From a virus, in IMG/VR virus record IMGVR_UViG_3300007351_000496: 64,000 nt of DNA; one strand, given 5' to 3'. The position numbers and the translations under genes were made by a program. Below the pieces are notes generated by a model. That model did not search any database and was not told the DNA's origin. It saw only the letters and a list, made by a program, of their open reading frames with translations. Below are positions 1 through 64,000 of this stretch, piece by piece. Numbering within the stretch: the first letter of the stretch is position 1; each line of letters starts with the position of its first letter.

Positions 1-114
1 GATAATTGCGTTCATAGCGTGCCACAATAATATTATATATTAAGATCAACACCTCGCATACTATTATACAATCACTGTTTAAAAATAGTTCTCATACTAA
101 TGATCGATTCTGCC

Positions 115-813
115 CTAGCCTCCCTTCTTTTGACAAGTAATCATATAAAAGGGAGGGGGATTTCCGCCGGGATAAGAATAATTTAGAATATTAAATTTTT
201 CTTGTAATGCTGCGTCTAAGTTAATATTTCCAGTAATCACCAATATAAAAATTCCATTGTTTTTCAAAAGGGCAGACACGACAGAAATATTGTCTCTAAG
301 ATTTTGTCTATCAAACCAGAAAAAGGATCCGTTAGAAATAGCGACATTAAAAGAGTCTCCTCTCAAAAAAGATGAAAGTTCTCGATGACTACTTCTAAGA
401 AATGAGATATTATTTAGCCCAAGCCTCACTGCACGATCCTGCGCGATTTTTAGCATTTTTTCAGAAATATCAGTTGCAATAAATTGTGAATTTGGAAAGT
501 GTGTAGCTAAAAAACAAGTATCCAGTCCAATACCACATCCCAAATCCAATATTTCGCTATGTGGATTAGTATCTTGTAATTCTGTGCATACTTTAGCTAA
601 AACTGCTCCATGTATTGCTGGTTTAAATAGAAACCTAAAATATAATGGGGCTAGACGATCATATAAATCTCTTAATTCTCCTTCTGTTTTCCATTCTTCT
701 GCATAAATAGCTATCGCTTTTCGTTTATCAGATTTAGGTCTTTTTGGCTCAAAACCTTTTTCCTTTTGATAAAAATTTTGAATTAATCGGTAATAATCTT
801 GGTATGAATGCAT
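115..813 (-). CDS. Class I SAM-dependent methyltransferase
   Basis: Motif I ILDLGCGIG, then ATDISEKML and AISNGSF; lies in the sugar-modification cluster. Confidence 0.85.
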   Translation of the reverse strand: MHSYQDYYRLIQNFYQKEKGFEPKRPKSDKRKAIAIYAEEWKTEGELRDLYDRLAPLYFRFLFKPAIHGAVLAKVCTELQDTNPHSEILDLGCGIGLDTCFLATHFPNSQFIATDISEKMLKIAQDRAVRLGLNNISFLRSSHRELSSFLRGDSFNVAISNGSFFWFDRQNLRDNISVVSALLKNNGIFILVITGNINLDAALQEKFNILNYSYPGGNPPPFYMITCQKKGG

Positions 814-950
814 GATACATAAAGGATATCAAATAACTCTGATTGGTAAATTCCAACGTCGCATATCCAACCCCTCAAATAAACTTCAACTCATCATTCG
901 TCATATTAGTTTTCCTACAAGGTTTCCTCTATTCATATTATCTCATTCAT

Positions 951-1913
951 CTATTTTACATCTAATGTTGCATACCCAATACCAGTCTCACCAAAATTAT
1001 TGCCATTGTAAAACATGTACAGCATATCGTCGTGTGGCACAACATGCGGATAGCACATCATCGTCGAATCAAAAGCATCCTCGGCAGAAATCACTAAATT
1101 AACACACTCATCTTTTCGAACCCATGGTAATAAATCATTCGCTGCTTCAGCGTAACCAATTCGATATGAGTTATCAGGGTTTGTTCGAAAATCTGTTTTT
1201 TTTCGATAAGAATACCACATTCTAGATTTTTTCACTAATGCAGGGGGATGATCGACAGTTAAAAGGACAGACGCTCGAACAATGCCGCCTTCATCATCGC
1301 GTAACTTAATAATGCTCATCGGATCACTCCAATGCGTTTCTCCGTCGGGAGACACCCTATATTTGATGTCATACATTGGTTCAGGTGGGTTAGTGTCAGT
1401 CCAACCCACAGCTGACATATACCAAAGACGAAACATTCCGTTGAAATACTCGACGCATGAAGTGCCAGTAAAGAACGGTTCGTTAATGTCAGTGCTTAAT
1501 ACTGGGCCCGGTGAACCACCATGCACAGGTCGTGCTTTTTTAAAAGTTTCTCCACCATCATAACTAATGGCTAATCCAATAGAATTTTGATAAGGGACAT
1601 CCTTGCGTTGAGCCCATCCAATATAATAAAGCCAGACCTGCTCCCTTGTTGGATGTTCCATAACCCAAGATGGCATAATTCCGGATTGATCAAATGCTCC
1701 TAACTCTCCCCACGGTAATACAGATTCTTTGTGCTCATACAAAATATTCTTTGGATTACCAGCCTCTACGTCAATATAACGAATAAAACTTTTATTTTCT
1801 AAACGATCGGCAAAGAATATTCGCCAAACTTTTTCTGATTTTTTAAATACTGTTGGAACTTGAGCGCGTGTTGTATATATTTGTCCTTGTTTTATCCAAT
1901 TTTGATTATTCAT
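951..1913 (-). CDS. Beta-propeller glycoside hydrolase-like protein (GH32/GH130-like fold) of glycan clusters
   Basis: Repeated blades (WLYYIGW..NSIGLAIS.DGG, FRLWY..Y..S.DG, RIGYAE, LYMFYNGNNFGETGIGYA); adjacent to WbqC and acetyltransferase genes. Confidence 0.7.
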   Translation of the reverse strand: MNNQNWIKQGQIYTTRAQVPTVFKKSEKVWRIFFADRLENKSFIRYIDVEAGNPKNILYEHKESVLPWGELGAFDQSGIMPSWVMEHPTREQVWLYYIGWAQRKDVPYQNSIGLAISYDGGETFKKARPVHGGSPGPVLSTDINEPFFTGTSCVEYFNGMFRLWYMSAVGWTDTNPPEPMYDIKYRVSPDGETHWSDPMSIIKLRDDEGGIVRASVLLTVDHPPALVKKSRMWYSYRKKTDFRTNPDNSYRIGYAEAANDLLPWVRKDECVNLVISAEDAFDSTMMCYPHVVPHDDMLYMFYNGNNFGETGIGYATLDVK

Positions 1914-1943
1914 TTAGGTAGTTCTTTATTCATATTATGGATA

Positions 1944-2612
1944 TTATGGATTTAGATCCATCGATGATTTGTTTTCTATTAATTTAGCAGGCAACCCCAT
2001 ATACGCTTTCCAAGCTTCAGTATCTTTTGTCACACAAGCTCCCATTGAAACTAAGGTGCCTTCAGCTATTTTTAGCCCATCTCTGATGGTTGAATTTACC
2101 CCAAACCAACTGTAAGGCTCAACAATACAATGTCCCGACAAAACCACATGAGAAGTGAAAAAAACATTATCATGAATAACAGAATGATGCCCGATGTGGT
2201 TTCCGCTCCACATCGTCACATTATTACCAATGCGAACATAAGGTTGTATTGTATTGTCCTCTAGAATAAAACAATTCTCACCAACCTTGGTATCAAAAAT
2301 AGTGGCTTTAGAGCTAACATAAGAGATAAATTGATATCCTTTTTGCTTCGCTGCTAAGTACACTTCCTCACGAAACTGATTCATCTTGGAACCAGTAATA
2401 GGTGCAAAGAATTTATATTCTTTCGGGCTATAGATCTCGTCAACTCTTTCAAATGGGACAATAGGCACTCCCATAAAAGTTTGTTCATCTGATAAATATG
2501 CTTGATGTGCTGTAAAAGCAGCAACCTCGTAAATATCATCATGCTCTAAATAGTACTTAGCAAGCTGTGCTAAGTCACGCAAACCAAAAATAATAACTTT
2601 AGGAGCCGCCAT
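1944..2612 (-). CDS. NeuD/PglD-like sugar acyltransferase (left-handed beta-helix)
   Basis: N-terminal IIFG Rossmann-like segment, then hexapeptide repeats (VGENCFILEDNTIQPYVRIGNNV, IGHHSVIHDNVF). Confidence 0.9.
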   Translation of the reverse strand: MAAPKVIIFGLRDLAQLAKYYLEHDDIYEVAAFTAHQAYLSDEQTFMGVPIVPFERVDEIYSPKEYKFFAPITGSKMNQFREEVYLAAKQKGYQFISYVSSKATIFDTKVGENCFILEDNTIQPYVRIGNNVTMWSGNHIGHHSVIHDNVFFTSHVVLSGHCIVEPYSWFGVNSTIRDGLKIAEGTLVSMGACVTKDTEAWKAYMGLPAKLIENKSSMDLNP

Positions 2613-3319
2613 TACACTAATGTATATGCGGAGACTAATTTATGTAAAGTTTGGGGTTCACAAAACATTAGTGCATCAATAATACTCAGACCTGGGACAA
2701 AGGCATTTTCAAATTGTTTATATGGAAGTAGCTCTGGTTTGATAAAAAATAAATTGATACCCTGCGCCTTAAATGATTCCTTAGTGTACAAACTTTGACC
2801 ACCAACAGCATTAATATAAGTGCCATCATATTCCTTTTTACAGATATCTATTAATCGGTGTTCTTTACGCAGATTATGATTACCATATGTACTACTGTTT
2901 ATAAAATCAGGCCAAATACCAAGATAAGGGCTCAAAAATTTAATAGATGTCTCTGCTAACTTTGCAATCGAATCCCCCGGTTTAGCTTGATCTAATATGT
3001 GTTTCATCATGTTAAGAGTTATCTCATAAAAAGGAGCCTTTGCATATATTGTATGAAGCGTTTTATAAAAGTTGTCTTTCCAAACAGGAAAGGTTTCGTG
3101 TAAATAATGATCTAGAATTGTTCTATTCTGGCTAACATTTGCAAGTGGGATAGTAAATAGTGAGTCGTTGCCGTTAGTGTCCAATATTCTATTTCTGTTA
3201 ATCCATCCCTTTTTAATAAATGAAACATCTTCTAAGAACACAAATTTAGTTGAAGCATGTATGAGTTGAAAGTACCCTATGTATGGAAATACATAGGGTT
3301 GATTAACAGCGATCGTCAT
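2612..3319 (-). CDS. wbqC: WbqC-family protein (putative glycyl/acyl transferase for amino sugars)
   Basis: QPYVFPYIGYFQLI, WINRNRI, KEHRLIDICK, YINAVGG.SLY, PGLSIIDALM are WbqC signatures. Confidence 0.9.
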   Translation of the reverse strand: MTIAVNQPYVFPYIGYFQLIHASTKFVFLEDVSFIKKGWINRNRILDTNGNDSLFTIPLANVSQNRTILDHYLHETFPVWKDNFYKTLHTIYAKAPFYEITLNMMKHILDQAKPGDSIAKLAETSIKFLSPYLGIWPDFINSSTYGNHNLRKEHRLIDICKKEYDGTYINAVGGQSLYTKESFKAQGINLFFIKPELLPYKQFENAFVPGLSIIDALMFCEPQTLHKLVSAYTLV

Positions 3320-5319
3320 TTTTCGTCTTTAGAAATAGGTTTATAAATATATGGATTTGGATATTTTCGTGTAATAAAATCTTCATCATTTAAATCGTTA
3401 TATCTAAAATGTGCGGACCACCGCACTGAATCAGTGATGTTATTACCAGATCGGTGAACCAAATACGTCGAAAAAATTAATATATCTCCCACGTCTAACT
3501 CTACATCTAGAAAATCCGCGTCTTTACAACCGTCAACTAATCCAAACCCCTCTTCTGCGTAATTGGCTAGTATCCCATTTGTATGACTTCGAGGAATAAT
3601 CTGTAAGGCACCTAACTCTTTAGTCACGTTTATTAATGGTAGCCATACCACAACAGAGTTAACAGAACCTTGAGTGCTATAAATATCCTGATGTGGGGGT
3701 ATAGTATGATAAATATCCTTAGTTGCTAAATGTTTTGAATTAAAAAAAACAGTCGGTCTAGTTGAAATATTAGGAAATTCCAAGCCCAGATCTTTTAATT
3801 TTCTCACCAACTTACCGTGTACACCTAAACGGTGTAACGATACCAAATGTTGAACTTGCTTTCCACAATTTATAAAACATGTAATATCATCTCGAAATAA
3901 GCTAAATAAATTTTTTTCAAAATTCTCGTCACCCAAAATATAATTTTTACATTGAAATTGATTTTCGAATATTCTCTTAGCATCTGTATAAATTTTATTT
4001 ATACGTTCCTTACTAAAGAAATTTTTAATAATCAAATATCCAGCTTCTTTAAGTAACTTTTGCTCATAATCTTTTTCAAACTCCCATTTGTAATTTTTAT
4101 ACATCCTTGTCTTTCCTTTGCATGCTAAACTTATACCTCCTCGTTCAAAATTTAATTTCTGTGTAATTTCAGTAATAGATTGCCATCTTTTAATAAGAGT
4201 TCCATCTAACTTTAACTGAACAACTGCCTTGGTGTTTGCGACACTAAAAGCAGCTTTGATGTCAAACCCATCATTCAATTGAAAATTTTTATATCTAATT
4301 CCGGTAATTAAACCATGAATTGTAGCTGAATCTACTCTATATTTTTGAGCAAAATCGTTTTCTAATTCAGCTAGACAAGCATACTCAGACAAATCCAATT
4401 GTCTAATTTCTTGTAAAATTTGCGTAGCAACTTGTGCTGATAAGTGACTATTATTACTATAGGCGACAGCGTCATTGCCATTTGAACTCATATCTCCTTC
4501 AAAAAGATGATCTGGATTTACATCGTTAATAGCAGGTTTGTCAAAAAAATATGGAGAATTCTCAGGAAATCGATGGCACGTAACTCCCACATCTTCATAT
4601 TTTTTTCCTAATTTATTTGCGAGTATCAATTTTGCCAAAGTATAAATTTTTTCATTTATTCTAATTCGTGGGTAACTACGTCTAGAAGAATTTGTTGGGT
4701 ACAACCATTCTTCTTTTTCTGAGATAAAAATTCTTTTTTGAACTAATCCTAATAAAGCTGGATAATCATAGGGATCTTTCAATCTAAAATTATCTAAGAT
4801 TCTTTTTTCACCTATTTTTACCCTTCCTCTACTCTGCATATCATCAGAATTATCTTTTTTAGTTCCTTGCCGTAAATGTTTTGGGTTAAAACATTTCTCA
4901 TTGTCACAACTATGCAGTACACATAAATTCGGTTTCAACTTTTCTACAAATAATTCATAAACAACGCGGGCTAATAAAAATGTACGTCCTTTATATCGAA
5001 TTTGAGGTCTACCATCTAGGTTAGCTTTTATATTATTAGTAGTCCAACAACCATTTTCATCGATTTCAGCTATGTTTTCAATATGCTTTTTAAGATCATC
5101 ATCGGTCATACCAGATTCCCGTGACACCGGATTTCCGCTTAGAATATTTAATTCTCGAATTCCACCAAATAATAATTTGACTGTATCTTTTGATATCCCA
5201 TATTGTATCAGATCTTTATTAGTAAGTGCTTTTCCAGTTCTAAAAAAAATAGTTTTAGCTAAAGTAATTAATACTTCCTTTTGTTCATTAATTTCACTAG
5301 AATTCACTTCAGACGACAT
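3316..5319 (-). CDS. HNH/NUMOD1 homing endonuclease in frame with a PhyH-like Fe(II)/2-oxoglutarate dioxygenase
   Basis: N-part: VLHSCDNEKCFNPKHLRQGTKKDN, a second degenerate DVNPDHL, NUMOD1-like end. C-part: EAGYLIIKNF, PPHQD, VVVWLPL, GALQIIPRSH, LVHRSGNN. Confidence 0.85.
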   Translation of the reverse strand: MSSEVNSSEINEQKEVLITLAKTIFFRTGKALTNKDLIQYGISKDTVKLLFGGIRELNILSGNPVSRESGMTDDDLKKHIENIAEIDENGCWTTNNIKANLDGRPQIRYKGRTFLLARVVYELFVEKLKPNLCVLHSCDNEKCFNPKHLRQGTKKDNSDDMQSRGRVKIGEKRILDNFRLKDPYDYPALLGLVQKRIFISEKEEWLYPTNSSRRSYPRIRINEKIYTLAKLILANKLGKKYEDVGVTCHRFPENSPYFFDKPAINDVNPDHLFEGDMSSNGNDAVAYSNNSHLSAQVATQILQEIRQLDLSEYACLAELENDFAQKYRVDSATIHGLITGIRYKNFQLNDGFDIKAAFSVANTKAVVQLKLDGTLIKRWQSITEITQKLNFERGGISLACKGKTRMYKNYKWEFEKDYEQKLLKEAGYLIIKNFFSKERINKIYTDAKRIFENQFQCKNYILGDENFEKNLFSLFRDDITCFINCGKQVQHLVSLHRLGVHGKLVRKLKDLGLEFPNISTRPTVFFNSKHLATKDIYHTIPPHQDIYSTQGSVNSVVVWLPLINVTKELGALQIIPRSHTNGILANYAEEGFGLVDGCKDADFLDVELDVGDILIFSTYLVHRSGNNITDSVRWSAHFRYNDLNDEDFITRKYPNPYIYKPISKDEK

Positions 5320-5321
5320 GT

Positions 5322-5972
5322 CTACTCTTTTTCCTTTTTAACGTAAACTGTATATTCATATAGACCATAATCATTTCTGATCACAAAATCCCTAGTAATA
5401 TCTTTACAGAGAAAATTGGCCATTTCATCCATAGGTAAATGAAACAATTCATTTCTTTCCCAATCAACTTGCTTACTCATAACGTTGAATGCGAGGCCAA
5501 CTCTTATTTTAGGCCACAAACTTTTAATTGTACTTTTAAAAAACTCAAGCATTTGTTCGTGGGTCAATCCAATTTTCATTGTAAAAACTCCGTTGAGAAC
5601 AGCATAATCATACGTTTCTAACCGTGCTGCATTTTCAATGACATCCAATTGAATAAATTGGGTGTCTGAATACTTTTTTTTACAGTAATCAATAAACTTT
5701 GGACTGATATCTGCGCCGATGTATTCGAGATTAGTGAACTTACCCTTAGCTTGTTCATTTCTAATAAAATCTAAAAGCAGGGCCGTTCCGCAACCAAAAT
5801 CTAATAGTTTGACTTTGCGCCACAATGGAGTTTGTCGAGGGGCGGTTAAATCAAGCATTACTCGAAATCGTTTCTCCAAATCATCCATATTTGGCCAATC
5901 AACCCCTTTTGGGGTGTCGCCAAAAGTTTCAAAACATTTCTCGTAGTGTCGATAAATTTGATGATAATCCAT
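5322..5972 (-). CDS. SAM-dependent methyltransferase
   Basis: LLDFGCGTA, YIGADISPKFI, YAVLNGVF; N-terminal GDTPKGVDWPN typical of glycan-cluster methyltransferases. Confidence 0.85.
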   Translation of the reverse strand: MDYHQIYRHYEKCFETFGDTPKGVDWPNMDDLEKRFRVMLDLTAPRQTPLWRKVKLLDFGCGTALLLDFIRNEQAKGKFTNLEYIGADISPKFIDYCKKKYSDTQFIQLDVIENAARLETYDYAVLNGVFTMKIGLTHEQMLEFFKSTIKSLWPKIRVGLAFNVMSKQVDWERNELFHLPMDEMANFLCKDITRDFVIRNDYGLYEYTVYVKKEKE

Positions 5973-6718
5973 TAAAACCCTCCGTGCTGCTTAATTATGT
6001 CAGGAATTGTAACGATACTATTTTCCGCGTCATTCCACCAAGCCTCAAACTGATCATACAGATAAAAGTTTTGATTTCCACCGCCGACTGGCTTGTTACC
6101 CGAATTCACATTCTTAAGGTTCATTCCATAACAATATAGATAATCTATTTTATGTAAGTGTATTAGATACAAATCTTCAAACCGATTTAATGGCCGATCA
6201 GACTTAACCCATTCTGGGTCATATAAACCATGGGCTCCAGGACCCCAAGAAATCTTATCGAAGTCGATGGCTGGTTTGTCATATGGGTTTGCTCGGCACC
6301 AATACGAACGTTGGGCTAGAATTGATTTATTAAAATCAATCGCTGTTTCAGCTTTTCTATTTTGAACTATTTCATATCCTGTACAAGTCGCAAATCGTAA
6401 TCCATGACAGTTATCAATAAATTTATCTAAGCCACTTGGATGATAAATAATCTCATCGTAATCCGCATACATTACACTATCGTATATAGTAAATAATGAA
6501 TTTTTAAACTCTGTTAAGTAACCATAATTTCCTATGTCATATATATTTCGACCACACCTTATAACATTACACGTCAAATCTTTGATGTAACTTTCTGGAC
6601 TATTAAAACTTAATATGTAAATATCAGAGTCATTAAAAAATTTGCGGTAGTAGCAATACCAAATTTTAAAAAATTCGTGTCCATCTGCAATGATGGTAAT
6701 AATTGCTTTACGTTTCAT
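5972..6718 (-). CDS. GT-A fold glycosyltransferase (GT2-like), paralog of 8411-9178
   Basis: DXD motif in VMYADYDEIIYHP; W..YYR.FF..DIY and IHLHKID shared with the paralog. Confidence 0.75.
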   Translation of the reverse strand: MKRKAIITIIADGHEFFKIWYCYYRKFFNDSDIYILSFNSPESYIKDLTCNVIRCGRNIYDIGNYGYLTEFKNSLFTIYDSVMYADYDEIIYHPSGLDKFIDNCHGLRFATCTGYEIVQNRKAETAIDFNKSILAQRSYWCRANPYDKPAIDFDKISWGPGAHGLYDPEWVKSDRPLNRFEDLYLIHLHKIDYLYCYGMNLKNVNSGNKPVGGGNQNFYLYDQFEAWWNDAENSIVTIPDIIKQHGGF

Positions 6719-7799
6719 TAACTACCTTGGCAATGAATTCTATGTCAGTGGCCTCTAATGTTTGATAACAGGGCAAACAAATTACTTGTTCTGCCAACAT
6801 ATCGGCTACTGGATAATGCTTTACATTTTTTCGTTTCTTATAAAGTGGATGTAAATGGAGTGGTTTATAGTACTGTCGAAATCCTATCTCGCTTTTACTT
6901 AATCTATGCTTAAGAGCATCTATATCTCCTAAGTACCGAAATGGATAGAACGGGTACGTATGCAACTCAACTGCGGCATGATTCTGTAGCCAGATTTTTT
7001 TATTATCTTTAAACAATTCATTATATATCGATGCTAAAAATCTTCTTTTTTTGAGTATTTCTGCATTAATGTCTAACACGGCAAGCCCCACGGCAGCCTG
7101 AAAATCTGACATTTTAGCGTTAGTGCCAATCATATCAGTTTCCGCATTCTCATTTAATCCAAAATTGGATAGCCTCCGACACTTTTGTAAAAATTTTGCG
7201 TCTTTAGAAACTACTAATCCTCCTTCGCCGACCCCTAGACTTTTTGTGATATGCAAAGAGTATATTTCACAAATTCCTGAATTTTCCGGTGTATATCCAA
7301 ATGGATATACTGCGCCAAAAGCAGCGGCAGAATCAAAAATTAACTGGATATCATGTTTTTTACAAAACCTAATATAGGGTAATGGATCAGTAACCAATCC
7401 TAACGGATGAACAACTATCATAGCAGCTGTGCGTTTATTTCGTCTCCTTTGTGCATCACCTAAACACAAGTGCCAAGTATCGGGGTTTGAATCGACAAGA
7501 ATTGCGCGATAACCTAATCGCTCAACGGCGTGAGCCGTTGCTGCGAAAGTAAACGTAGGAACTAAGATTTCAGCGTCAGCCTCTAAGTCTAGAGCCATTA
7601 AAGCAAGTTCTAAACCCAATGTTGCATTGCAGCATGTCAATGGCTCATTGCTAAGTTTTAGTGCTTCTTTAATACGAGTTTGAAATAATTCAACCGCAGG
7701 CCCGAAGTTGCAAAATATGCTTTTTTCATAAGAAGTATCCAGATATTTGATCCACTCACCAGGCAATGGTGGTGACGGTTTGATAAGTGGGTAACGCAT
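6708..7799 (-). CDS. DegT/DnrJ/EryC1/StrS PLP-dependent sugar aminotransferase
   Basis: CCNATLGLELAL, ILVPTFTFAAT, LIFDSAAAFG, SLHITKSLGVGEGG (PLP Lys), NAKMSDFQAA. Confidence 0.95.
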   Translation of the reverse strand: MRYPLIKPSPPLPGEWIKYLDTSYEKSIFCNFGPAVELFQTRIKEALKLSNEPLTCCNATLGLELALMALDLEADAEILVPTFTFAATAHAVERLGYRAILVDSNPDTWHLCLGDAQRRRNKRTAAMIVVHPLGLVTDPLPYIRFCKKHDIQLIFDSAAAFGAVYPFGYTPENSGICEIYSLHITKSLGVGEGGLVVSKDAKFLQKCRRLSNFGLNENAETDMIGTNAKMSDFQAAVGLAVLDINAEILKKRRFLASIYNELFKDNKKIWLQNHAAVELHTYPFYPFRYLGDIDALKHRLSKSEIGFRQYYKPLHLHPLYKKRKNVKHYPVADMLAEQVICLPCYQTLEATDIEFIAKVVNET

Positions 7800-7845
7800 T
7801 TTCTACATGGTAGAGATGAAATAGTAGTTTTCAACAAATGCACGA

Positions 7846-8052
7846 TTACATTAATAACACGTTAAAGGTCATCGGATCACGCAATGGAGGCATCAATCTA
7901 CTTGGATAACGTAAATAGGGAAATCTTGATGAATATTTCATCAACTCTGGAATATACCCAACTTCCAATTCTTCGAAACGATCGTCTTCAGTATCACCGA
8001 TATTTCCAGGACGACGTTGAATTTTATAGATGGATAAATAACCAGGACGCAT
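7846..8052 (-). CDS. Small hypothetical protein
   Basis: 68-aa ORF filling the gap between the aminotransferase and the tRNA promoter. Confidence 0.35.
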   Translation of the reverse strand: MRPGYLSIYKIQRRPGNIGDTEDDRFEELEVGYIPELMKYSSRFPYLRYPSRLMPPLRDPMTFNVLLM

Positions 8053-8073
8053 AATTTATTTTAGCAAAGTGTA

Positions 8074-8101
8074 TTGACATCTTTAAAAAGTCGCATATAA
8101 T
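8074..8101 (+). promoter_or_regulatory. Consensus sigma70 promoter for the tRNA cluster
   Basis: TTGACA (8074-8079), 16 nt, TATAAT (8096-8101), 10 nt upstream of tRNA-Met. Confidence 0.85.
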
Positions 8102-8111
8102 GATATAACAT

Positions 8112-8185
8112 CGCGGGATAGAGCAGCCAGGTAGCTCGTCAGGCTCATAACCTGAAGGCCGTGGGTTCGAATCCCTCTCCCGCTA
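8112..8185 (+). tRNA. tRNA-Met (CAT), initiator-like; CCA not encoded
   Basis: CGCGGGA/TCCCGCT acceptor with unpaired position 1:72, anticodon arm TCAGG-CTCATAA-CCTGA, T loop TTCGAAT. Confidence 0.92.
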
Positions 8186-8259
8186 TTACGGGCCGTTGTA
8201 ATTTGGTTACCCAAGAAAAGTGTATGACCCAAATTACGCAACTTGCTCGTTCAAAATTA

Positions 8260-8333
8260 GGGGCCGTAGCACAATTGGGAGTTGCATCTGGTTTGCAACC
8301 AGAGGGTTGAGGGTTCAAATCCCTTCGGTTCCA
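8260..8333 (+). tRNA. tRNA-Ala (TGC)
   Basis: GGGGCCG/CGGTTCC acceptor with G3:U70 identity pair, anticodon arm TCTGG-TTTGCAA-CCAGA, T loop TTCAAAT. Confidence 0.92.
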
Positions 8334-8336
8334 TCG

Positions 8337-8410
8337 CGGGAAGTAGCTCAACTTGGAAGAGCACTAGCTTTGGGAGCTAGGGGCTGCAGGTTCAAATCCT
8401 GTCTTCCCGA
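8337..8410 (+). tRNA. tRNA-Pro (TGG)
   Basis: CGGGAAG/CTTCCCG acceptor, anticodon arm CTAGC-TTTGGGA-GCTAG, T loop TTCAAAT. Confidence 0.92.
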
Positions 8411-9178
8411 TCAAACTACTACTTTCATATAAGACGGAAGTAGAGTTATTTTTGGAGCAACTGCTCCAAACCACTGTTTGATCTCATCACGTTCCAATTG
8501 ATTATGAAAACCACCTATAGTCGCTTGACTTTTCCGTGTTGAATTAGCTTTCTTTAACTTTACACAATGTTCAAAGTCTATCTTATGAAGATGAATCAAC
8601 AACAAATTATCTAAATATTTCGGTTTAAGAACACAATTTTCTGTTCTTGAAGTGTTACCTTTGACGATTTCTCGCTCTTGAATAATACTATGATTCCCAT
8701 GTGCCCACTTAACATCGATCGCAGTAATTAAACTTTTATCATACATTGGGCATCGATACCAATAATTCCTCTGCTTCAACAACGGTTCATTCCAATTAAT
8801 GGGGGGCTCTTTTTCAATTTTATGGACAACTTCATAGCCCTGCGTTGTATAATAATCCCACCCAAGGTTAAGAACATAATTTAGTCCCTTGGGGTGATAA
8901 ACGATCTCATCGTAATCTGCGTACATAACATAATTATAAGTATCCAATAATTTTGTCTTAAGATCATTTATTAATTTATTACCAACAGGCACGTCTTCAA
9001 TAGCCGCTTGATCCACAGAAATTATATTACAATTCATACCGCTTAATGAATTATCAGTACTTTGATAATCAAATATATAAATATCTTTCGCATCAAAAAA
9101 CTGCCGATAATATCGCCACCAAACCTTGATAAATTCGTTACCATTCTGAACTATTGTAAGTAATGCTGAGTTGCCCAT
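8411..9178 (-). CDS. GT-A fold glycosyltransferase (GT2-like), paralog of 5972-6718
   Basis: VMYADYDEIVYHPKGL, GYEVV, LLIHLHKIDF. Confidence 0.75.
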   Translation of the reverse strand: MGNSALLTIVQNGNEFIKVWWRYYRQFFDAKDIYIFDYQSTDNSLSGMNCNIISVDQAAIEDVPVGNKLINDLKTKLLDTYNYVMYADYDEIVYHPKGLNYVLNLGWDYYTTQGYEVVHKIEKEPPINWNEPLLKQRNYWYRCPMYDKSLITAIDVKWAHGNHSIIQEREIVKGNTSRTENCVLKPKYLDNLLLIHLHKIDFEHCVKLKKANSTRKSQATIGGFHNQLERDEIKQWFGAVAPKITLLPSYMKVVV

Positions 9179-9185
9179 AAAACAA

Positions 9186-9209
9186 ATAGGAGGGGTTGCC
9201 CCCTCCTAT
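9186..9209 (-). terminator. Intrinsic terminator
   Basis: 10-bp stem ATAGGAGGGG/CCCCTCCTAT, 4-nt loop, T-rich tail on the minus strand after 9237-9551. Confidence 0.75.
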
Positions 9210-9236
9210 CATACCTAAGTCAACAGTTTTCAGCTA

Positions 9237-9551
9237 TTAGCTATTAACAGTTTCCTCGGATTCAACTTCGACGTTGCTTTCATCCGAGTCTTCATCTTTT
9301 GAATCCAACTTATTAAGAGCCTCCGTCCAAGATGTCCGCAACTCAGTAAACTCCTGATCGAACTTCTCTAGAAGTTGTTTAGCCAACTCTGGATCGATTG
9401 TATAGGTGTAACCCTTAGTTAAATTAGTAAGCAAATTAATATATTTGCTAAACTTTACACCACGATCCTTTGCGAGTCGAACAAACTTATCCTGTTTTGA
9501 CTCCCCGGGGACTGCTTTCTTTGCTTTAGGTTTCTTAGTTGAACTAGCCAT
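9237..9551 (-). CDS. Small basic/acidic helical hypothetical protein
   Basis: ESKQDKFVRLA..R pattern seen in small phage proteins; GGAG RBS upstream. Confidence 0.7.
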   Translation of the reverse strand: MASSTKKPKAKKAVPGESKQDKFVRLAKDRGVKFSKYINLLTNLTKGYTYTIDPELAKQLLEKFDQEFTELRTSWTEALNKLDSKDEDSDESNVEVESEETVNS

Positions 9552-9601
9552 TTTTTACTCCTGAGTGCAATTTAAAACATATATTTAATCGCGCAAGAAG
9601 C

Positions 9602-10396
9602 TTAATTAAGAACAAATTCGTAAGGAGTAGCTAATAACCACATCCGAATCTGAGATGCTGATACTGCCATAGCTATTCCAGGCAAAGGATGAAATTCATT
9701 TTCAAACCGCACAGCAAGTACTTGGCTATTTACACCTAATAATTTGCCATTTTCACAAAAAACACCACCACCACTAAATCCGACAATCGCAAAGCCATTT
9801 ATCCGCAACTCTGGTTTAAAAGTAATGATTCGACCGGATGTAACATATGGATTCTCCCCAAGTCCACAGCCAACAGATCGAACACTGTCATATAGCCTAA
9901 GTTGATTATATTCACTAGTTGATAACAACTTGGCAGTTGTAAATGTTATACCAGATTCGAATACTAACAGAGCTAAATCTAAAGATTTGTCAGCCATGAG
10001 GACTTTGGCATCATATGAAATAAACTCAGAAACCACTCGCAAATTACTTAAACGAAAGGTATCAATTCGTAATTTTTCAGCTTTGTCAATAACATGAAAA
10101 TTAGTTAAAACATATGTTTGGCATATATTACTATTTTTAGGGAACCCACTCCAAACTACTACTCCAGTCCCTGTCATTTCATGAGTTAAATCAACAACTC
10201 TAACAGTTAAGTCCAATACTTGGTAGCATAGGGCTTGTTCCTTAGTAAGAATTTGTTCTTCTGGAACAGGTACTTTATAAATTAAAGATATAGTTCCTAT
10301 TGTCGAAGCCCCTAAGATCATGCCCATTAAATATGCCCAAAGACCTCGGACGCGCATGTATTCATTGTCCAACAATTTAAGTTCAAAGTCAATCAA
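9602..10396 (-). CDS. Trypsin-like (HtrA/S1C-type) serine protease with N-terminal hydrophobic segment
   Basis: GTGVVV, catalytic His in VLTNFHVI, Asp in DLALL, Ser in GFSGGGVF. Confidence 0.85.
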   Translation of the reverse strand: MIDFELKLLDNEYMRVRGLWAYLMGMILGASTIGTISLIYKVPVPEEQILTKEQALCYQVLDLTVRVVDLTHEMTGTGVVVWSGFPKNSNICQTYVLTNFHVIDKAEKLRIDTFRLSNLRVVSEFISYDAKVLMADKSLDLALLVFESGITFTTAKLLSTSEYNQLRLYDSVRSVGCGLGENPYVTSGRIITFKPELRINGFAIVGFSGGGVFCENGKLLGVNSQVLAVRFENEFHPLPGIAMAVSASQIRMWLLATPYEFVLN

Positions 10397-10411
10397 GGTA
10401 ATATGTAAACC

Positions 10412-12214
10412 ATGGAAACTATTGTTGGAATTGACCTGGGAACTACTAATTCAGCTATTGCTTATGTCGCTGAGGGAAAACCTCGAATTATTCTTAATAA
10501 ACACAGTCGAAACACCACTCCGTCTGTCGTAGCATTTGTAGGAGATAAAATCTTAGTTGGAAAAGAAGCAAGAAATCAGGCAGCTACAAATCCGATTAAA
10601 ACGTTTAGCTCAGTTAAGCGTATTATTGGCCGCCGTGTTAAAGAAATTCCCGATGCAGCAAAAAAAGTGCCCTACTCACTAGTAGGCCGTCCCGAAGATC
10701 CAGTTCAACTTCTCATTGATAATAAAGGATTTATGCCACAGCAAATATCTGCTGAAGTTTTGAAAGAACTAAAACACGACGCAGAAAAGTTTTTTGGACA
10801 CTCCGTAACAGAAGTTGTTATAACTGTTCCGGCCTACTTTAATGATGGACAACGCCAAGCTACAAAGCAAGCAGGCGAGCTAGCTGGGTTTAATGTGCGT
10901 CGAATTATCAATGAACCAACAGCGGCGGCCCTTGCTTATGGGATAACGTCAGATCCCAGTGCTTTCAAAAAAATTGCAGTGTTTGACCTCGGAGGCGGGA
11001 CTTTTGACATATCCATTTTAGAAATTGGCGGTGGTGTGTGGGAAGTGAAAGCCACAAATGGAGATACATTCTTAGGTGGCGATGACTTTGATCGAGAAAT
11101 CACTAATCTTTTAGTTAAAACGCATTTTGCACAAACTGGATTCGACATTAGAGATGATTTGTCAGCTTATCAGCGTTTAAAAGAAGCTGCTGAGCAAGCA
11201 AAGTGCGAACTCTCAACACAATTTGAAACTAAAATAAACCTGGCATTCGCCAATAACGGAGAAACATCTCATCTCGAATTTACACTAACTCGTGCAAAAT
11301 TCGAAAGTTTAATAGAATCATATTTAAAGCGTGTCGAAGCTTGCTGCCGTCAAGCTCTTGCAGATGCTAACCTATCTCCAAAGGAAATAGACGAAGTAAT
11401 CATGGTTGGTGGCGCGACTAGAACGCCAATCGTCAAAGCATTGGCAAAAAAGATTTTTGTTCGTGAACCAAACACCTCCGTTGATCCAGATGAAGTCGTA
11501 GCTCTAGGGGCAGCACTCCAAGGAGCAATTTTATCAGGAGAACAAAAAAATATGATCCTAGTAGACGTGACACCACTCTCACTAGGAATAGAAACAGAAC
11601 ACGATGCAATGGACGTTTTAATTCCACGAAATTCACCAATTCCATGCACAGTAAAAGAAATTTATACCACTACCGAAGATGAGCAACAGGAGGTAGACGT
11701 TTTTGTTTATCAGGGGGAAAGTCGCTACGTTTACAAAAATCGCCTATTAGGACAATTTGTATTAGATGGAATCGAACCTGCCGAAGCAGGTGATCCTCAA
11801 ATTGAAGTTAAGTTTAGCATCGATACAGACGGAATCCTTCAAGTCTCTGCCAAAAACTTAGCCACCGGATCTGAACAAAATATTACTATTAAAGATTCTT
11901 CGTCAGTAAATGAAGAGGAAATAGAACGTCTTAAAAATGTTATTGATCCCGAAGAAGATGAAGATTATGACGAAGAGGACGACGACCTGTCCGATGAGGA
12001 TTTAGTCGAAGCAGCTGACGCTCTGTTGCGGGAGACAACAGAGGGTCTTAAGGAATTTTCGGGTCTGCTAGACGTAGATATCACAGCTAAAGTAAGAACT
12101 GCTAAAGAAAACTTAGCGGTTGCATTAGACAGCGAAGATTTAGATCAAGTCGAAGACGCAATGACCGAACTCCTTCAACTGTGGGAAGAAGTTGAAGATA
12201 AAGTTAGCGAATAA
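10412..12214 (+). CDS. dnaK: Hsp70/DnaK chaperone, divergent copy with acidic C-terminus
   Basis: [67 protein letters not shown]. Confidence 0.97.
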   Translation: METIVGIDLGTTNSAIAYVAEGKPRIILNKHSRNTTPSVVAFVGDKILVGKEARNQAATNPIKTFSSVKRIIGRRVKEIPDAAKKVPYSLVGRPEDPVQLLIDNKGFMPQQISAEVLKELKHDAEKFFGHSVTEVVITVPAYFNDGQRQATKQAGELAGFNVRRIINEPTAAALAYGITSDPSAFKKIAVFDLGGGTFDISILEIGGGVWEVKATNGDTFLGGDDFDREITNLLVKTHFAQTGFDIRDDLSAYQRLKEAAEQAKCELSTQFETKINLAFANNGETSHLEFTLTRAKFESLIESYLKRVEACCRQALADANLSPKEIDEVIMVGGATRTPIVKALAKKIFVREPNTSVDPDEVVALGAALQGAILSGEQKNMILVDVTPLSLGIETEHDAMDVLIPRNSPIPCTVKEIYTTTEDEQQEVDVFVYQGESRYVYKNRLLGQFVLDGIEPAEAGDPQIEVKFSIDTDGILQVSAKNLATGSEQNITIKDSSSVNEEEIERLKNVIDPEEDEDYDEEDDDLSDEDLVEAADALLRETTEGLKEFSGLLDVDITAKVRTAKENLAVALDSEDLDQVEDAMTELLQLWEEVEDKVSE

Positions 12215-12218
12215 TTAT

Positions 12219-12692
12219 TTAAAACATCAACAATCCAAGACCTACGAGGGCTGCTACCATACCTAAACGTGCTTGTTGTGATGTTACTCCTGCCCTTTGA
12301 AAAAGCCTACGCTTTTCACGCGTTGGTGCCTCAAATTTAGGCAAAAGCATAACGGGTTTATCACTTTCAACAGGGCCCGGAGCAGCTTGTGGAGCAGCCT
12401 GTTGTTGTGGTCCATAATACGGATACCCTGGATATGCATACGGATACCCTGGATAATACCCAGGATAAACAACTTGTCTTGTTGGCTCTAAAGGCGTAGC
12501 AATAATCCCACCCGATGTGGGTGCCATAACCGGACCTGCACTTGGAGCACCGCCACCGCCGCCATTTCCTCCTGTGGATGATCCGCCTCCGCCTCCGCCT
12601 CCGCCTCCGCCTCCTTCGCCACCCTCAGCTCCAAATCCCCAGACTCTATTTAGTCCACCATAATTACCGCGGAGTTTAGCCCGTATATACAT
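12219..12692 (-). CDS. Gly/Pro/Tyr-rich protein with C-terminal membrane anchor
   Basis: GFGAE motif near the N-terminus, poly-Gly, YPGYPY repeat, hydrophobic C-terminus. Confidence 0.7.
   Translation of the reverse strand: MYIRAKLRGNYGGLNRVWGFGAEGGEGGGGGGGGGGGSSTGGNGGGGGAPSAGPVMAPTSGGIIATPLEPTRQVVYPGYYPGYPYAYPGYPYYGPQQQAAPQAAPGPVESDKPVMLLPKFEAPTREKRRLFQRAGVTSQQARLGMVAALVGLGLLMF
12417..12614. repeat. Coding micro-repeats: 18-bp direct repeat (12417-12434, 12438-12455) and (CCGCCT)5 (12583-12612)
   Basis: Visible tandem units encoding YPGYPY twice and poly-Gly. Confidence 0.85.
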
Positions 12693-12694
12693 AG

Positions 12695-13060
12695 TTATCC
12701 TCTTTGTCTCTTTCTAATAAAGATTTTTTGATAATTCTCATCATCATATGATGCAAAATTCCACTGAGTTTGTGAAAGAGGAATTGCTGTATAATCAAAA
12801 TTTAAGTATCTATATAAAGGATGATCCTCCAAACTATTTTGGACGGCGTTTAAAATAGCTGGTAAATTGTCTTTTTTGTCGTCGGACAAAACTAATAATA
12901 GCTTAACACTCGTTCGAGTTTTTTTCGAATCAGTTTTTACTTTTTCTAACCCTTGTGCTAGCAACCCAACTTCCTCCTCCACTTCAAGAAGCCTTCTGTA
13001 CATTAACGCTCCAGCGTGTTTATCAGCATAACGAATTGAAAATAGTTCAGCTCTAGTCAT
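12695..13060 (-). CDS. Hypothetical protein
   Basis: 121-aa ORF tightly packed with its neighbours, GAGG RBS. Confidence 0.7.
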   Translation of the reverse strand: MTRAELFSIRYADKHAGALMYRRLLEVEEEVGLLAQGLEKVKTDSKKTRTSVKLLLVLSDDKKDNLPAILNAVQNSLEDHPLYRYLNFDYTAIPLSQTQWNFASYDDENYQKIFIRKRQRG

Positions 13061-13066
13061 GACGCC

Positions 13067-13402
13067 TCACTTCTTTGTTAAGAGGTTAAGGTAAATAGAA
13101 AGAGTTGCCATAGCTGCCAAGTATAAAAGACTTTTTTTCATAAATGAAGAAAGAGAAACTAACTCTTCAACAGCAATTTTAGTTTTATAATCAAACCGAC
13201 GTGCAAGTTCTTCGATAGGAATATTTTTAATTCTTTGTATATATGCATCCATATCATCAACGGATGCTTCTACCTTGGTTAGAACTTCGCGCCCTTGATG
13301 AATTGCACCCTGCGCTTCTTGAATAGCCGCGTCCGCACGCTGAGCAGCGACATTCACAGCCTTAACTGACTTTTTAGTGCTTGAAAATAATCCACCTAGC
13401 AT
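13067..13402 (-). CDS. Coiled-coil protein with C-terminal membrane anchor
   Basis: Helical body, C-terminal LLYLAAMATLSIYLNLLTKK. Confidence 0.7.
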   Translation of the reverse strand: MLGGLFSSTKKSVKAVNVAAQRADAAIQEAQGAIHQGREVLTKVEASVDDMDAYIQRIKNIPIEELARRFDYKTKIAVEELVSLSSFMKKSLLYLAAMATLSIYLNLLTKK

Positions 13403-13422
13403 GATTTTAATTATAACATATC

Positions 13423-14523
13423 ATGTATCAAATGACGGCGAATGAAGATATTTCTGATATGTTTAATGATCTATTCAAATCCAGTGATAATGAATTCGAT
13501 TTCCACATTGTTCCTCGTGGCGATGGTCCTTTTCGTGAAAAATACCGTCCTCAGAAGCTAGCTGAACTGGTCCCCACCTGCCAGATTGGACAATTACGCA
13601 ACATAATCAGCACCCCCTCTATATCTCAAGTATTTCTTTGCGAAGGGATAACAGGAACTGGAAAAACCACTTGTGCGCGAATATTAGCCAAGGCATTTAT
13701 ATGCACTCACCCCAATGCACATGAAAAACCATGCTTAGACTGTGATAACTGCAATTCTTTCGATAAAAGTTTTGATGTCACGTATCTTAACGCGGCAAAT
13801 CAGAACAAAATTGAAGACGTGCGTGAGTTAGTTGATGGAATGCGTTATGGTCCAGCCGTTTATCCAAAAAAAATCTATATTTTGGACGAAGTCCAACGAC
13901 TCACGTCAGCAGCTCAACAGGTCTTACTTACTGAATTGGAAGAACCACTTCCCTACTTATTAATATTTTTATGCACCACCTCATCAAAAGATTTAGAAAA
14001 ACCACTCCGAGATCGTGCGTTAACAATTACATTTGAAGAACTAAAACCAGCCCAAGCTCGTGCAATTGTAAAACAGGTTGCAGAACATGAAAATATTTCT
14101 ATTCCTGACGATCTAATCGAAAGTTTTTTTCAACAAGCCAAAGGCTCAATAAGAGCTTTGCTAAATAACATTCAATTATATATAAATGAGGGTTATGATC
14201 CGAGAAAAATTGACGATGAGGATGCTAGTCCCCAGGTTCAAGCGTTATTTAAGGCTATCACTTCTAGTAACTGGTCTGATCTTAGTAAACTTCTAAAAAA
14301 TCCACGGGTTAGAAGTGAAGCCGAAGCTTTACGTATGGGACTAGAAAACTACTTTCGAGCAGTAATCCTTAAAACTGATTCCTTGAGCGATGCTATCAAA
14401 TTATCCGAATCCTTAATGCGTATTATCGGATCTTCCTATAATGAACCCTCCATAGTTCAATATAATAATTTTGTATTAAAATGCACACGGGCCTGTGCAA
14501 TCTCTGCTAAGTTTAATTTGTGA
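13423..14523 (+). CDS. dnaX: DNA polymerase III gamma/tau-like clamp-loader AAA+ ATPase
   Basis: FREKYRPQ, Walker A GITGTGKTT, zinc module C..PCLDCDNC, Walker B IYILDEVQ, LEEP. Confidence 0.9.
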   Translation: MYQMTANEDISDMFNDLFKSSDNEFDFHIVPRGDGPFREKYRPQKLAELVPTCQIGQLRNIISTPSISQVFLCEGITGTGKTTCARILAKAFICTHPNAHEKPCLDCDNCNSFDKSFDVTYLNAANQNKIEDVRELVDGMRYGPAVYPKKIYILDEVQRLTSAAQQVLLTELEEPLPYLLIFLCTTSSKDLEKPLRDRALTITFEELKPAQARAIVKQVAEHENISIPDDLIESFFQQAKGSIRALLNNIQLYINEGYDPRKIDDEDASPQVQALFKAITSSNWSDLSKLLKNPRVRSEAEALRMGLENYFRAVILKTDSLSDAIKLSESLMRIIGSSYNEPSIVQYNNFVLKCTRACAISAKFNL

Positions 14524-15115
14524 TATACTTCGGTCTTATGATTTCTTGTTGAAGACGCGTTACAATTCCAACGAAGCCGGCCACTTCTTCTTTTCCATTA
14601 CATATTGGAAATGCATGGCATTTAACAAATGAAATTTCTGAAGACTTAATATTTTTCATTGTATATTCCATATGAAATGCGCGTTTTTGTATGACGGCAT
14701 CTTTCCATTCATCAACAACTCGATCACGATCATCTTCATGTATTGCAATCACCCATCCATAATTTTTGGCTTCTTGTAAACTCAGTCCGGTTAAATTAGA
14801 GTAATATTGATTGATCCAGATGCACATCCCTGCGCTATCTGTCTCAAATATTCCAACATCCATCGCCATCGACATAGCACGTCTTGCTTGCTGCTCAATT
14901 AATAATCGAATCTCAATTCGATTTATTGCATCTCTTAAAGAGGTGCCTCCGTTTGGCTTAAATTCATCCTGTATCTTTTCAATTGTATCCAAGGCGGTCT
15001 TAACGCGCTTCAAGCCCTTAATTAGTGGTTTTACTAAATATCGGTAGCCACCATACACGGTACCGGCGGCACTTCCTATGCCTGCTATTAAAGTTAGGAT
15101 GTCGATAAGAAGCAT
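14513..15115 (-). CDS. Membrane protein with PNGG.SLRDA motif and C-terminal PAS domain
   Basis: N-terminal TM, EFKPNGGTSLRDAINRIE, then GIFETDSAGMCIWIN..TGL...GW..AIHEDDRDRV PAS pattern. Confidence 0.8.
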   Translation of the reverse strand: MLLIDILTLIAGIGSAAGTVYGGYRYLVKPLIKGLKRVKTALDTIEKIQDEFKPNGGTSLRDAINRIEIRLLIEQQARRAMSMAMDVGIFETDSAGMCIWINQYYSNLTGLSLQEAKNYGWVIAIHEDDRDRVVDEWKDAVIQKRAFHMEYTMKNIKSSEISFVKCHAFPICNGKEEVAGFVGIVTRLQQEIIRPKYITN

Positions 15116-15160
15116 ATCTCTATTCTACACATTTATTGGAATAACATTGATTATTTTATT

Positions 15161-15607
15161 GTGCGTGTTATGATGGTATCGATGCATGTGCGCACACAAT
15201 CTATCATTCAAAACCTCGGTTTAAGTATTGATGATACGATTGTATCGCCAAAAAATGTAAAAAATTTAGAATCTCTTGGACTTCCAAAATCCGCCATTGA
15301 ACAAATTAAATTTTACGAAACGATTTCTTACAACCAGGAGCAAACACTATCGAAAACAGAGTGGGTAAATTGGCTCATTAAAAAATGTCGAAAATCTTTA
15401 GCAGCTTTTGCAAAGAAAAAGATCCCAACAAAAATAATTTTTAGAGACGGCGATTGGACGATCTATAGTGAAGCTTACAATAAAGCAATTCTTAAGTTGC
15501 AAGAAGCCTGCAAATCTTATTTTGATGAATTCGCATCCAAGCAAATAAAGCTGTGTATCGTCATGCTCGATGATGACAAAATACACATTCGAGAATTAGA
15601 GGAATAA
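15161..15607 (+). CDS. Hypothetical protein
   Basis: 148-aa ORF with GTG start, first gene of a plus-strand run. Confidence 0.65.
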   Translation: MRVMMVSMHVRTQSIIQNLGLSIDDTIVSPKNVKNLESLGLPKSAIEQIKFYETISYNQEQTLSKTEWVNWLIKKCRKSLAAFAKKKIPTKIIFRDGDWTIYSEAYNKAILKLQEACKSYFDEFASKQIKLCIVMLDDDKIHIRELEE

Positions 15608-15611
15608 TACC

Positions 15612-15875
15612 ATGGAAGAAGATTGGTCTGATGATTTTTATCATTGTCGTAAATGTCTTTCGACAAATCACCGACATATAATGGATGGTTTTTGTCAAAA
15701 ATGTTTTGATCAGCTTGAAGCGGATCCTAAAGTTCCAAATAAAACACAACGAAAATGTTTAAAATGTGGGCAATTGTTTTTGTCTGAAGGGCCAGGAAAT
15801 CGTCGCTGTGAGAATTGCTTGCGCCGTGAAGCTTGTTATCATAGAGAAAGTCATAAAGTAAACGTTTCGATCTGA
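15612..15875 (+). CDS. Small zinc-finger protein
   Basis: Four CxxC pairs; CLKCGQLFLSEGPGNRRCENC. Confidence 0.75.
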   Translation: MEEDWSDDFYHCRKCLSTNHRHIMDGFCQKCFDQLEADPKVPNKTQRKCLKCGQLFLSEGPGNRRCENCLRREACYHRESHKVNVSI

Positions 15876-16056
15876 GACCTTTATGCCTCGTCCACGTATA
15901 AATACGGGCGTTCAACGCCTTAAGATTCTTCGAAAATTGAACCTTCTCCCCCGGGAAGATGTTCATGACAAAGATATAAAAAATTGTATTTGTGATTTGA
16001 AACGCTTGCTACTACGTGGCTGTACGTGCGGTGGTGTCTAAACAATCGAGGCTAAT

Positions 16057-16782
16057 ATGCGGTTATTTAGTTTTTGGTGGAAGAAACAGCAAGATCCTCC
16101 GGGAGTAGAGTTATTAGCCTCTCCAGAAGATGAAAATTTTAATAAGAACTCAAAAAAACTTGTTCAAAGATTTGATGAATACATTACAGCAGCCGAACTT
16201 GAATCAGAAAATTTAAGTATTGAATTAGATGAGATTATAAATCACCAAGAGATAATACGTGATAAGATCAAAACTTTAAATAAACCTAATTCATGGCATG
16301 AACGGCATCTACTACTCAAACTAGATAGATTAATCCTTCATGGAAAAAACTTGGAACAACGAATTGAAATTTTTGCGCAGAATATTCGTGTTTATCTAAA
16401 CCTGATGGGTAAAGTCCAACACATTCGAGCAATGCGAATGAACGGTCTTGAAGACGAGAAAATAGAACATATCTGGTTAGAATTTCAGAGTGCTCTTGAG
16501 CAATACCGCCAAAAAATTGCGACAGAAGGAGCTGCTGATACAAAAGACACTGTAACTGCAGAAACTCAGGAAGATCGTCTTAAGACGCTTCGCTTAGAAC
16601 TTTTTCCAGATCAATCATTTGAAACTACTGAGTCTGATGTTTCTGAAGCAACAATCGAACCTGTGGCGTTACAACGTCCTCCTCTTGAAGAAGCTATTCA
16701 TTCCTTTAGAAAAGAAGAGGAGCAAGAACTTTTAAAGGATGTTGAAGAGTATCTTGGAAAATACAAACTAGAGGCAGAATGA
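16057..16782 (+). CDS. Coiled-coil hypothetical protein
   Basis: 241-aa helical, Glu-rich ORF; GAGG RBS. Confidence 0.75.
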   Translation: MRLFSFWWKKQQDPPGVELLASPEDENFNKNSKKLVQRFDEYITAAELESENLSIELDEIINHQEIIRDKIKTLNKPNSWHERHLLLKLDRLILHGKNLEQRIEIFAQNIRVYLNLMGKVQHIRAMRMNGLEDEKIEHIWLEFQSALEQYRQKIATEGAADTKDTVTAETQEDRLKTLRLELFPDQSFETTESDVSEATIEPVALQRPPLEEAIHSFRKEEEQELLKDVEEYLGKYKLEAE

Positions 16783-17351
16783 TTGTCGTACAAGGATCAT
16801 CCGTAATATTATCATCTCCTGATTCTCCAGAACTTTATTCATATATTGGAAGAAAGTTTGTTGTTCAAGAAATTTACCACTTTCGCCATCCGATAACCGT
16901 TAGAATTGGCGATAATCATTTAAGCATTGTTGTTCCCATTAAGGCACTAGAAGTGCTGCCACCAGAAACATCTATTTTAAAACATAATCAGCAAATAAAG
17001 ATAATTAAATCGTACAAACGTGATCTTATTAATGATTATCGAAAGGATTTAATAGGAAAAAGAGGAACTATTCGCAGTTTTGATCAAAAAAATGGTTACT
17101 TTTTAGTAAAAACATTTGATGGTGAAAGTGGGTGGTTTCCACTAGAATGTTTATACCCTTTAGACTATAAAGGTGATATTTTTTACTATCCTTTACAAAC
17201 TGTATCCCACAACGGCCAAACATTTCGCATTGACGCAATTAAGAATACGAAATTCGGAAATGGCCAACTCCTCCAGCTAGCAGGTGAGTGGATACCATCT
17301 TCAGACGTGCTTCCAGTGTACCCAACACATCAAAATACAAACTCCAACTAG
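16779..17351 (+). CDS. Protein with tandem SH3/KOW-like beta-barrel repeats (inferred)
   Basis: Three ~55-aa segments with IG..G.I, LV.F, W.P..L pattern; ATGA-coupled to the upstream gene. Confidence 0.6.
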   Translation: MIVVQGSSVILSSPDSPELYSYIGRKFVVQEIYHFRHPITVRIGDNHLSIVVPIKALEVLPPETSILKHNQQIKIIKSYKRDLINDYRKDLIGKRGTIRSFDQKNGYFLVKTFDGESGWFPLECLYPLDYKGDIFYYPLQTVSHNGQTFRIDAIKNTKFGNGQLLQLAGEWIPSSDVLPVYPTHQNTNSN

Positions 17352-17402
17352 CCTTGCGCACGAATTCTATTTGTTTAGAATGTCTGTGGAGTTTAAGTCT
17401 AC

Positions 17403-17720
17403 GTGGCATCAACCTTCGACATTGGAAACGTTTATTCAGAGGCAAGTGGTAACAGCAAAACGTATTATGTTGCAGTAAGTGAGACAACCCTAGTCACTTA
17501 CCGCAACGGAACGTTTGGTACCTACACTACAAGGAGAAAACATCACTCGCTAGAACATATTTCTGTTAAGAAATTATGTAAAACTTGGAGGATTTCCGTT
17601 GATTACCTAGATCATCAAATGTCACGATATTTTTCTCCAGACGATGAAGCTGTCGAACGTGCGCGTAGAGATAAAGATGCAGAGAAAGAAGCTGCCCTAG
17701 AACTAGTTACTACTGATTAA
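17403..17720 (+). CDS. Hypothetical protein
   Basis: 105-aa ORF with GTG start and GGAG RBS. Confidence 0.65.
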   Translation: MASTFDIGNVYSEASGNSKTYYVAVSETTLVTYRNGTFGTYTTRRKHHSLEHISVKKLCKTWRISVDYLDHQMSRYFSPDDEAVERARRDKDAEKEAALELVTTD

Positions 17721-17734
17721 AAATGGAGTTATGA

Positions 17735-17763
17735 TTGACATTCGTTTAAATATCGAGTACCAT
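17735..17763 (+). promoter_or_regulatory. sigma70-like promoter
   Basis: TTGACA, 17 nt, TACCAT, 9 nt before the 17773 start. Confidence 0.6.
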
Positions 17764-17772
17764 TTATAGTAT

Positions 17773-18219
17773 ATGGCCACTAAAGCATTTAAAGTGGATA
17801 CGCCAACTTTAGAAAAATTATCGGAGTTGGTTTCTTTAAAAGGCGAAGAGGCAATCTCAAGCGCATTAATCAAATTTGTTGATGACTACTATTTAAAAGA
17901 TCAAGCTAAACATGAACTATTTATAACAACGGCACCTAATTGTCAAGTATTACCAAAAAAACAATATCGCAAACAATTAAAGCAAGAATTAGGCTCTGGC
18001 CCATATACAGTGGTTAAGCAAATTAAATCTATAACAAATCAGTCTGAAGGGTTGTACAAATTAGAAACATCTAACGAATATTATCCGGTTTCGTGGTTTG
18101 ACCTGGCACCTGAACCTTCTATTAAGTATGTTGCATTGAGTGGAATCTCATTTGCAGTGTTGGTTTTATCTAATCTGATTCAATTAGCTTGTATAATTTC
18201 GCTTGCCTTAATGTTATAA
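17773..18219 (+). CDS. Hypothetical protein with C-terminal TM
   Basis: Hydrophobic C-terminal ~30 aa. Confidence 0.7.
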   Translation: MATKAFKVDTPTLEKLSELVSLKGEEAISSALIKFVDDYYLKDQAKHELFITTAPNCQVLPKKQYRKQLKQELGSGPYTVVKQIKSITNQSEGLYKLETSNEYYPVSWFDLAPEPSIKYVALSGISFAVLVLSNLIQLACIISLALML

Positions 18220-18226
18220 TGATAAT

Positions 18227-18634
18227 ATGCGTCGTTTGTTTGCTGAATTACCTAGCGATTTAGACGTTCAAGATGAAACGATGGGACCACCCCCAAGTTG
18301 GTTTCCAGCAAGACATTATGTAAGCTCAAATCTTGATCCTTCTTTATTTCCATGGTATTCACCAGCATTTTACGGTCTTGGCGATCGGGAGCAAGAAGTA
18401 GAAGTTAATCCTGTAGAAGTTCTCCAAGAATTAAAATTCAAACAAGAAATGCCAAAGAGAATACCTGTTATTGCAAGTCGCTACACAGAGATTGACCCTC
18501 TATCTCCGATGTTTAGACAATACCGACCAAAATATGGCTACGGCGACTTCACTGCTGAAGACGGCAAAGTTTTAGTAAAAGTGTTAGTTGCTATATCCGC
18601 GATTTATTACTTTCTCTTACGTAAGAAGCGATAG
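18227..18634 (+). CDS. Tail-anchored membrane protein, putative virion protein
   Basis: YGLGD and YGYGD motifs; C-terminal VLVKVLVAISAIYYFLLRKKR. Confidence 0.75.
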   Translation: MRRLFAELPSDLDVQDETMGPPPSWFPARHYVSSNLDPSLFPWYSPAFYGLGDREQEVEVNPVEVLQELKFKQEMPKRIPVIASRYTEIDPLSPMFRQYRPKYGYGDFTAEDGKVLVKVLVAISAIYYFLLRKKR

Positions 18635-18685
18635 CTTCTCTTGACTCTAGAAATGTTTTAGCTAAAGTTTCCTTAGCCTAAAAAA

Positions 18686-18976
18686 ATGGCAAGGAGAAAT
18701 GAAATGCCTTTTAATCGAATCGTAGTTCCCCCAACCGACCTTGCGTCTTTCCTGCGCGTTGAAGACCGTTCGGAGTTGAGCTTCACTCAACTTCAATCGA
18801 TTCTTTACGATCGCTTGTACCGCTCAGGTTCAGTTCGACACCTAGATGGCTCACGGGCCCGCCGTCGTCGAGCCAGAAACCGTCGTCGTGGTGCAACCCA
18901 ACCACAAGTTCGAAGCCGTCGTAATCGTCAAACTAACGCGCGCCGAAATACTCGTCAAAGCGTTCGGAGTCGTTAA
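18686..18976 (+). CDS. Small Arg-rich protein (nucleic-acid binding inferred)
   Basis: C-terminal half is about one-third Arg; followed by a terminator hairpin. Confidence 0.7.
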   Translation: MARRNEMPFNRIVVPPTDLASFLRVEDRSELSFTQLQSILYDRLYRSGSVRHLDGSRARRRRARNRRRGATQPQVRSRRNRQTNARRNTRQSVRSR

Positions 18977-18983
18977 TTCTTAT

Positions 18984-19009
18984 CACCCCTGCCTTGCAGG
19001 GGTGTTTTT
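18984..19009 (+). terminator. Intrinsic terminator
   Basis: CACCCCTGC-CTT-GCAGGGGTG followed by a T run. Confidence 0.75.
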
Positions 19010-19019
19010 ATGTACACTC

Positions 19020-19853
19020 ATGAAGATAGAAATAGTTTGTAATCGATCTGGCATCTACGGCGGATTACGCCGTTTATATTTTATTGCGTCCTACTTACTC
19101 GAAGGTGGGCACACAGTTGCAATAAATTTCGCAGATAAATCGTCTAATTCATGGTTTAAACATGATATCCCTGAGAATATAGAAATCGTCCCTGATGTCA
19201 GAATTTGCCCAGAAACATATCAATGTTTACATCCAACAGCAATAAATATTTTGTATGTTCAGGCTCAATTTGACCCCCCTGAACACATCTTTGATAAAAT
19301 CATCACGACGACAGATTATTTAGTAGACGTTATATCTGCGGATGGCTATACAATAGATTATTGTATCCCTTACGGGTTTGATGGGAGTGTGTTTAAACCA
19401 GCACCGGAAAAAAGAATAAACACACGTGTGGGTTACATGCCAAGAAAAAATAAAGAAGAGGTGAACTTAATAAAATCACTCCTGCCTATGAACCTAGAAA
19501 TAGAGTTCTATCCCATCGACGGTTTATCAGAAGAGGGAGTTGTAAACGCCTTACAAAGTTGTAACCTCTTTCTTGCCATATCCCCAAAAGAGGGATTTGG
19601 TTGTCCTCCATTCGAAGCTAGCCTCTGCGGTTGTTTAATAATTGGTTATCACGGATATGGTGGGAAAAAATGGCTCACAGGAGAAGCGATAGTGCCAACC
19701 AAAAATCCACAAGAATTCGTTCCTGCTATCATAGGGGCTCTAAACGGTGTTTTTGAAGAAAAACGACATAAATTATATAAATTGATATCCGACGAATTAA
19801 CGTTAGAGAAAGAAAAAAAGGCATGGTTAAATGTCATAAATGCTTTCAAGTAA
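19020..19853 (+). CDS. GT-B fold glycosyltransferase (GT4-like)
   Basis: GGLRRLY, IPYGFDG..F, EGFGCPPFEASLCG; start placed at ATG 19020 after the terminator rather than 18846. Confidence 0.85.
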   Translation: MKIEIVCNRSGIYGGLRRLYFIASYLLEGGHTVAINFADKSSNSWFKHDIPENIEIVPDVRICPETYQCLHPTAINILYVQAQFDPPEHIFDKIITTTDYLVDVISADGYTIDYCIPYGFDGSVFKPAPEKRINTRVGYMPRKNKEEVNLIKSLLPMNLEIEFYPIDGLSEEGVVNALQSCNLFLAISPKEGFGCPPFEASLCGCLIIGYHGYGGKKWLTGEAIVPTKNPQEFVPAIIGALNGVFEEKRHKLYKLISDELTLEKEKKAWLNVINAFK

Positions 19854-20514
19854 AATCATTTTTGGTGATGCATATCAGCATATTTCAACACTTCCGGATA
19901 ATTTTTTTCGCTTAGTGTTAGCGGATCCTCCTTACGTAGTGAGTCGTAAGAATAATTATAAAACCATTGCCAGGAAAGGAGTAGACTTTGGAAAATGGGA
20001 TCATGAGTTTGATCAATTAACATGGACTACACTAGTAACACCAAAATTAGTTAAAGGGGGTTCTCTAATAATTTGGAATGATTGGAAAAAATTGGGTTCC
20101 ATCGCTGAACATCTAAGCTCCTTAGGATTATCTGTTAAGCGTTTCTTAACATGGAGAAAAACCAACCCCTCGCCTTTCAATATGGATCGAGTTTTTTTAC
20201 AAGGAACTGAGCATGCATTATGGGCCGTCAAACCTGGCAAATGGGTATTTAATGGTTCATATCATTCAGGCGTCTTTGATCATAGTGTACAACATAGCTC
20301 TCATCCCAATAAGAAACCAGATAAAATCTTTGAGGATTTAATTACATTGCTTACTAATGAAAATGATTGGGTTCTAGATCCCTTCTGTGGCTCAGGAACA
20401 ACTGCTATGGCTTGCAAAAAACTAAATAGAAATTATATTTGTATGGAGAACGATCCTGTCTATTTTGATTTAGCAATGGACGCAATGAATGCTCCCAAAT
20501 CTCCAAATAAGTGA
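19840..20514 (+). CDS. DNA N6-adenine/N4-cytosine methyltransferase (beta class)
   Basis: LVLADPPY, HPNKKP, WVLDPFCGSGTT. Confidence 0.93.
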   Translation: MLSSKIIFGDAYQHISTLPDNFFRLVLADPPYVVSRKNNYKTIARKGVDFGKWDHEFDQLTWTTLVTPKLVKGGSLIIWNDWKKLGSIAEHLSSLGLSVKRFLTWRKTNPSPFNMDRVFLQGTEHALWAVKPGKWVFNGSYHSGVFDHSVQHSSHPNKKPDKIFEDLITLLTNENDWVLDPFCGSGTTAMACKKLNRNYICMENDPVYFDLAMDAMNAPKSPNK

Positions 20515-20746
20515 AAAACTAAAACTTGGACTAGATGAGATTTATTTAGAGTTTTTAACTAATTTATACTGGAGCACTGCACGTGTGAATAAACTGACTA
20601 CAGCCAACGAAACTTGGTTTCTAAGTGAAATAGGATACTACCTCCCCACAATCTATCCAAATCGCAGTCATGATGAATACATAAAAATATTGCAACAGAT
20701 CGTTGATATAGCGATTAAAAATAAAGACGATAACATTCAGAAATGA
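20489..20746 (+). CDS. Hypothetical protein
   Basis: 85-aa ORF, ATGA-coupled to the dehydratase. Confidence 0.55.
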   Translation: MLPNLQISEKLKLGLDEIYLEFLTNLYWSTARVNKLTTANETWFLSEIGYYLPTIYPNRSHDEYIKILQQIVDIAIKNKDDNIQK

Positions 20747-21735
20747 AATTTCTATTAACTGGAGCGTGTGGGTTTATTGGTTCGAATGTTGCGCTTAATT
20801 TATTAAATGAAGGACATACGATACTTAATCTAGACAAGCTTACTTATGCCGCGAACACTAAAGATTTTAAATCAATTAATTACAACCTTATACATATAGA
20901 TATTTCAAAACTCTGGGATTATCCACTCGTTATTGATCAAATAAAAGAATTCCAGCCAGATTATGTCATACACTTTGCTGCCGAAAGTATGGTGGATCGT
21001 AGCTTAGCAAACAACCGAGTGTTTTTCGATAGTAATGTCATTGGAACTTGGGCAATACTTGAACTACTAAAGATTTTGCCTATAAAAAAAGCGATTTTTT
21101 TCTCAACAGATGAAGTTTATGGATCTCTTCATCACGCATTAGAAGATCCGACACTTGGCAATAAGTTTTATCGTGGATTTCGTGAAACAGAACGTGTCGA
21201 TCCAAGGAACCCCTATGCTGGGAGTAAAGCTGCCGCTGACCAAATAACTATTAGTTACACTCATAATTTTAATCTCCCTATTTGTATTGTAAGACCAACT
21301 AACAATTATGGCCCACGACAAGATAAAGAAAAATTTATACCAAAAGCTATAACTAATATTTTACTAAGACGCAAGGTTCCAATTTTTGGCAGCGGAAACT
21401 ACTATCGTGAATGGCTCTACGTTGACGACACATATACTGCGTTAAATGTTATTTTAGAAAAGGGACGGCTTGGTATGGTCTATAACATAGGATCAGCTAA
21501 TAGATGTTCTAATCTGACACTTTTAGAGACTATATGCGAACTATTAAATACACCACACGAAACCCCACTTGTAGCGTTTAACGACGTGATTGAACATGTT
21601 ACAGACAGACAAGGTCACGATGTAGCCTATGCCGTAGACTCTACTGCTATACGTAATCTTGGTTGGGAACCAAAGACCACTTTACGAGACGGTTTGGCTT
21701 CGACAATCAACTATTATTGGCATTTACTTCAATGA
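20743..21735 (+). CDS. rfbB: dTDP-glucose 4,6-dehydratase
   Basis: TGACGFIGS, LDKLTYAA, HFAAESMVDRS, STDEVYG, YAGSK, NNYGPRQ..EKFIP, DRQGHDVAYA. Confidence 0.95.
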   Translation: MKFLLTGACGFIGSNVALNLLNEGHTILNLDKLTYAANTKDFKSINYNLIHIDISKLWDYPLVIDQIKEFQPDYVIHFAAESMVDRSLANNRVFFDSNVIGTWAILELLKILPIKKAIFFSTDEVYGSLHHALEDPTLGNKFYRGFRETERVDPRNPYAGSKAAADQITISYTHNFNLPICIVRPTNNYGPRQDKEKFIPKAITNILLRRKVPIFGSGNYYREWLYVDDTYTALNVILEKGRLGMVYNIGSANRCSNLTLLETICELLNTPHETPLVAFNDVIEHVTDRQGHDVAYAVDSTAIRNLGWEPKTTLRDGLASTINYYWHLLQ

Positions 21736-21754
21736 CTTGCTATAATTTCTATAA

Positions 21755-22243
21755 ATGGTACGTTCTTATTTTGGTCAAACTACTCCTATAGTCAATGCTC
21801 CAGCCCCGGGCACAGTTGTCTATCAAAATACTGCTGTCGTGCCGTCTGTGTACTTACCTTACTCTAGTACTAGATTCCTGCGCCGCCTTGAAAGTCAACC
21901 GGGTCAACCATATATTATGGCGACTACGGGGGAAGAGCTTGAACGCGCCATTTATAAAGATATTCCTCTTAACGGGCCTTCAGCTGCTCCTCCCGCAGAA
22001 GGAACTGAACCACAGAAAATAGTAACCTTAAAATCTGGACTTGAAGTGCCGACTGAACTGCTTCAGCGCGACGTAGAAAGAAAAAAAGCTGCTGCGACTG
22101 AAGCTGATCTGCTTGCCAAAACAAAGCCATCTCTATTACTACAAGTTGGACATTTTGCCAGCTCACACCCAGCTCAGGCCACAGTGATTGCCCTCGCAAT
22201 TGGTGCAGCGATTGGCAGTATCTTTTTTGATGTTCAACATTAA
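21755..22243 (+). CDS. Tail-anchored membrane protein, putative virion protein
   Basis: N-terminal YFGQ; C-terminal TM VIALAIGAAIGSIFF. Confidence 0.75.
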   Translation: MVRSYFGQTTPIVNAPAPGTVVYQNTAVVPSVYLPYSSTRFLRRLESQPGQPYIMATTGEELERAIYKDIPLNGPSAAPPAEGTEPQKIVTLKSGLEVPTELLQRDVERKKAAATEADLLAKTKPSLLLQVGHFASSHPAQATVIALAIGAAIGSIFFDVQH

Positions 22244-22279
22244 ACATACAGTTTCTGATATAATTATCATGAGGGTATT

Positions 22280-23512
22280 ATGTACCAGAAACCATTCGGC
22301 TCAATATTTGCCGCAGATATAACACCAACTCCAGAGTTACCTCCAACCGAGATCGAAGTCAAAAAAATAGAGCAAGAAATTGCGACGCCTCCTCCACTCA
22401 AACCACTCTTCGACCACACGGCTCCGCAATTTAAAGCAGCTGTAACAGTCACTACTGCGGATCCGGAGATAAAACTTGCACAGGCTAGTCTCCTGTCCAA
22501 TAAAGCCAAACTTCAACTTGAAGCGTTTCAACGGATACTTAGAAAAACTAAGTCGCGCATCAAAAATGCACAAATCTATAAAGCAACTCTTTCAGAACTT
22601 GCTCAGCTACCTCCTAATAAACAAAACGAGTTAGAAACATTTTTTTCTGGGTATGCAGAAAAAATAAAGCAACTTGCAAAGGCACTAGAACTTAATGACA
22701 TCTCTCAGGAGTTTGCTGAAGCAGCAAAAGCTCTTGATTTAGAAATTCAGCAATGGGATGAAATAAAACAAACTAAAGGCAAACGCCAACTGCGCATTTT
22801 TAGACCAACAGAAGTTATTGTTAAAGACACTCCTCCGAATGAGTCCTCCTTGCCTATATTCAAGGGTAAGCCATTCCCTATGGATAAAATAGCGCGCTTA
22901 AATAAACAAGGGGTAGCCATTGCAAAGGGTTACGACGGTCTTGGAGAGAGTTACTATCAAAAATTCGCAAAACAGCAACCCAGCACAGCGTCTCTAAAAG
23001 AGAGACGAATTAAGGGTTTCGAGCGGGGAGATTTCCGTCGCGGCATAGAAAAGAATGTGCTATCTGCCAAAGAGTATCAATGGCAAATTGCCGAAACACA
23101 GCGTGATATCAACTCAGAACTTTTGGAATATAACAAAATTCAAGCTGAGGCAGACGCACTCAGTAAGAAAATTTTAGAAATAAACCCCGATCTTACAAAA
23201 ACGATTGCGGGGTTGGGAGTTCTCAGTCTTTATTCGCCTAAAAATATGATGATTCGTCCTCTTCTCGATGCTGTAACTTCTGCGGTAACTACACCCTCGC
23301 AACTTGGAGAAACTCCAGAGGCAGTATTAAATACAACAGTAGCAACAACACAGGCAGCCCTTAAAGAATTACAAACTCGTGAAAAGGTACTTGACACTCT
23401 AGTTGATAAGGTGCTAGAGCCTAAAAAATCGACCATACCAAGTTTCTCCAAAAATTGGCTATTACTAGGAGCACTTGTGTTATTCTTTATCTGGCTGAGA
23501 AGGGGTGAATAA
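22280..23512 (+). CDS. Coiled-coil tail-anchored protein, putative virion protein
   Basis: PFGS, GLGE and QLGE motifs; C-terminal WLLLGALVLFFIWLRR. Confidence 0.8.
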   Translation: MYQKPFGSIFAADITPTPELPPTEIEVKKIEQEIATPPPLKPLFDHTAPQFKAAVTVTTADPEIKLAQASLLSNKAKLQLEAFQRILRKTKSRIKNAQIYKATLSELAQLPPNKQNELETFFSGYAEKIKQLAKALELNDISQEFAEAAKALDLEIQQWDEIKQTKGKRQLRIFRPTEVIVKDTPPNESSLPIFKGKPFPMDKIARLNKQGVAIAKGYDGLGESYYQKFAKQQPSTASLKERRIKGFERGDFRRGIEKNVLSAKEYQWQIAETQRDINSELLEYNKIQAEADALSKKILEINPDLTKTIAGLGVLSLYSPKNMMIRPLLDAVTSAVTTPSQLGETPEAVLNTTVATTQAALKELQTREKVLDTLVDKVLEPKKSTIPSFSKNWLLLGALVLFFIWLRRGE

Positions 23513-23892
23513 TGGCCTACGAAACGATTAAAAACCAGCCGAACAGACTAGGAGAATTTGAGGGTTCTGATGGGGTAGACTACATCAATGCTGTTGGCAG
23601 TATCATCACAGGTGTTGTAGGTTCAGTCTATGACTATAAAAAAGTTGCTCGACAATCCAAGGATACACGCGCTGTTGCAATTAATGAAACGATCGAGGCA
23701 ACAAAAAAACTTGGGCTCCAAGTGTCCGGTACTACCGAGCAAGCACGTATTGCAGCTGAACAGGCCAAAACTAAATATCGAACAATTCCTGTAGTTGTAG
23801 CAGCCAGCGGCACTATTGTCGTAGGGGTAATTCTAGCCAGTGCTTGGGCATATAATAAAATAGTCGGAGACTACGAAATCGAATACCAATAA
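23512..23892 (+). CDS. Membrane protein, putative virion protein
   Basis: RLGEFEG near the N-terminus; TM near the C-terminus; TAATG coupling. Confidence 0.75.
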   Translation: MAYETIKNQPNRLGEFEGSDGVDYINAVGSIITGVVGSVYDYKKVARQSKDTRAVAINETIEATKKLGLQVSGTTEQARIAAEQAKTKYRTIPVVVAASGTIVVGVILASAWAYNKIVGDYEIEYQ

Positions 23893-23893
23893 T

Positions 23894-24244
23894 ATGTATG
23901 TTAAACAGAAAACATCATATAACGGCTTCGGCTGGATTGCAGAAACAGTAATAGGAGTAGCGCAGGCTGCTGCCCTCGGGACAGCATCTGCCATTCAGTA
24001 CGATAAAATAAAAAAACAACAAAAAAAGACAAAAACTTCTCTTCTTGCAACCCAAAATAAGGCTTTAACTGAACAACAGCAGTTGCTCGCGGAAAAAGAA
24101 AGAGCTTTACTGAGCCAACAAGAAACAGAAATGTGGTCGGAGCAGCAACTTAAGTCAACAGTAATATCGGTAATAGTCGTGGCTGTGATTGCTAGTATTA
24201 TTGGAGTTGTCGCATTTGTTAAAGTAGGAACCAAAAATGAGTAA
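23894..24244 (+). CDS. Membrane protein, putative virion protein
   Basis: NGFGW, short coiled coil, C-terminal TM. Confidence 0.75.
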   Translation: MYVKQKTSYNGFGWIAETVIGVAQAAALGTASAIQYDKIKKQQKKTKTSLLATQNKALTEQQQLLAEKERALLSQQETEMWSEQQLKSTVISVIVVAVIASIIGVVAFVKVGTKNE

Positions 24245-24563
24245 TCTTGGTCAACTAATGTCAGTCATTAATTTAGTTAACCAAGTTGGTTACGCAATTG
24301 GGCAAGGAGTTATTGGTACTCAAAGAGTTAAAGGTGACGTTAAGCTAGAAAAACTACGAGAACAACACAGGAAAGAACTAGAAACCGGAGAATTATCATT
24401 CCGTGAAAAAGAACTTGCCTTGAAATTACAATCTGCGGCTCGGCAGGATCAACTTTATAAGAATATTGCAATATATACAGGCATCGGAATCACCCTTGTA
24501 ATAGGTATAATTACCATTAGCGCAGTTTACTTTTCAAAAAAGGAGAAAGGAAAGCGGAAATGA
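24237..24563 (+). CDS. Membrane protein, putative virion protein
   Basis: SNLGQ at the N-terminus, coiled coil, TM and basic tail. Confidence 0.75.
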   Translation: MSNLGQLMSVINLVNQVGYAIGQGVIGTQRVKGDVKLEKLREQHRKELETGELSFREKELALKLQSAARQDQLYKNIAIYTGIGITLVIGIITISAVYFSKKEKGKRK

Positions 24564-24808
24564 GTTATCAGACTATGCGAGGACTAGGAGCTTTTGGAAA
24601 AGGCCCTCCAATGCCGCCCCCAGAGCCGCCCCCACCTGATGTCGCACCTACAATTACTCCTGAAGTCGAACTTGATATTCTGCGGCAAACACTTCCTGCA
24701 GCTCAACCAGAACCAAGTACAATGCGTTCATATGCAATGCCTCTTTTAGTTGGCGGAAGTGTATTGCTTTTAGGAACTATTGGTTTGATTTTAATGCTAC
24801 GAGTTTAG
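24560..24808 (+). CDS. Pro-rich tail-anchored protein
   Basis: GLGAFG, poly-Pro, C-terminal TM. Confidence 0.75.
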   Translation: MSYQTMRGLGAFGKGPPMPPPEPPPPDVAPTITPEVELDILRQTLPAAQPEPSTMRSYAMPLLVGGSVLLLGTIGLILMLRV

Positions 24809-24834
24809 TAGCAATAAATTGTTAAAATGATTTT

Positions 24835-26016
24835 ATGGCATGGAAAGAAACTCTCTTATACTACAAGCAATCACCCTATCAAAGAATTGCTTTTTTTACT
24901 GAAGCTGATGGGTCATTCTCTCTCACATTAGACGACTATTGGCAATTCAACAGTAAAGTAGAACACATCTATCACGAATGTTTGTTTACTCTTCCAGGAC
25001 TTTTCCCCAAGAATCTAGAAAATATTCTTGTACTTGGTGGTGGTGACGGACTTGGTGCACGAGAAATACTTAAATTTCCTACAGTAAAAAGAATTGATGT
25101 CATTGATCTTGATCCAGAGATCATAAAATTTGCAAAAACTAATTTGTGGATGAAAGCGATGAATGAAAACAGTTTCAACAATCGTAAAGTAAACATTGAA
25201 ACTGTTGATGCCAAAAAATGGCTTGAAGGGCCAGTCACCATTAAATATGATTTAGTAATAATTGATTTCCCTGACCCAACCTCAGATCAGCTTTGGGAGC
25301 TGTACACATCCAAATTGTATAAGCGGGTTGCAAGCCGACTAAGGCCAGAAGGTATTGTTGCTATACAAGCGTCTACCTACAATACAAAGGCATTTGAATA
25401 CATTTTTACACAATTAGACAAAGTGTTCCCTTACATTTTAGGTTACCACACTGGCTCACCATCTGTTTTTTGTGGATTCTTTCTCTGCTCACCCCTACCA
25501 ATCAGAAAAGTTCGCCAAATACCCGATCATTGCAAATGGCTTAACGCCAATCTTATAAATCAAATTCTAGGATTACCATTGGCAAATCCAGATAATCTAG
25601 GGCGTCCCAAAAAGGCTCAAAACAAAGCAAAACAGAAAAATTTTGCTTATGCAAAACAGTTACGATGTGCAACCCGCCCAGGCAACTTATCAGAGTGGGA
25701 AGGTTTTGGTAAAGCCGCTATGTTACCTCCGCCCACCCCGCCCCCACCTGCGCCAACTACGGTAGCTGCCCAAACACCGATTCAATCTACTCCACTACCA
25801 GTGGCCCCTGCGCCAGCTCTACAGTCCACACTTGTACCCCCCGCTCTACCTTTACCACCCTCCGCAGCAATCACTCCATCTGTATCGCCAATCGTTGAAG
25901 ACACGTATATAGAACCTGAGGAAGCTCGCCCTCGCGCCCTAATAACAAATCCTGCAATTGTAGGAATAATAGCATTGGTTGTAACTCTGCCAATACTATT
26001 TCTCATTGCCAAATAA
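24835..26016 (+). CDS. speE: Spermidine synthase-like aminopropyltransferase with Pro-rich linker and C-terminal TM
   Basis: LTLDDYWQF, YHECL, ILVLGGGDG, IDLDPEII, YDLVIIDFPDP; extension EGFG, poly-Pro, IVGIIALVVTLPILFLIAK. Confidence 0.9.
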   Translation: MAWKETLLYYKQSPYQRIAFFTEADGSFSLTLDDYWQFNSKVEHIYHECLFTLPGLFPKNLENILVLGGGDGLGAREILKFPTVKRIDVIDLDPEIIKFAKTNLWMKAMNENSFNNRKVNIETVDAKKWLEGPVTIKYDLVIIDFPDPTSDQLWELYTSKLYKRVASRLRPEGIVAIQASTYNTKAFEYIFTQLDKVFPYILGYHTGSPSVFCGFFLCSPLPIRKVRQIPDHCKWLNANLINQILGLPLANPDNLGRPKKAQNKAKQKNFAYAKQLRCATRPGNLSEWEGFGKAAMLPPPTPPPPAPTTVAAQTPIQSTPLPVAPAPALQSTLVPPALPLPPSAAITPSVSPIVEDTYIEPEEARPRALITNPAIVGIIALVVTLPILFLIAK

Positions 26017-26375
26017 TGGATCATAAAACTACTGCCACGCATTATGTCGCTGACTTTTTCGAAATCGAAAATTCATATTTACTAGATAACATGGATTATT
26101 GCTATCAAATGCTCATAATTGCTGTGCAATTAGCTGGTTGTGGCATTCTAAATGTATACAAACACAAATTCGAGCCACAAGGCATTAGTATTACTGCGAC
26201 ACTTTCGGAAAGTCACTGTACCATCCATACATGGCCTGAAAAGGCATACTGTGCAATTGACCTTTATGGCTGTGGTCGCTCAGATTTATCCAAGGGTATT
26301 CAGTATTTTGAAGAATGTTTAAAACCGAAAAATACAAAGATAACTGTGTTAAAACGAGGACACGATGAAAACTGA
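26016..26375 (+). CDS. speD: S-adenosylmethionine decarboxylase proenzyme
   Basis: HKFEPQGIS, LSESHCTIHTWPE, IDLYGCG. Confidence 0.93.
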   Translation: MDHKTTATHYVADFFEIENSYLLDNMDYCYQMLIIAVQLAGCGILNVYKHKFEPQGISITATLSESHCTIHTWPEKAYCAIDLYGCGRSDLSKGIQYFEECLKPKNTKITVLKRGHDEN

Positions 26376-26739
26376 TACTCTTAAATCATCAGATGAACTA
26401 TTAATAAGTAAATCTTTAGCTTTGTTATCGTCGGCAATCCCAGAACAACGGAGCGACGCCCTTCAATATTACTTTGAAGCAATTCAAACTTTAAAAAAGG
26501 TAAATACTTGGGAGGTAAAACCAGTTATCGAAAAATTGAATATGCTTTATATGTATCCTGGTCGAAAATTGCATAATAAGTCTATTAAAGAGTTGCATTT
26601 AATATATGAAAAGTTACAAGAAGCAAGAATTGATAAAACTTTGCAAAGCAAATTAGCTGAAACCGAACAGCCCATTTCGATCAATAAATACCTGCTAATA
26701 GGATTGTTGATTTATTTAGTAACACTCATTAACCGTTGA
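26365..26739 (+). CDS. Helical protein with C-terminal TM
   Basis: C-terminal YLLIGLLIYLVTLINR. Confidence 0.7.
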   Translation: MKTDTLKSSDELLISKSLALLSSAIPEQRSDALQYYFEAIQTLKKVNTWEVKPVIEKLNMLYMYPGRKLHNKSIKELHLIYEKLQEARIDKTLQSKLAETEQPISINKYLLIGLLIYLVTLINR

Positions 26740-27254
26740 TACACCACATTCCAATCCAAGCTATTAATAAACTTTTTAATATATGCCTCCTTATCAGTGC
26801 CGTAATCCATAAAATATGCATGCTCATACATGTCTAACACAATTAGAGGCACCATATCAACAACAGAAGCATCATGAGAATCTGTCAATATATTATACAG
26901 GCGTCCATCATAAGTATTAACTGCCATAAAAGCCCACCCTGCCGGACGGCATCCCTTAGCTGTTTCTTGAAAATCGTGATTCCAATTCTGGTAACTACCA
27001 AAACTTTCGGCCATTAATTCTCGAAACTTTTTTGGCATTTGCAGATATGGGATTCTATCTTTTGTTGCTTCTAAATGCTCGAAATACAATGCGTGCAATC
27101 TTGCCCCAGCGTAGCTGTAATTAAAATCTTTCTTCCATTCTCGGCTTGGTAATGGTTTTTCCAACAATTTTGAAGTTTTAGAAATATAGCCAACATAAAG
27201 TTTTCGATGCTCGTCATATTGTCTTTGTGAGACGATCATACTGTATGATAACAC
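26712..27254 (-). CDS. sod: Fe/Mn superoxide dismutase-family protein
   Basis: Metal ligands in EHRKLY, LHALYF and LDMYEHAYFMDYG; FGSYQNW, GWAF. Confidence 0.88.
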   Translation of the reverse strand: MLSYSMIVSQRQYDEHRKLYVGYISKTSKLLEKPLPSREWKKDFNYSYAGARLHALYFEHLEATKDRIPYLQMPKKFRELMAESFGSYQNWNHDFQETAKGCRPAGWAFMAVNTYDGRLYNILTDSHDASVVDMVPLIVLDMYEHAYFMDYGTDKEAYIKKFINSLDWNVVYQRLMSVTK

Positions 27255-27291
27255 TTCTTGTCCTATTTATTAAAATAGTATAATTAAATGG

Positions 27292-28464
27292 ATGATTGTC
27301 TGCGCAGTCTGCAACTTAGAGTTCACACCAAAATGTCATAACGCAAAATATTGCAGTGATATCTGTAAGCTTACAGGCGCAAAACTGGCAACTAAAAAAC
27401 GTAACCAGCACATTATAAAAGAACAGAAAATATATGATAAAACTTGTAAACAATGCTTAACGCCATTTACAACAATTGAACATCGGAAAAAATATTGCAG
27501 TTCAACATGTGCTAACATTAGAAGAAATACAAATAGAAGAATTATATATAAGCACCGATTAGAAAATAATATATGTCCGCATTGCTCCTGCCGACAGACT
27601 CTTCCTGGATTTGCATCATGTCAGCATTGCAAAGATTCAGTAATACAATGCAAGCTCCAGCAACGAGCTACCGCAATAACTATTGGTCGATGCCGCGACT
27701 GCCACGAACCAGCGGTTGAAAATAAACTATTTTGCGAAGAATGTTTAAAAAAGGCAACCATTCGAACTAGTATAAATATTCAACATAGAAAAGAGCAACA
27801 CTTGTGTCTCAGATGCCGATCACCTCTCTACGCTGACTACAATAAATTTATTTGCGCAACGTGTTTAGCTGATGAAAATCAAAAAAATTTTCAAATAAAA
27901 TTAGCGGTGTTTAATCATTATGGCATGGAATGTCAATGCTGTGGTGAGGCTCAATTAGATTTCTTATCCTTAGATCACATTGAAGGAGGTGGTAACTCCC
28001 ATCGAAAGGCTATACTCGATCAAGAACACTACACCGGTGGCGGTGGGGGGATTACAACCTATAAATGGATAGTGAAACATAATTTTCCTCTGGGATTTCA
28101 AACATTATGTTTTAACTGCAATTTTGCGACATACTTTAATAAGGGAGTCTGTCCGCACGCAGGTATGTTACAAGTAAATATGACTAGTGATTATAACAAA
28201 CTCAAAACAAAAGTATTCAGCCATTACGGTATGCGATGCAATTGTTGTGGAGAAAACAATTACTTATTCTTAAGTATAGACCACGTTCTCGGCGATGGCG
28301 CACAGCATCGAAGAGAGGAAAATATAGGAGGAGGAAATAAGTTATATCTCTGGCTTGTTAAGAACAACTATCCCTCCGATTTTCAGTTATTGTGCCATAA
28401 TTGTAACCAGTCCAAAGGAACAGGTCCGTTATGTGCGCATAAAAATGTTATAATTACCACATGA
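27292..28464 (+). CDS. Cys-rich homing-type endonuclease with two HNH-like domains
   Basis: Several CxxC fingers, then two copies of HYG..C.CCGE...FLS.DH..GxG...FQ.LC.NCN. Confidence 0.8.
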   Translation: MIVCAVCNLEFTPKCHNAKYCSDICKLTGAKLATKKRNQHIIKEQKIYDKTCKQCLTPFTTIEHRKKYCSSTCANIRRNTNRRIIYKHRLENNICPHCSCRQTLPGFASCQHCKDSVIQCKLQQRATAITIGRCRDCHEPAVENKLFCEECLKKATIRTSINIQHRKEQHLCLRCRSPLYADYNKFICATCLADENQKNFQIKLAVFNHYGMECQCCGEAQLDFLSLDHIEGGGNSHRKAILDQEHYTGGGGGITTYKWIVKHNFPLGFQTLCFNCNFATYFNKGVCPHAGMLQVNMTSDYNKLKTKVFSHYGMRCNCCGENNYLFLSIDHVLGDGAQHRREENIGGGNKLYLWLVKNNYPSDFQLLCHNCNQSKGTGPLCAHKNVIITT

Positions 28465-28871
28465 AACGCACTTTGGGGCAATATACTTATTGGAATCCAC
28501 CTGCATATTACCAGGCGATGGAACATGATCCGACTCAAATTCCAACCCAATATCCATATGGAGGAGGATCTTGGGGGCCATATGGTCCTTGGTACGGATG
28601 GGCCTTTGGTCAGAGAACCTTCGAAAAAGAGGACGCAGATAGACGGGCTCGTGAACAAGCTCAAGCGATGCTTCTTCGTTCAGAAATTTCTAGTGATCCA
28701 AAAGATAAATACATTACCCCAGAAGGAAGATTGAACCCTGGCATTGCTGTCGCGCTACAAAAAGCTCAACAATCTATGCAACCTCGCCCAGAGGATATGG
28801 CTAAAAGTTTACAAAAAAAGATTGTCATCACATTACTAGTAAGTACAGTTATTGCGGCCCTATTGAGGTAA
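28461..28871 (+). CDS. Tail-anchored protein, putative virion protein
   Basis: RTLGQY at the N-terminus, G/Y/W/P-rich segment, C-terminal TM. Confidence 0.75.
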   Translation: MKRTLGQYTYWNPPAYYQAMEHDPTQIPTQYPYGGGSWGPYGPWYGWAFGQRTFEKEDADRRAREQAQAMLLRSEISSDPKDKYITPEGRLNPGIAVALQKAQQSMQPRPEDMAKSLQKKIVITLLVSTVIAALLR

Positions 28872-28872
28872 T

Positions 28873-29172
28873 ATGCTTTGGGACACCGATGTCAAAACTC
28901 AATCAGTTTCTTATTCCTTAGATGAATTACTTCGTAGAGCCACTCTTAAATTAAAGGTAAATGACAGAGAAATTCTAATGGGTTCAGACGTGTGGGGTAA
29001 ATTTCCATTATTAGTAAAACGTATCAACGCATTCAATAAATTAAAACAAAAAGGTGTGTTAAGCGTTAAAGTTTATTACGCCCCAGCTTACTTTTCACGC
29101 TATTGGAATAATCCTCAGCTACTAGATCCTTTGCATTTAGAGAATGTTCTTCAGTACGAAGCATCGAGTTAA
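28873..29172 (+). CDS. Hypothetical protein
   Basis: 99-aa ORF coupled to the upstream gene; its 3' end overlaps the convergent ORF. Confidence 0.55.
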   Translation: MLWDTDVKTQSVSYSLDELLRRATLKLKVNDREILMGSDVWGKFPLLVKRINAFNKLKQKGVLSVKVYYAPAYFSRYWNNPQLLDPLHLENVLQYEASS

Positions 29173-29713
29173 TCTGATTTTTTAAATATGCAGCGTCTAA
29201 TTTTTTCATATATTTTCCCCCTAAAACCCCACGTATAGTTGGAAACCACAAATCTACCTTGTCAGCAATAAAAGTTGTTTTTTCTGGCATTCCATAATCA
29301 TAAAGTCGTTGAGAAATACGCTTTAATCGTTTGTTGAATTCACTTATATTTGTGGTGTTAAGGTCTGTAAACTCTACTAGAGGGACGTACTGACTCATAT
29401 TTTGAACTTTTGAATTGAACTCTGAAACTTCAATTTCTGTGTATGCGGGCGTACAATATGCAGCGATCGGATAGATAAACCCATATTCACATTTATTTTT
29501 CTTTTTAAGATTAAAAATCTGTTCGAAATGTTGCTGATAAACAGAATACTGTCCGATATACAAATTTAATTTGTCATCAAAGCAAAAAATGTGACGAAAC
29601 TTTGCATGCTCCCATTGCTGATAAGGGTTCATATAAAACCCTATACTTCTAATTACTTCGCCTGGCGAATAGTACCAATCAAATAAAGCTTTAAAGGCAG
29701 CAACTTCCGACAC
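29066..29713 (-). CDS. Hypothetical protein
   Basis: 215-aa ORF at the end of the minus-strand run. Confidence 0.6.
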   Translation of the reverse strand: MSEVAAFKALFDWYYSPGEVIRSIGFYMNPYQQWEHAKFRHIFCFDDKLNLYIGQYSVYQQHFEQIFNLKKKNKCEYGFIYPIAAYCTPAYTEIEVSEFNSKVQNMSQYVPLVEFTDLNTTNISEFNKRLKRISQRLYDYGMPEKTTFIADKVDLWFPTIRGVLGGKYMKKLDAAYLKNQINSMLRTEEHSLNAKDLVAEDYSNSVKSKLGRNKL

Positions 29714-29752
29714 ACTTAGAGTGTCCGCATTTGATAGCGACTTTTCAAGTCG

Positions 29753-30055
29753 TTAAAATTTAAAATATTTACAAACTGCATAACCTAAACCGGCGGCACT
29801 TATTAGTAATACCGGTAGGGGTACCCGGGCCAAGTGTTCCCAAAGCCCTAATTCTGTGAGAACGTCAGCGGGCGGAATTTCACTTTCAATGTAGTATTTA
29901 TCAATTACGGAGTCGATGTCATTATCTCCAAGTGATCGTCTAATTTTATCGACAACCTGTGAGACCTTATACTTTTTCTCAAGATCTGCTCGAGACTCGT
30001 AAAAAATAGGAGTCGTAGCATCTCGACGAAGATCACGTAATTGCTGAGATTTCAT
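29753..30055 (-). CDS. Tail-anchored protein
   Basis: SLGD motif; C-terminal TM. Confidence 0.7.
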   Translation of the reverse strand: MKSQQLRDLRRDATTPIFYESRADLEKKYKVSQVVDKIRRSLGDNDIDSVIDKYYIESEIPPADVLTELGLWEHLARVPLPVLLISAAGLGYAVCKYFKF

Positions 30056-30363
30056 TATCTCTTAGCCCTCTTTACTTTAATAAGCAATAACACTACTAAG
30101 CCAGCGAGCAGTGTCTTAGTACTCCATCCATAAAACTCATTAGGTAAAAAGTCTCCTGACTGAACTTGTGCTAAGATATCTGTCTGCCCAAATCCCTCTA
30201 ACTGTCCTGTTCGAGAAGCAGAGGCGACAATCAATCTCTCCGCTTCTGTTCCATATCGCGTAATATCAATAAGTGGCTCCTGGCGTTTAGACAGAGCAAC
30301 ACCTTTCTTTAATTTATTAATAATGTTTCGATAGTTCATTTGACTATTAATGTTGATTTTCAT
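30055..30363 (-). CDS. Tail-anchored protein
   Basis: EGFGQ motif; TLLAGLVVLLLI plus basic tail. Confidence 0.7.
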   Translation of the reverse strand: MKININSQMNYRNIINKLKKGVALSKRQEPLIDITRYGTEAERLIVASASRTGQLEGFGQTDILAQVQSGDFLPNEFYGWSTKTLLAGLVVLLLIKVKRAKR

Positions 30364-31046
30364 ATGCCACTACCACTCCAAAAATCTTCGTTATTATGTC
30401 TACCCCAATAACGACCTCTTGAACGCTCCCAATTTCTTTGACTGCCGCTCCAACGATCCCCGCCCCACCGTCTCATTGGATTTTTAGAAAAAATTGATTT
30501 GAACAGTCCAACCCCTTCTTCTGGGTTTCTAGCAAATATTGATCTAAACAATCCAGTGCCCACGTCTCCTGTTGCAGTGTTTATTGGCGGCTCAGGATTA
30601 CCGCGGCATAATGGGCACTCTCGATGATAATTATGACTGTCCCTCATATTACGTCGCCACGGTTTAGCGGACCAACGTTGCGGATTTCTCCGCAATTTAG
30701 AAATTGTCCGCTGATAATGAGAATCATCTAGAAACTCGTGATCGTCATCTTCTAGCGGATTATACAGTTTTGGTCCCCACGGATCTCCATTTGGAGCTGG
30801 ATTTCTCCTCCAGCCGCGTCGAGCCCCAGGACACATACATTCCATGGGATCCCCTCCGCAACCACAACCACAAGCTGCTCGTCCACAGCCAGCGCAAGGA
30901 CTCCACCTGGCTGTTCTATCAGGATTAAAGGCGACTAACCTTGAAGTATCTAAATTACGTCGTCTAAAAGCTAACAATCTATTTGTATCCAAATTATATC
31001 GATAGGGCGTAGATCTCTGCCGCCAACGCGGTTGGTAGTGTCTCAT
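30360..31046 (-). CDS. Arg-rich low-complexity protein with repeated (R/K)-N-P motifs
   Basis: RRNP twice, plus FNP, YNP, GNP, ARNP, KNP; Cys cluster; duplicated GLF(R/K)SIF segment. Confidence 0.75.
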   Translation of the reverse strand: MRHYQPRWRQRSTPYRYNLDTNRLLAFRRRNLDTSRLVAFNPDRTARWSPCAGCGRAACGCGCGGDPMECMCPGARRGWRRNPAPNGDPWGPKLYNPLEDDDHEFLDDSHYQRTISKLRRNPQRWSAKPWRRNMRDSHNYHRECPLCRGNPEPPINTATGDVGTGLFRSIFARNPEEGVGLFKSIFSKNPMRRWGGDRWSGSQRNWERSRGRYWGRHNNEDFWSGSGI

Positions 31047-31078
31047 GGTTAAATGATATCAAATAAGTCTATATAGAG

Positions 31079-31717
31079 CTATCTTTTTCTAAGCCACCAG
31101 ACACCAGCAACTACTAAAATAAGTAACAACACCCATTTAGAACTTGCCGTTGAGATCGAACCTAATCCATCGCCTGATTTTTTGTTTTTTAAACTTGAAT
31201 CATAAAGTTTTTCGTCAGGTCTATCGAGTTTTTTACCATATCGATCAAAAAGAGGATATCCTTTGCGGACTCGGTATGCTGTGCCCGCATAAGCATAGAT
31301 ACCTCCGGTATTCTTATTGTCTTCAACAACCTTTTTAACGATGTTGTCTAATTCCGGTGTATTCTTGCCATACAACTCATATAATCTATTTAAATCACGC
31401 ACTTTAATATATGCGACTGGGTAGTTTGTTAATAGATGCTGGATAACTTCCAATTGAATTTTTAACTTCTTAAGCCGTTTACCAGCTTCTGGATCATATC
31501 CTAAAACCTTTATCGATTGCTCCCCGGCCTCGACTTGCATAGAAACACGATCAGCCTCCCGTCGTAGATTCACAGAAAAATCTGGATTACTAAGATTTGT
31601 CAGAAGAGGTTCCAACTTATAACTAGCTACGTCCTCTATAGTTTGAGGTACGTCAACATTCACATTAAATCCCTGTCCCGTTGAATATCGGTATAGGGCG
31701 TGTCGATACGTTTCCAT
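31079..31717 (-). CDS. Tail-anchored protein
   Basis: DGLGS just before the TM WVLLLILVVAGVWWLRKR. Confidence 0.75.
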   Translation of the reverse strand: METYRHALYRYSTGQGFNVNVDVPQTIEDVASYKLEPLLTNLSNPDFSVNLRREADRVSMQVEAGEQSIKVLGYDPEAGKRLKKLKIQLEVIQHLLTNYPVAYIKVRDLNRLYELYGKNTPELDNIVKKVVEDNKNTGGIYAYAGTAYRVRKGYPLFDRYGKKLDRPDEKLYDSSLKNKKSGDGLGSISTASSKWVLLLILVVAGVWWLRKR

Positions 31718-31731
31718 AGTATAATTATATA

Positions 31732-32730
31732 CTAAACACCAACTTTTTTAATGCGTTTTGTTCTCTTTATAATAGGGATTAATCGTCCAGTCTCTTCAAG
31801 TGGTTTGCTTTTTTTAACAATCGCGTCTGCGGATTCCTTAAATAAATCCTTTTCTTCAACTTTGTGCAATTCTCTCCGTGGTTTACGTTCTACTTTTTTT
31901 TCTTTCTTAAGAAAAGGCTCGACAGTTTTTGCTTCAACGTCTAACACAGTCTCAGGTTTTACATCATTTGATGATGGGAGTTCAGGCATTTTGAAGTCTA
32001 CTCTTGGACGAATATTAAGTTCATTGTATGACGTATCCATAGTTCTCAATAAAGCTTTTTCCTCAGAATCCCACTCATCATTCATATTTTCAGCAGTTTT
32101 CTTCTTAACAGGTTTCACCTTTTTATTGGAAACTTTACCCTTAATCACGTCTAAATAGTTACCAGAAAATTCGGGATCTTTAGTCATCTGACTGAATGCT
32201 TGGTATTTTTGAATAGACCTAATAGTTCTTTCAAATGAGGACTCTGCATCGCCAGGATTTTCAAGCTTCTTAACTTCCTTATCCCTTGTAAAAAACTTCT
32301 TGTAAAAGAGGAACATCGATCCAGCAGTCACTAAGGCTGAACTAGCCGCAAAAACTGGTTTCTGTTTAATCCAGTTAACTAGTGCCATTGTTCCTTTTTC
32401 AGCCAACCCTTGCAACTGAGACCCAGGCAAGGCTCTAACCTCTTCAGGGGAACTCAATTTACACTTTATCTGCGATAAAATCATCGCTAAATCGCGATAC
32501 TTCTGATCGATCGAGTCCAATTCTTGAGGATAAGCGTGATACATTTGGATTTCGCGAGCTTGTTTTTTTCTAAGAATACTAGCAATAGCATCCTTCGCAT
32601 AAACTTCATCTTTTCTCTCTGTAACATCCATCAGATGAATAATTGTATTCTTTAAAGTGATAAAATCACTAGCTGATTCTAACGTGTATAATCCTTTTTT
32701 GAATAATTCTATGTGTTCGATTGATGGCAT
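31732..32730 (-). CDS. Hypothetical protein with internal TM
   Basis: Central AASSALVTAGSMFLFY segment, LENP, Lys/Glu-rich tail. Confidence 0.75.
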   Translation of the reverse strand: MPSIEHIELFKKGLYTLESASDFITLKNTIIHLMDVTERKDEVYAKDAIASILRKKQAREIQMYHAYPQELDSIDQKYRDLAMILSQIKCKLSSPEEVRALPGSQLQGLAEKGTMALVNWIKQKPVFAASSALVTAGSMFLFYKKFFTRDKEVKKLENPGDAESSFERTIRSIQKYQAFSQMTKDPEFSGNYLDVIKGKVSNKKVKPVKKKTAENMNDEWDSEEKALLRTMDTSYNELNIRPRVDFKMPELPSSNDVKPETVLDVEAKTVEPFLKKEKKVERKPRRELHKVEEKDLFKESADAIVKKSKPLEETGRLIPIIKRTKRIKKVGV

Positions 32731-32993
32731 TAGTCACTCCACAGACGTTTTTTAATTTCTGCTTGGATCTTACCAAACTTAGTACCAACTTTAAAAGTTA
32801 TGTACATAAGAACTATAAGCCCAGCAACTGTCAAAGCACTCCGATAAGGAAAACTAACTACGGCGTCTTTCACGGCTTTTACATCATCCGCCACCCCGTT
32901 GAAGGATGCACTTCGAAGTGGATTAAATACTTCGTTTGATCCTATGCCACGAGAATAATCCTGCGCTTTAAATACCCTATCAACTCTAATCAT
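32730..32993 (-). CDS. Small membrane protein
   Basis: TM ALTVAGLIVLMYITF; TAATG coupling. Confidence 0.7.
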   Translation of the reverse strand: MIRVDRVFKAQDYSRGIGSNEVFNPLRSASFNGVADDVKAVKDAVVSFPYRSALTVAGLIVLMYITFKVGTKFGKIQAEIKKRLWSD

Positions 32994-32998
32994 CCCAG

Positions 32999-33934
32999 TT
33001 ACTCCTCTCCTACGTCGTCCTCGCTATCGTCATTTTCATCCTGTTGATGTATGCAGCCTATTCTTTGACAAATATCACACCACTCATGCTCACACTCTGG
33101 CTCACCCTCTCCGCCAACATTTTCTCTACATAGGTAACAATAATCTCCTTGAAGAACGCGTTGGCAACTATCACATTGCTCTCGCCCTATATCCTCAATT
33201 ATGTATGCTGCCTCTAAATCCCGAGTGTCGGGATCATTCGCACAATCACTACAAAGAGTATCTCCTTCACGAGTAAGATACATCACATCATACCCACCAG
33301 GCCAAGCGTAACTAGTTAATAACCCCCTATCGTCTATCATGCGCTTTAGATGAACGGGTAAAGCATTTCGCCACCGACGGCGTGCATGTCGCTCTTTTGC
33401 CATTTGATGAGCCCCCTCAGAACGCTGGGGATAAACCCCACTTCTTATTTGTAATTGTCGAAGCTTACGTAACGCATCCGTATCACCGGACTCAGCCAAT
33501 CGCTCTAAGCGGCGAATTTCTTCGTCAGGATTTTTTTCATACGGCCAATATTTTATAACAAGTTTTTCAACTAAATGCTGGGGCAGTATTCGTCCAGTTT
33601 GTCTAAAATGATCATCGACAATTTGTCTGGTTGCGAAACGAACAGACAGGCCCCTTCGGGCCAACTCTTTAAGTTTGGCGCGAAATATAAGGCCAAATTC
33701 TGAATCTTCTGAAGGCTCTGAATCTGGGTTTTTTTTTCTAGCCGTAGCTGGTGAAGGTAATGTCTTAATAGATAAAGTGTACCATTGATCTAGCCAATGA
33801 TTCAAGTTAGTCCGCATCTCAGCTCTATAGCGTTGCGGATTCCACCCGTGTCTTAATAAGATACGTTCGACTTTTTTAGGATCTCTGCCGTTTAGACGTG
33901 CCCACCCGGTAACATCTTCTATCCACGATTGCAC
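32999..33934 (-). CDS. Multi-module hypothetical protein with KNP motifs and an AWPGGY..C..C domain
   Basis: Start placed at GTG 33934 (GGGAG RBS 6 nt upstream, next to the upstream stop); RKKNP, EKNPDEEIRRLER, YAWPGGY, CxxC pairs. Confidence 0.75.
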   Translation of the reverse strand: MQSWIEDVTGWARLNGRDPKKVERILLRHGWNPQRYRAEMRTNLNHWLDQWYTLSIKTLPSPATARKKNPDSEPSEDSEFGLIFRAKLKELARRGLSVRFATRQIVDDHFRQTGRILPQHLVEKLVIKYWPYEKNPDEEIRRLERLAESGDTDALRKLRQLQIRSGVYPQRSEGAHQMAKERHARRRWRNALPVHLKRMIDDRGLLTSYAWPGGYDVMYLTREGDTLCSDCANDPDTRDLEAAYIIEDIGREQCDSCQRVLQGDYCYLCRENVGGEGEPECEHEWCDICQRIGCIHQQDENDDSEDDVGEE

Positions 33935-33936
33935 TG

Positions 33937-34785
33937 CTATCTCCCAAAGAGATAGAGACTTAAAGCAACTCCTCCAATTAAGGATGCCCCCAAAAGAACA
34001 CAATGTTTTTTCGAGCTTACTGGGCTCGCTGGGCTTGCTGGAATATTTACAACCTCAGGCTCTTCTCCGAAGCTTGGAGTTACTGGCAAGGGCTCTAATT
34101 TAGAAGGATTTATGTTATCAACACCCTTTTCAAGTGTTTTCTTGTGGGCCAGAGCAATTTGTTTTATTTGATCTTCTTTGCTCGCTTGCTCTTTCAATGC
34201 GGGTGGAAGCTTAATACTTGCACTGTGCATTAACTTTTGAATGCCATCGGCAAGCTGTTGATGCAGTTTTTTTTGTGTTCCAACAGCATTCTTACATCTT
34301 TCATAATCCGCATCGATATCACGAAGACGCAACCCGAGTTCTTTTTGAACACCAATTTTTTTATGTCTATCAGCTAAGGGCTGTTTAAGAGTTTCGGCTG
34401 CAAGCTGGTAATTCATAGTAGTTTCATCTAAAACTTTTTTACACCGTGAAACCATATAGCCTATGCCCCTGTTACGGTGAATAAATGTACGATGTAAACC
34501 TTGTAAATACTCTAACTCATTTCGATCAAAATACTTAACCAGAGCTTCCAATCTCTTAAGACCAATAATAGCAGAATCAGCGGCCTCATTAAGTTTGCTG
34601 TGCTCTGTGGCAAGATCGTTATACGTTTGACGATGTTTACGTAGCGTTTCTGTAACCCATTTAATAAATTCTACGGCGTCAGCCGGTTCCAGCCGGCGAT
34701 CAAGAGCTTCGTCTGCTTGATGTGCCAATTTTTCATGTAAGTCTTGGCCAAAAGAATTATCTCTAATAAGCATCGAATTCCTCAT
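33937..34785 (-). CDS. Coiled-coil tail-anchored protein
   Basis: SFGQD near the N-terminus, SFGE, C-terminal TM. Confidence 0.75.
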   Translation of the reverse strand: MRNSMLIRDNSFGQDLHEKLAHQADEALDRRLEPADAVEFIKWVTETLRKHRQTYNDLATEHSKLNEAADSAIIGLKRLEALVKYFDRNELEYLQGLHRTFIHRNRGIGYMVSRCKKVLDETTMNYQLAAETLKQPLADRHKKIGVQKELGLRLRDIDADYERCKNAVGTQKKLHQQLADGIQKLMHSASIKLPPALKEQASKEDQIKQIALAHKKTLEKGVDNINPSKLEPLPVTPSFGEEPEVVNIPASPASPVSSKKHCVLLGASLIGGVALSLYLFGR

Positions 34786-34821
34786 TGGGAATTATATCAA
34801 ATAGGAAGGCCAATGAATGGA

Positions 34822-35142
34822 CTAACTGCTCTTTTTCTTCTTTCTACGATATGCCCACGCAAAGCCAAGAAAAGCTACTCCAAGCAACCATACTGGAAAC
34901 CCTCCAATGTTTTGAGCGAAAATTGATTTTGGAGGGGGTCCTGCGCGCATTGGCTGTGCTATTGGTGTGACCTCACTAGCTACAGTAATCTCCTCTTCTT
35001 CCTCATCTTCTTCCTCATCCTCATCAACTTGTCCAAGACGAATATCCATTCGTTTTACAGGAGGAGAGGCTCCGTATCTGCTATAAAGATCATCGAATAT
35101 TCCTTGATCTGTTTGTCCATAAATAGAAGAATATAAGCTCAT
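34822..35142 (-). CDS. Acidic tail-anchored protein
   Basis: IYGQ, RLGQ, poly-Glu, TM and RRKKKK tail. Confidence 0.75.
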   Translation of the reverse strand: MSLYSSIYGQTDQGIFDDLYSRYGASPPVKRMDIRLGQVDEDEEEDEEEEEITVASEVTPIAQPMRAGPPPKSIFAQNIGGFPVWLLGVAFLGFAWAYRRKKKKSS

Positions 35143-35534
35143 TACAATCCTCGGAGTATTCTTGCAGCGAAGTACATTCTAAAAGTAGCTTGTGCTGCTG
35201 CACCGTTTACATATATAATTCTAGCAAATGGCGCAACAACCTGAACAGCAACCGCGTTGTTGTCTATGTCAGCGGCAGTAATAGCGTAAACCGACCGAGA
35301 TACAAGGGAAGTCGCTGGGGATCCCGCTGGCAAATCAGCTGATTGCAAGGCTTGTTCTATGATAATGCCATTAGGTGTAGCACTGGCAACGTTAGAAAAT
35401 GCAAACCCTGCTATATGTGTATACCCTAAGACATTGAATGTAGTTCCAATAAAGGAAGCACCACCACCTAAAGGAGTGGTCTCCTGCACCATTACCATTG
35501 AGTCTGCTTGCGAAAGATTTACATTGTTTACCAT
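35142..35534 (-). CDS. Beta-sandwich-like protein, putative virion component
   Basis: 130 aa of alternating hydrophobic strands (FARIIYVNG, FRMYFAA); lies within the structural run. Confidence 0.55.
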   Translation of the reverse strand: MVNNVNLSQADSMVMVQETTPLGGGASFIGTTFNVLGYTHIAGFAFSNVASATPNGIIIEQALQSADLPAGSPATSLVSRSVYAITAADIDNNAVAVQVVAPFARIIYVNGAAAQATFRMYFAARILRGL

Positions 35535-35536
35535 AG

Positions 35537-36259
35537 TTATCTATTTCTAAAGATATCATCCAATTCGTCAATTGGGAACCAATGTCCAGTCAGTATTGCT
35601 TGCACTGCAATGTTTCTTGCCAGAGGATCGCTTGTGCTAATAGCGTTCATAGCACTAACTTGGATTGTTGTACTTTCATTAGCAATGGTAAATAATTTAG
35701 CCTCAATTTCCATTGAAGACATTAACAATGGAAAATTGCCAAAACTAAAAATTTGAGTTCCGCCAACCTCAACCCGCCAGTGAATGTCGTCTGGCTGTCC
35801 ATTGGATTTTTGATAAGCACTCGAATCACCAATGAATTGCCGAAGGCCAGTGATTACCGCGGCATATCCAGAGGGTACGTTAAGAACTCCACTAGAAGCT
35901 GTTTGTGGTGAACCAGGTGGTAGTGTTGCGATATCCACCAATAAAGGAACAAATGCCGTTGGATCTGGTGGGAGTAGAGCAACACCGTATACTATAAATC
36001 TTTGAGACCGGAACGACTCGTAGTTCATTCGCGGTAAATAGTTAATTGCAGTAAAGTTTACCGGATTAACCAATCCACCTGGGATTGGTTCCATAAAAGG
36101 CCGATAAGCACCGCCTACTGTAGAATAAATATCAGCTTCTAATCCTGGAAGAAAGGTTCCATCGGGTAAAGAAAGCGCACCTGCTCCTCGAAGGTCCTCA
36201 GGGAGTTCTCCGAAGTCTCCAAAGCCAGAAAATTCTCTTTCAATAAAGTCTTTTTCCAT
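35537..36259 (-). CDS. Putative jelly-roll minor capsid protein
   Basis: N-terminal GFGDFGE, then beta-rich domain (LNVPSGYAAVITGLRQ, IHWRVEV, IQVSA, ILTGHWFP). Confidence 0.55.
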   Translation of the reverse strand: MEKDFIEREFSGFGDFGELPEDLRGAGALSLPDGTFLPGLEADIYSTVGGAYRPFMEPIPGGLVNPVNFTAINYLPRMNYESFRSQRFIVYGVALLPPDPTAFVPLLVDIATLPPGSPQTASSGVLNVPSGYAAVITGLRQFIGDSSAYQKSNGQPDDIHWRVEVGGTQIFSFGNFPLLMSSMEIEAKLFTIANESTTIQVSAMNAISTSDPLARNIAVQAILTGHWFPIDELDDIFRNR

Positions 36260-36329
36260 GTAAAGATTACCTGACTAACTTAGTATATCAAAATCTTGTC
36301 AAGCTTATAGGAATTGTTAGCATTAGAAT

Positions 36330-37601
36330 ATGAAATTCGATTTAAATGAATTCGATTCCTTGAATAAAGAAGAACAGAAAAAATATCTAATAGCTTACGG
36401 ACAGGCTTTTTTTAAAACGATGGGAGTTGCTCCTGCTCAAGATGATTTATCTAAGGTCGGAGTAACCTATGTGCAAATAAGATATCGATTTGGCAATTTA
36501 AGTAGTTATCATACAGCATGTGGCATCGACTCTCCTATAAGAAAAAGAAATATGTCAGATGATGAAATGAGAGCCTATCTAAAATCAATAGTTAGCAAGA
36601 ATATCCAACACACAGAGTGCCCTGCTTACGCTAGAAAAGATCCTTTATGCTATCCAAATTGTAGTTGCTGGATTCCAGAAGGTCGTTATGTAACAGAGCA
36701 GAATAGAACAAACATAAGGCATAAAAACGAAATGTGGTTACTACATAGACTTAGTTATTTTTTATTTAAAGATTCTCTTAATGATAATGATGTAATGCAC
36801 TTATGCGATACTCCATCTTGCTTTAATCCTGATCACCTTAGATTAGGAACAAGAGCTGAAAACATACAACAATGCGTAAACAACGGCAGAAGAGTACATA
36901 ATCCGAAGCAAATTTCGGACCATGATCTTCGAGACCCTTATGATTCTCAAAAACTATTGGATCTTGTTAAAAACAGATGTGAAATTACTTCTAAAAATGA
37001 ATGGTTATACAAATACTCTCTAGGCCCAAGTGGTTACCCACTTATAATGATCGATTCAAAGCTTTATACACTTAGTAAACTCATATTAGCCAATAAACTT
37101 GGAAAGTCTTACGAGGATATAGAAATAACTCGGCATCTCTTACCAGATGGCACTGAAGGACAACGTCACGATTTAAATCCAGATCACTTAATCGAGGGTA
37201 GTCGTCGTGATAATGCAATTGACGTTGTTCTAAACAAAACGAAATTAACTGTTGAAATTATTTCATACATTCGAGATGCTGCTCCCAAAAATATCCTTAA
37301 AAAAGGAGATGCACAGAAATTCGATAAATTAATGGCGGACAAGTTCGATTTACCAGTAAATACTATTAAAAATATACGACTAGGGACAAGTTATGATGTA
37401 TTTCATAATGGTAACGCAGTAAAAATAAATCTCAGTACCCCGGTATGTCAGTACGACTCACAAGGAAACTTTCTCAAAGAATATGCATCGGTCGCAGATG
37501 CTTTAAGAACAAATAATTTTAAATCCAAAAATATGATCCAAGATGTCTGCAACGGAAAATGCAAAACTTATATGGGATTTATATGGAAATATAAAAAATA
37601 A
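36330..37601 (+). CDS. Free-standing HNH/NUMOD1 homing endonuclease, paralog of the N-part of 3316-5319
   Basis: VMHLCDTPSCFNPDHLRLGTRAEN, LRDPYD, YTLSKLILANKLGKSYED, DLNPDHL, NUMOD1-like C-terminus; antisense within the structural run. Confidence 0.85.
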   Translation: MKFDLNEFDSLNKEEQKKYLIAYGQAFFKTMGVAPAQDDLSKVGVTYVQIRYRFGNLSSYHTACGIDSPIRKRNMSDDEMRAYLKSIVSKNIQHTECPAYARKDPLCYPNCSCWIPEGRYVTEQNRTNIRHKNEMWLLHRLSYFLFKDSLNDNDVMHLCDTPSCFNPDHLRLGTRAENIQQCVNNGRRVHNPKQISDHDLRDPYDSQKLLDLVKNRCEITSKNEWLYKYSLGPSGYPLIMIDSKLYTLSKLILANKLGKSYEDIEITRHLLPDGTEGQRHDLNPDHLIEGSRRDNAIDVVLNKTKLTVEIISYIRDAAPKNILKKGDAQKFDKLMADKFDLPVNTIKNIRLGTSYDVFHNGNAVKINLSTPVCQYDSQGNFLKEYASVADALRTNNFKSKNMIQDVCNGKCKTYMGFIWKYKK

Positions 37602-37627
37602 CTATGCAGTTCTTACCAGGGATTCGT

Positions 37628-38167
37628 TTACCCCACCGTAGTTTTCAAATCCTCGATGTGATAAACTTTGTAACCTATGAACCCCAATCTAATTTCATTA
37701 GTCGCAAGAGAAATATCAGTCAATTCAATTGTGATTGTTGACGCTCTTGCAATGAACCGAGGTTTTGGAAGAATAAGTGGAAGTTGCGCGGTACCAGCTG
37801 CAATATCAGAGTGAGTTGCAATATTGGACCATTGACGGTCGTTAGACGAGTCGCGAACCAAGAAAGCAAATGGAGCTGTTGCTACTCGAACAACTTTCGT
37901 TAAATAAAAATCAGCTTCACGAGTTACTGAAATTGTAGTCGTTGCAGTTCCGCCCGCAGCTAATGTGATCGGCTGAGTTGCATAGATAAAGTACTCATCG
38001 AAGTTACCAGATTCGATCTTACGAATCTTTTCTGCTAACTTAAAGTTATCCTTACGTAAACGCTTATTCTCTTCTTGCATTGCAAGAAGAATTTCTTGAA
38101 GAGTTTGCAGATTTAAACCACCTGCACCGGCGTCATCTTGTCCGAATGTTCCTAAAGTTGAAGGCAT
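37628..38167 (-). CDS. Putative single-jelly-roll capsid protein with N-terminal coiled coil
   Basis: Start placed at ATG 38167 (GGAG RBS); TLGTFGQ, coiled coil, then ADFYLTK..GTAQLPLILPKPR..STITIEL..IRLGFIGYK. Confidence 0.6.
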   Translation of the reverse strand: MPSTLGTFGQDDAGAGGLNLQTLQEILLAMQEENKRLRKDNFKLAEKIRKIESGNFDEYFIYATQPITLAAGGTATTTISVTREADFYLTKVVRVATAPFAFLVRDSSNDRQWSNIATHSDIAAGTAQLPLILPKPRFIARASTITIELTDISLATNEIRLGFIGYKVYHIEDLKTTVG

Positions 38168-38278
38168 GTATATCTCCAAATGTTCCCTGTTCGGGTTCGT
38201 TGATCAATAGGTCTTTTTCCAGACCTACATGTATATATTAGATCAAATTTATGAATACATATCAACTTCATAAAAACA

Positions 38279-38308
38279 AAAAGAGCCCAGATCACTCTGG
38301 GCTCTTTT
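38279..38308. terminator. Intrinsic terminator downstream of the protamine-like gene
   Basis: 13-bp stem AAAAGAGCCCAGA/TCTGGGCTCTTTT, 4-nt loop, T tails both ways. Confidence 0.85.
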
Positions 38309-38327
38309 GATCATAGATAATTTACTA

Positions 38328-39188
38328 TTATCTACGAGCGCGACGACGTGAACGGCGAGCGCGACGAGACTTTCTAGAACGACGAGCGCGACGACGTGAA
38401 CGACGTGAACGACGAGCGCGACGACGTGAACGACGAGCCTTGCGACTACGGCGAGCGCGACGACGTGAACGACGACCGCGACGAGCCTTGCGAGACTTTC
38501 TAGAACGACGACGAGCCTTGCGACTACGACGATGTGAACGACGACCGCGACGAGCCTTGCGACTACGACGGCGAGCCTTGCGACTACGACGAGCCGCTAC
38601 TGGACGAGTGCGAAGCCCGTGTGACTTCAGCCACTTTTGAAGTTTCTTCAACTTCTTCTTAGTTGCCTTGCTCTTGCGACCACGCTTGCTGAGCATGCGG
38701 CGAACCTTACCCATCACTGAACGGGCACGTTTTCCAATCTTGCGTCCGGCTTTACCGCGCTTCAGTCCTAACTTACGACGAAGACGATAAAGTTTCTTTA
38801 CACGACGCTTAGCTTTAGCTGACCACTTTCCTTTACGGCGACCGCGCTTCGCCTTACGACCGCGCTTCTTTCCACGAGCCTTGCGACCGCGCTTCTTTCC
38901 GCCGCGACGCTTACGACCACGAGCTTTTGCGGCCTTCACTAGTGCCTTAGCTTTTCTCTTTCCGCCGAGAGCTTTTGCGGCCTTACGGTGAACCTTGGTC
39001 CAACGACCACGACCTTTACGAAGCAAGCAAAGGAGTGCAGCGCGCTTTGAAACGCGACGTGCTTTCCTTACTTTGGGACAATGACGCTTGCCACGAGCCT
39101 TCCGTGATTTACGTCCTTTACGCCGCAGAGCAGCGTGAGCCTTTTTAATGTTCCTACGAGCAGCTGCTCTTTGTTTTCTAGTTGCCAT
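38328..39188 (-). CDS. Protamine/histone-H1-like Arg/Lys-rich DNA-condensing protein (inferred)
   Basis: No Asp or Glu visible in 286 aa; MATRKQRAAARRNIKKA start; C-terminal RRSRKARR/RRRARRS repeats; AAGGAG RBS. Confidence 0.8.
   Translation of the reverse strand: MATRKQRAAARRNIKKAHAALRRKGRKSRKARGKRHCPKVRKARRVSKRAALLCLLRKGRGRWTKVHRKAAKALGGKRKAKALVKAAKARGRKRRGGKKRGRKARGKKRGRKAKRGRRKGKWSAKAKRRVKKLYRLRRKLGLKRGKAGRKIGKRARSVMGKVRRMLSKRGRKSKATKKKLKKLQKWLKSHGLRTRPVAARRSRKARRRSRKARRGRRSHRRSRKARRRSRKSRKARRGRRSRRRARRSRKARRSRRRARRSRRSRRRARRSRKSRRARRSRRRARR
38335..38595. repeat. Imperfect coding tandem repeats (GCGCGACGACGTGAACGAC and GAGCCTTGCGACTACGAC units)
   Basis: Repeats encode R/S/K/A heptad-like units on the minus strand. 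Confidence 0.85.
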
Positions 39189-39334
39189 TTAAATCTCCTT
39201 AATTAAAAGTGTAGAAAATTAATCATCTATTTGTCAACTATTTTTTAGGTATTTTTCATGATTTTTGATGATTTTTTAACTAATTATTTTGTAAGTAGTT
39301 AGATATAGACCAAAAAATATGCTATTTTCAATGT

Positions 39335-39973
39335 ATGTACCGTCGAAACACAGATGAAAATTTAAGAGATTTAGAGCGTCGCGCTGTATCAGATCCGAGT
39401 TTACAAGTAGCGTTATCTACAGCTCGTATAAGAGCTGGCCTATGCGGAACATGCGGTAGACAACCGTCATCGATTTTTAGTGTGTGTTTAATTTGTGAGC
39501 CGTTAGAATTATCTTGGAATAGTTTAGAAATCGCAGAACTTTACGCTAAAGAATTACAAGACGCAGGTGTTCCAGAGGAAGAAGCTCTCCAAAATGCATT
39601 TAACGCATTTTGGATTTATGAAGACGCGCAGGAACATCTTCACGAAGAATTAACACGTTGGATGCGCGCTTTTAATCCAAATGAAAATCCTTGGTGCATT
39701 ATAGGAAGTAATTTAACTTGGCGAAGATTATCAGGACATAAGATAGTAATTGCCTATTCAGGAGAAGAGTTACTGGCTGGGATCCTACCAAACGCAGATT
39801 GTACATTTACATTAATTTTTAACGGATCAGAGATTGTAATGCGAAATGCACATCATGATGCACCAACAGGGGAGACTTATCATATTACTGTGGCAGAAAC
39901 TTGCCCAAATTGTGGTGAGGGCTACTGCACAGAAAAAGAAATGCTTAATTGTTGTCCCGAAGAAGAAGATTAG
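39335..39973 (+). CDS. Hypothetical protein with an N-terminal RN.DE.LR.LER module
   Basis: MYRRNTDENLRDLERRA, CxxC pairs, C-terminal AHHDAPTGE. Confidence 0.75.
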   Translation: MYRRNTDENLRDLERRAVSDPSLQVALSTARIRAGLCGTCGRQPSSIFSVCLICEPLELSWNSLEIAELYAKELQDAGVPEEEALQNAFNAFWIYEDAQEHLHEELTRWMRAFNPNENPWCIIGSNLTWRRLSGHKIVIAYSGEELLAGILPNADCTFTLIFNGSEIVMRNAHHDAPTGETYHITVAETCPNCGEGYCTEKEMLNCCPEEED

Positions 39974-40009
39974 TCTTTACAAATTAAAATTGAAATCTAT
40001 TCATCGAAC

Positions 40010-40189
40010 ATGGATAATCTTCAAAAACTAATTTGGACCGATTGGGTTCAGATTGTGTTAGCTTCAATTCTCGGCTTTATAGGTGCTATCTCAAGTTTGC
40101 TACAGCAGAGTCATCTACTAGGGCTCGGATGTACTTGGTTTACGTTAATCTATATTTTAATGGTGGTAAAACATCGAGTACAGAATTAA
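40010..40189 (+). CDS. Small two-TM membrane protein (59 aa, below the ORF-track cutoff)
   Basis: MDNLQKLIWTDWVQIVLASILGFIGAISSLL...WFTLIYILMVV. Confidence 0.55.
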   Translation: MDNLQKLIWTDWVQIVLASILGFIGAISSLLQQSHLLGLGCTWFTLIYILMVVKHRVQN

Positions 40190-40202
40190 ATCAAAATAAA
40201 TA

Positions 40203-40222
40203 GGGGCCCTTTGAAGGGCCCC
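40203..40222. terminator. Intrinsic terminator between convergent genes
   Basis: GGGGCCCT-TTGA-AGGGCCCC, T tail on the minus strand. Confidence 0.75.
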
Positions 40223-40252
40223 AAGTCTAAGGTTTAGGATTAATGACAACAA

Positions 40253-40783
40253 TTACCGACGACGGCGAGTGCCTTTTCTCTTCCGTCCACGAGCTTTAGC
40301 AGCGCGGACAAGCTTCATAGCCTTCCGTTTGCCACCTAACGCCTTCGCAGCTTTACGGTGAACTGCGGTCCACCGACCAGGGCCTTTGCGGAGTAAGCAG
40401 AGCAATGCAGCGCGTTTACTTACTCGACGGCCTTTTTTAACTTTGGGGCAATACCGCTTACCTTTTTTCCCTTTACGCCCACGGGCCTTGCGACCACGAC
40501 GGCGAGTTTTTCCTTTACGCCCACGGGCCTTGCGACCACGACGTTTTCCAGAAAGTGCACTTTTAACCTTCATGACTTTCTTTCCACGAACGTACAAAAG
40601 AATCTTCATAGCGCGGCGTTGTTTCAGAAGATCTTTTGAAACAATGCCTTTTGCTAAAACAGCGTGCTGACGCTTACGCTGTCCACGTCGAAAGTGTCTT
40701 ACACTGCCCTTCTTATCAACATAAGCGAGGGGACGTTTCTTATCACGCTTTTTAAGTGTTGCGACAACAGTTTTCTTTGCCAT
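40253..40783 (-). CDS. Second Arg/Lys-rich basic protein, partial paralog of 38328-39188
   Basis: Shares the CPKV..RRVSKRAALLCLLRKG.GRWT.VHRKAAKALGGKRKA module; AGGAG RBS. Confidence 0.8.
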   Translation of the reverse strand: MAKKTVVATLKKRDKKRPLAYVDKKGSVRHFRRGQRKRQHAVLAKGIVSKDLLKQRRAMKILLYVRGKKVMKVKSALSGKRRGRKARGRKGKTRRRGRKARGRKGKKGKRYCPKVKKGRRVSKRAALLCLLRKGPGRWTAVHRKAAKALGGKRKAMKLVRAAKARGRKRKGTRRRR

Positions 40784-40875
40784 AGTATATACTCCTGCTT
40801 CAAATAAATCGTATCAAATTTTCCACTGATTTTCCTCTGATTTTCTTTGATTTTTTTCTTTTTACTGGTTAGCTA

Positions 40876-41505
40876 TTGAGTTCGAGATGTTACTGCATAC
40901 CATATAATGAGATGCAAATTCTCCAGCCTAACCCAGATGAAGCATATTTCTGGTATAAACATTATATCTACGACACCGATAAGGCAATCGAATCCTACTG
41001 TCGTCGTTATAACTTCAAAAGTAAAATGCCAGACTCGTGGAAATGGGAACTCTTTTGTGCAATCCTAATGGGTGACAAAGCTCGTGATGAAAATGTAGGA
41101 TCCGATTTATTAAATCACGAAGTCAAATCAATACATGACGAAGATTTATCACCCGTAGAATATCAATACCATTGCGATTCTTGGAAGAAAAAACTTGAAC
41201 AGGATCGGAACGTAAAACATGTATTCGTTTTTCATACAAGCAAGCTCGCTGATGTGATCGTAAGAACTATGGATGGCAGTCAACTGGTTGATTATCACGA
41301 TAAGTGGGAAAAAGAATTAGAAGTTTTTTGGCAACGCCCCCAGCCAGAAAATATAAGATTTAGGCGATCAATAAAACGTAAAGACTTACGAACTAAAAGT
41401 AAAATTATTTTTATGATAAAAAATACACAATTTAATTATTACAACCCTGAAGGAATGCCAAGTGACCTATTACTCCCGTTAAAGGGACATCGCTACCATC
41501 ATTAA
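40876..41505 (+). CDS. Putative PD-(D/E)xK nuclease
   Basis: WELFCAIL followed by GSDL...EVKS. Confidence 0.5.
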   Translation: MSSRCYCIPYNEMQILQPNPDEAYFWYKHYIYDTDKAIESYCRRYNFKSKMPDSWKWELFCAILMGDKARDENVGSDLLNHEVKSIHDEDLSPVEYQYHCDSWKKKLEQDRNVKHVFVFHTSKLADVIVRTMDGSQLVDYHDKWEKELEVFWQRPQPENIRFRRSIKRKDLRTKSKIIFMIKNTQFNYYNPEGMPSDLLLPLKGHRYHH

Positions 41506-42539
41506 AAAGATAAAATATTCCTCCAACGATCCAATTTTTTTTCAAGCATGCAATGAGCTTTAACATAGGTAAGTGCATTAGAAACTACTCGCAATCTTAA
41601 TTTTTCATTATCAATAAGTTTTGAGATAGCATCCACCCACGATTTTGTGTTTGTGGCGTGCATCCCATCAAACTCGTGATCTATATTTGTATAAGGTCCA
41701 AAATTGGAAGAAACAAAAGCGGCTTCCATTAGAGTCATTTGCAAATATTTAAGATTTGATTTAGCAGCATTAAAAGCGTTAGTTTTTAGTGGTCCAAGTG
41801 CTATGTCTGGATTAATTGCTTGGATAACATTCAGATATTCACCAAATGATACTGCCGAATGCTCTACTATTGGCAAATCAGGGAAAATTTCTTTGAAAGA
41901 CAAGGGGCCCTGGAAATGAAATTCAACCTTTTCTTTATATTTTTGATTTATTTGACGCAAAGGTTCTTGTAATAACTCTAAATCCGGTAAGTGACTCGCA
42001 CTTCCGGACCACAGTATTTTAGTAATTTGATTAATTTCTTTAGGATAATCTCGCATCATTTCTGCCGAAACACAATTCGGTATGACAACTATTTGTTTAG
42101 CGAAAGGTGCATACAAATGCTTTAATGCATCTGTAGTTACTACTACTAAATCTGCGAGTTGAATAAACAGTTTGACATAAACTGCTCGCAATTGGGGTGA
42201 AAATTGATATCGTTCTCCGGTTTGTTTATCTATAACTTCGGTTTGTTCAGGAGAGTCAACTGGTATATTGATATAGTCATCATCAAAATCAACAATTAAA
42301 TACTTACCTTGTTGTTTTTGTGAATGATAGAACTTAAACGCATCCGGAGTATATAAGCATTGTGTATAAATTACCTCAGCCCACTCGTACTGTGCGAGCT
42401 GCTCTTCAGGCTTACCAAGAAATTGAACCGGATGACCCTCCTCTCTAAGAGCATGGAGTGGCTGAATAACGCGATGATATGAGGTGGCACTATCATCAAT
42501 TGGAATTCCTAATACTTTTCGTGGTGTCTTTATAAGCAT
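41502..42539 (-). CDS. GT-B fold glycosyltransferase
   Basis: YHRVIQP, VDFDDD, VVVTT..L, VIPNC, ILWSGS..H..DL, DIALGPL..N.FN.AKSNLKYL. Confidence 0.85.
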   Translation of the reverse strand: MLIKTPRKVLGIPIDDSATSYHRVIQPLHALREEGHPVQFLGKPEEQLAQYEWAEVIYTQCLYTPDAFKFYHSQKQQGKYLIVDFDDDYINIPVDSPEQTEVIDKQTGERYQFSPQLRAVYVKLFIQLADLVVVTTDALKHLYAPFAKQIVVIPNCVSAEMMRDYPKEINQITKILWSGSASHLPDLELLQEPLRQINQKYKEKVEFHFQGPLSFKEIFPDLPIVEHSAVSFGEYLNVIQAINPDIALGPLKTNAFNAAKSNLKYLQMTLMEAAFVSSNFGPYTNIDHEFDGMHATNTKSWVDAISKLIDNEKLRLRVVSNALTYVKAHCMLEKKLDRWRNILSF

Positions 42540-42577
42540 AGAGTTATGTTAATATGTAATCTAATACAATTCAAATT

Positions 42578-42814
42578 ATGAATCTTATTAATTTGTTTAC
42601 GGAACATCCGAGATCAGTAAAAATGACTTATCTAAATCACTGCGTGTGCGCGCTAAAAATTGGCTCGAAACTCCTGCTGGCCGGAGCGGGTGTCATAGTT
42701 CATAGTTTTTTCCCATTTTTGTGTTGTGAAACTGCGAGTAAAACTGTAAAAGAGTTATACTACGAATTCCAATGCCGAGAACCTTCTACACAAAAAATGG
42801 AAAAGAAATCCTAG
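42578..42814 (+). CDS. DUF6356-like small protein
   Basis: FTEHP.SV.MTY..H..A...LL.AG...VHS.FPFL..TAS pattern. Confidence 0.65.
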   Translation: MNLINLFTEHPRSVKMTYLNHCVCALKIGSKLLLAGAGVIVHSFFPFLCCETASKTVKELYYEFQCREPSTQKMEKKS

Positions 42815-43164
42815 TAGGGAAAAACGCAAAAGAAAATAATTACTTATCTTTAACTTTTGCAGAAGACTATGATCTCTTTTTTCATGTTGCAGATTTTCCA
42901 GGGTCTCATGTCATTTTAAGAATGACATCGTTTGACGTTGCAACTATCGATGATATCGCTGACGCGGCTTACTTAGCTTTTTACTACTCTCAAGCTAAGA
43001 ATCGAAAAAAAGTAAAAGTAGATTACACACCAATCAAATATGTTTCTCGCCCAAAAAAAGCCGAACCAGGCTTAGTTGAATTAGAAAAATTCAAATCTGT
43101 CACAGTATTAAAAAACGAAGATGTAGAGAGACGTTTGCTAAAATCAACTAATGAGGTTGACTAA
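42772..43164 (+). CDS. Stand-alone NFACT-R (DUF814) RNA-binding domain protein
   Basis: ILVGKNAKEN, LFFHVADFPGSHVIL, AAYLAFYYS, VDYTPIKYVSRP...PGLV. Confidence 0.85.
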   Translation: MPRTFYTKNGKEILVGKNAKENNYLSLTFAEDYDLFFHVADFPGSHVILRMTSFDVATIDDIADAAYLAFYYSQAKNRKKVKVDYTPIKYVSRPKKAEPGLVELEKFKSVTVLKNEDVERRLLKSTNEVD

Positions 43165-43462
43165 ACAAATTGGCTTATTACTTGCACTTATAGGGTCAAT
43201 TTGGTCATTAAAAAAATGTCCAAAATGCCAAGAACATAGCATCACTTTAGCGAAAACTGGAGTTGCAGGCTATGCATCGCTTTTAAGTGCGGACATTACA
43301 AATAAAAATCAACAATTAGAAGCATATATTAATAATGGTATTAAGATAAGTAGTGTGATGCATATCTCACTACTAACTTATATGTTATGCCATAAGTACA
43401 TATGTATACCGTGTGTTGTTACAGCTCTAGGTTCTTTTATAGCATTTGCAGCTATTCAATAG
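43151..43462 (+). CDS. Small membrane protein
   Basis: Hydrophobic segments, two CxxC. Confidence 0.6.
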
Positions 43463-45305
43463 TTGGCTCGACAGGCGGGGGTTCCCCACTTTGCTCAGCA
43501 TTTTGTCCTGCCTTACTATACAACTCCTGAGCAATTTGATGTTGTAAAGTCATCACAGATGCTAATGCAGTCTCAATTGTCGAAAGATCATTTGAATTTT
43601 TAGCTTCTCGTAGTTTCTCAAGTTGCTGCTTGACCTCTTCATCGCGCCCAACTAGCTGTTCAGGATGCTCTTTAATCTGTCGCTCTAAGGCATCTATCAA
43701 TTGATCGGCGCGGTTCTTAGCCTCAATTAGAGCTACACGTTTATTATCTTCTTCAGCATATCGCTCAGCCTCTTGCTTCATCTTTTCAATTTCATCTTTG
43801 GTAAAACCAGTATTTGCCTGAATAGTTATGTTCTTAACTTTTCCTGTTCCAAGATCCTTAGCAGCAACGTTTAATATACCGTTGGGGTCAATATCAAAAG
43901 AAACTTCTATTTTGGGCACGCCACGGCTAGCAGGTGGGATTCCATCCAATCTAAAATCACCAAGCCACCTATTATCAGCCGCTATCCGTCTTTCTCCTTG
44001 GAAAACTTTAACATCAACAGCGGTTTGATTATTTTCAAACGTAGTAAATACCTCTTTTTTGCCTGTTGGAATTGTAGTGTTTCGTGGAATCATAACTGTC
44101 ATCACCCCACCGGCCGTTTCGACCCCCAATGAAAGTGGCGTCACATCTAACAGCAGAATGTCCGTTTTTTCTCCTGCTAAAACAGCTCCTTGAACTGCTG
44201 CGCCTGCGGCCACGACTTCATCAGGGTTAACTGACTTATTAAGCTCTTTGCCGTTAAAAAGTTCTTTCAACATTTCCTGTACAAGCGGAATACGTGTTGA
44301 TCCACCAACTAAAACAACTTCATCAATTTGATTAGTCTCCAGTTTTGCATCACGTAAAGCTTGCACAACAGGAGATTTTGTACGCTCAATAAGGTGTTTT
44401 ACCAGAGCTTCAAACTTTGCGCGAGTTAACTCAATATCCAAGTGTAGTGGATTGTTGTCTTTTTGACAAATAAATGGAAGTGTAACCCTAGTAGCCTTCG
44501 AAGATGAAAGTTCGCACTTTGCCTTTTCAGCTGCTTCTTTCAAGCGTTGAAGTGCAAGCTTGTCCTTGCGTAAATCAACAGAATTTACATTCTTAAATTC
44601 TTCAGCGATGAAATTTATCAAAACCTGGTCAAAATCGTCCCCTCCCAAATGAGTGTCGCCGTTTGTTGATTTAACTTCGATAACACCATCACCCACTTCC
44701 AATACAGACACGTCAAACGTGCCACCTCCAAGGTCGTAAACAAGTATCTTCTGCTCTAGATTCTTATCTAGACCATATGCTAATGCTGCTGCTGTTGGCT
44801 CATTAATGATTCTTCTGACTTTGAGTCCAGCAATTTCACCAGCATCTTTAGTCGCCTGCCGCTGAGCATCATTAAAATAGGCGGGAACCGTAATCACAGC
44901 ATCAGTCACAGTCTCTCCGAGATACTCTTCAGCGTAACTCTTTAAATAAGAAAGTATCATCGCTGAAATTTGTGGAGGACTAAATTCTGTTCCTCGAATG
45001 TTAACCTTTACGGGATCATCACCTTGGCCAGTGACTTTATAAGGGACAATTTGTTCCTCAGCCGCAACTTCATTCTTTCTACGGCCCATAAACCGCTTGA
45101 TTGAGTAAACAGTGTTTTCAGGATTAGTAATTGCTTGATTTTTAGCGCGCTGACCTACAACACGCTCACCATCGTTTAAAAATCCCACTACCGATGGTGT
45201 AATCCGCGCGCCCGAAGGATTCGCAATAATTTTAACTTCAGACCCCTCCATTACAGCGACTACAGAGTTGGTCGTCCCTAGATCGATTCCAATGATTTTG
45301 CTCAT
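43452..45305 (-). CDS. dnaK: Hsp70/DnaK chaperone, canonical copy
   Basis: [67 protein letters not shown]. Confidence 0.98.
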
Positions 45306-45363
45306 TACACTACCTTTATGGTAAGTGTAGCGTTTTTATCCAAAGAGACAAGAGTTAAACTAT

Positions 45364-45657
45364 TTACATGCTTCTAAGCATCAATAAAACAATTAGGGCA
45401 GCAATTGCACCTAATATTATTGGTTTTTGCATTTCTTTTGCAGTCACCGGGGCAGGAACTGGTTTCGCTGGAGTCTCCATTTGCTGAGCAGCCTTTTCAA
45501 CTGCAACATCGACTGTATTAAGTAACTGTTCTTGTGAGTTTCCTAATCCTCGTCCGCGGTAACGCATAAGAGCCATCCTTTGTAATTCTTTCGGAAGAAA
45601 TTGAATTGCTTCCAAACTGTCCTTAGATTGATCTTTTTGATGTTCGTAACCAGCCAT
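45364..45657 (-). CDS. Tail-anchored protein
   Basis: Start placed at ATG 45657 (AAGGAG RBS); RGLGN, Pro/Ala linker, C-terminal TM. Confidence 0.75.
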   Translation of the reverse strand: MAGYEHQKDQSKDSLEAIQFLPKELQRMALMRYRGRGLGNSQEQLLNTVDVAVEKAAQQMETPAKPVPAPVTAKEMQKPIILGAIAALIVLLMLRSM

Positions 45658-45668
45658 CTTAATTCTCC

Positions 45669-47462
45669 TTAGAAGATGTACCCAATCACGTCCACTGAAC
45701 ACAACATTGTTGTTCCAGTTCCTGCACTATCTATTCCAAGCAACAACGTTTCTGCGCCGGTTCCTACGACAGCTTTAGCTGTAGAGCTGAATGTCCATAG
45801 ATCATCCACCGCCGTTACACCGATCAATGCAACAGGGAAGAAAACGTTATCAGCACCCGCGGCGTTGAAACCAACGCCTGCGGTTGGTGCTCCTGTTATT
45901 GCGCTTGCTGCTGTTAGTCTCACTACAACGCTGTGAATCACTACGGACCCAGAGCTTTGGTTGTAGATGACTATTTCAGTTGTACCGAGGAAGTTGATAT
46001 TATTCGTTGTCGCCAAACGACTTAGAGCAACGTTTACACCGATACCCGTGATACCTTGAAGACCGGTGTTTCCTTGAATACCAGTTAATCCTTGGAATCC
46101 AGTGACACCTTGGATACCTGTGGCACCAACACCCGTGATTCCCAGAATACCAGTTAACCCTTGAATACCAGTGCTTCCTATTAAACCAGTTACTCCTTGA
46201 ATACCAGTCTGTCCTTCAATACCAGTTTGACCTAAAATACCAGTCTGTCCTTGCAATCCCGTCGTCCCGACGGTTCCGGTCAATCCTTGAATACCAGTCT
46301 GTCCTTGGATACCAATAACACCAGTCTGACCTTGTACACCGGTTATACCGGCGGTTCCTGTTAGTCCTTGAATACCAGTTTGGCCTTGTAATCCGGTAAT
46401 TCCTTGTGTGCCAGTTCCAGTCGCTCCTTGGACGCCAGTTGGGCCCATTAATCCGGTCACACCTAATCCTTGAATACCAGTACTGCCTTGAGTACCTTGA
46501 ACGCCGGTTGCACCGATTAAGCCCGTTGCACCCATACCTTCAATACCAGTAGTTCCTTGTATACCGATGACTCCAGTAGACCCGATTAATCCTGTGTTAC
46601 CTTGTGGACCAACTCCAGTATTACCTTGAATACCAGTCCCACCAATCAGCCCAGTAGGCCCTGTCATACCAGTTGAGCCTAAAGCCAATCCAGTTAGCCC
46701 CTGGATACCTGTTAACCCTTGAATACCCGTGTGCCCAAAAAGTCCTGTAGCACCTTGCGCGCCGCCACCTGTCCCAGACCCTAAGGGGAACTCGCCCGCT
46801 ATAAAGATGGTTCCGACAGAACCTACAACTTGAACTCGTCCAATAAGTACTTCGTTTGTGCCAGGCGTAGTTGCGAACTGTCCAGCAGTGTCACTCAAAA
46901 ATAGTAATTGGTTTACCGTAGTCCCGGTAGTATCTGCCCCCTGAAATGCTCCTTGGCAAAGGGCGACGCCCGAACTGTTATTTGCAATATCTTGAAGTAA
47001 TACACCAAAAAAGAATGCTGTAGCAGAGGCTGCGGCACTTGCTGCGGCTACAGAAGGTAACTGTTGGGTGGTATTGAATCCAGTGCTATAAACTAAACTA
47101 CCCTTGGTAAGAGTAGATCCTGTGGCGTTATAGACCTTCTCGGACACAACGTCATCAAAAAAGGCTGTCGAAAGTTCTAAACTGTTATTTAATTGTTCGT
47201 CGCTCTCGAAATAAACTGTAATACCTAATCCGCCATTATATGCTTGAAGGCCAGTATTGAGGGGCACCAACCTAATAAAACTTAATGTGCCACTACTATC
47301 AGCGAAATTGCCAACAGCAGCCACGTTAGAAACTTCTGACCCCAGTAATCCAAGATTAGTTACAGCAGCTTTAACACGCTTAGAATTGCTATCAGCTAAA
47401 GCTAAAACAATATATGCATTGTTTACGACTACTTTATCGCCGACAATAAAATTAATAGTCAT
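45669..47462 (-). CDS. Collagen-like fibre/spike protein with globular ends
   Basis: About 240 aa of Gly-X-Y (G-X-T and G-X-Q dominated) between an N-terminal domain and a 122-aa beta-rich C-terminal domain. Confidence 0.85.
   Translation of the reverse strand: MTINFIVGDKVVVNNAYIVLALADSNSKRVKAAVTNLGLLGSEVSNVAAVGNFADSSGTLSFIRLVPLNTGLQAYNGGLGITVYFESDEQLNNSLELSTAFFDDVVSEKVYNATGSTLTKGSLVYSTGFNTTQQLPSVAAASAAASATAFFFGVLLQDIANNSSGVALCQGAFQGADTTGTTVNQLLFLSDTAGQFATTPGTNEVLIGRVQVVGSVGTIFIAGEFPLGSGTGGGAQGATGLFGHTGIQGLTGIQGLTGLALGSTGMTGPTGLIGGTGIQGNTGVGPQGNTGLIGSTGVIGIQGTTGIEGMGATGLIGATGVQGTQGSTGIQGLGVTGLMGPTGVQGATGTGTQGITGLQGQTGIQGLTGTAGITGVQGQTGVIGIQGQTGIQGLTGTVGTTGLQGQTGILGQTGIEGQTGIQGVTGLIGSTGIQGLTGILGITGVGATGIQGVTGFQGLTGIQGNTGLQGITGIGVNVALSRLATTNNINFLGTTEIVIYNQSSGSVVIHSVVVRLTAASAITGAPTAGVGFNAAGADNVFFPVALIGVTAVDDLWTFSSTAKAVVGTGAETLLLGIDSAGTGTTMLCSVDVIGYIF
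46038..46763 (-). repeat. Collagen Gly-X-Y coding repeat
   Basis: Recurrent CCTTGAATACCAGT-like units with 9-bp periodicity. Confidence 0.85.
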
Positions 47463-47536
47463 TATAGACCTCGAATGTATTATAGAAAATTCCTCCTAAA
47501 AGTAGTAATTATTTTAAATTGACGTAATATATACGT

Positions 47537-48148
47537 GTGCCTAAGAATCTGTTTATTAAGCGTTGGTTCTTGCAAGGTATTGTCATAACTCTTCCTATAG
47601 TAGTGACAATTGTTGTTTTTTACTATTTAACAATCTATACCGACTTAATTCTTGCGTTTATTTGGAATTTGTTGCCACTAAACATTCCAAAACCAGTTTT
47701 CCCTGGTTTGGGTCTGATTTTCGTGGGTTCAGTTGTAATTTTTATTGGATCCCTCACCGAAAGCTTTTTAATTCGCAAAGGTTTTGAATTATTCAACTAT
47801 CTTATGTCCAAGTTACCTGTAATTAGATCGATCTACACAACCGTTCATCAGATCGTAGACAGCACAATAGGAAACAATCAAAGTTTTTCTTCAGTAGTGC
47901 TTATAGAATACCCCAGAAAGGGAATCTATAGTTTAGCGTTCAAAACAAGTGAAGTTACAGGGTCTTTATCCAAATTAACAAATGCCCAAATGGTTAATGT
48001 ATTTTTGCCAACCACGCCTAACCCCACAAGTGGTTTTTACTTGCTTGTCCCCAAAGACCAAGTGATAGAAACAACTCTCACACCAGAGAAAGCATTTAAA
48101 CTGATTATTTCTGCCGGTATTGTCCAAAGCGAGAAATTAAATGACTAG
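47537..48148 (+). CDS. DUF502 family membrane protein
   Basis: LPIVVT, PVIRSIY, VLIEYPRKG, VFLPTTPNPTSGF, EKAFKLIISAGIV. Confidence 0.9.
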   Translation: MPKNLFIKRWFLQGIVITLPIVVTIVVFYYLTIYTDLILAFIWNLLPLNIPKPVFPGLGLIFVGSVVIFIGSLTESFLIRKGFELFNYLMSKLPVIRSIYTTVHQIVDSTIGNNQSFSSVVLIEYPRKGIYSLAFKTSEVTGSLSKLTNAQMVNVFLPTTPNPTSGFYLLVPKDQVIETTLTPEKAFKLIISAGIVQSEKLND

Positions 48149-48165
48149 CATATATTATTCATGGT

Positions 48166-48693
48166 ATGAAATATTTATATGCCTTGATTCTTGTTTTATG
48201 TAGTGGATGTAACGCATTAAAAGAAAAAACTGGCGAGTATGTTACAGAAGCTGTCACAGATAAAATAGTAAGTGAAGTTGATAAGGTTCTTGAACGCCGA
48301 GGATTGAGTTTATCAGAGATTAAACTTGTTGCTGATTTAAACGCTGATGGGAATTTGAATAAGCAAGAAATTGTTGATAATGTTAAAGCTTCGGCAAAAG
48401 ATTTTATTCTTTTAGAAGCAAAAAATCTTGTCGATCAACAAATTGAAAAGAATAAATTAGTTTCAGACGGTGAGCTTAAGAGTAAGGCATCCGAAATATG
48501 GAATTGGATACTCGCTCTAGTGTCTGCCTACCTTGGTAAACAAATCGTTTCTGCGAAGAACGATGGGAAGCGTGATCAACGCATTGCTGTTATAGAAAAA
48601 CTCTTAAATCGTGATATTGATGGAGATGGGCGGGTTGGTAACGGAAATGGTAATGGAAACGGTTCAAACGTCAACCATCCCGCAACAGCATAA
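48166..48693 (+). CDS. Putative lipoprotein with EF-hand-like loops
   Basis: Lipobox-like LVLCSGC, DLNADGNLNKQE, DIDGDG, internal hydrophobic helix. Confidence 0.7.
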   Translation: MKYLYALILVLCSGCNALKEKTGEYVTEAVTDKIVSEVDKVLERRGLSLSEIKLVADLNADGNLNKQEIVDNVKASAKDFILLEAKNLVDQQIEKNKLVSDGELKSKASEIWNWILALVSAYLGKQIVSAKNDGKRDQRIAVIEKLLNRDIDGDGRVGNGNGNGNGSNVNHPATA

Positions 48694-48696
48694 GCG

Positions 48697-48724
48697 TTGA
48701 CTCTACTTAGTTTAATCGTATCAT
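48697..48724 (+). promoter_or_regulatory. sigma70-like promoter
   Basis: TTGACT, 16 nt, TATCAT just before 48732. Confidence 0.55.
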
Positions 48725-48731
48725 TTACCAC

Positions 48732-49523
48732 ATGGATCTAAATGAGCTTCGAGCGAGTTTGGGTGTTCTAACTCTTTCAGACCTAGAAACTGCGGGAATA
48801 ATCACTAAAGGTGAATCCGCTATGGATGGCGTAATAATACGCACAACCTCTAAAAAACATGACAGACTTCACAATGAAACAATGTTTTTAACATCTGTAA
48901 ATCGTGATGATGTTAATTTTATTATTCTTGTTAATGGTATGTTGAACTCAGCTAAGGCTGCTAAAGAAACAAACCGTCCAGCCGAGGTTGGACGTGTTTA
49001 CATCACCAAAGAGAAGGCATCTATGCTCCTTGATGCCATCAAACACGCATTTCCAGACGTAATCAGGGAAGAACTTAGTCGTCCAGTCGCAAATGACGCC
49101 TCTTTTTATGAATCAGATATTGAAGATGATCTTTTAGAGGATGATCTTTCAGATGAACTTATTTGTGACGACGATGACGATGATGATGATGTAATGGAAG
49201 ATGATTTCATTCACGATGCAGATTCATCTGATCACTGTACTTGCGATAAAACTGTATCCGCGGATGATCTGATCGACAGACATTTAAATGCGAAAAAATT
49301 CTTTGAGAAACTCTCTGGTAATTCTGATGTCAAATCTACATCGCTCTCTGATATAGATGGCCCCAATACTATGGCATATGTTGTCGAGTCTAAGGATGCC
49401 GAACCCAAACATGTGTATGTAGGTTATATGGATTTAGTAGATGATGACCCGATGTGGTCGATGATTAATAAAGAAACTGCAAAACTTCTTTTGAAATCGA
49501 TATCTGACCTTGCGAATTCTTAA
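48732..49523 (+). CDS. Acidic hypothetical protein
   Basis: 263 aa with a poly-Asp tract. Confidence 0.75.
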   Translation: MDLNELRASLGVLTLSDLETAGIITKGESAMDGVIIRTTSKKHDRLHNETMFLTSVNRDDVNFIILVNGMLNSAKAAKETNRPAEVGRVYITKEKASMLLDAIKHAFPDVIREELSRPVANDASFYESDIEDDLLEDDLSDELICDDDDDDDDVMEDDFIHDADSSDHCTCDKTVSADDLIDRHLNAKKFFEKLSGNSDVKSTSLSDIDGPNTMAYVVESKDAEPKHVYVGYMDLVDDDPMWSMINKETAKLLLKSISDLANS

Positions 49524-49532
49524 TCTACAGCC

Positions 49533-49560
49533 TTGACATTTCTATCTATTTTGCTAGTTT
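49533..49560 (+). promoter_or_regulatory. sigma70-like promoter
   Basis: TTGACA, 16 nt, TAGTTT just before 49567. Confidence 0.5.
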
Positions 49561-49566
49561 ATTTAA

Positions 49567-49851
49567 ATGAACGAAAAAATAGTTAGTTTTGAGCCGGCCC
49601 GTTTTTATTTTAAATTTGGTGATGACTTTCACGATTGTCTTAACCAACGAACAGTTCCCGAAGCGTTTTTAGAATTAGCGGATCGTCTGGAAAGTGGGGC
49701 TACAACTTATCGGAGAATTGCTGAGATATTGAAGAACTGCCCAAAGGTCGAAGGGCAGGGTGACACCCATGCGGTTTACATCGAATTACCAGAAAGTGTT
49801 GCTAAAACATTAGCTAAAGAAGATCTCGGAGACATAGCCACTTTTGAATAA
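49567..49851 (+). CDS. Hypothetical protein
   Basis: 94-aa ORF containing FKFGDDF and EGQGDTH. Confidence 0.7.
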   Translation: MNEKIVSFEPARFYFKFGDDFHDCLNQRTVPEAFLELADRLESGATTYRRIAEILKNCPKVEGQGDTHAVYIELPESVAKTLAKEDLGDIATFE

Positions 49852-51214
49852 TATAAAACATGATAACACAGATATAGAAAAACGTCTCGGCGCACGTTAT
49901 CAACAATTAGTTGAAGAGCTAAAACAAGAACTACCTAAGGCGTATGCTACAAAAACTGTTGATAAATTACTGGATGAGATGTCAACAAAATATGGTGTTG
50001 GTAAAACAACATTATCAATGAAAGTTGTTAAAAAATTAAATGAACAATTTAACCTACGACCACCAGCAAAAGTTAAAACTGTTAAAAAACAACGTTATTC
50101 AGAAGAGGAGTATCAAGTAATAATCACCGCTTATGAAAAGCTAAACATGGGGGTGGCAGAAATACTAGCGGCTAATTTATTAGGTGATCGAACTCCACCG
50201 CGAGCTACTATTATTGATATACTTAGACGAAAATCAACCCTCTACCAAGAGAAGAACGCATCTAAAACAAAAATTACTGAAGAACAGAAAAAGATTGTTT
50301 TGAATAAGTATTCTGAGGGTATACCAATCTTAGATATTGCAAATGACGAGAACTTAAGCAGAAAAACAGTAGAAGTAATCATCTCCCAAAGTGGTGTCGA
50401 TATAAGTCAGGGAAAAACTGAACAAGAAAAACTCGCTATTTATCACCATTATTATAACTTTGAAGGCAAAGATGCAACTGGAGCAACCTGCAAAGCATTT
50501 AATATTTCAGCCACCAGAGTAAGAGATATTGTTAGAGAAGTCGTATCTAATTATTCTGTTCCAGAAAGAGACAATTCTGACTCATATCGTAAATATACCC
50601 TAGATCAAACTTTTTTTGATGTTATTGATACTGAAGAAAAAGCATACATACTAGGACTTATAGCAACAGATGGCAATGTGAGTAATAACGTAGTCAGTAT
50701 TGAATTACAACGCTCCGACAAAGAAATATTAGAAAAAATTTCTATTATTGTGAAATCTAATAAACCAATAATGGATACTATACATTTCGACAAACGTAAT
50801 AATAAATTTCATCTGGGAGCAAAACTATCGCTTGTATCAACTAAAATGGTGTCGGCATTAGCCATCCTAGGGGTGGTTCCAAACAAGAGTTTGACTTTAT
50901 CAGTCAACCTATCATTACTCCCCTCGCAACTTCATAGACATTTTTGGAGAGGAGCCATAGATGGCGACGGGGCAATTTTTGTGCATGAAAACAATTTCAT
51001 TGTAGAATTGTACGGCAGCTTAGCAACGTGCGAATCTTACCAAGATTACTTATCTTCTCATGCAATTAATGTTAATGTAAATCCGCATCATTCGATTTGG
51101 GTCATTCGCACTAACTCAAGTAATTCTTTAAAAATCAGTAGGCATCTTTATGATTCATGTAACATTTTTCTTGAAAGAAAGTTTAAAGAAGTAAACAAAA
51201 ACAGCCAGCACTAG
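49844..51214 (+). CDS. Free-standing LAGLIDADG homing endonuclease with N-terminal HTH repeats
   Basis: FFDVIDTEEKAYILGLIATDGNV and FWRGAIDGDG motifs. Confidence 0.88.
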   Translation: MNNIKHDNTDIEKRLGARYQQLVEELKQELPKAYATKTVDKLLDEMSTKYGVGKTTLSMKVVKKLNEQFNLRPPAKVKTVKKQRYSEEEYQVIITAYEKLNMGVAEILAANLLGDRTPPRATIIDILRRKSTLYQEKNASKTKITEEQKKIVLNKYSEGIPILDIANDENLSRKTVEVIISQSGVDISQGKTEQEKLAIYHHYYNFEGKDATGATCKAFNISATRVRDIVREVVSNYSVPERDNSDSYRKYTLDQTFFDVIDTEEKAYILGLIATDGNVSNNVVSIELQRSDKEILEKISIIVKSNKPIMDTIHFDKRNNKFHLGAKLSLVSTKMVSALAILGVVPNKSLTLSVNLSLLPSQLHRHFWRGAIDGDGAIFVHENNFIVELYGSLATCESYQDYLSSHAINVNVNPHHSIWVIRTNSSNSLKISRHLYDSCNIFLERKFKEVNKNSQH

Positions 51215-51228
51215 GCTGGCTGTTTTTG
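51196..51228. terminator. Bidirectional intrinsic terminator
   Basis: 14-bp stem CAAAAACAGCCAGC/GCTGGCTGTTTTTG between the convergent endonuclease and capsid-like genes. Confidence 0.85.
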
Positions 51229-51259
51229 ACTTGCGAAGTATCGCACAGATTTGAGATAT

Positions 51260-51817
51260 CTAGTGTACCTCGCGTTTAAAGAATCCATCCAAGTAAACAC
51301 TCAGACCAACAGTGGCTGAAAGGGTCTGAGGAACCGGGAAGTTGATTTCACAACGGAAGTTCTGTTGTGGAATCAGATCGATTGGTTCAGCGAGGACATA
51401 AATTCCGCGCTGGTCAGGCTTACCGTTGTGGACTGAAACCACGTCGGTTGAGCCAGCAGCAACACCTTCAAGACCAACACCAGCGGTCAACATAAAGAGG
51501 TTGACTACGAGATAGTCTTTAGTTCCGATAAAGAGTCGGAACCAAGCGTTGTTGAAGATCAGGTTGAGGTCAGCAATCGACGTATCATATTCGTTGATCA
51601 ATCGAAGTGCGTGAATCTCAAAGTTCTTCGGATATGGAAGGCTTCCACCCTGATCCATATTGGTGTCAACTTGGGTCTTCGGAGTAGCACCACCCGGAGG
51701 TGTTCCACCCAGAGGAACCTGGAAGTAGTTCAACTGTCCAGTACCGCTAGTAGCGACGGTATTTCTGTCGTAAAGCGGTTGCTGAATTCTTTCTAGCAAA
51801 CCAGGAATACGAGGCAT
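51260..51817 (-). CDS. Putative major capsid protein (single jelly roll, inferred), copy 2
   Basis: 185 aa, beta-rich: QPLYD, YFQVPLG, TNM..G.LP.P..F, PQQNF, VYLDG; AAGGAG RBS, raised GC. Confidence 0.65.
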   Translation of the reverse strand: MPRIPGLLERIQQPLYDRNTVATSGTGQLNYFQVPLGGTPPGGATPKTQVDTNMDQGGSLPYPKNFEIHALRLINEYDTSIADLNLIFNNAWFRLFIGTKDYLVVNLFMLTAGVGLEGVAAGSTDVVSVHNGKPDQRGIYVLAEPIDLIPQQNFRCEINFPVPQTLSATVGLSVYLDGFFKREVH

Positions 51818-51885
51818 TTGTTATTCTCCTTTTTTATCTTACTAATGTAAGTTTGTTTTTTGTACTGCGTATATGCGCAATAGAT

Positions 51886-52455
51886 TTAGTGTACCTCGCG
51901 CTTAAAGAAGCCGTCGAGATAAACTGACAAGTCAACTGCTGTCGTCAGTGGAACACCGGCTGTGAATGGAACCGGGAAGTTGATTTCACAACGGAAGTTC
52001 TGTTGTGGAATCAGATCGATTGGTTCAGCGAGGACATAAATTCCGCGCTGGTCAGGACGACCGTTCTGCACTGAGATAACGTTGGTTGAACCGGCGGCTA
52101 CGCCGTCAAGACCAACGCCAGCTGTTAACATAAAGGAGTTAACAACCAAATAGTCCTTAGTGCCGATAAAGAGACGGAACCAAGAGCTATCAAAAATACG
52201 GTTAAGGTCAGAAACTGGAGCCCCGTATTCGTTGATTAGACGGATAGCATGGATCTCAAAGTTCTTCGGGTATGGAAGTGATCCACCCTGATCCATGTTC
52301 GTTTGTACCTGGGTCTTGGCCGTAGCCGCACCAGCAGCGGTTCCACCGAGCGGAACCTGGAAGTAATTCAATTGTCCAGTACCACTAGTTGCGACAGTAT
52401 TTCTGTCGTACAGCGGTTGCTGAATTCTTTCAAGCAGACCTGGAATACGAGGCAT
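51886..52455 (-). CDS. Putative major capsid protein (single jelly roll, inferred), copy 1
   Basis: About 86% identical to 51260-51817 by manual alignment. Confidence 0.65.
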   Translation of the reverse strand: MPRIPGLLERIQQPLYDRNTVATSGTGQLNYFQVPLGGTAAGAATAKTQVQTNMDQGGSLPYPKNFEIHAIRLINEYGAPVSDLNRIFDSSWFRLFIGTKDYLVVNSFMLTAGVGLDGVAAGSTNVISVQNGRPDQRGIYVLAEPIDLIPQQNFRCEINFPVPFTAGVPLTTAVDLSVYLDGFFKREVH

Positions 52456-52587
52456 TTTGCCACCTTCCTTGATTATGTGACCTTCATATACAAAAGTATT
52501 TGGACATTGAAGGTTTGTTGATTTCTCTCTAAGTAATCATACTAAAATTTAGTAATGTCCCGATTACTTAGGACTAAATTGTTTTAA

Positions 52588-53463
52588 CTAGTCTGAGTCA
52601 ATAATTGGCTCAAACAGTGTTCCTTCGTAACCACCGTAAGCACCGGCCGCATTCTTCATAACGTCGGCGACCTGTTGATCACGAGGGTTTGGAGTCTCTG
52701 GCACGAAACCAGCTAATCCGCGCTCACTCTCGAAAGATCCAAGACGCTGGGTGTTATAGATATCACCAAGTGGCTCATATCCGCTCAAGAATGGATTATC
52801 TTCTGGATCTAGCAAATCAGTAGCTGCTACAACTGGCTGTCCTAGCCCATTCATCCCAGGAGCAACGCCCTGTGTGAATTCATCGTAGTAAGACTGTCCT
52901 AGCCCTTCAAACTCTTTTTGCCATGAACCAAAGCCGGCGAGACCACGCTGACCGAGCCAAGCTTCGACTGGAGTCTGTGCGATCTTCCAGAAGCCGAGAG
53001 TCATTGCACCGACTGCACCAGGAACTGCGACCTGCCGCAAGAAACGGCCGACGCCACTTTCCGCACCGAGCATATCAGCCAAGGTTAGGGCAGCTGCACC
53101 ACCACCAACACCGCTTGCGATAGCGAGTACACCTTGTCCAAGACTTCCTTGTCCAACGCGCTCACCAAGCAGCTTTGATCCAACTGCGAGTACTGCACCA
53201 CCACTTACAGCGGCTACTGCAGCATTTAGTATGTTTCTTCCGCGCTCACCAGCGACCTCCTGAACAGCGACCTTTAGGTCGGGGTTCCGACGACGCCGAC
53301 GAAGAGCCATCGGGTTCTTACGATTTTTCTTTCTTTTCGCCATTTTTTCTTTTCCTTTCCCTTCTTCTAATGAATAAGGGTTAACTATTAGCAATTCAGG
53401 ATTGCGCCTTTTGCCCTTTTTCTTGTTTCTTGGTAACTCAGAAGGATTGACCATGTAGAACAT
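52588..53463 (-). CDS. Putative major virion membrane/scaffold protein
   Basis: Basic N-terminus with five NP motifs, Gly/Ala hydrophobic helices, acidic C-terminus with repeated GLG/LG motifs; directly upstream of the capsid-like pair. Confidence 0.7.
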   Translation of the reverse strand: MFYMVNPSELPRNKKKGKRRNPELLIVNPYSLEEGKGKEKMAKRKKNRKNPMALRRRRRNPDLKVAVQEVAGERGRNILNAAVAAVSGGAVLAVGSKLLGERVGQGSLGQGVLAIASGVGGGAAALTLADMLGAESGVGRFLRQVAVPGAVGAMTLGFWKIAQTPVEAWLGQRGLAGFGSWQKEFEGLGQSYYDEFTQGVAPGMNGLGQPVVAATDLLDPEDNPFLSGYEPLGDIYNTQRLGSFESERGLAGFVPETPNPRDQQVADVMKNAAGAYGGYEGTLFEPIIDSD

Positions 53464-53631
53464 GTATTACTCCAAATAAAAAAGAGCACTCAGTAGGCTT
53501 GTCCCACTTCATGCTCTGCATTTAACAGTTGCATTAGATTGTTTGTTCTAACCAAATTACAGGCTCTATTAACTAGTAACCTGTAACATCCAAATGTTAG
53601 TATATTTGTAATACGGTTGTCAATACTTTTT

Positions 53632-54021
53632 TTATATTTTTTTCCTAAATTTTGTGGTCTGATTGAATCCTTCTATTTTTGAATTCTTAATCAAAATAGT
53701 AACTTGTTGGAAAGGCTTTTCTCGTAAGAGTTTAATGATTTCAATTTCCTCTGGAGTAAGATTTGTTTTTGCTGCAACAAGTCCAAAGAAAACAAACCCG
53801 CCCCCCTTTTTTCGTCTAAATTTTAATGTTTGATTCACAGAAGTGATAACTGAATCTTGGATTTGAACAGAAATTTCTTGATATGCATTTCCACGTATCA
53901 AACTAATAATAGCGGTCTCCTCCTGAGTTAAATTCAGGGGTGGAGGTGTGACAGGCAGTCTAGATTGTTGTGCTATATTATCCAATGATTCCTCGTTCTG
54001 TAAAACTAAACTCTGCACCAT
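53632..54021 (-). CDS. Protein with two DUF2292-like repeats
   Basis: LT.EE..II.L.R...Q.....I..S.I...NQT.KFR occurs twice. Confidence 0.6.
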   Translation of the reverse strand: MVQSLVLQNEESLDNIAQQSRLPVTPPPLNLTQEETAIISLIRGNAYQEISVQIQDSVITSVNQTLKFRRKKGGGFVFFGLVAAKTNLTPEEIEIIKLLREKPFQQVTILIKNSKIEGFNQTTKFRKKI

Positions 54022-54586
54022 ACATAATTAAAAAATCTCTATTAGGGCTAACACAAACAATTGGTTTTTCTTTTGCGGGGGGCTCATCGTCCCCTCGATC
54101 TTTCGCCTCATGAATAAAAGGAACGCCTCGCCGTTCTGAGTATTCAGGAACAGAATAAACTATAAAATTTAAATGTCCAAAAAAGAACAATTTTTCTGCA
54201 GGTAAAGTATCGACAGCTTTTATCTGATCGTGTTCTGTACCATGGAATGCTTCGTGTAAATCAACGGCTTCTTTGACTACGTTATTACTTTCGTCTAATT
54301 CTACTGCCCCCACGACCTTATCCCCTGAAACAATCATCACATACTTACCATCTCCAGATGCTACAACTAACGGGCGTCGCTTGGATTTTATTAATCCATA
54401 AGAATCAACTTTACTTTCTAAAGGTGTTTCACACTCAAATTCAATGAGTTCACCAACTAATAAAACACTTTTCGGTAAGTCAGAAATTGAAAGACCACAG
54501 GCTATATCTTTTTTCTTACCAGTAAATCTAGCTTCACCAACAATTGATTTTGTTTGTGTTAGATTTCGACGATATCTGCGAATCAT
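53978..54586 (-). CDS. Hypothetical protein
   Basis: 202 aa, starts MIRRYRRN. Confidence 0.7.
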   Translation of the reverse strand: MIRRYRRNLTQTKSIVGEARFTGKKKDIACGLSISDLPKSVLLVGELIEFECETPLESKVDSYGLIKSKRRPLVVASGDGKYVMIVSGDKVVGAVELDESNNVVKEAVDLHEAFHGTEHDQIKAVDTLPAEKLFFFGHLNFIVYSVPEYSERRGVPFIHEAKDRGDDEPPAKEKPIVCVSPNRDFLIMYGAEFSFTERGIIG

Positions 54587-54780
54587 TAAAATATATTAAC
54601 AAATATTATTTACGAAGAAGCAAAAATAAGGCTCCCAACACTAAAAGCACCCACAAAATCTGTTTATTTGAAGTATCTCCAAGACCCTCCAGCGATGCAT
54701 ATTTAGCAGGTAATATCTGTGAAGGTTTAGCGACTAGCCCCATTCCAAAGTTTAAGTTATCTAAGTGGCCAAATTTCATT

Positions 54781-55143
54781 TTACCCCCTTAGCATTTTCA
54801 TTTTTTTACGCATTCCAGCTAACATTTTTCTTTGCTTTTGTTGTTGTGAATATAAAACGATAAAGGCCACTACCAATGCAATTGCCACGAGTAATAATAA
54901 TTTCATTTTATTACTCTCCATCCAAAAACCAAACCCACTTATCCCAGTATTTAAGGGTGTGGTGACCGGCGTAGAAGCTGCAACAGAGTTAGTATCCTTA
55001 GAAACATCAGATTTAATTTTTTGTTCTTCTTTTAACTTTTCTTCTAGCTTAGGCTCATATTTAGGCTCGGTAAAGTACGTATTTTGAGTTGTTCTGCTCC
55101 ACGCAGATTGCTTACCATACAGAGGTTCAAATATACCTGCCAT
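54781..55143 (-). CDS. Membrane protein, putative virion protein
   Basis: ISGFGFW, TM LLLLVAIALVVAFIVLY, basic tail. Confidence 0.75.
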   Translation of the reverse strand: MAGIFEPLYGKQSAWSRTTQNTYFTEPKYEPKLEEKLKEEQKIKSDVSKDTNSVAASTPVTTPLNTGISGFGFWMESNKMKLLLLVAIALVVAFIVLYSQQQKQRKMLAGMRKKMKMLRG

Positions 55144-56132
55144 TATTTCTTCTTACGCTTTGCCTTTAACATTGTTGCTTGTCGCTTCTTCCACCAACAA
55201 GCAAGACCGCCTAATGTTAATCCTACCAGACCAAGAGTTAAATAACTATGTTTGGAAACAAAATCCCATGTTCCCAATTGTCCAGTTTTTTCTAATTCGA
55301 GTTTTAGTTTGTCTCCAAGAGCCATATTCTCTTGCATTTTGACATCGTCTTTATCTCCCCGCCCAAGATTTGCCCCAACAGTTCCAACGACTTTATTTAA
55401 CATTGCATCGAAACCGCCTGTTTTGGGAATATTAGGATTTACCAACCAACCTAGGTTAGCTTCAATTTCTGCACGTTCAATGTCTAAGTATCTTAGATTC
55501 GTATTTTTGCGCTGTTTCAGCATAGCCATTGCGTGTTCATAGTATCCACGTTTAACAGCAGGAGGAGTATCGTTGGGAACCGCCTTAACAGCTTTTCTAA
55601 GCATTCTTATTAGATCAGTATCAGTCTTAGACATCGTCGCTTGGTGAAAAAAGGTGTGCCAACTTTCGAGAGGTGTCTCTCCCAACCCACCATAACCATC
55701 AAATTCATCAACATCATCAGAAATTTTATTTTCTCTTGCGATTTCTGAAGCTTGTTTCATAGAAAGAGCTTGTCCAAAGCCAGCAAATGCATCATCCTGC
55801 ATATCTCCAAGACCTTCATATCCAGTCATACCTTGAAGTCCGGCAGGAGTCCTTGTAGACTCCTTCTTAATCAAAGATCCGGCTTGAGAAAGTGTGAGGT
55901 TTCCGGAGTCATATTCTTGAAATCCAGCGTAATGCGCTGGATAAGCTTCGTAACCTGCTAAACCCTGCAACCCCGCCGGCAACTTATTTTGATTCTTTCG
56001 TGCTATGCGAGATGCGGAAGCGATATTCAAATCGCCTGCATTCATTCCGTTTTTACCGTTAACTGCAGCACCAAAGCCTTCGCCCACTTGGTACTCAGCA
56101 AAGCTGTTTGTGTCTGCACGTTTGTATGCCAT
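55143..56132 (-). CDS. Repeat-containing tail-anchored protein
   Basis: Three L...QA..I.R/K repeats, five [L/F]G motifs, TM and KKR tail. Confidence 0.75.
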   Translation of the reverse strand: MAYKRADTNSFAEYQVGEGFGAAVNGKNGMNAGDLNIASASRIARKNQNKLPAGLQGLAGYEAYPAHYAGFQEYDSGNLTLSQAGSLIKKESTRTPAGLQGMTGYEGLGDMQDDAFAGFGQALSMKQASEIARENKISDDVDEFDGYGGLGETPLESWHTFFHQATMSKTDTDLIRMLRKAVKAVPNDTPPAVKRGYYEHAMAMLKQRKNTNLRYLDIERAEIEANLGWLVNPNIPKTGGFDAMLNKVVGTVGANLGRGDKDDVKMQENMALGDKLKLELEKTGQLGTWDFVSKHSYLTLGLVGLTLGGLACWWKKRQATMLKAKRKKK

Positions 56133-56148
56133 GAAAATACTCCTTTCG

Positions 56149-56853
56149 CTATCTTAACAAAAAGTAGATACTTAATAACAGCAATAACCACACAATTGCA
56201 GGATATTGCTTAATTTCCATCTCTTCGGTTCCATCCATGTTAATGATCTTTTTAGTTGCATAACGCGGAGCCTCCCAACCAACTTTTGCCCCTGGAACAG
56301 AACCGTCTAAAGCAACCCATTTTTTATTCACAAGAGTTTGTATATAAATATGTGAATAATCTTCTTTATCCTGATAGTTGTTTCCGATAATAACTATTCG
56401 AACAGGATGTCCAATCGCCTGTAATAAGGCACCGGTCAAAATAACAAAATCATCACAATCTGCAGCTTTTTTATGCCGACGAAGTAAATCTCTGGCCCGA
56501 TGGACTGTTTCAACTCGATGAATATCCTTGGTATACCTTAATCTTCGAGTTACAAAATTGTAAATAGCGGCTACCTCACGTTCATAATCTTTCGGATTAA
56601 TGTATTGTGTTAATTTTTCTGCTAACGTTCTGATGACGATATCCTTTTTTCCTTCGTCAATTAGTCGCTTAATCACTTCCACCGATTCATAAGTTGCGCG
56701 GTTACTGTTAGAAAGCTTAACGTCATAAGTCTTAATATCTTCTTTGGGAAGAAATCCATCCAGCCATTTAGCAACACGAGCGTACTCTGCATCGTGGTCA
56801 TCAACATCTGGTGTTATATCTCCCTCGAACCGTGGTTGATAATTTTTAGCCAT
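56149..56853 (-). CDS. Transglutaminase-like (Cys-His-Asp) protein with C-terminal TM
   Basis: ADCDD (Cys), YSHIY (His), WVALDG (Asp); C-terminal IVWLLLLLSIYFLLR. Confidence 0.85.
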   Translation of the reverse strand: MAKNYQPRFEGDITPDVDDHDAEYARVAKWLDGFLPKEDIKTYDVKLSNSNRATYESVEVIKRLIDEGKKDIVIRTLAEKLTQYINPKDYEREVAAIYNFVTRRLRYTKDIHRVETVHRARDLLRRHKKAADCDDFVILTGALLQAIGHPVRIVIIGNNYQDKEDYSHIYIQTLVNKKWVALDGSVPGAKVGWEAPRYATKKIINMDGTEEMEIKQYPAIVWLLLLLSIYFLLR

Positions 56854-56862
56854 AATAAACCT

Positions 56863-57555
56863 ATGACGATTATATCAAATCAACTTAATGTAATCACAGC
56901 TTGTATCCGTCCTAATAATCTACCACTACTTGCTCAGTCGTTTGCAATCGCTAATAAACTTAAAATACCTATAAACTGGATAATAGTTATAGACGGTAGA
57001 TATGTTAGAGATACGGACCCTATTAAAAGAGTTGAAGAAATAGTTTCGAAAATAATTGATCCCAATTTAACTATTGTAATTCTATTAAATGACACCTACC
57101 TCAAAACATGGGAAAGTCCAATAAATTTAGCACTTGCACTGATTAAGTCAGGACTAGTTTGTATTGTTGATGATGACAATATCATGCATCCTGAGTTTAT
57201 ACAAACTGTGTATCCAATCTATCTTAAAGAACAATCTGTTGGCTTTGTTTTCCATCAATTAATGTCTATCGAAAAAGGTGGTAATCTCAAAGTTAGAATT
57301 GCCAAGTTTGCAAATCTAAAGCCAGACAAGTTTGATACTGCGCAGTTTGCAATAACTAGGGATCTCATCGGTGATTTAAAATGGTGCACGACATCGAATC
57401 AACCAGACGGTTTATTCATAAACACACTCTTTGAAGAGAAAAGAAATAAATTTAAAATTTTAGATAAAATCTTATCCTACTACAATTATCTACACCCAGG
57501 ATCATTTAGGCTTAGGGCCTATGCCGCCTCCAAAGAGGGGCCCAAGTCCACCTAG
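56863..57555 (+). CDS. GT-A fold glycosyltransferase (GT2-like)
   Basis: VITACIRP.NL, NWIIVID, CIVDDDNIMHP, DTAQF, DG.FI; start placed at ATG 56863. Confidence 0.75.
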   Translation: MTIISNQLNVITACIRPNNLPLLAQSFAIANKLKIPINWIIVIDGRYVRDTDPIKRVEEIVSKIIDPNLTIVILLNDTYLKTWESPINLALALIKSGLVCIVDDDNIMHPEFIQTVYPIYLKEQSVGFVFHQLMSIEKGGNLKVRIAKFANLKPDKFDTAQFAITRDLIGDLKWCTTSNQPDGLFINTLFEEKRNKFKILDKILSYYNYLHPGSFRLRAYAASKEGPKST

Positions 57556-57816
57556 ATTACTCATCAGTTTACTAATTAATTCAAGTTGCTTTACTTTTTC
57601 GTAAAGATCCTTAATACCTTGTGATACTTGATCAAAAACTTTGTTTGACCCCATAATAGTAGTGTCAAGCTGTTTTGTAGTTACATTGAGCGTGGCAACA
57701 TTTTCAGAATTTTTCTTCAGATTTTCATCTAATTTATCAATACGTTTTGATAATGCTTCTATACTGTTAATTAATGTTGTATAAAGTTCTTCAGATTCGT
57801 GACTTTTAGTTTCCAT
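57502..57816 (-). CDS. Coiled-coil hypothetical protein
   Basis: Heptad pattern over about 80 aa; GGAG RBS. Confidence 0.65.
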   Translation of the reverse strand: METKSHESEELYTTLINSIEALSKRIDKLDENLKKNSENVATLNVTTKQLDTTIMGSNKVFDQVSQGIKDLYEKVKQLELISKLMSNLGGLGPLFGGGIGPKPK

Positions 57817-57849
57817 TGCGTCTCCATATTAACGAATTTAATTAACTAA

Positions 57850-60519
57850 TTAAACGTTGGACGTTGAATCAGCTTTTTTTGTTCGCTTCTTTTTTGGTTT
57901 TTCCGTTGAAGCGACAGTTTCTTGCACAGCACCTTTATCCTCGGCCGAAACTTCCTCATCTTTTACAGTAGGAACTTCTGCTTGCTGCGCTTCTACAACA
58001 GATTCCTGTTGCGGATCCTGCCCTCCTTTGAGAACTAGAAGCATTCTATTCATCCATAGAATAGTAGTTTCTTCAAAGAAGAAAGCAGTTAATTCTTCAC
58101 CGCAAACTGAGGCCAATAGCGGGTGCAACTGTGCAATCACGACACTACTATCCTCGACTTGAGTCAAGTATTCGACCACTGGAGGAGACAGCCTGAGTTT
58201 TGTCTCCTCAGCTGCTTGAGTTGGAGTCACTTCGCCACTTTGGATTGCAACCTTCAGATATTCAAAGAATTGTGCAACTCTTGGTATTTCCTCCATTGGA
58301 TTGAAGTTTTGAAGATCTTCCTCGGTAAACTCTTCAGTCTCCTCCTCATCCTCCTCAGAGACATCGTCCTCTACCTCATCTTCCGATCCTGGAGCTTGCG
58401 TAGCTGGTTTTGTAGGAGCAGGGCTTGGATTTACCACTTTACCAGGAATCTGTCCTTTTGTTGCTGGAGGAACCCCCCCACCCATAAAGGTTTCAAGCAG
58501 CTTCTGTAGCAAGTTACCAACGCCCTGAGAAAGAACAGTTTTGGCCATATTAGCTGCAGAGTTATTTGGTAATTCATCGTCGTCAACGTCCATATTTAAT
58601 TCTTTAATCATATCGATTTGCAATCTTCGTTTTAGATAATCTTGCATTGCAGAGTCTAACGGATCTGCATCTTTCCGTGTTTCAAATGCATCAAGATCAT
58701 GCTTCATCTTTGTAATTTGCATTTGTGTTTGATGTTTAATCTTCTCTAACTCCATTTGCGCTTTTGTTTGCAACATTTTTGCTTCTGTTTCGGAATTTAG
58801 CTTAGCTATCGCTAATTCCATATGGAGCTGACTCTCTCGATTATTAACATTATTACTATAAACTTGTTCGAGTAACTTTTGTTGCATTTCCGTTTTCTGG
58901 GCTTCAATAGAACGGAAGCGATCCATTATCTCGATTTCACGATTTTTTGCTTCTGTTAGAGCTTCTATTTCTTTACGTCTAACATCTTCGTCTCGACGAC
59001 GCAATTCTTCACGCCACTTTTCTTCATCTCGGCGTTGTTGCTCTCGTCGCTCTTCCTCCCGCCGTTTAATCTCTTCATCGCGCAAGCGTTGTTCTTCTCG
59101 AACTTTTTCTTCTCGTTGTCGGGCTTCATCGCGAAGTTTCTCTTCTCGTAATCTAAACTCCTCCCTCATTTTTTCATACTCAAGACGAAGATTTGCTTCT
59201 CCCGTCATAGCAGCGGTGTGCTTAGATTCTAATGTATTTTTCATTTCCATCAGCATTTTTTGATGACGCTCTTCAGCATTACGCTGTTGTTCTAAAAATC
59301 GATCTTCCAATGATCGTTGATGATCTAACATCTCTCGCCGATTCTGCTCACGCTCACGGCGTTCTTTCTCAGCAAAATCTTCCTTAGCTTTGTCAGTTAC
59401 ACGAACAAGATCTTGCATACCTTGTATCAGACCAACCATTTGTTTATTCATATCAGAGAACTGATTGGCAGAAACATTTTCTTTAGAATTCTTACTATCC
59501 AACCACGACACAACAACCGGCGCAAATGCTTTAATCACGTCTGGAGTTAAAAAAGTATCAGGTTTTTTAGTAGTTGCTTCCTTAACCAAGTCAGCAATCT
59601 TATCGAATTTTGATTCGACTTTGGTGAGAATTTTCTCTTCTAACTCCTTGGCATCAAAATCATTTTTGATATCTCTCCTTAATCCGCGAGAGGGCATCTC
59701 ACCTATATGGTCAGAATATATTGGTCTAAAGTCATCATAGGGGCTCCGAAGTGAGTGTCTCGACCCAATTGGACGAAGTCTACGCCGAGGAGAAGGATCA
59801 AAATCAGCATCCCAATCCTCATCCTCATCATCATCTTCAAGTGAATTTATTTCAGGGGCCGGTTGAGGTTCAGGTTTTTTAGAATCATCATCTTTAGCAT
59901 CTTCCGGCATTGGTAGTTTAGGCAAACCAGCAATTTCAAAAGTTTTGGATCGGACATATTTTCCAGTCCCATCAACAATACGTATTTGATATTTTCCACC
60001 ACCATGTGTTTGTCCTATTTTTTCAATAATAATAGGAATAGTAGTTGGAAGATGGAATGCCTCTAAGTAACCGGAAATTTTCGTACCTTTCAGCATCTGA
60101 GGTTCTAATCGAAATACCATTAATTTATATTCACTAACATCTGGAGTATTCATCGTCTCCCATATTTCTCTAAATTGATTAGCCGCAGGATCTGTATCTT
60201 CGTCACCCACACCCATAGATTCCAATTGTTTTTTTGTCATAGAAGATTCCTTTTTCTCTGCTTTATTAATCGGACTAGTAGGAAGCGGAGTAAAACTACC
60301 TTTTGTTTTTTTTAAATCTTTTTCTTCAGGTTTAGGACTAACTTTTGCATCGGACGATTTAAAAATATCATCAAATGCTGTTGCATCATCTTCTCCTAAT
60401 TTAGAAAAATCTGCTTTTCCCAAGCCATCATCTATTTCACTTAATGAATCAAAAAAACTGTCGTTCATAATATTTTGTGTTGGATCAGTCACGTTTCTTT
60501 GCTTATCCTCTTCGGCCAT
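57850..60519 (-). CDS. Large coiled-coil protein (889 aa), possible scaffold or tape-measure
   Basis: Small GGGKYQIRI domain, E/R-rich coiled coil of about 250 aa, acidic linkers. Confidence 0.8.
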   Translation of the reverse strand: MAEEDKQRNVTDPTQNIMNDSFFDSLSEIDDGLGKADFSKLGEDDATAFDDIFKSSDAKVSPKPEEKDLKKTKGSFTPLPTSPINKAEKKESSMTKKQLESMGVGDEDTDPAANQFREIWETMNTPDVSEYKLMVFRLEPQMLKGTKISGYLEAFHLPTTIPIIIEKIGQTHGGGKYQIRIVDGTGKYVRSKTFEIAGLPKLPMPEDAKDDDSKKPEPQPAPEINSLEDDDEDEDWDADFDPSPRRRLRPIGSRHSLRSPYDDFRPIYSDHIGEMPSRGLRRDIKNDFDAKELEEKILTKVESKFDKIADLVKEATTKKPDTFLTPDVIKAFAPVVVSWLDSKNSKENVSANQFSDMNKQMVGLIQGMQDLVRVTDKAKEDFAEKERREREQNRREMLDHQRSLEDRFLEQQRNAEERHQKMLMEMKNTLESKHTAAMTGEANLRLEYEKMREEFRLREEKLRDEARQREEKVREEQRLRDEEIKRREEERREQQRRDEEKWREELRRRDEDVRRKEIEALTEAKNREIEIMDRFRSIEAQKTEMQQKLLEQVYSNNVNNRESQLHMELAIAKLNSETEAKMLQTKAQMELEKIKHQTQMQITKMKHDLDAFETRKDADPLDSAMQDYLKRRLQIDMIKELNMDVDDDELPNNSAANMAKTVLSQGVGNLLQKLLETFMGGGVPPATKGQIPGKVVNPSPAPTKPATQAPGSEDEVEDDVSEEDEEETEEFTEEDLQNFNPMEEIPRVAQFFEYLKVAIQSGEVTPTQAAEETKLRLSPPVVEYLTQVEDSSVVIAQLHPLLASVCGEELTAFFFEETTILWMNRMLLVLKGGQDPQQESVVEAQQAEVPTVKDEEVSAEDKGAVQETVASTEKPKKKRTKKADSTSNV

Positions 60520-60546
60520 AGTTCTACCTTAATTGCACTCTGCGCA

Positions 60547-61071
60547 TTACAAAATATCTTCCTTTGTTGAAGGCGTCGCTGAGACTACAGGAAGTTCAGT
60601 TGCAGGTAAGTTCGGTGGAGCTAATTCTGTATTAATAACCGGTAATTTCTTTGCTTCCTTATTTTCCACGGGTTGCTCCACTTTCACAGTTAATTCTGAA
60701 GGGGCTTCTTTTTGAGTTGAATCAGCAACAGGAGTAGACACGGAAACAGTAGAGGCTATTGCGCTTTGAATAGGTTGCGCGGCTTCCGTTTGTTGTTTTT
60801 TTAATTTCAACTTTTCAAAAACAGACAGTTTTGGCTGTTCATTCATAATTGGGACTCTGCCGGCAGCAAACATTTCAATTATTCCACCAATTGCCATACA
60901 ACCAGATTTAATTGAGCACTCTTCCATTTCTTCATTCCACAAAGCACATTGTTCCTCAACGCAGTGATGCCCACCACCAGCTTGTGCTTGGCTTTTATTA
61001 ACGTAAAAGCTAAAGAAACCAAAAGGACAGAATTTACTCGACATTAGTGTGATGCTAATGTAAAAGTACAT
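60547..61071 (-). CDS. Cys-motif hypothetical protein
   Basis: KFCPF..CVEEQCALW...CSI, then a low-complexity tail. Confidence 0.7.
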   Translation of the reverse strand: MYFYISITLMSSKFCPFGFFSFYVNKSQAQAGGGHHCVEEQCALWNEEMEECSIKSGCMAIGGIIEMFAAGRVPIMNEQPKLSVFEKLKLKKQQTEAAQPIQSAIASTVSVSTPVADSTQKEAPSELTVKVEQPVENKEAKKLPVINTELAPPNLPATELPVVSATPSTKEDIL

Positions 61072-61230
61072 AATTTGAAAGTTTTGGACAAATCTATCCG
61101 GTATAAGCTTGGTATTTCGAATGGTAAGAAATTAGATTTTTCTAAATAAATTCTTGTATATAAAAACCAAGTAATTGATTATATGTATCTTTTAAATTGA
61201 CAGAAATTGATTATTCAGTAACATAGAGAA

Positions 61231-61803
61231 ATGTCTTGGCTAACAGGCCCTCGCATTATTGACGAAGTGCACAATGGAAATATTAAAATTGAGCCTTTCA
61301 ATGAAACACAAATAAATCCTAATTCATACGATTATGTTTTAGGTGACGAAATAAAAATCTTAGAATGTAACTCGACACATTTTGATGGGGATCCTTTCCA
61401 TCCTCAGGGACATATGTGTGTTGATCCCCGAGTTCCTATGAAATGTGTAACCCACAAAATTCCAGGTATAGGATTTTTATTACGTCCAGGGAAAGCTTAT
61501 CTTGGTTATACAAAAGAAATTTTTGGTTCTGATAAATATGCTGGCGTCGTAACGGGTAAAAGTAGTATTGGCCGTTTATTTATTAAAAATCATGAATGTG
61601 CAGGTCTAATAGACCAAGGATTTTTTGGACATATTACGTTAGAAATTACTGTGCAACTTCCAACTTTGGTGTTTCCTGGCATGCGGTTCGGTCAAATAAG
61701 TTTTTACGAAGTGACAGGGGAACCTCTCTTATATAATGGCCGCTATAATAACTCCGAAATGAATAAAGCGACTCCTTCTCGAATGTACGAAGATTGGAGA
61801 TAA
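61231..61803 (+). CDS. dcd: dCTP deaminase
   Basis: IEPF...QINPNSYD, GKSSIGRL, AGLIDQGF.G.ITLEI, PGMRFGQI. Confidence 0.93.
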   Translation: MSWLTGPRIIDEVHNGNIKIEPFNETQINPNSYDYVLGDEIKILECNSTHFDGDPFHPQGHMCVDPRVPMKCVTHKIPGIGFLLRPGKAYLGYTKEIFGSDKYAGVVTGKSSIGRLFIKNHECAGLIDQGFFGHITLEITVQLPTLVFPGMRFGQISFYEVTGEPLLYNGRYNNSEMNKATPSRMYEDWR

Positions 61804-61804
61804 C

Positions 61805-61963
61805 ATGTCAAAATTTACTCCTCAACTTTTAGAGTTGCTTACAAAATTAACAGAAATTAGACTCCAAGTTGGAGAAGCTCAAGGTCAAGGATTTTTAATG
61901 AATGCTGAATATAATATTCGAATTTTTCTTGAGCTACAAGCAACCAAGGAGAATCCTAAATGA
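61805..61963 (+). CDS. Small hypothetical protein (52 aa)
   Basis: Fills the gap between dcd and 61960; GGAG RBS and ATGA coupling. Confidence 0.5.
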   Translation: MSKFTPQLLELLTKLTEIRLQVGEAQGQGFLMNAEYNIRIFLELQATKENPK

Positions 61964-62316
61964 AATTCGGATGGGTAACTAAGGTTGAAGATTTACGCAC
62001 CAGAGATAAGGCTCAGAAAGTTTCGTTTCGCCCAAAAGAACAAGTCATTGATGAAGTGACACAATTTATAACGAAGTATGAAAAAGATAATTATACTGTT
62101 TACAATTCCTATGTGTCACCTTATTCGGAAGTAGACGTGGTTGACCGGTTACAGATTAGACTCCCACTTAAAAATAATATCGAAGAAACATTAAAAGAGC
62201 TTAGTGAGTTTGATTTAGTTATTCTAAAGGCAAATACTGAGTCAATTATAGTAGATTTACATCAGAAAGATTTTGATTCCATATCATCGATTTTTAATTT
62301 AGCTAAAAGATGTTAG
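61960..62316 (+). CDS. Hypothetical protein
   Basis: 118-aa ORF with AAGGAG RBS. Confidence 0.7.
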   Translation: MKFGWVTKVEDLRTRDKAQKVSFRPKEQVIDEVTQFITKYEKDNYTVYNSYVSPYSEVDVVDRLQIRLPLKNNIEETLKELSEFDLVILKANTESIIVDLHQKDFDSISSIFNLAKRC

Positions 62317-62444
62317 AATAAAATAGTTAGTAGATGAGTGATTTTTGATAATGTAACATTTTAGGACCCCTCGAATGTTTTTCTTAAATCCTATCACCAA
62401 TAGCGTTTACATAATGTTACCTAGTAACCACCACCGAAAGAGCT

Positions 62445-63284
62445 TTACATGTTGTATTTTTTTCGCGTTTGACCTAATTCTTGTTGAAGATTAGCGGACA
62501 ATTCCGCAATATCAATTACCAACGCGCGTTTTGGAGTATCAAAACGAACAATTCTATTTCTGTCCTTAACTGCCGAATGATGTTTGCTTTGTTCTTTAAA
62601 AGTGCCCTTCTCAACTTTTGAATGTTTTTTCTTCCAAAAAGTAAAGAATGTCGGTAGATGAAGAGCAAGCTCATTTTCTTGAAATTTTATAGGTAGTTGC
62701 AAAGACCAGTTTTCTTCGATAAGTTGCGGTAGGTTACACAAAAATGCATCAAAACTAAGTCCATCAATCTCTGCAGTGGTTGAATAAGAATACTTCATAA
62801 GGGTTTTTCCTACACACATTAAATAGTTACCAAACAACCGTCGTTCGGCGAAATATTTGTCATCTTGTAAATCGCAAATAGAACGTAACTGATCATTGTT
62901 AGTAATCTCTATAATTTCTTTTATACGTTTTGTTATTAAACAATAGTTAGTATGAATTATATTTTTAACGATTAATGGGTCACATTTAATCCATTCACCA
63001 CGAGTTTCAAATAGAGTAGCCAGTTCCGTTTTAACACTTTGCTCTATTAAAAATGCTTCAAATTGCGTAAGACCTTTTATGATAATATCTAATTTATAGT
63101 CCTTAAGTGGATTACTATCATTATAGCGTTTCTCGCGTTCTATTACATTTTTAGTTTGTCCAATTTTTGTCCATTCTTTATAAGAAGGGGGATTTACCAC
63201 ATAAACACTCCATGTGTGTTTAGGTTCTTGAAATTGTAAACTCTCTACAGCCTCGATCGTTACATCTGTTACAAAAGTATCCAT
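62445..63284 (-). CDS. T5orf172/GIY-YIG-like domain protein
   Basis: VYVV, TKIGQT.N..ER...YN, IEQ.V, RGEWI. Confidence 0.7.
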   Translation of the reverse strand: MDTFVTDVTIEAVESLQFQEPKHTWSVYVVNPPSYKEWTKIGQTKNVIEREKRYNDSNPLKDYKLDIIIKGLTQFEAFLIEQSVKTELATLFETRGEWIKCDPLIVKNIIHTNYCLITKRIKEIIEITNNDQLRSICDLQDDKYFAERRLFGNYLMCVGKTLMKYSYSTTAEIDGLSFDAFLCNLPQLIEENWSLQLPIKFQENELALHLPTFFTFWKKKHSKVEKGTFKEQSKHHSAVKDRNRIVRFDTPKRALVIDIAELSANLQQELGQTRKKYNM

Positions 63285-63620
63285 GTTTCAATGGTAACTG
63301 AGTTTTTTAATAACACAACACTGTATTCTTAATTATAGGACTACGATATATTTCATATTCCTGAAGTAACGTCAGTAACACATTCGGAATGTATTCGTTA
63401 ATTTCATTAGTTACAAACACTTATCCTTGAAAAATACAAAAACACATTTCCAAAGGACACACACCCATCTAATTTTAGATGATGAAAGATATAAAAGTAT
63501 GGAGTTCCTGCTGATGCCATAAAACTGCTCTGGATCAACTAAGGTGATAAGTAAATCGATGTTAATTTTAAATTAAAAAATGATAAACTCCTGTAATCAC
63601 AACGGTTAACAAACACATTT

Positions 63621-63660
63621 CACTAGTTACTTCTAGTTACTTCTAGTTACTTCTAGTTAC
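63621..63660. repeat. Four direct 10-bp repeats (consensus TTCTAGTTAC)
   Basis: CACTAGTTAC followed by TTCTAGTTAC x3. Confidence 0.95.
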
Positions 63661-63697
63661 ACACTTAAATGTATCATTTTTACTATATATATATATT

Positions 63698-63722
63698 TAG
63701 TACTGTACAAGGTACAGTACTA
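63698..63722. repeat. Perfect 11-bp inverted repeat flanked by (TA)n
   Basis: TAGTACTGTAC-AAG-GTACAGTACTA. Confidence 0.9.
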
Positions 63723-63797
63723 TATATAGGTGTTATTTGTGTTGTATTTTCTGATTAAACCCTCAATTAATTTGATTCTTATTGGTTTCCGTGGAAT

Positions 63798-63830
63798 GTA
63801 ACACCTGGTTACGCCCATTGGTGATATAAT
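63798..63830 (+). promoter_or_regulatory. Extended -10 promoter with an upstream GTAAC-N5-GTTAC palindrome
   Basis: TGATATAAT at 63822-63830; inverted half-sites at 63798-63812. Confidence 0.55.
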
Positions 63831-63921
63831 CCTTCCAAAGCAGGTTTTAAAAAATCAATATAAGTCTAAATCTTGTTCTAATACCGCAGTATGTTATGTT
63901 AATGTTGTGGCAAATATTTAC

Positions 63922-64000
63922 ATGAACATTGCCGGTAACCGGCTAATACTTTCATTTGATTACAACCCACACATAAAAGATAAAATCAAAAAGATCCCTG
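63922..64000 (+). CDS. Partial CDS, possibly a HARP-like N-terminus of an SF2 helicase
   Basis: MNIAGNRLILSFDYNPHIKDKIKKIP, runs off the window end. Confidence 0.35.
   Translation, partial: MNIAGNRLILSFDYNPHIKDKIKKIP

What the first reader, a model, noticed from the sequence alone, without database searches (positions are those of the whole stretch)
12219..56132. Shared x-[L/F/Y]-G-[Q/D/E] motif in more than 20 putative virion proteins: a possible maturation or sorting signal
Seen: about 13 otherwise unrelated proteins carry the motif within their first ~22 residues. These are YFGQ (21755), PFGS (22280), RLGE (23512), GFGW (23894), NLGQ (24237), GLGAFG (24560), TLGQ (28461), SFGQ (33937), IYGQ (34822), GFGDFGE (35537), TLGTFGQ (37628), GFGA (12219) and GFGA (55143). 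Internal copies occur in 18227 (GLGD, GYGD), 29753, 30055 (GFGQ), 31079, 45364, 54781 and SpeE, with five or more each in 52588 and 55143. Nearly all of these proteins have a C-terminal TM. Established: several internal-membrane viruses process virion proteins at short Gly motifs (adenovirus protease, poxvirus AG/X, ASFV GG/X). Inference: this is a virus-wide cleavage, cross-linking or docking code. It is the strongest candidate for an undescribed system in the window.
Basis: partly seen in the sequence, partly recalled or inferred. Interest (0 to 1): 0.85.

Follow-up and report, generated by a model that had tools for sequence, protein, structure and literature searches.

The report
Shared N-terminal Phe/Leu-Gly tag on virion membrane proteins
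About a dozen unrelated, membrane-anchored proteins of an uncultured large jelly-roll virus begin with the same short, conserved Phe/Leu/Tyr-Gly tag, which probably directs them into the virus particle, though its exact job (docking, cutting or cross-linking) is not yet known.

Summary
In the window, 12 of 27 tail-anchored (TA) proteins start an [LFY]G within their first 12 residues (3.75 expected). Non-TA proteins show no excess. In an unbiased scan, FG is the top N-terminal dipeptide of 400.

Thirteen mutually unrelated families keep the motif in nearly all orthologues from 4-8 syntenic metagenomic relatives (25-68% identity), with synonymous codon changes. Eight families without it also lack it in relatives. 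The core is phi-G, phi being F>L>Y. It is usually followed by Q, E or K and is often tandem with period 3 (FGEFG, GLGAFG).

The element looks like a large internal-membrane virus with two single-jelly-roll capsid proteins. A tail-anchored transglutaminase-fold protein with an invariant Cys-His-Asp triad heads the capsid operon, directly upstream of tagged genes. The same order occurs in a ~15-kb relative.

My best reading (about 0.42) is a shared binding/sorting tag that docks these proteins to a common capsid-proximal partner. The main rivals are a cleavage site for the transglutaminase-fold protease (about 0.25) and cross-linking (about 0.08). Other notes of this scan on this window are untested first-reader notes.

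The parts
21755..22243 (+). TA protein with an N-terminal S-Y-F-G-Q tag (residues 4-8)
   Evidence: [FL]GQ at residues 6-8 in 4 of 4 orthologues at 40-45% identity, while the downstream region varies. Codons differ synonymously. A -10 box lies just upstream of the ATG.
22280..23512 (+). TA protein, 410 aa, low complexity, with N-terminal M-Y-x-x-P-F-G-S-[IL]-F
   Evidence: PFGS is identical in 5 of 5 orthologues at 27-31% overall identity. It is the most conserved 4-residue window of the protein and is followed by an indel-rich linker.
23512..23892 (+). TA protein with N-terminal QPxRLGEF
   Evidence: RLGEF is found in 4 of 4 orthologues, at the 98th conservation percentile within the protein.
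23894..24244 (+). TA protein with N-terminal GFGW; orthologues have FGEFG or GLG
   Evidence: The motif is conserved in 4 of 4 orthologues with 1-3 tandem copies. It is followed by a hydrophobic segment.
24237..24563 (+). TA protein with N-terminal NLGQL
   Evidence: [LF]GQ[LI] is found in 4 of 5 orthologues; the fifth probably has a miscalled start. Two orthologues have FGEFGQ.
24560..24808 (+). TA protein with N-terminal GLGAFGKG followed by a poly-Pro linker
   Evidence: phiG-x-FGKG is found in 3 of 3 orthologues.
28461..28871 (+). TA protein with N-terminal TLGQ
   Evidence: [LF]G lies at residues 3-9 in 5 of 5 orthologues. The next residue is Q in 3 and V in 2.
33937..34785 (-). TA protein with N-terminal SFGQ (a weak member)
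   Evidence: Orthologues have F-N-G, L-S-G or L-N-G (phi-x-G) at the aligned place. Only the Gly is kept.
34822..35142 (-). TA protein with N-terminal S-I-Y-G-Q
   Evidence: S[IL][YF]G is found in 5 of 6 orthologues. The next residue varies: Q, I, A or K.
35537..36259 (-). Soluble protein: N-terminal arm GFGDFGELPEDLRG plus a C1q/BclA_C-like beta head
   Evidence: Of the 15 invariant columns in 9 homologues, 6 (G17, E18, E21, D22, L23, R24) lie in the motif. The Atlas structure rows for residues 56-233 are C1q, BclA_C and collagen-associated heads.
37628..38167 (-). Highly conserved coiled-coil protein with no TM; N-terminal arm TLGTFGQ
   Evidence: [FL]GQ is found in 4 of 4 orthologues, behind a Gly/Pro/Gln-rich extension of variable length (motif at residues 8-34). 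A distant homologue in L004 lacks the arm.
54606..54779 (-). 57-aa TA protein with N-terminal KFGHLDNLNFGMGL
   Evidence: [FL]G...[FL]GMGL is found in 4 of 5 orthologues.
54781..55143 (-). TA protein with N-terminal F-E-P-L-Y-G-K
   Evidence: F[EQ]PL[FY]G is found in 5 of 5 orthologues, although mean identity over the protein is only 0.22. Codons differ.
55143..56132 (-). TA protein with N-terminal SFAEYQVGEGFGAAV and many internal G-phi-G copies
   Evidence: [SGD]F[AG][EA]Y is found in 5 of 5 orthologues and GFGAAV in 3 of 5. There are 11 [LFY]G in all, against 6.3 expected.
12219..12692 (-). Gly-rich TA protein with N-terminal NYGG and GFGA
   Evidence: The motif is present. No orthologue was obtained, so conservation is untested.
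56149..56853 (-). Tail-anchored transglutaminase-fold Cys-His-Asp enzyme, first gene of the capsid operon; the candidate enzyme for the tags
   Evidence: Pfam Transglut_core, E 3.5e-11. C133, H168 and D183 are invariant in 23 homologues down to 25% identity. The model has pLDDT 86.7 and its best PDB matches are bacterial transglutaminase-like cysteine proteases, TglA, LapG, CPR-C4 and Pei. The gene order is conserved in L001, L020, L021, L022 and L024.
52588..53463 (-). Basic N-terminus (RRNPELLIVNP), Gly/Ala-rich membrane segments and an acidic tail with conserved LG[QDS] copies; lies directly upstream of the capsid genes; a possible partner or lattice protein
   Evidence: Alignment of 5 orthologues. 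There are 11 [LFY]G against 6.7 expected. L024 has a protein of the same layout at the same position.
51260..52455 (-). Two tandem 185/189-aa single-jelly-roll capsid protein paralogues
   Evidence: The two are 84% identical. The model has pLDDT 83. Best structural matches are the capsid proteins of SPV1 (Z 8.0; Foldseek E 8e-4), HHIV-2 (Z 7.5), HCIV-1 and P23-77 VP17/VP16. There are 80 metagenomic homologues.
57502..57816 (-). Coiled-coil protein with a C-terminal (L/F)GG repeat tail
   Evidence: NLGGLGPLFGGGIGP is conserved as (LGG)n in 5 of 5 orthologues. This is a C-terminal variant of the same kind of motif.
30055..30363 (-). TA protein with a conserved internal G[FL]G[QD] at about residue 58
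   Evidence: The motif is present in 6 of 6 orthologues.
9602..10396 (-). Trypsin_2 serine protease with an N-terminal signal anchor; an alternative candidate protease
   Evidence: Pfam E 3.6e-14. The His (NFHV), Asp (DLAL) and Ser (GFSGGG) are present, with a hydrophobic N-terminus after two Arg.

Best explanation
The motif is a short linear tag. Its core is phi-Gly (phi = F > L > Y). Gly or Ser is common three residues before the Gly, and Q, E or K is common directly after it. It is frequently repeated with period 3 (FGEFG, GLGAFG, GFGDFGE). It sits in the first 5-20 residues of 13 otherwise unrelated proteins in the structural gene modules of an uncultured, large, internal-membrane virus that has two single-jelly-roll capsid proteins. 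Eleven of the 13 are anchored by a C-terminal transmembrane helix.

Most likely mechanism (inferred): the tag is a binding or sorting signal. Each protein sits in the viral membrane and presents the tag on an N-terminal arm. The arm plugs into one common partner, either the underside of the jelly-roll capsomers or a membrane-proximal lattice protein such as 52588. This selects and positions the membrane proteins and the C1q-like 35537 during particle assembly.

The tail-anchored transglutaminase-fold Cys-His-Asp enzyme at the head of the capsid operon may additionally trim or fix the tags.

Shown here: the motif exists, is enriched, is conserved at the protein level, and co-occurs with the enzyme and capsid genes. 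Inferred: virion location, the binding partner, and any processing.
For: - Enrichment and N-terminal bias occur only in TA proteins.
- Thirteen tagged families keep the motif in orthologues at 25-68% identity. Eight untagged families (24835, 26365, 29753, 30055, 31079, 32730, 45364, 56149) lack it in all orthologues.
- The motif window is in the top 20% of conservation within the protein in 8 of 13 families.
- Codons vary synonymously at the motif.

Features that favour binding over cutting:
- Tandem copies whose number differs between orthologues (1-3).
- Excess internal G-phi-G copies at varied places in TA proteins (18 against 3.4).
- A C-terminal (LGG)n version in 57502.
- Presence on two non-membrane proteins, one of them a C1q/BclA_C-like head with an N-terminal arm.
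- An indel-rich, linker-like stretch after the tag in 6 of 13 families.
- Variable distance from the N-terminus in 37628 and 35537.

Structural context:
- The capsid-like model matches capsid proteins of internal-membrane single-jelly-roll viruses.
- In those viruses, membrane proteins with terminal TM helices lie beneath capsomers and pentons and position them (PMC6414509).
Against: - No partner or pocket has been identified, and no complex could be modelled.
- The tag is directly followed by conserved or hydrophobic sequence, not a linker, in about half of the families.
- The conserved adjacency to an active-looking Cys-His-Asp enzyme in divergent lineages fits an enzyme-substrate relation at least as well.
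- The basic C-terminal tails raise a topology question: the positive-inside rule would put the N-terminal domains on the far side of the membrane.
- Virion location of any of these proteins is unproven.
Confidence: 0.42

Rival explanations
1. The tag is a maturation cleavage site. The tail-anchored transglutaminase-fold cysteine protease (56149-56853) sits in the same membrane and on the same side as the N-termini. It recognises phi-G and removes the short N-terminal propeptide (or cuts at internal G-phi-G sites) during particle maturation.
For: - The Cys133-His168-Asp183 triad is invariant.
- The nearest solved folds are proteases: putative cysteine proteases 3isr and 3kd4, LapG, CPR-C4 and Pei.
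- From established knowledge, LapG cuts the N-terminal part of LapA at a short small-residue motif.
- The gene is the first of the capsid operon, directly upstream of three tagged genes. The same order holds in L001, L020, L021, L022 and the ~15-kb L024, where the next two TA genes start MYVVNGLGA and MTYVVSRGLGA. In L025 the next gene starts MMKLLGHDLLGA.
- The motif is N-terminal and Gly-centred, as in known viral maturation sites.
- The sequence upstream of the tag can vary freely in length (37628 family).
Against: - Tandem and internal copies would mean multiple cuts.
- The propeptides would be as short as 4-6 residues.
- A transglutaminase-fold virion enzyme could equally be a cell-wall endopeptidase for entry or lysis, like the Pei enzymes that appear among the matches.
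- In L026 the gene after the enzyme shows no clear tag.
- There is no direct evidence of processing.
Confidence: 0.25
2. The tags are cross-linking sites. The transglutaminase-fold enzyme joins the Gln of phi-G-Q tags to Lys residues (for example phi-G-K tags or capsid lysines), covalently stitching membrane proteins to each other or to the shell.
For: - The enzyme has the transglutaminase fold and triad.
- Q directly after the Gly is invariant in the 21755, 24237 and 37628 families.
- K follows it in the 24560 and 54781 families.
- GQ is the third most enriched N-terminal dipeptide.
Against: - Only 5-6 of 13 families have Q.
- 23512 and 35537 have an invariant E, which cannot be an acyl donor; others have S, W, A, M, V or I.
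- True cross-linking transglutaminases rank below the protease-like members in the fold search.
Confidence: 0.08
3. The tag has an intrinsic physical role rather than serving as a recognition signal. It could be an aromatic-Gly membrane-interface anchor or hinge that folds the N-terminus back onto the bilayer. Alternatively, cohesive FG-like contacts among the tags and Gly-rich proteins could form a mesh between membrane and shell.
For: - Excess G-phi-G copies throughout TA proteins and in the Gly-rich 52588 and 55143.
- Period-3 tandem repeats.
- In 23894 and 24237 the tag runs straight into a hydrophobic or amphipathic segment.
Against: - Only 1-3 copies per protein in most families, far fewer than in cohesive FG domains.
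- Family-specific flanks are strongly conserved (PFGS[IL]F, QPxRLGEF, FGELPEDLR), which suggests specific recognition.
- The tag also occurs on soluble proteins.
Confidence: 0.12
4. The tag is a cleavage site for the trypsin-fold serine protease (9602-10396), which cuts after the hydrophobic residue (phi|G).
For: The Trypsin_2 domain has His, Asp and Ser in place and a membrane anchor. Chymotrypsin-like enzymes prefer F/L/Y at P1 (established knowledge).
Against: - The gene lies 12-45 kb from the tagged operons and not in a structural module.
- Its N-terminal signal anchor (Arg-Arg followed by a hydrophobic stretch) predicts a catalytic domain on the opposite side of the membrane from the N-termini of classical tail-anchored proteins (inference).
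- Conservation in relatives could not be tested.
Confidence: 0.05
5. The pattern is a chance or compositional artefact, or a nucleotide-level signal near start codons.
For: - The motif is only two fixed residues and was defined after looking at the data.
- Within the window, the unbiased FG enrichment is only borderline after correction for 400 dipeptides.
- TA proteins are richer in Gly and Leu.
Against: - None of 400 shuffles reach the observed counts.
- There is a clean split between 13 tagged and 8 untagged families, maintained across relatives down to about 25-30% identity.
- Codons at the motif vary synonymously.
- The motif is among the few invariant columns of 35537.
Confidence: 0.03

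Closest known systems
Membrane-proximal 'GPS' proteins and VP13 of sphaerolipoviruses (HCIV-1, HHIV-2), internal-membrane viruses with two single-jelly-roll capsid proteins (PMC6414509)
   Same: Both have two small jelly-roll capsid proteins; the best structural matches to the window's protein include HHIV-2 and HCIV-1. Both have many small proteins with a terminal TM helix. In those viruses such proteins lie under capsomers and pentons and position them.
   Different: No shared short N-terminal tag has been reported there, as far as I could find. No sequence homology was tested. Those genomes are about 30 kb and archaeal. This lineage has bacterial-type promoters and contigs from 15 kb to over 800 kb.
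Terminal targeting peptides of protein shells: encapsulin cargo-loading peptides, microcompartment encapsulation peptides, the phage T4 capsid-targeting sequence and the adenovirus fibre tail FNPVYPY motif (from established knowledge)
   Same: One short conserved terminal peptide, often on a flexible linker, is shared by unrelated proteins and docks them to a shell protein. 35537 (N-terminal arm plus trimeric-looking beta head) has the layout of a fibre or spike tail.
   Different: The sequence is different (phi-G-[QEK], tandem) and so is the shell fold. Here the carriers are mostly membrane-anchored. Binding has not been shown.
Gly-motif maturation cleavage in internal-membrane and related viruses: adenain (M/I/L)XGG-X, ASFV pS273R GG-X, poxvirus I7 AG-X
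   Same: A short Gly-centred motif is shared by many virion proteins of a membrane-containing dsDNA virus.
   Different: The residue before the Gly is F/L/Y, not G/A. No clan CE protease was found in the window. The copies are tandem and the putative propeptides very short.
LapG-type bacterial transglutaminase-like cysteine proteases acting on the N-terminus of LapA
   Same: Both involve a transglutaminase-fold Cys-His-Asp enzyme; LapG is among the fold matches. LapG cuts a membrane-associated substrate near its N-terminus at a short small-residue motif.
   Different: LapG is periplasmic and soluble and recognises a di-alanine (TAAG) site in one giant adhesin. Here the enzyme is tail-anchored, viral and would have about 13 substrates. 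Sequence similarity is remote.
BclA N-terminal domain attachment to the jelly-roll basal-layer protein BxpB/ExsFA in the Bacillus exosporium
   Same: A conserved N-terminal targeting motif on proteins with collagen or C1q-like heads attaches them to a jelly-roll lattice protein, with proteolysis and covalent linkage. BxpB and ExsF appear among the weak fold matches of the capsid model. 35537 has a BclA_C-like head, and a collagen protein is encoded at 45669.
   Different: The motif sequence is different, there is no homology shown, and the setting is a spore rather than a virus. The fold matches are weak.

Membership tests
Viral Gly-motif maturation cleavage (adenain / pS273R / I7, clan CE) | A clan CE (adenain/Ulp1-like) cysteine protease is encoded by the virus | tested here: not met
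   Pfam scans of about 60 window proteins found only Transglut_core (56149) and Trypsin_2 (9602) as protease-like domains. Only 64 kb of the 115-kb contig was visible.
Viral Gly-motif maturation cleavage (adenain / pS273R / I7, clan CE) | Site consensus GG-X, AG-X or (M/I/L)XGG-X | tested here: not met
   The position before the Gly is F, L or Y in all 13 families. The position after it is Q, E, K, S and others.
Viral Gly-motif maturation cleavage (adenain / pS273R / I7, clan CE) | Mature virion proteins start at the site | not testable with these tools
   This needs virion or metaproteome N-terminomics.
LapG-type transglutaminase-like cysteine protease with an N-terminal substrate site | Transglutaminase-fold domain with a Cys-His-Asp triad | tested here: met
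   Transglut_core E 3.5e-11. C133, H168 and D183 are invariant in 23 homologues. Fold matches include LapG structures 4fgp, 4fgo and 4fgq.
LapG-type transglutaminase-like cysteine protease with an N-terminal substrate site | Substrate carries a di-alanine (T/P)AAG site in an N-terminal retention module | tested here: not met
   The tags are phi-G and no AAG consensus is seen.
Transglutaminase cross-linking system | A conserved Gln acyl donor in every substrate tag | tested here: not met
   Q follows the Gly in only 5-6 of 13 families. E is invariant in 23512 and 35537, and other residues occur elsewhere.
Transglutaminase cross-linking system | Gln-Lys isopeptide bonds in the product | not testable with these tools
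   This needs mass spectrometry.
Double-glycine leader peptides with a C39 peptidase/ABC exporter | A leader of 15-30 residues ending in GG, GA or GS, and a C39-ABC transporter gene | tested here: not met
   There is no GG end. No C39 or ABC transporter domain appeared in the Pfam scans.
Type IV prepilin-like signal | A short basic leader, G|[FM], then about 20 hydrophobic residues with Glu at +5; an A24 prepilin peptidase | tested here: not met
   Only the 23894 family has a hydrophobic stretch (with E or Q at +4/+5) after the Gly. The other families have polar sequence there. No A24 peptidase was found.
Terminal targeting peptide for a protein shell (functional class, not a homologous family) | One short conserved terminal peptide shared by otherwise unrelated proteins | tested here: met
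   Thirteen families without detectable paralogy share the N-terminal phi-G tag, which is conserved in orthologues.
Terminal targeting peptide for a protein shell (functional class, not a homologous family) | A flexible linker between the peptide and the body of the protein | tested here: inconclusive
   An indel-rich, poorly conserved stretch follows the tag in 6 of 13 families and not in the others.
Terminal targeting peptide for a protein shell (functional class, not a homologous family) | The peptide binds a defined site on the shell protein | not testable with these tools
   No complex prediction was available; chimeric or multi-chain jobs are not accepted.
Internal-membrane viruses with two vertical single-jelly-roll capsid proteins (sphaerolipovirus-like, P23-77-like, SPV1-like) | Two paralogous small jelly-roll capsid proteins | tested here: met
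   The tandem 185/189-aa paralogues are 84% identical. The model is a jelly roll. Top matches are SPV1 (Z 8.0, E 8e-4), HHIV-2 (Z 7.5), HCIV-1 (6.9) and P23-77 VP17/VP16 (6.3/5.2). These Z values are middling.
Internal-membrane viruses with two vertical single-jelly-roll capsid proteins (sphaerolipovirus-like, P23-77-like, SPV1-like) | A packaging ATPase of the FtsK/HerA type and an internal lipid membrane | tested here: inconclusive
   No ATPase was recognised in the window by Pfam or PHROGs. The membrane is inferred only from the 27 TA proteins. About half of the contig was not seen.

The most novel reading that the evidence does not exclude
The tags and the tail-anchored transglutaminase-fold enzyme form a virus-encoded, sortase-like sorting system. 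The Cys-His-Asp enzyme cuts each tagged protein at phi-G and transfers it (or its new end) covalently onto the capsid lattice or onto another tagged protein. This would stitch a defined set of about 13 membrane and spike-like proteins to the shell. The module would be conserved from ~15-kb viruses to relatives with contigs above 800 kb.
Probability: 0.07. Interest if true: 0.9.

Novelty: new variant of a known kind. Interest (0 to 1): 0.62.

Why it matters
How internal-membrane viruses choose which membrane proteins enter the particle, and how those proteins are registered against the capsid lattice, is poorly understood even for PRD1, PM2 and the sphaerolipoviruses.

This lineage appears to mark about a dozen unrelated structural proteins with one short, readable tag. 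It also keeps a membrane-anchored Cys-His-Asp enzyme next to them. That gives a concrete, testable sorting or maturation code. The tag could be mutated, transplanted onto a reporter, or searched for in metaproteomes.

The lineage also seems undescribed. It has single-jelly-roll capsid proteins, contigs from 15 kb to 859 kb, and no hits in GenBank phages, IMG/VR or GTDB genomes. The tag could serve as a marker for finding its structural proteins.

Tried and rejected
- Paralogy as the source of the shared N-termini was rejected. All-against-all BLASTP finds no relation among the TA proteins, apart from a marginal 34822/54781 hit.
- A nucleotide-level signal was rejected, because codons vary synonymously at the motif.
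- Homologue search with 22280 was wasted. Its low complexity swamped the candidate list and only the protein itself was found.
- Relatives were sought without result in IMG/VR, GenBank phages and GTDB species genomes with the capsid and transglutaminase alignments (one search failed for lack of a conserved stretch). No whole genome is held for this window, and metagenome records could not be searched whole.
- PHROGs gave nothing useful for 10 structural-module proteins.
- Literature searches found no description of this motif or lineage. The 'moraphage' paper concerns tailed phages and did not look relevant.
- Distant transglutaminase homologues gave mixed results:
  - L023 is a cellular-looking context.
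  - L026 is high-GC with noisy ORF calls and no clear tag after the enzyme.
  - L025 shows a tag on the next gene but little else.
- A conserved motif just before the C-terminal TM (sortase, exosortase or GlyGly-CTERM style) was considered. GLG[SD] occurs before the TM in 31079, 54606 and 18227, but it is not conserved in the 31079 orthologues.
- A K+ channel filter reading of GYGD/GLGD in 18227 was rejected, because there is only one TM and no pore architecture.
- The ticket for the representatives search had to be polled several times.

Full report
**What the window is.**
The 64-kb window is densely coded on both strands with about 38% G+C. It belongs to a 115-kb metagenomic contig, and no genome is held for it. 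I built a set of 89 non-overlapping ATG ORFs. Of these, 27 have a hydrophobic C-terminal segment and are treated as tail-anchored (TA).

Pfam finds the following:
- two Hsp70 genes;
- a clamp-loader ATPase;
- SpeE fused to a C-terminal TM, with SpeD next to it;
- Fe/Mn superoxide dismutase and dCTP deaminase;
- HNH and LAGLIDADG endonucleases;
- glycosyltransferases;
- a collagen-repeat protein;
- a Trypsin_2 protease with an N-terminal anchor (9602-10396);
- a Transglut_core protein with a C-terminal TM (56149-56853).

Two tandem paralogues of 185 and 189 aa (84% identical) have 80 metagenomic homologues. They fold as a jelly roll (pLDDT 83). Their best structural matches are capsid proteins of internal-membrane viruses built from single jelly rolls:
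- SPV1 (Foldseek E 8e-4; VIA Z 8.0);
- HHIV-2 (Z 7.5);
- HCIV-1 (Z 6.9);
- P23-77 VP17 and VP16 (Z 6.3 and 5.2).

These Z values are middling, so this is a supported reading, not a proof. Many genes have a TATAAT-like box 5-10 nt before the ATG and no Shine-Dalgarno sequence, while operon-internal genes have GGAG-type sites. This indicates a bacterial-type host and supports the called start codons.

**Checking the observation.**
I found three more: 54606, 54781 and 13067.

Counts against within-protein shuffles:
- [LFY]G starts in residues 1-12 of 12 of 27 TA proteins, against 3.75 expected. None of 400 shuffles reach this.
- Non-TA proteins show 9 of 62 against 6.6 expected. Fisher p is 0.005.
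- [LFY]GQ occurs in 5 of 27 TA proteins against 0.21 expected.

Because the motif was defined after looking at the data, I scanned all 400 dipeptides in residues 2-16 of TA proteins. FG ranks first (6 against 0.79, p 1.1e-4) and GQ third. This is borderline after multiple-test correction, so the window alone would not be conclusive.

Internal copies are also in excess in TA proteins only. G[LFY]G occurs 18 times against 3.4 expected, while non-TA proteins show 11 against 12. The TA proteins are not paralogues.

**Conservation in relatives.**
I obtained syntenic relatives in three ways:
- walking along a 79-kb contig (L001, L005, L009);
- a metagenome scan with the 31079 family (L013 on an 859-kb contig, L014, L016, and L017 on a 243-kb contig);
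- look-ups of transglutaminase homologues (L020 on a 318-kb contig, L021, L022).

The modules corresponding to 20.7-42.5 kb and 47.8-60.5 kb of the window are collinear in these relatives, at 27-88% protein identity.

Thirteen families keep an N-terminal phi-G in nearly every orthologue:
- 21755 ([FL]GQ, 4 of 4);
- 22280 (PFGS[IL]F, 5 of 5, at about 30% overall identity);
- 23512 (RLGEF, 4 of 4);
- 23894 (4 of 4);
- 24237 (4 of 5);
- 24560 (3 of 3);
- 28461 (5 of 5);
- 34822 (5 of 6);
- 35537 (6 of 6, and 9 of 9 with the added representatives);
- 37628 (4 of 4);
- 54606 (4 of 5);
- 54781 (F[EQ]PL[FY]G, 5 of 5);
- 55143 (5 of 5).

Eight families that lack the motif in the window lack it in all orthologues: 24835, 26365, 29753, 30055, 31079, 32730, 45364 and 56149. 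33937 is a weak member, with phi-x-G in its orthologues.

In 35537, six of the 15 invariant columns lie in FGExxEDLR. The motif window is in the top fifth of conservation within the protein in 8 of 13 families. Codons at the motif differ synonymously between relatives, so selection acts on the protein.

**Anatomy of the tag.**
Weighting families equally:
- position -1 is F > L > Y;
- position 0 is G;
- position +1 is Q, E or K in about 8 of 13 families;
- position -3 is G or S in about 7 of 13;
- position -4 is often F.

This gives a period-3 unit that is frequently tandem, such as FGEFG, QLGEFGEFG, GLGAFGK, GFGDFGE and TLGTFGQ. Copy number (1-3) differs between orthologues.

Within a family the residue after the Gly is often fixed. 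It is Q in 21755, 24237 and 37628; E in 23512 and 35537; K in 24560.

Six tagged TA proteins also have Tyr at position 2 or 3 (6 of 27 against 2.0 expected). This is conserved in their orthologues and in L024.

In six families an indel-rich, polar stretch follows the tag. In the others conserved or hydrophobic sequence follows directly.

Two carriers have no TM:
- 37628 is a very conserved coiled-coil protein whose tag sits behind an extension of variable length.
- 35537 has a body that resembles C1q/BclA_C-type heads.

57502 carries a conserved C-terminal (LGG)n tail.

**The candidate enzyme.**
56149-56853 encodes a 234-aa Transglut_core protein with a C-terminal TM. Close relatives are 64-80% identical, more conserved than most neighbouring genes. 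Cys133 (in the DCDD motif), His168 and Asp183 are invariant in 23 homologues down to 25% identity. Its model (pLDDT 86.7) matches bacterial transglutaminase-like cysteine proteases (3isr, 3kd4), TglA, LapG, CPR-C4, TgpA and Pei. True cross-linking transglutaminases rank lower.

It is the first gene of a co-oriented run: enzyme, 55143, 54781, 54606, 53978, 53632, 52588, capsid 2, capsid 1. The same order is found in L001, L020, L021 and L022.

It is also found in L024, a 14.8-kb contig. There a 25%-identical TM-anchored homologue is followed by:
- two TA proteins starting MYVVNGLGA and MTYVVSRGLGA;
- a 53978-like protein (C-terminal ...TDRGLIG);
- a 52588-like basic and Gly-rich protein;
- a 184-aa homologue of the capsid protein (hhalign probability 97.2%, E 3e-11).

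In L025 the gene after the enzyme starts MMKLLGHDLLGA. L023 looks cellular and L026 is uninformative.

The trypsin-fold protease has its triad. However, it lies far from the structural modules, and its signal anchor predicts the opposite membrane side. That last point is inference.

**Mechanism.**
The data establish a selected, family-specific short linear motif on the N-terminal ends of structural-module proteins. They do not show what reads it.

I favour a binding or sorting tag (0.42) for these reasons:
- variable tandem copy number;
- extra internal and C-terminal copies;
- presence on soluble proteins, including a spike-like head with an N-terminal arm;
- linker-like sequence after the tag in half of the families;
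- variable distance from the N-terminus.

All of these are typical of docking motifs and awkward for a single cleavage site.

In the structurally closest viruses, membrane proteins with terminal TM helices sit under capsomers and pentons and position them (PMC6414509). That offers a plausible partner class. 52588, which is conserved immediately upstream of the capsid genes, is another candidate.

Cleavage by the transglutaminase-fold enzyme (0.25) is the strongest rival. It is supported by the conserved adjacency, the intact triad, the shared membrane anchoring and the protease-like fold neighbours.

Cross-linking (0.08) is weakened because Q is absent from most families and E is invariant in two. 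An intrinsic membrane or cohesive role (0.12), the trypsin-fold protease (0.05) and chance (0.03) remain.

One open problem concerns topology. Several TA proteins end in long basic tails, which by the positive-inside rule should stay cytoplasmic. That leaves it uncertain on which side the N-terminal domains lie.

**Comparison with known systems and novelty.**
The tag works like known terminal targeting peptides (encapsulin, microcompartment, T4 capsid-targeting sequence, adenovirus fibre tail) or like viral Gly-motif maturation sites. It fails the membership tests for adenain-, pS273R- and I7-type sites, double-glycine leaders, prepilin signals and the LapG TAAG site.

I found no description of the motif or of this lineage in the paper library. 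No relatives appeared in GenBank phages, IMG/VR or GTDB genomes. I rate it a new variant of a known kind.

**Limits.**
- TA status rests on a simple hydropathy rule.
- Orthologues are not statistically independent.
- Only 4-9 relatives per family were available.
- N-terminal positions depend on start calls, and a few orthologue starts look miscalled.
- Only 64 of 115 kb were visible.
- No complex modelling or proteomics was possible.

Noticed in passing
window, e.g. upstream of 21755, 28461, 31079, 33937, 56853, 13402, 18227, 27292: Many genes have an extended -10-like box (TGnTATAAT, GATATAAT or GTTATAAT) ending only about 5-10 nt before the ATG, with no Shine-Dalgarno sequence. This suggests leaderless or very short-leader mRNAs from bacterial sigma70-type promoters. 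Operon-internal genes use GGAG-type sites instead.
   Followed up: partly
L013 (Ga0315336_1000031, 859 kb), L017 (MDTD01135090.1, 243 kb), L020 (318 kb), P0117 (600-kb contig), L024 (14.8 kb): The same capsid and membrane-protein modules occur on contigs from about 15 kb (with a weak rolling-circle Rep hit) to 859 kb. Either this single-jelly-roll lineage spans an extreme genome-size range, or the largest contigs are integrated or chimeric. This was not resolved.
   Followed up: partly
window 51260-52455; L004:10001-10723: The capsid-like proteins have nearly invariant ends (MPRIPGLLERIQQPLYD... and ...GFFKREVH). These are kept even in a 240-aa version (40% identity) that sits beside ClpB and an intein-containing ribonucleotide reductase, on a contig without the transglutaminase/TA module nearby.
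   Followed up: no
window 45669-47462; L005:15156-17333 and L005:6217-8241: The collagen-repeat protein and, in a relative, a 725-aa animal-haem-peroxidase-domain protein share the same N-terminal about 180 residues (MxINFxxGDxVVV...). This suggests a common anchoring domain for surface fibres or enzymes.
   Followed up: no
window 35537-36259: Its body (residues about 56-233) resembles C1q/BclA_C-type trimeric heads in the Atlas structure search, so it may be a spike or decoration protein. The family is very narrow: only 5 cluster representatives in 1.8 billion proteins.
   Followed up: partly
window 53978-54586; L024:10124-10459: The C-terminal ...F[ST]ERG[IL]IG end of this protein is conserved from the large relatives down to the 15-kb L024. 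It therefore belongs to the ancient core of the capsid module. Its function is unknown.
   Followed up: no
window 42772-43164: A small stand-alone NFACT-R (RqcH/NEMF-type RNA-binding) domain protein is conserved in the 79-kb relative. This is unusual for a virus.
   Followed up: no
window 12219, 22280, 23512, 23894, 24560, 55143: Tagged TA proteins often begin M-Y or M-[AS]-Y (6 of 27 against 2.0 expected). The Tyr is kept in orthologues and in L024 (MYVV..., MTYVV...). It may be a second element of the N-terminal signal.
   Followed up: partly
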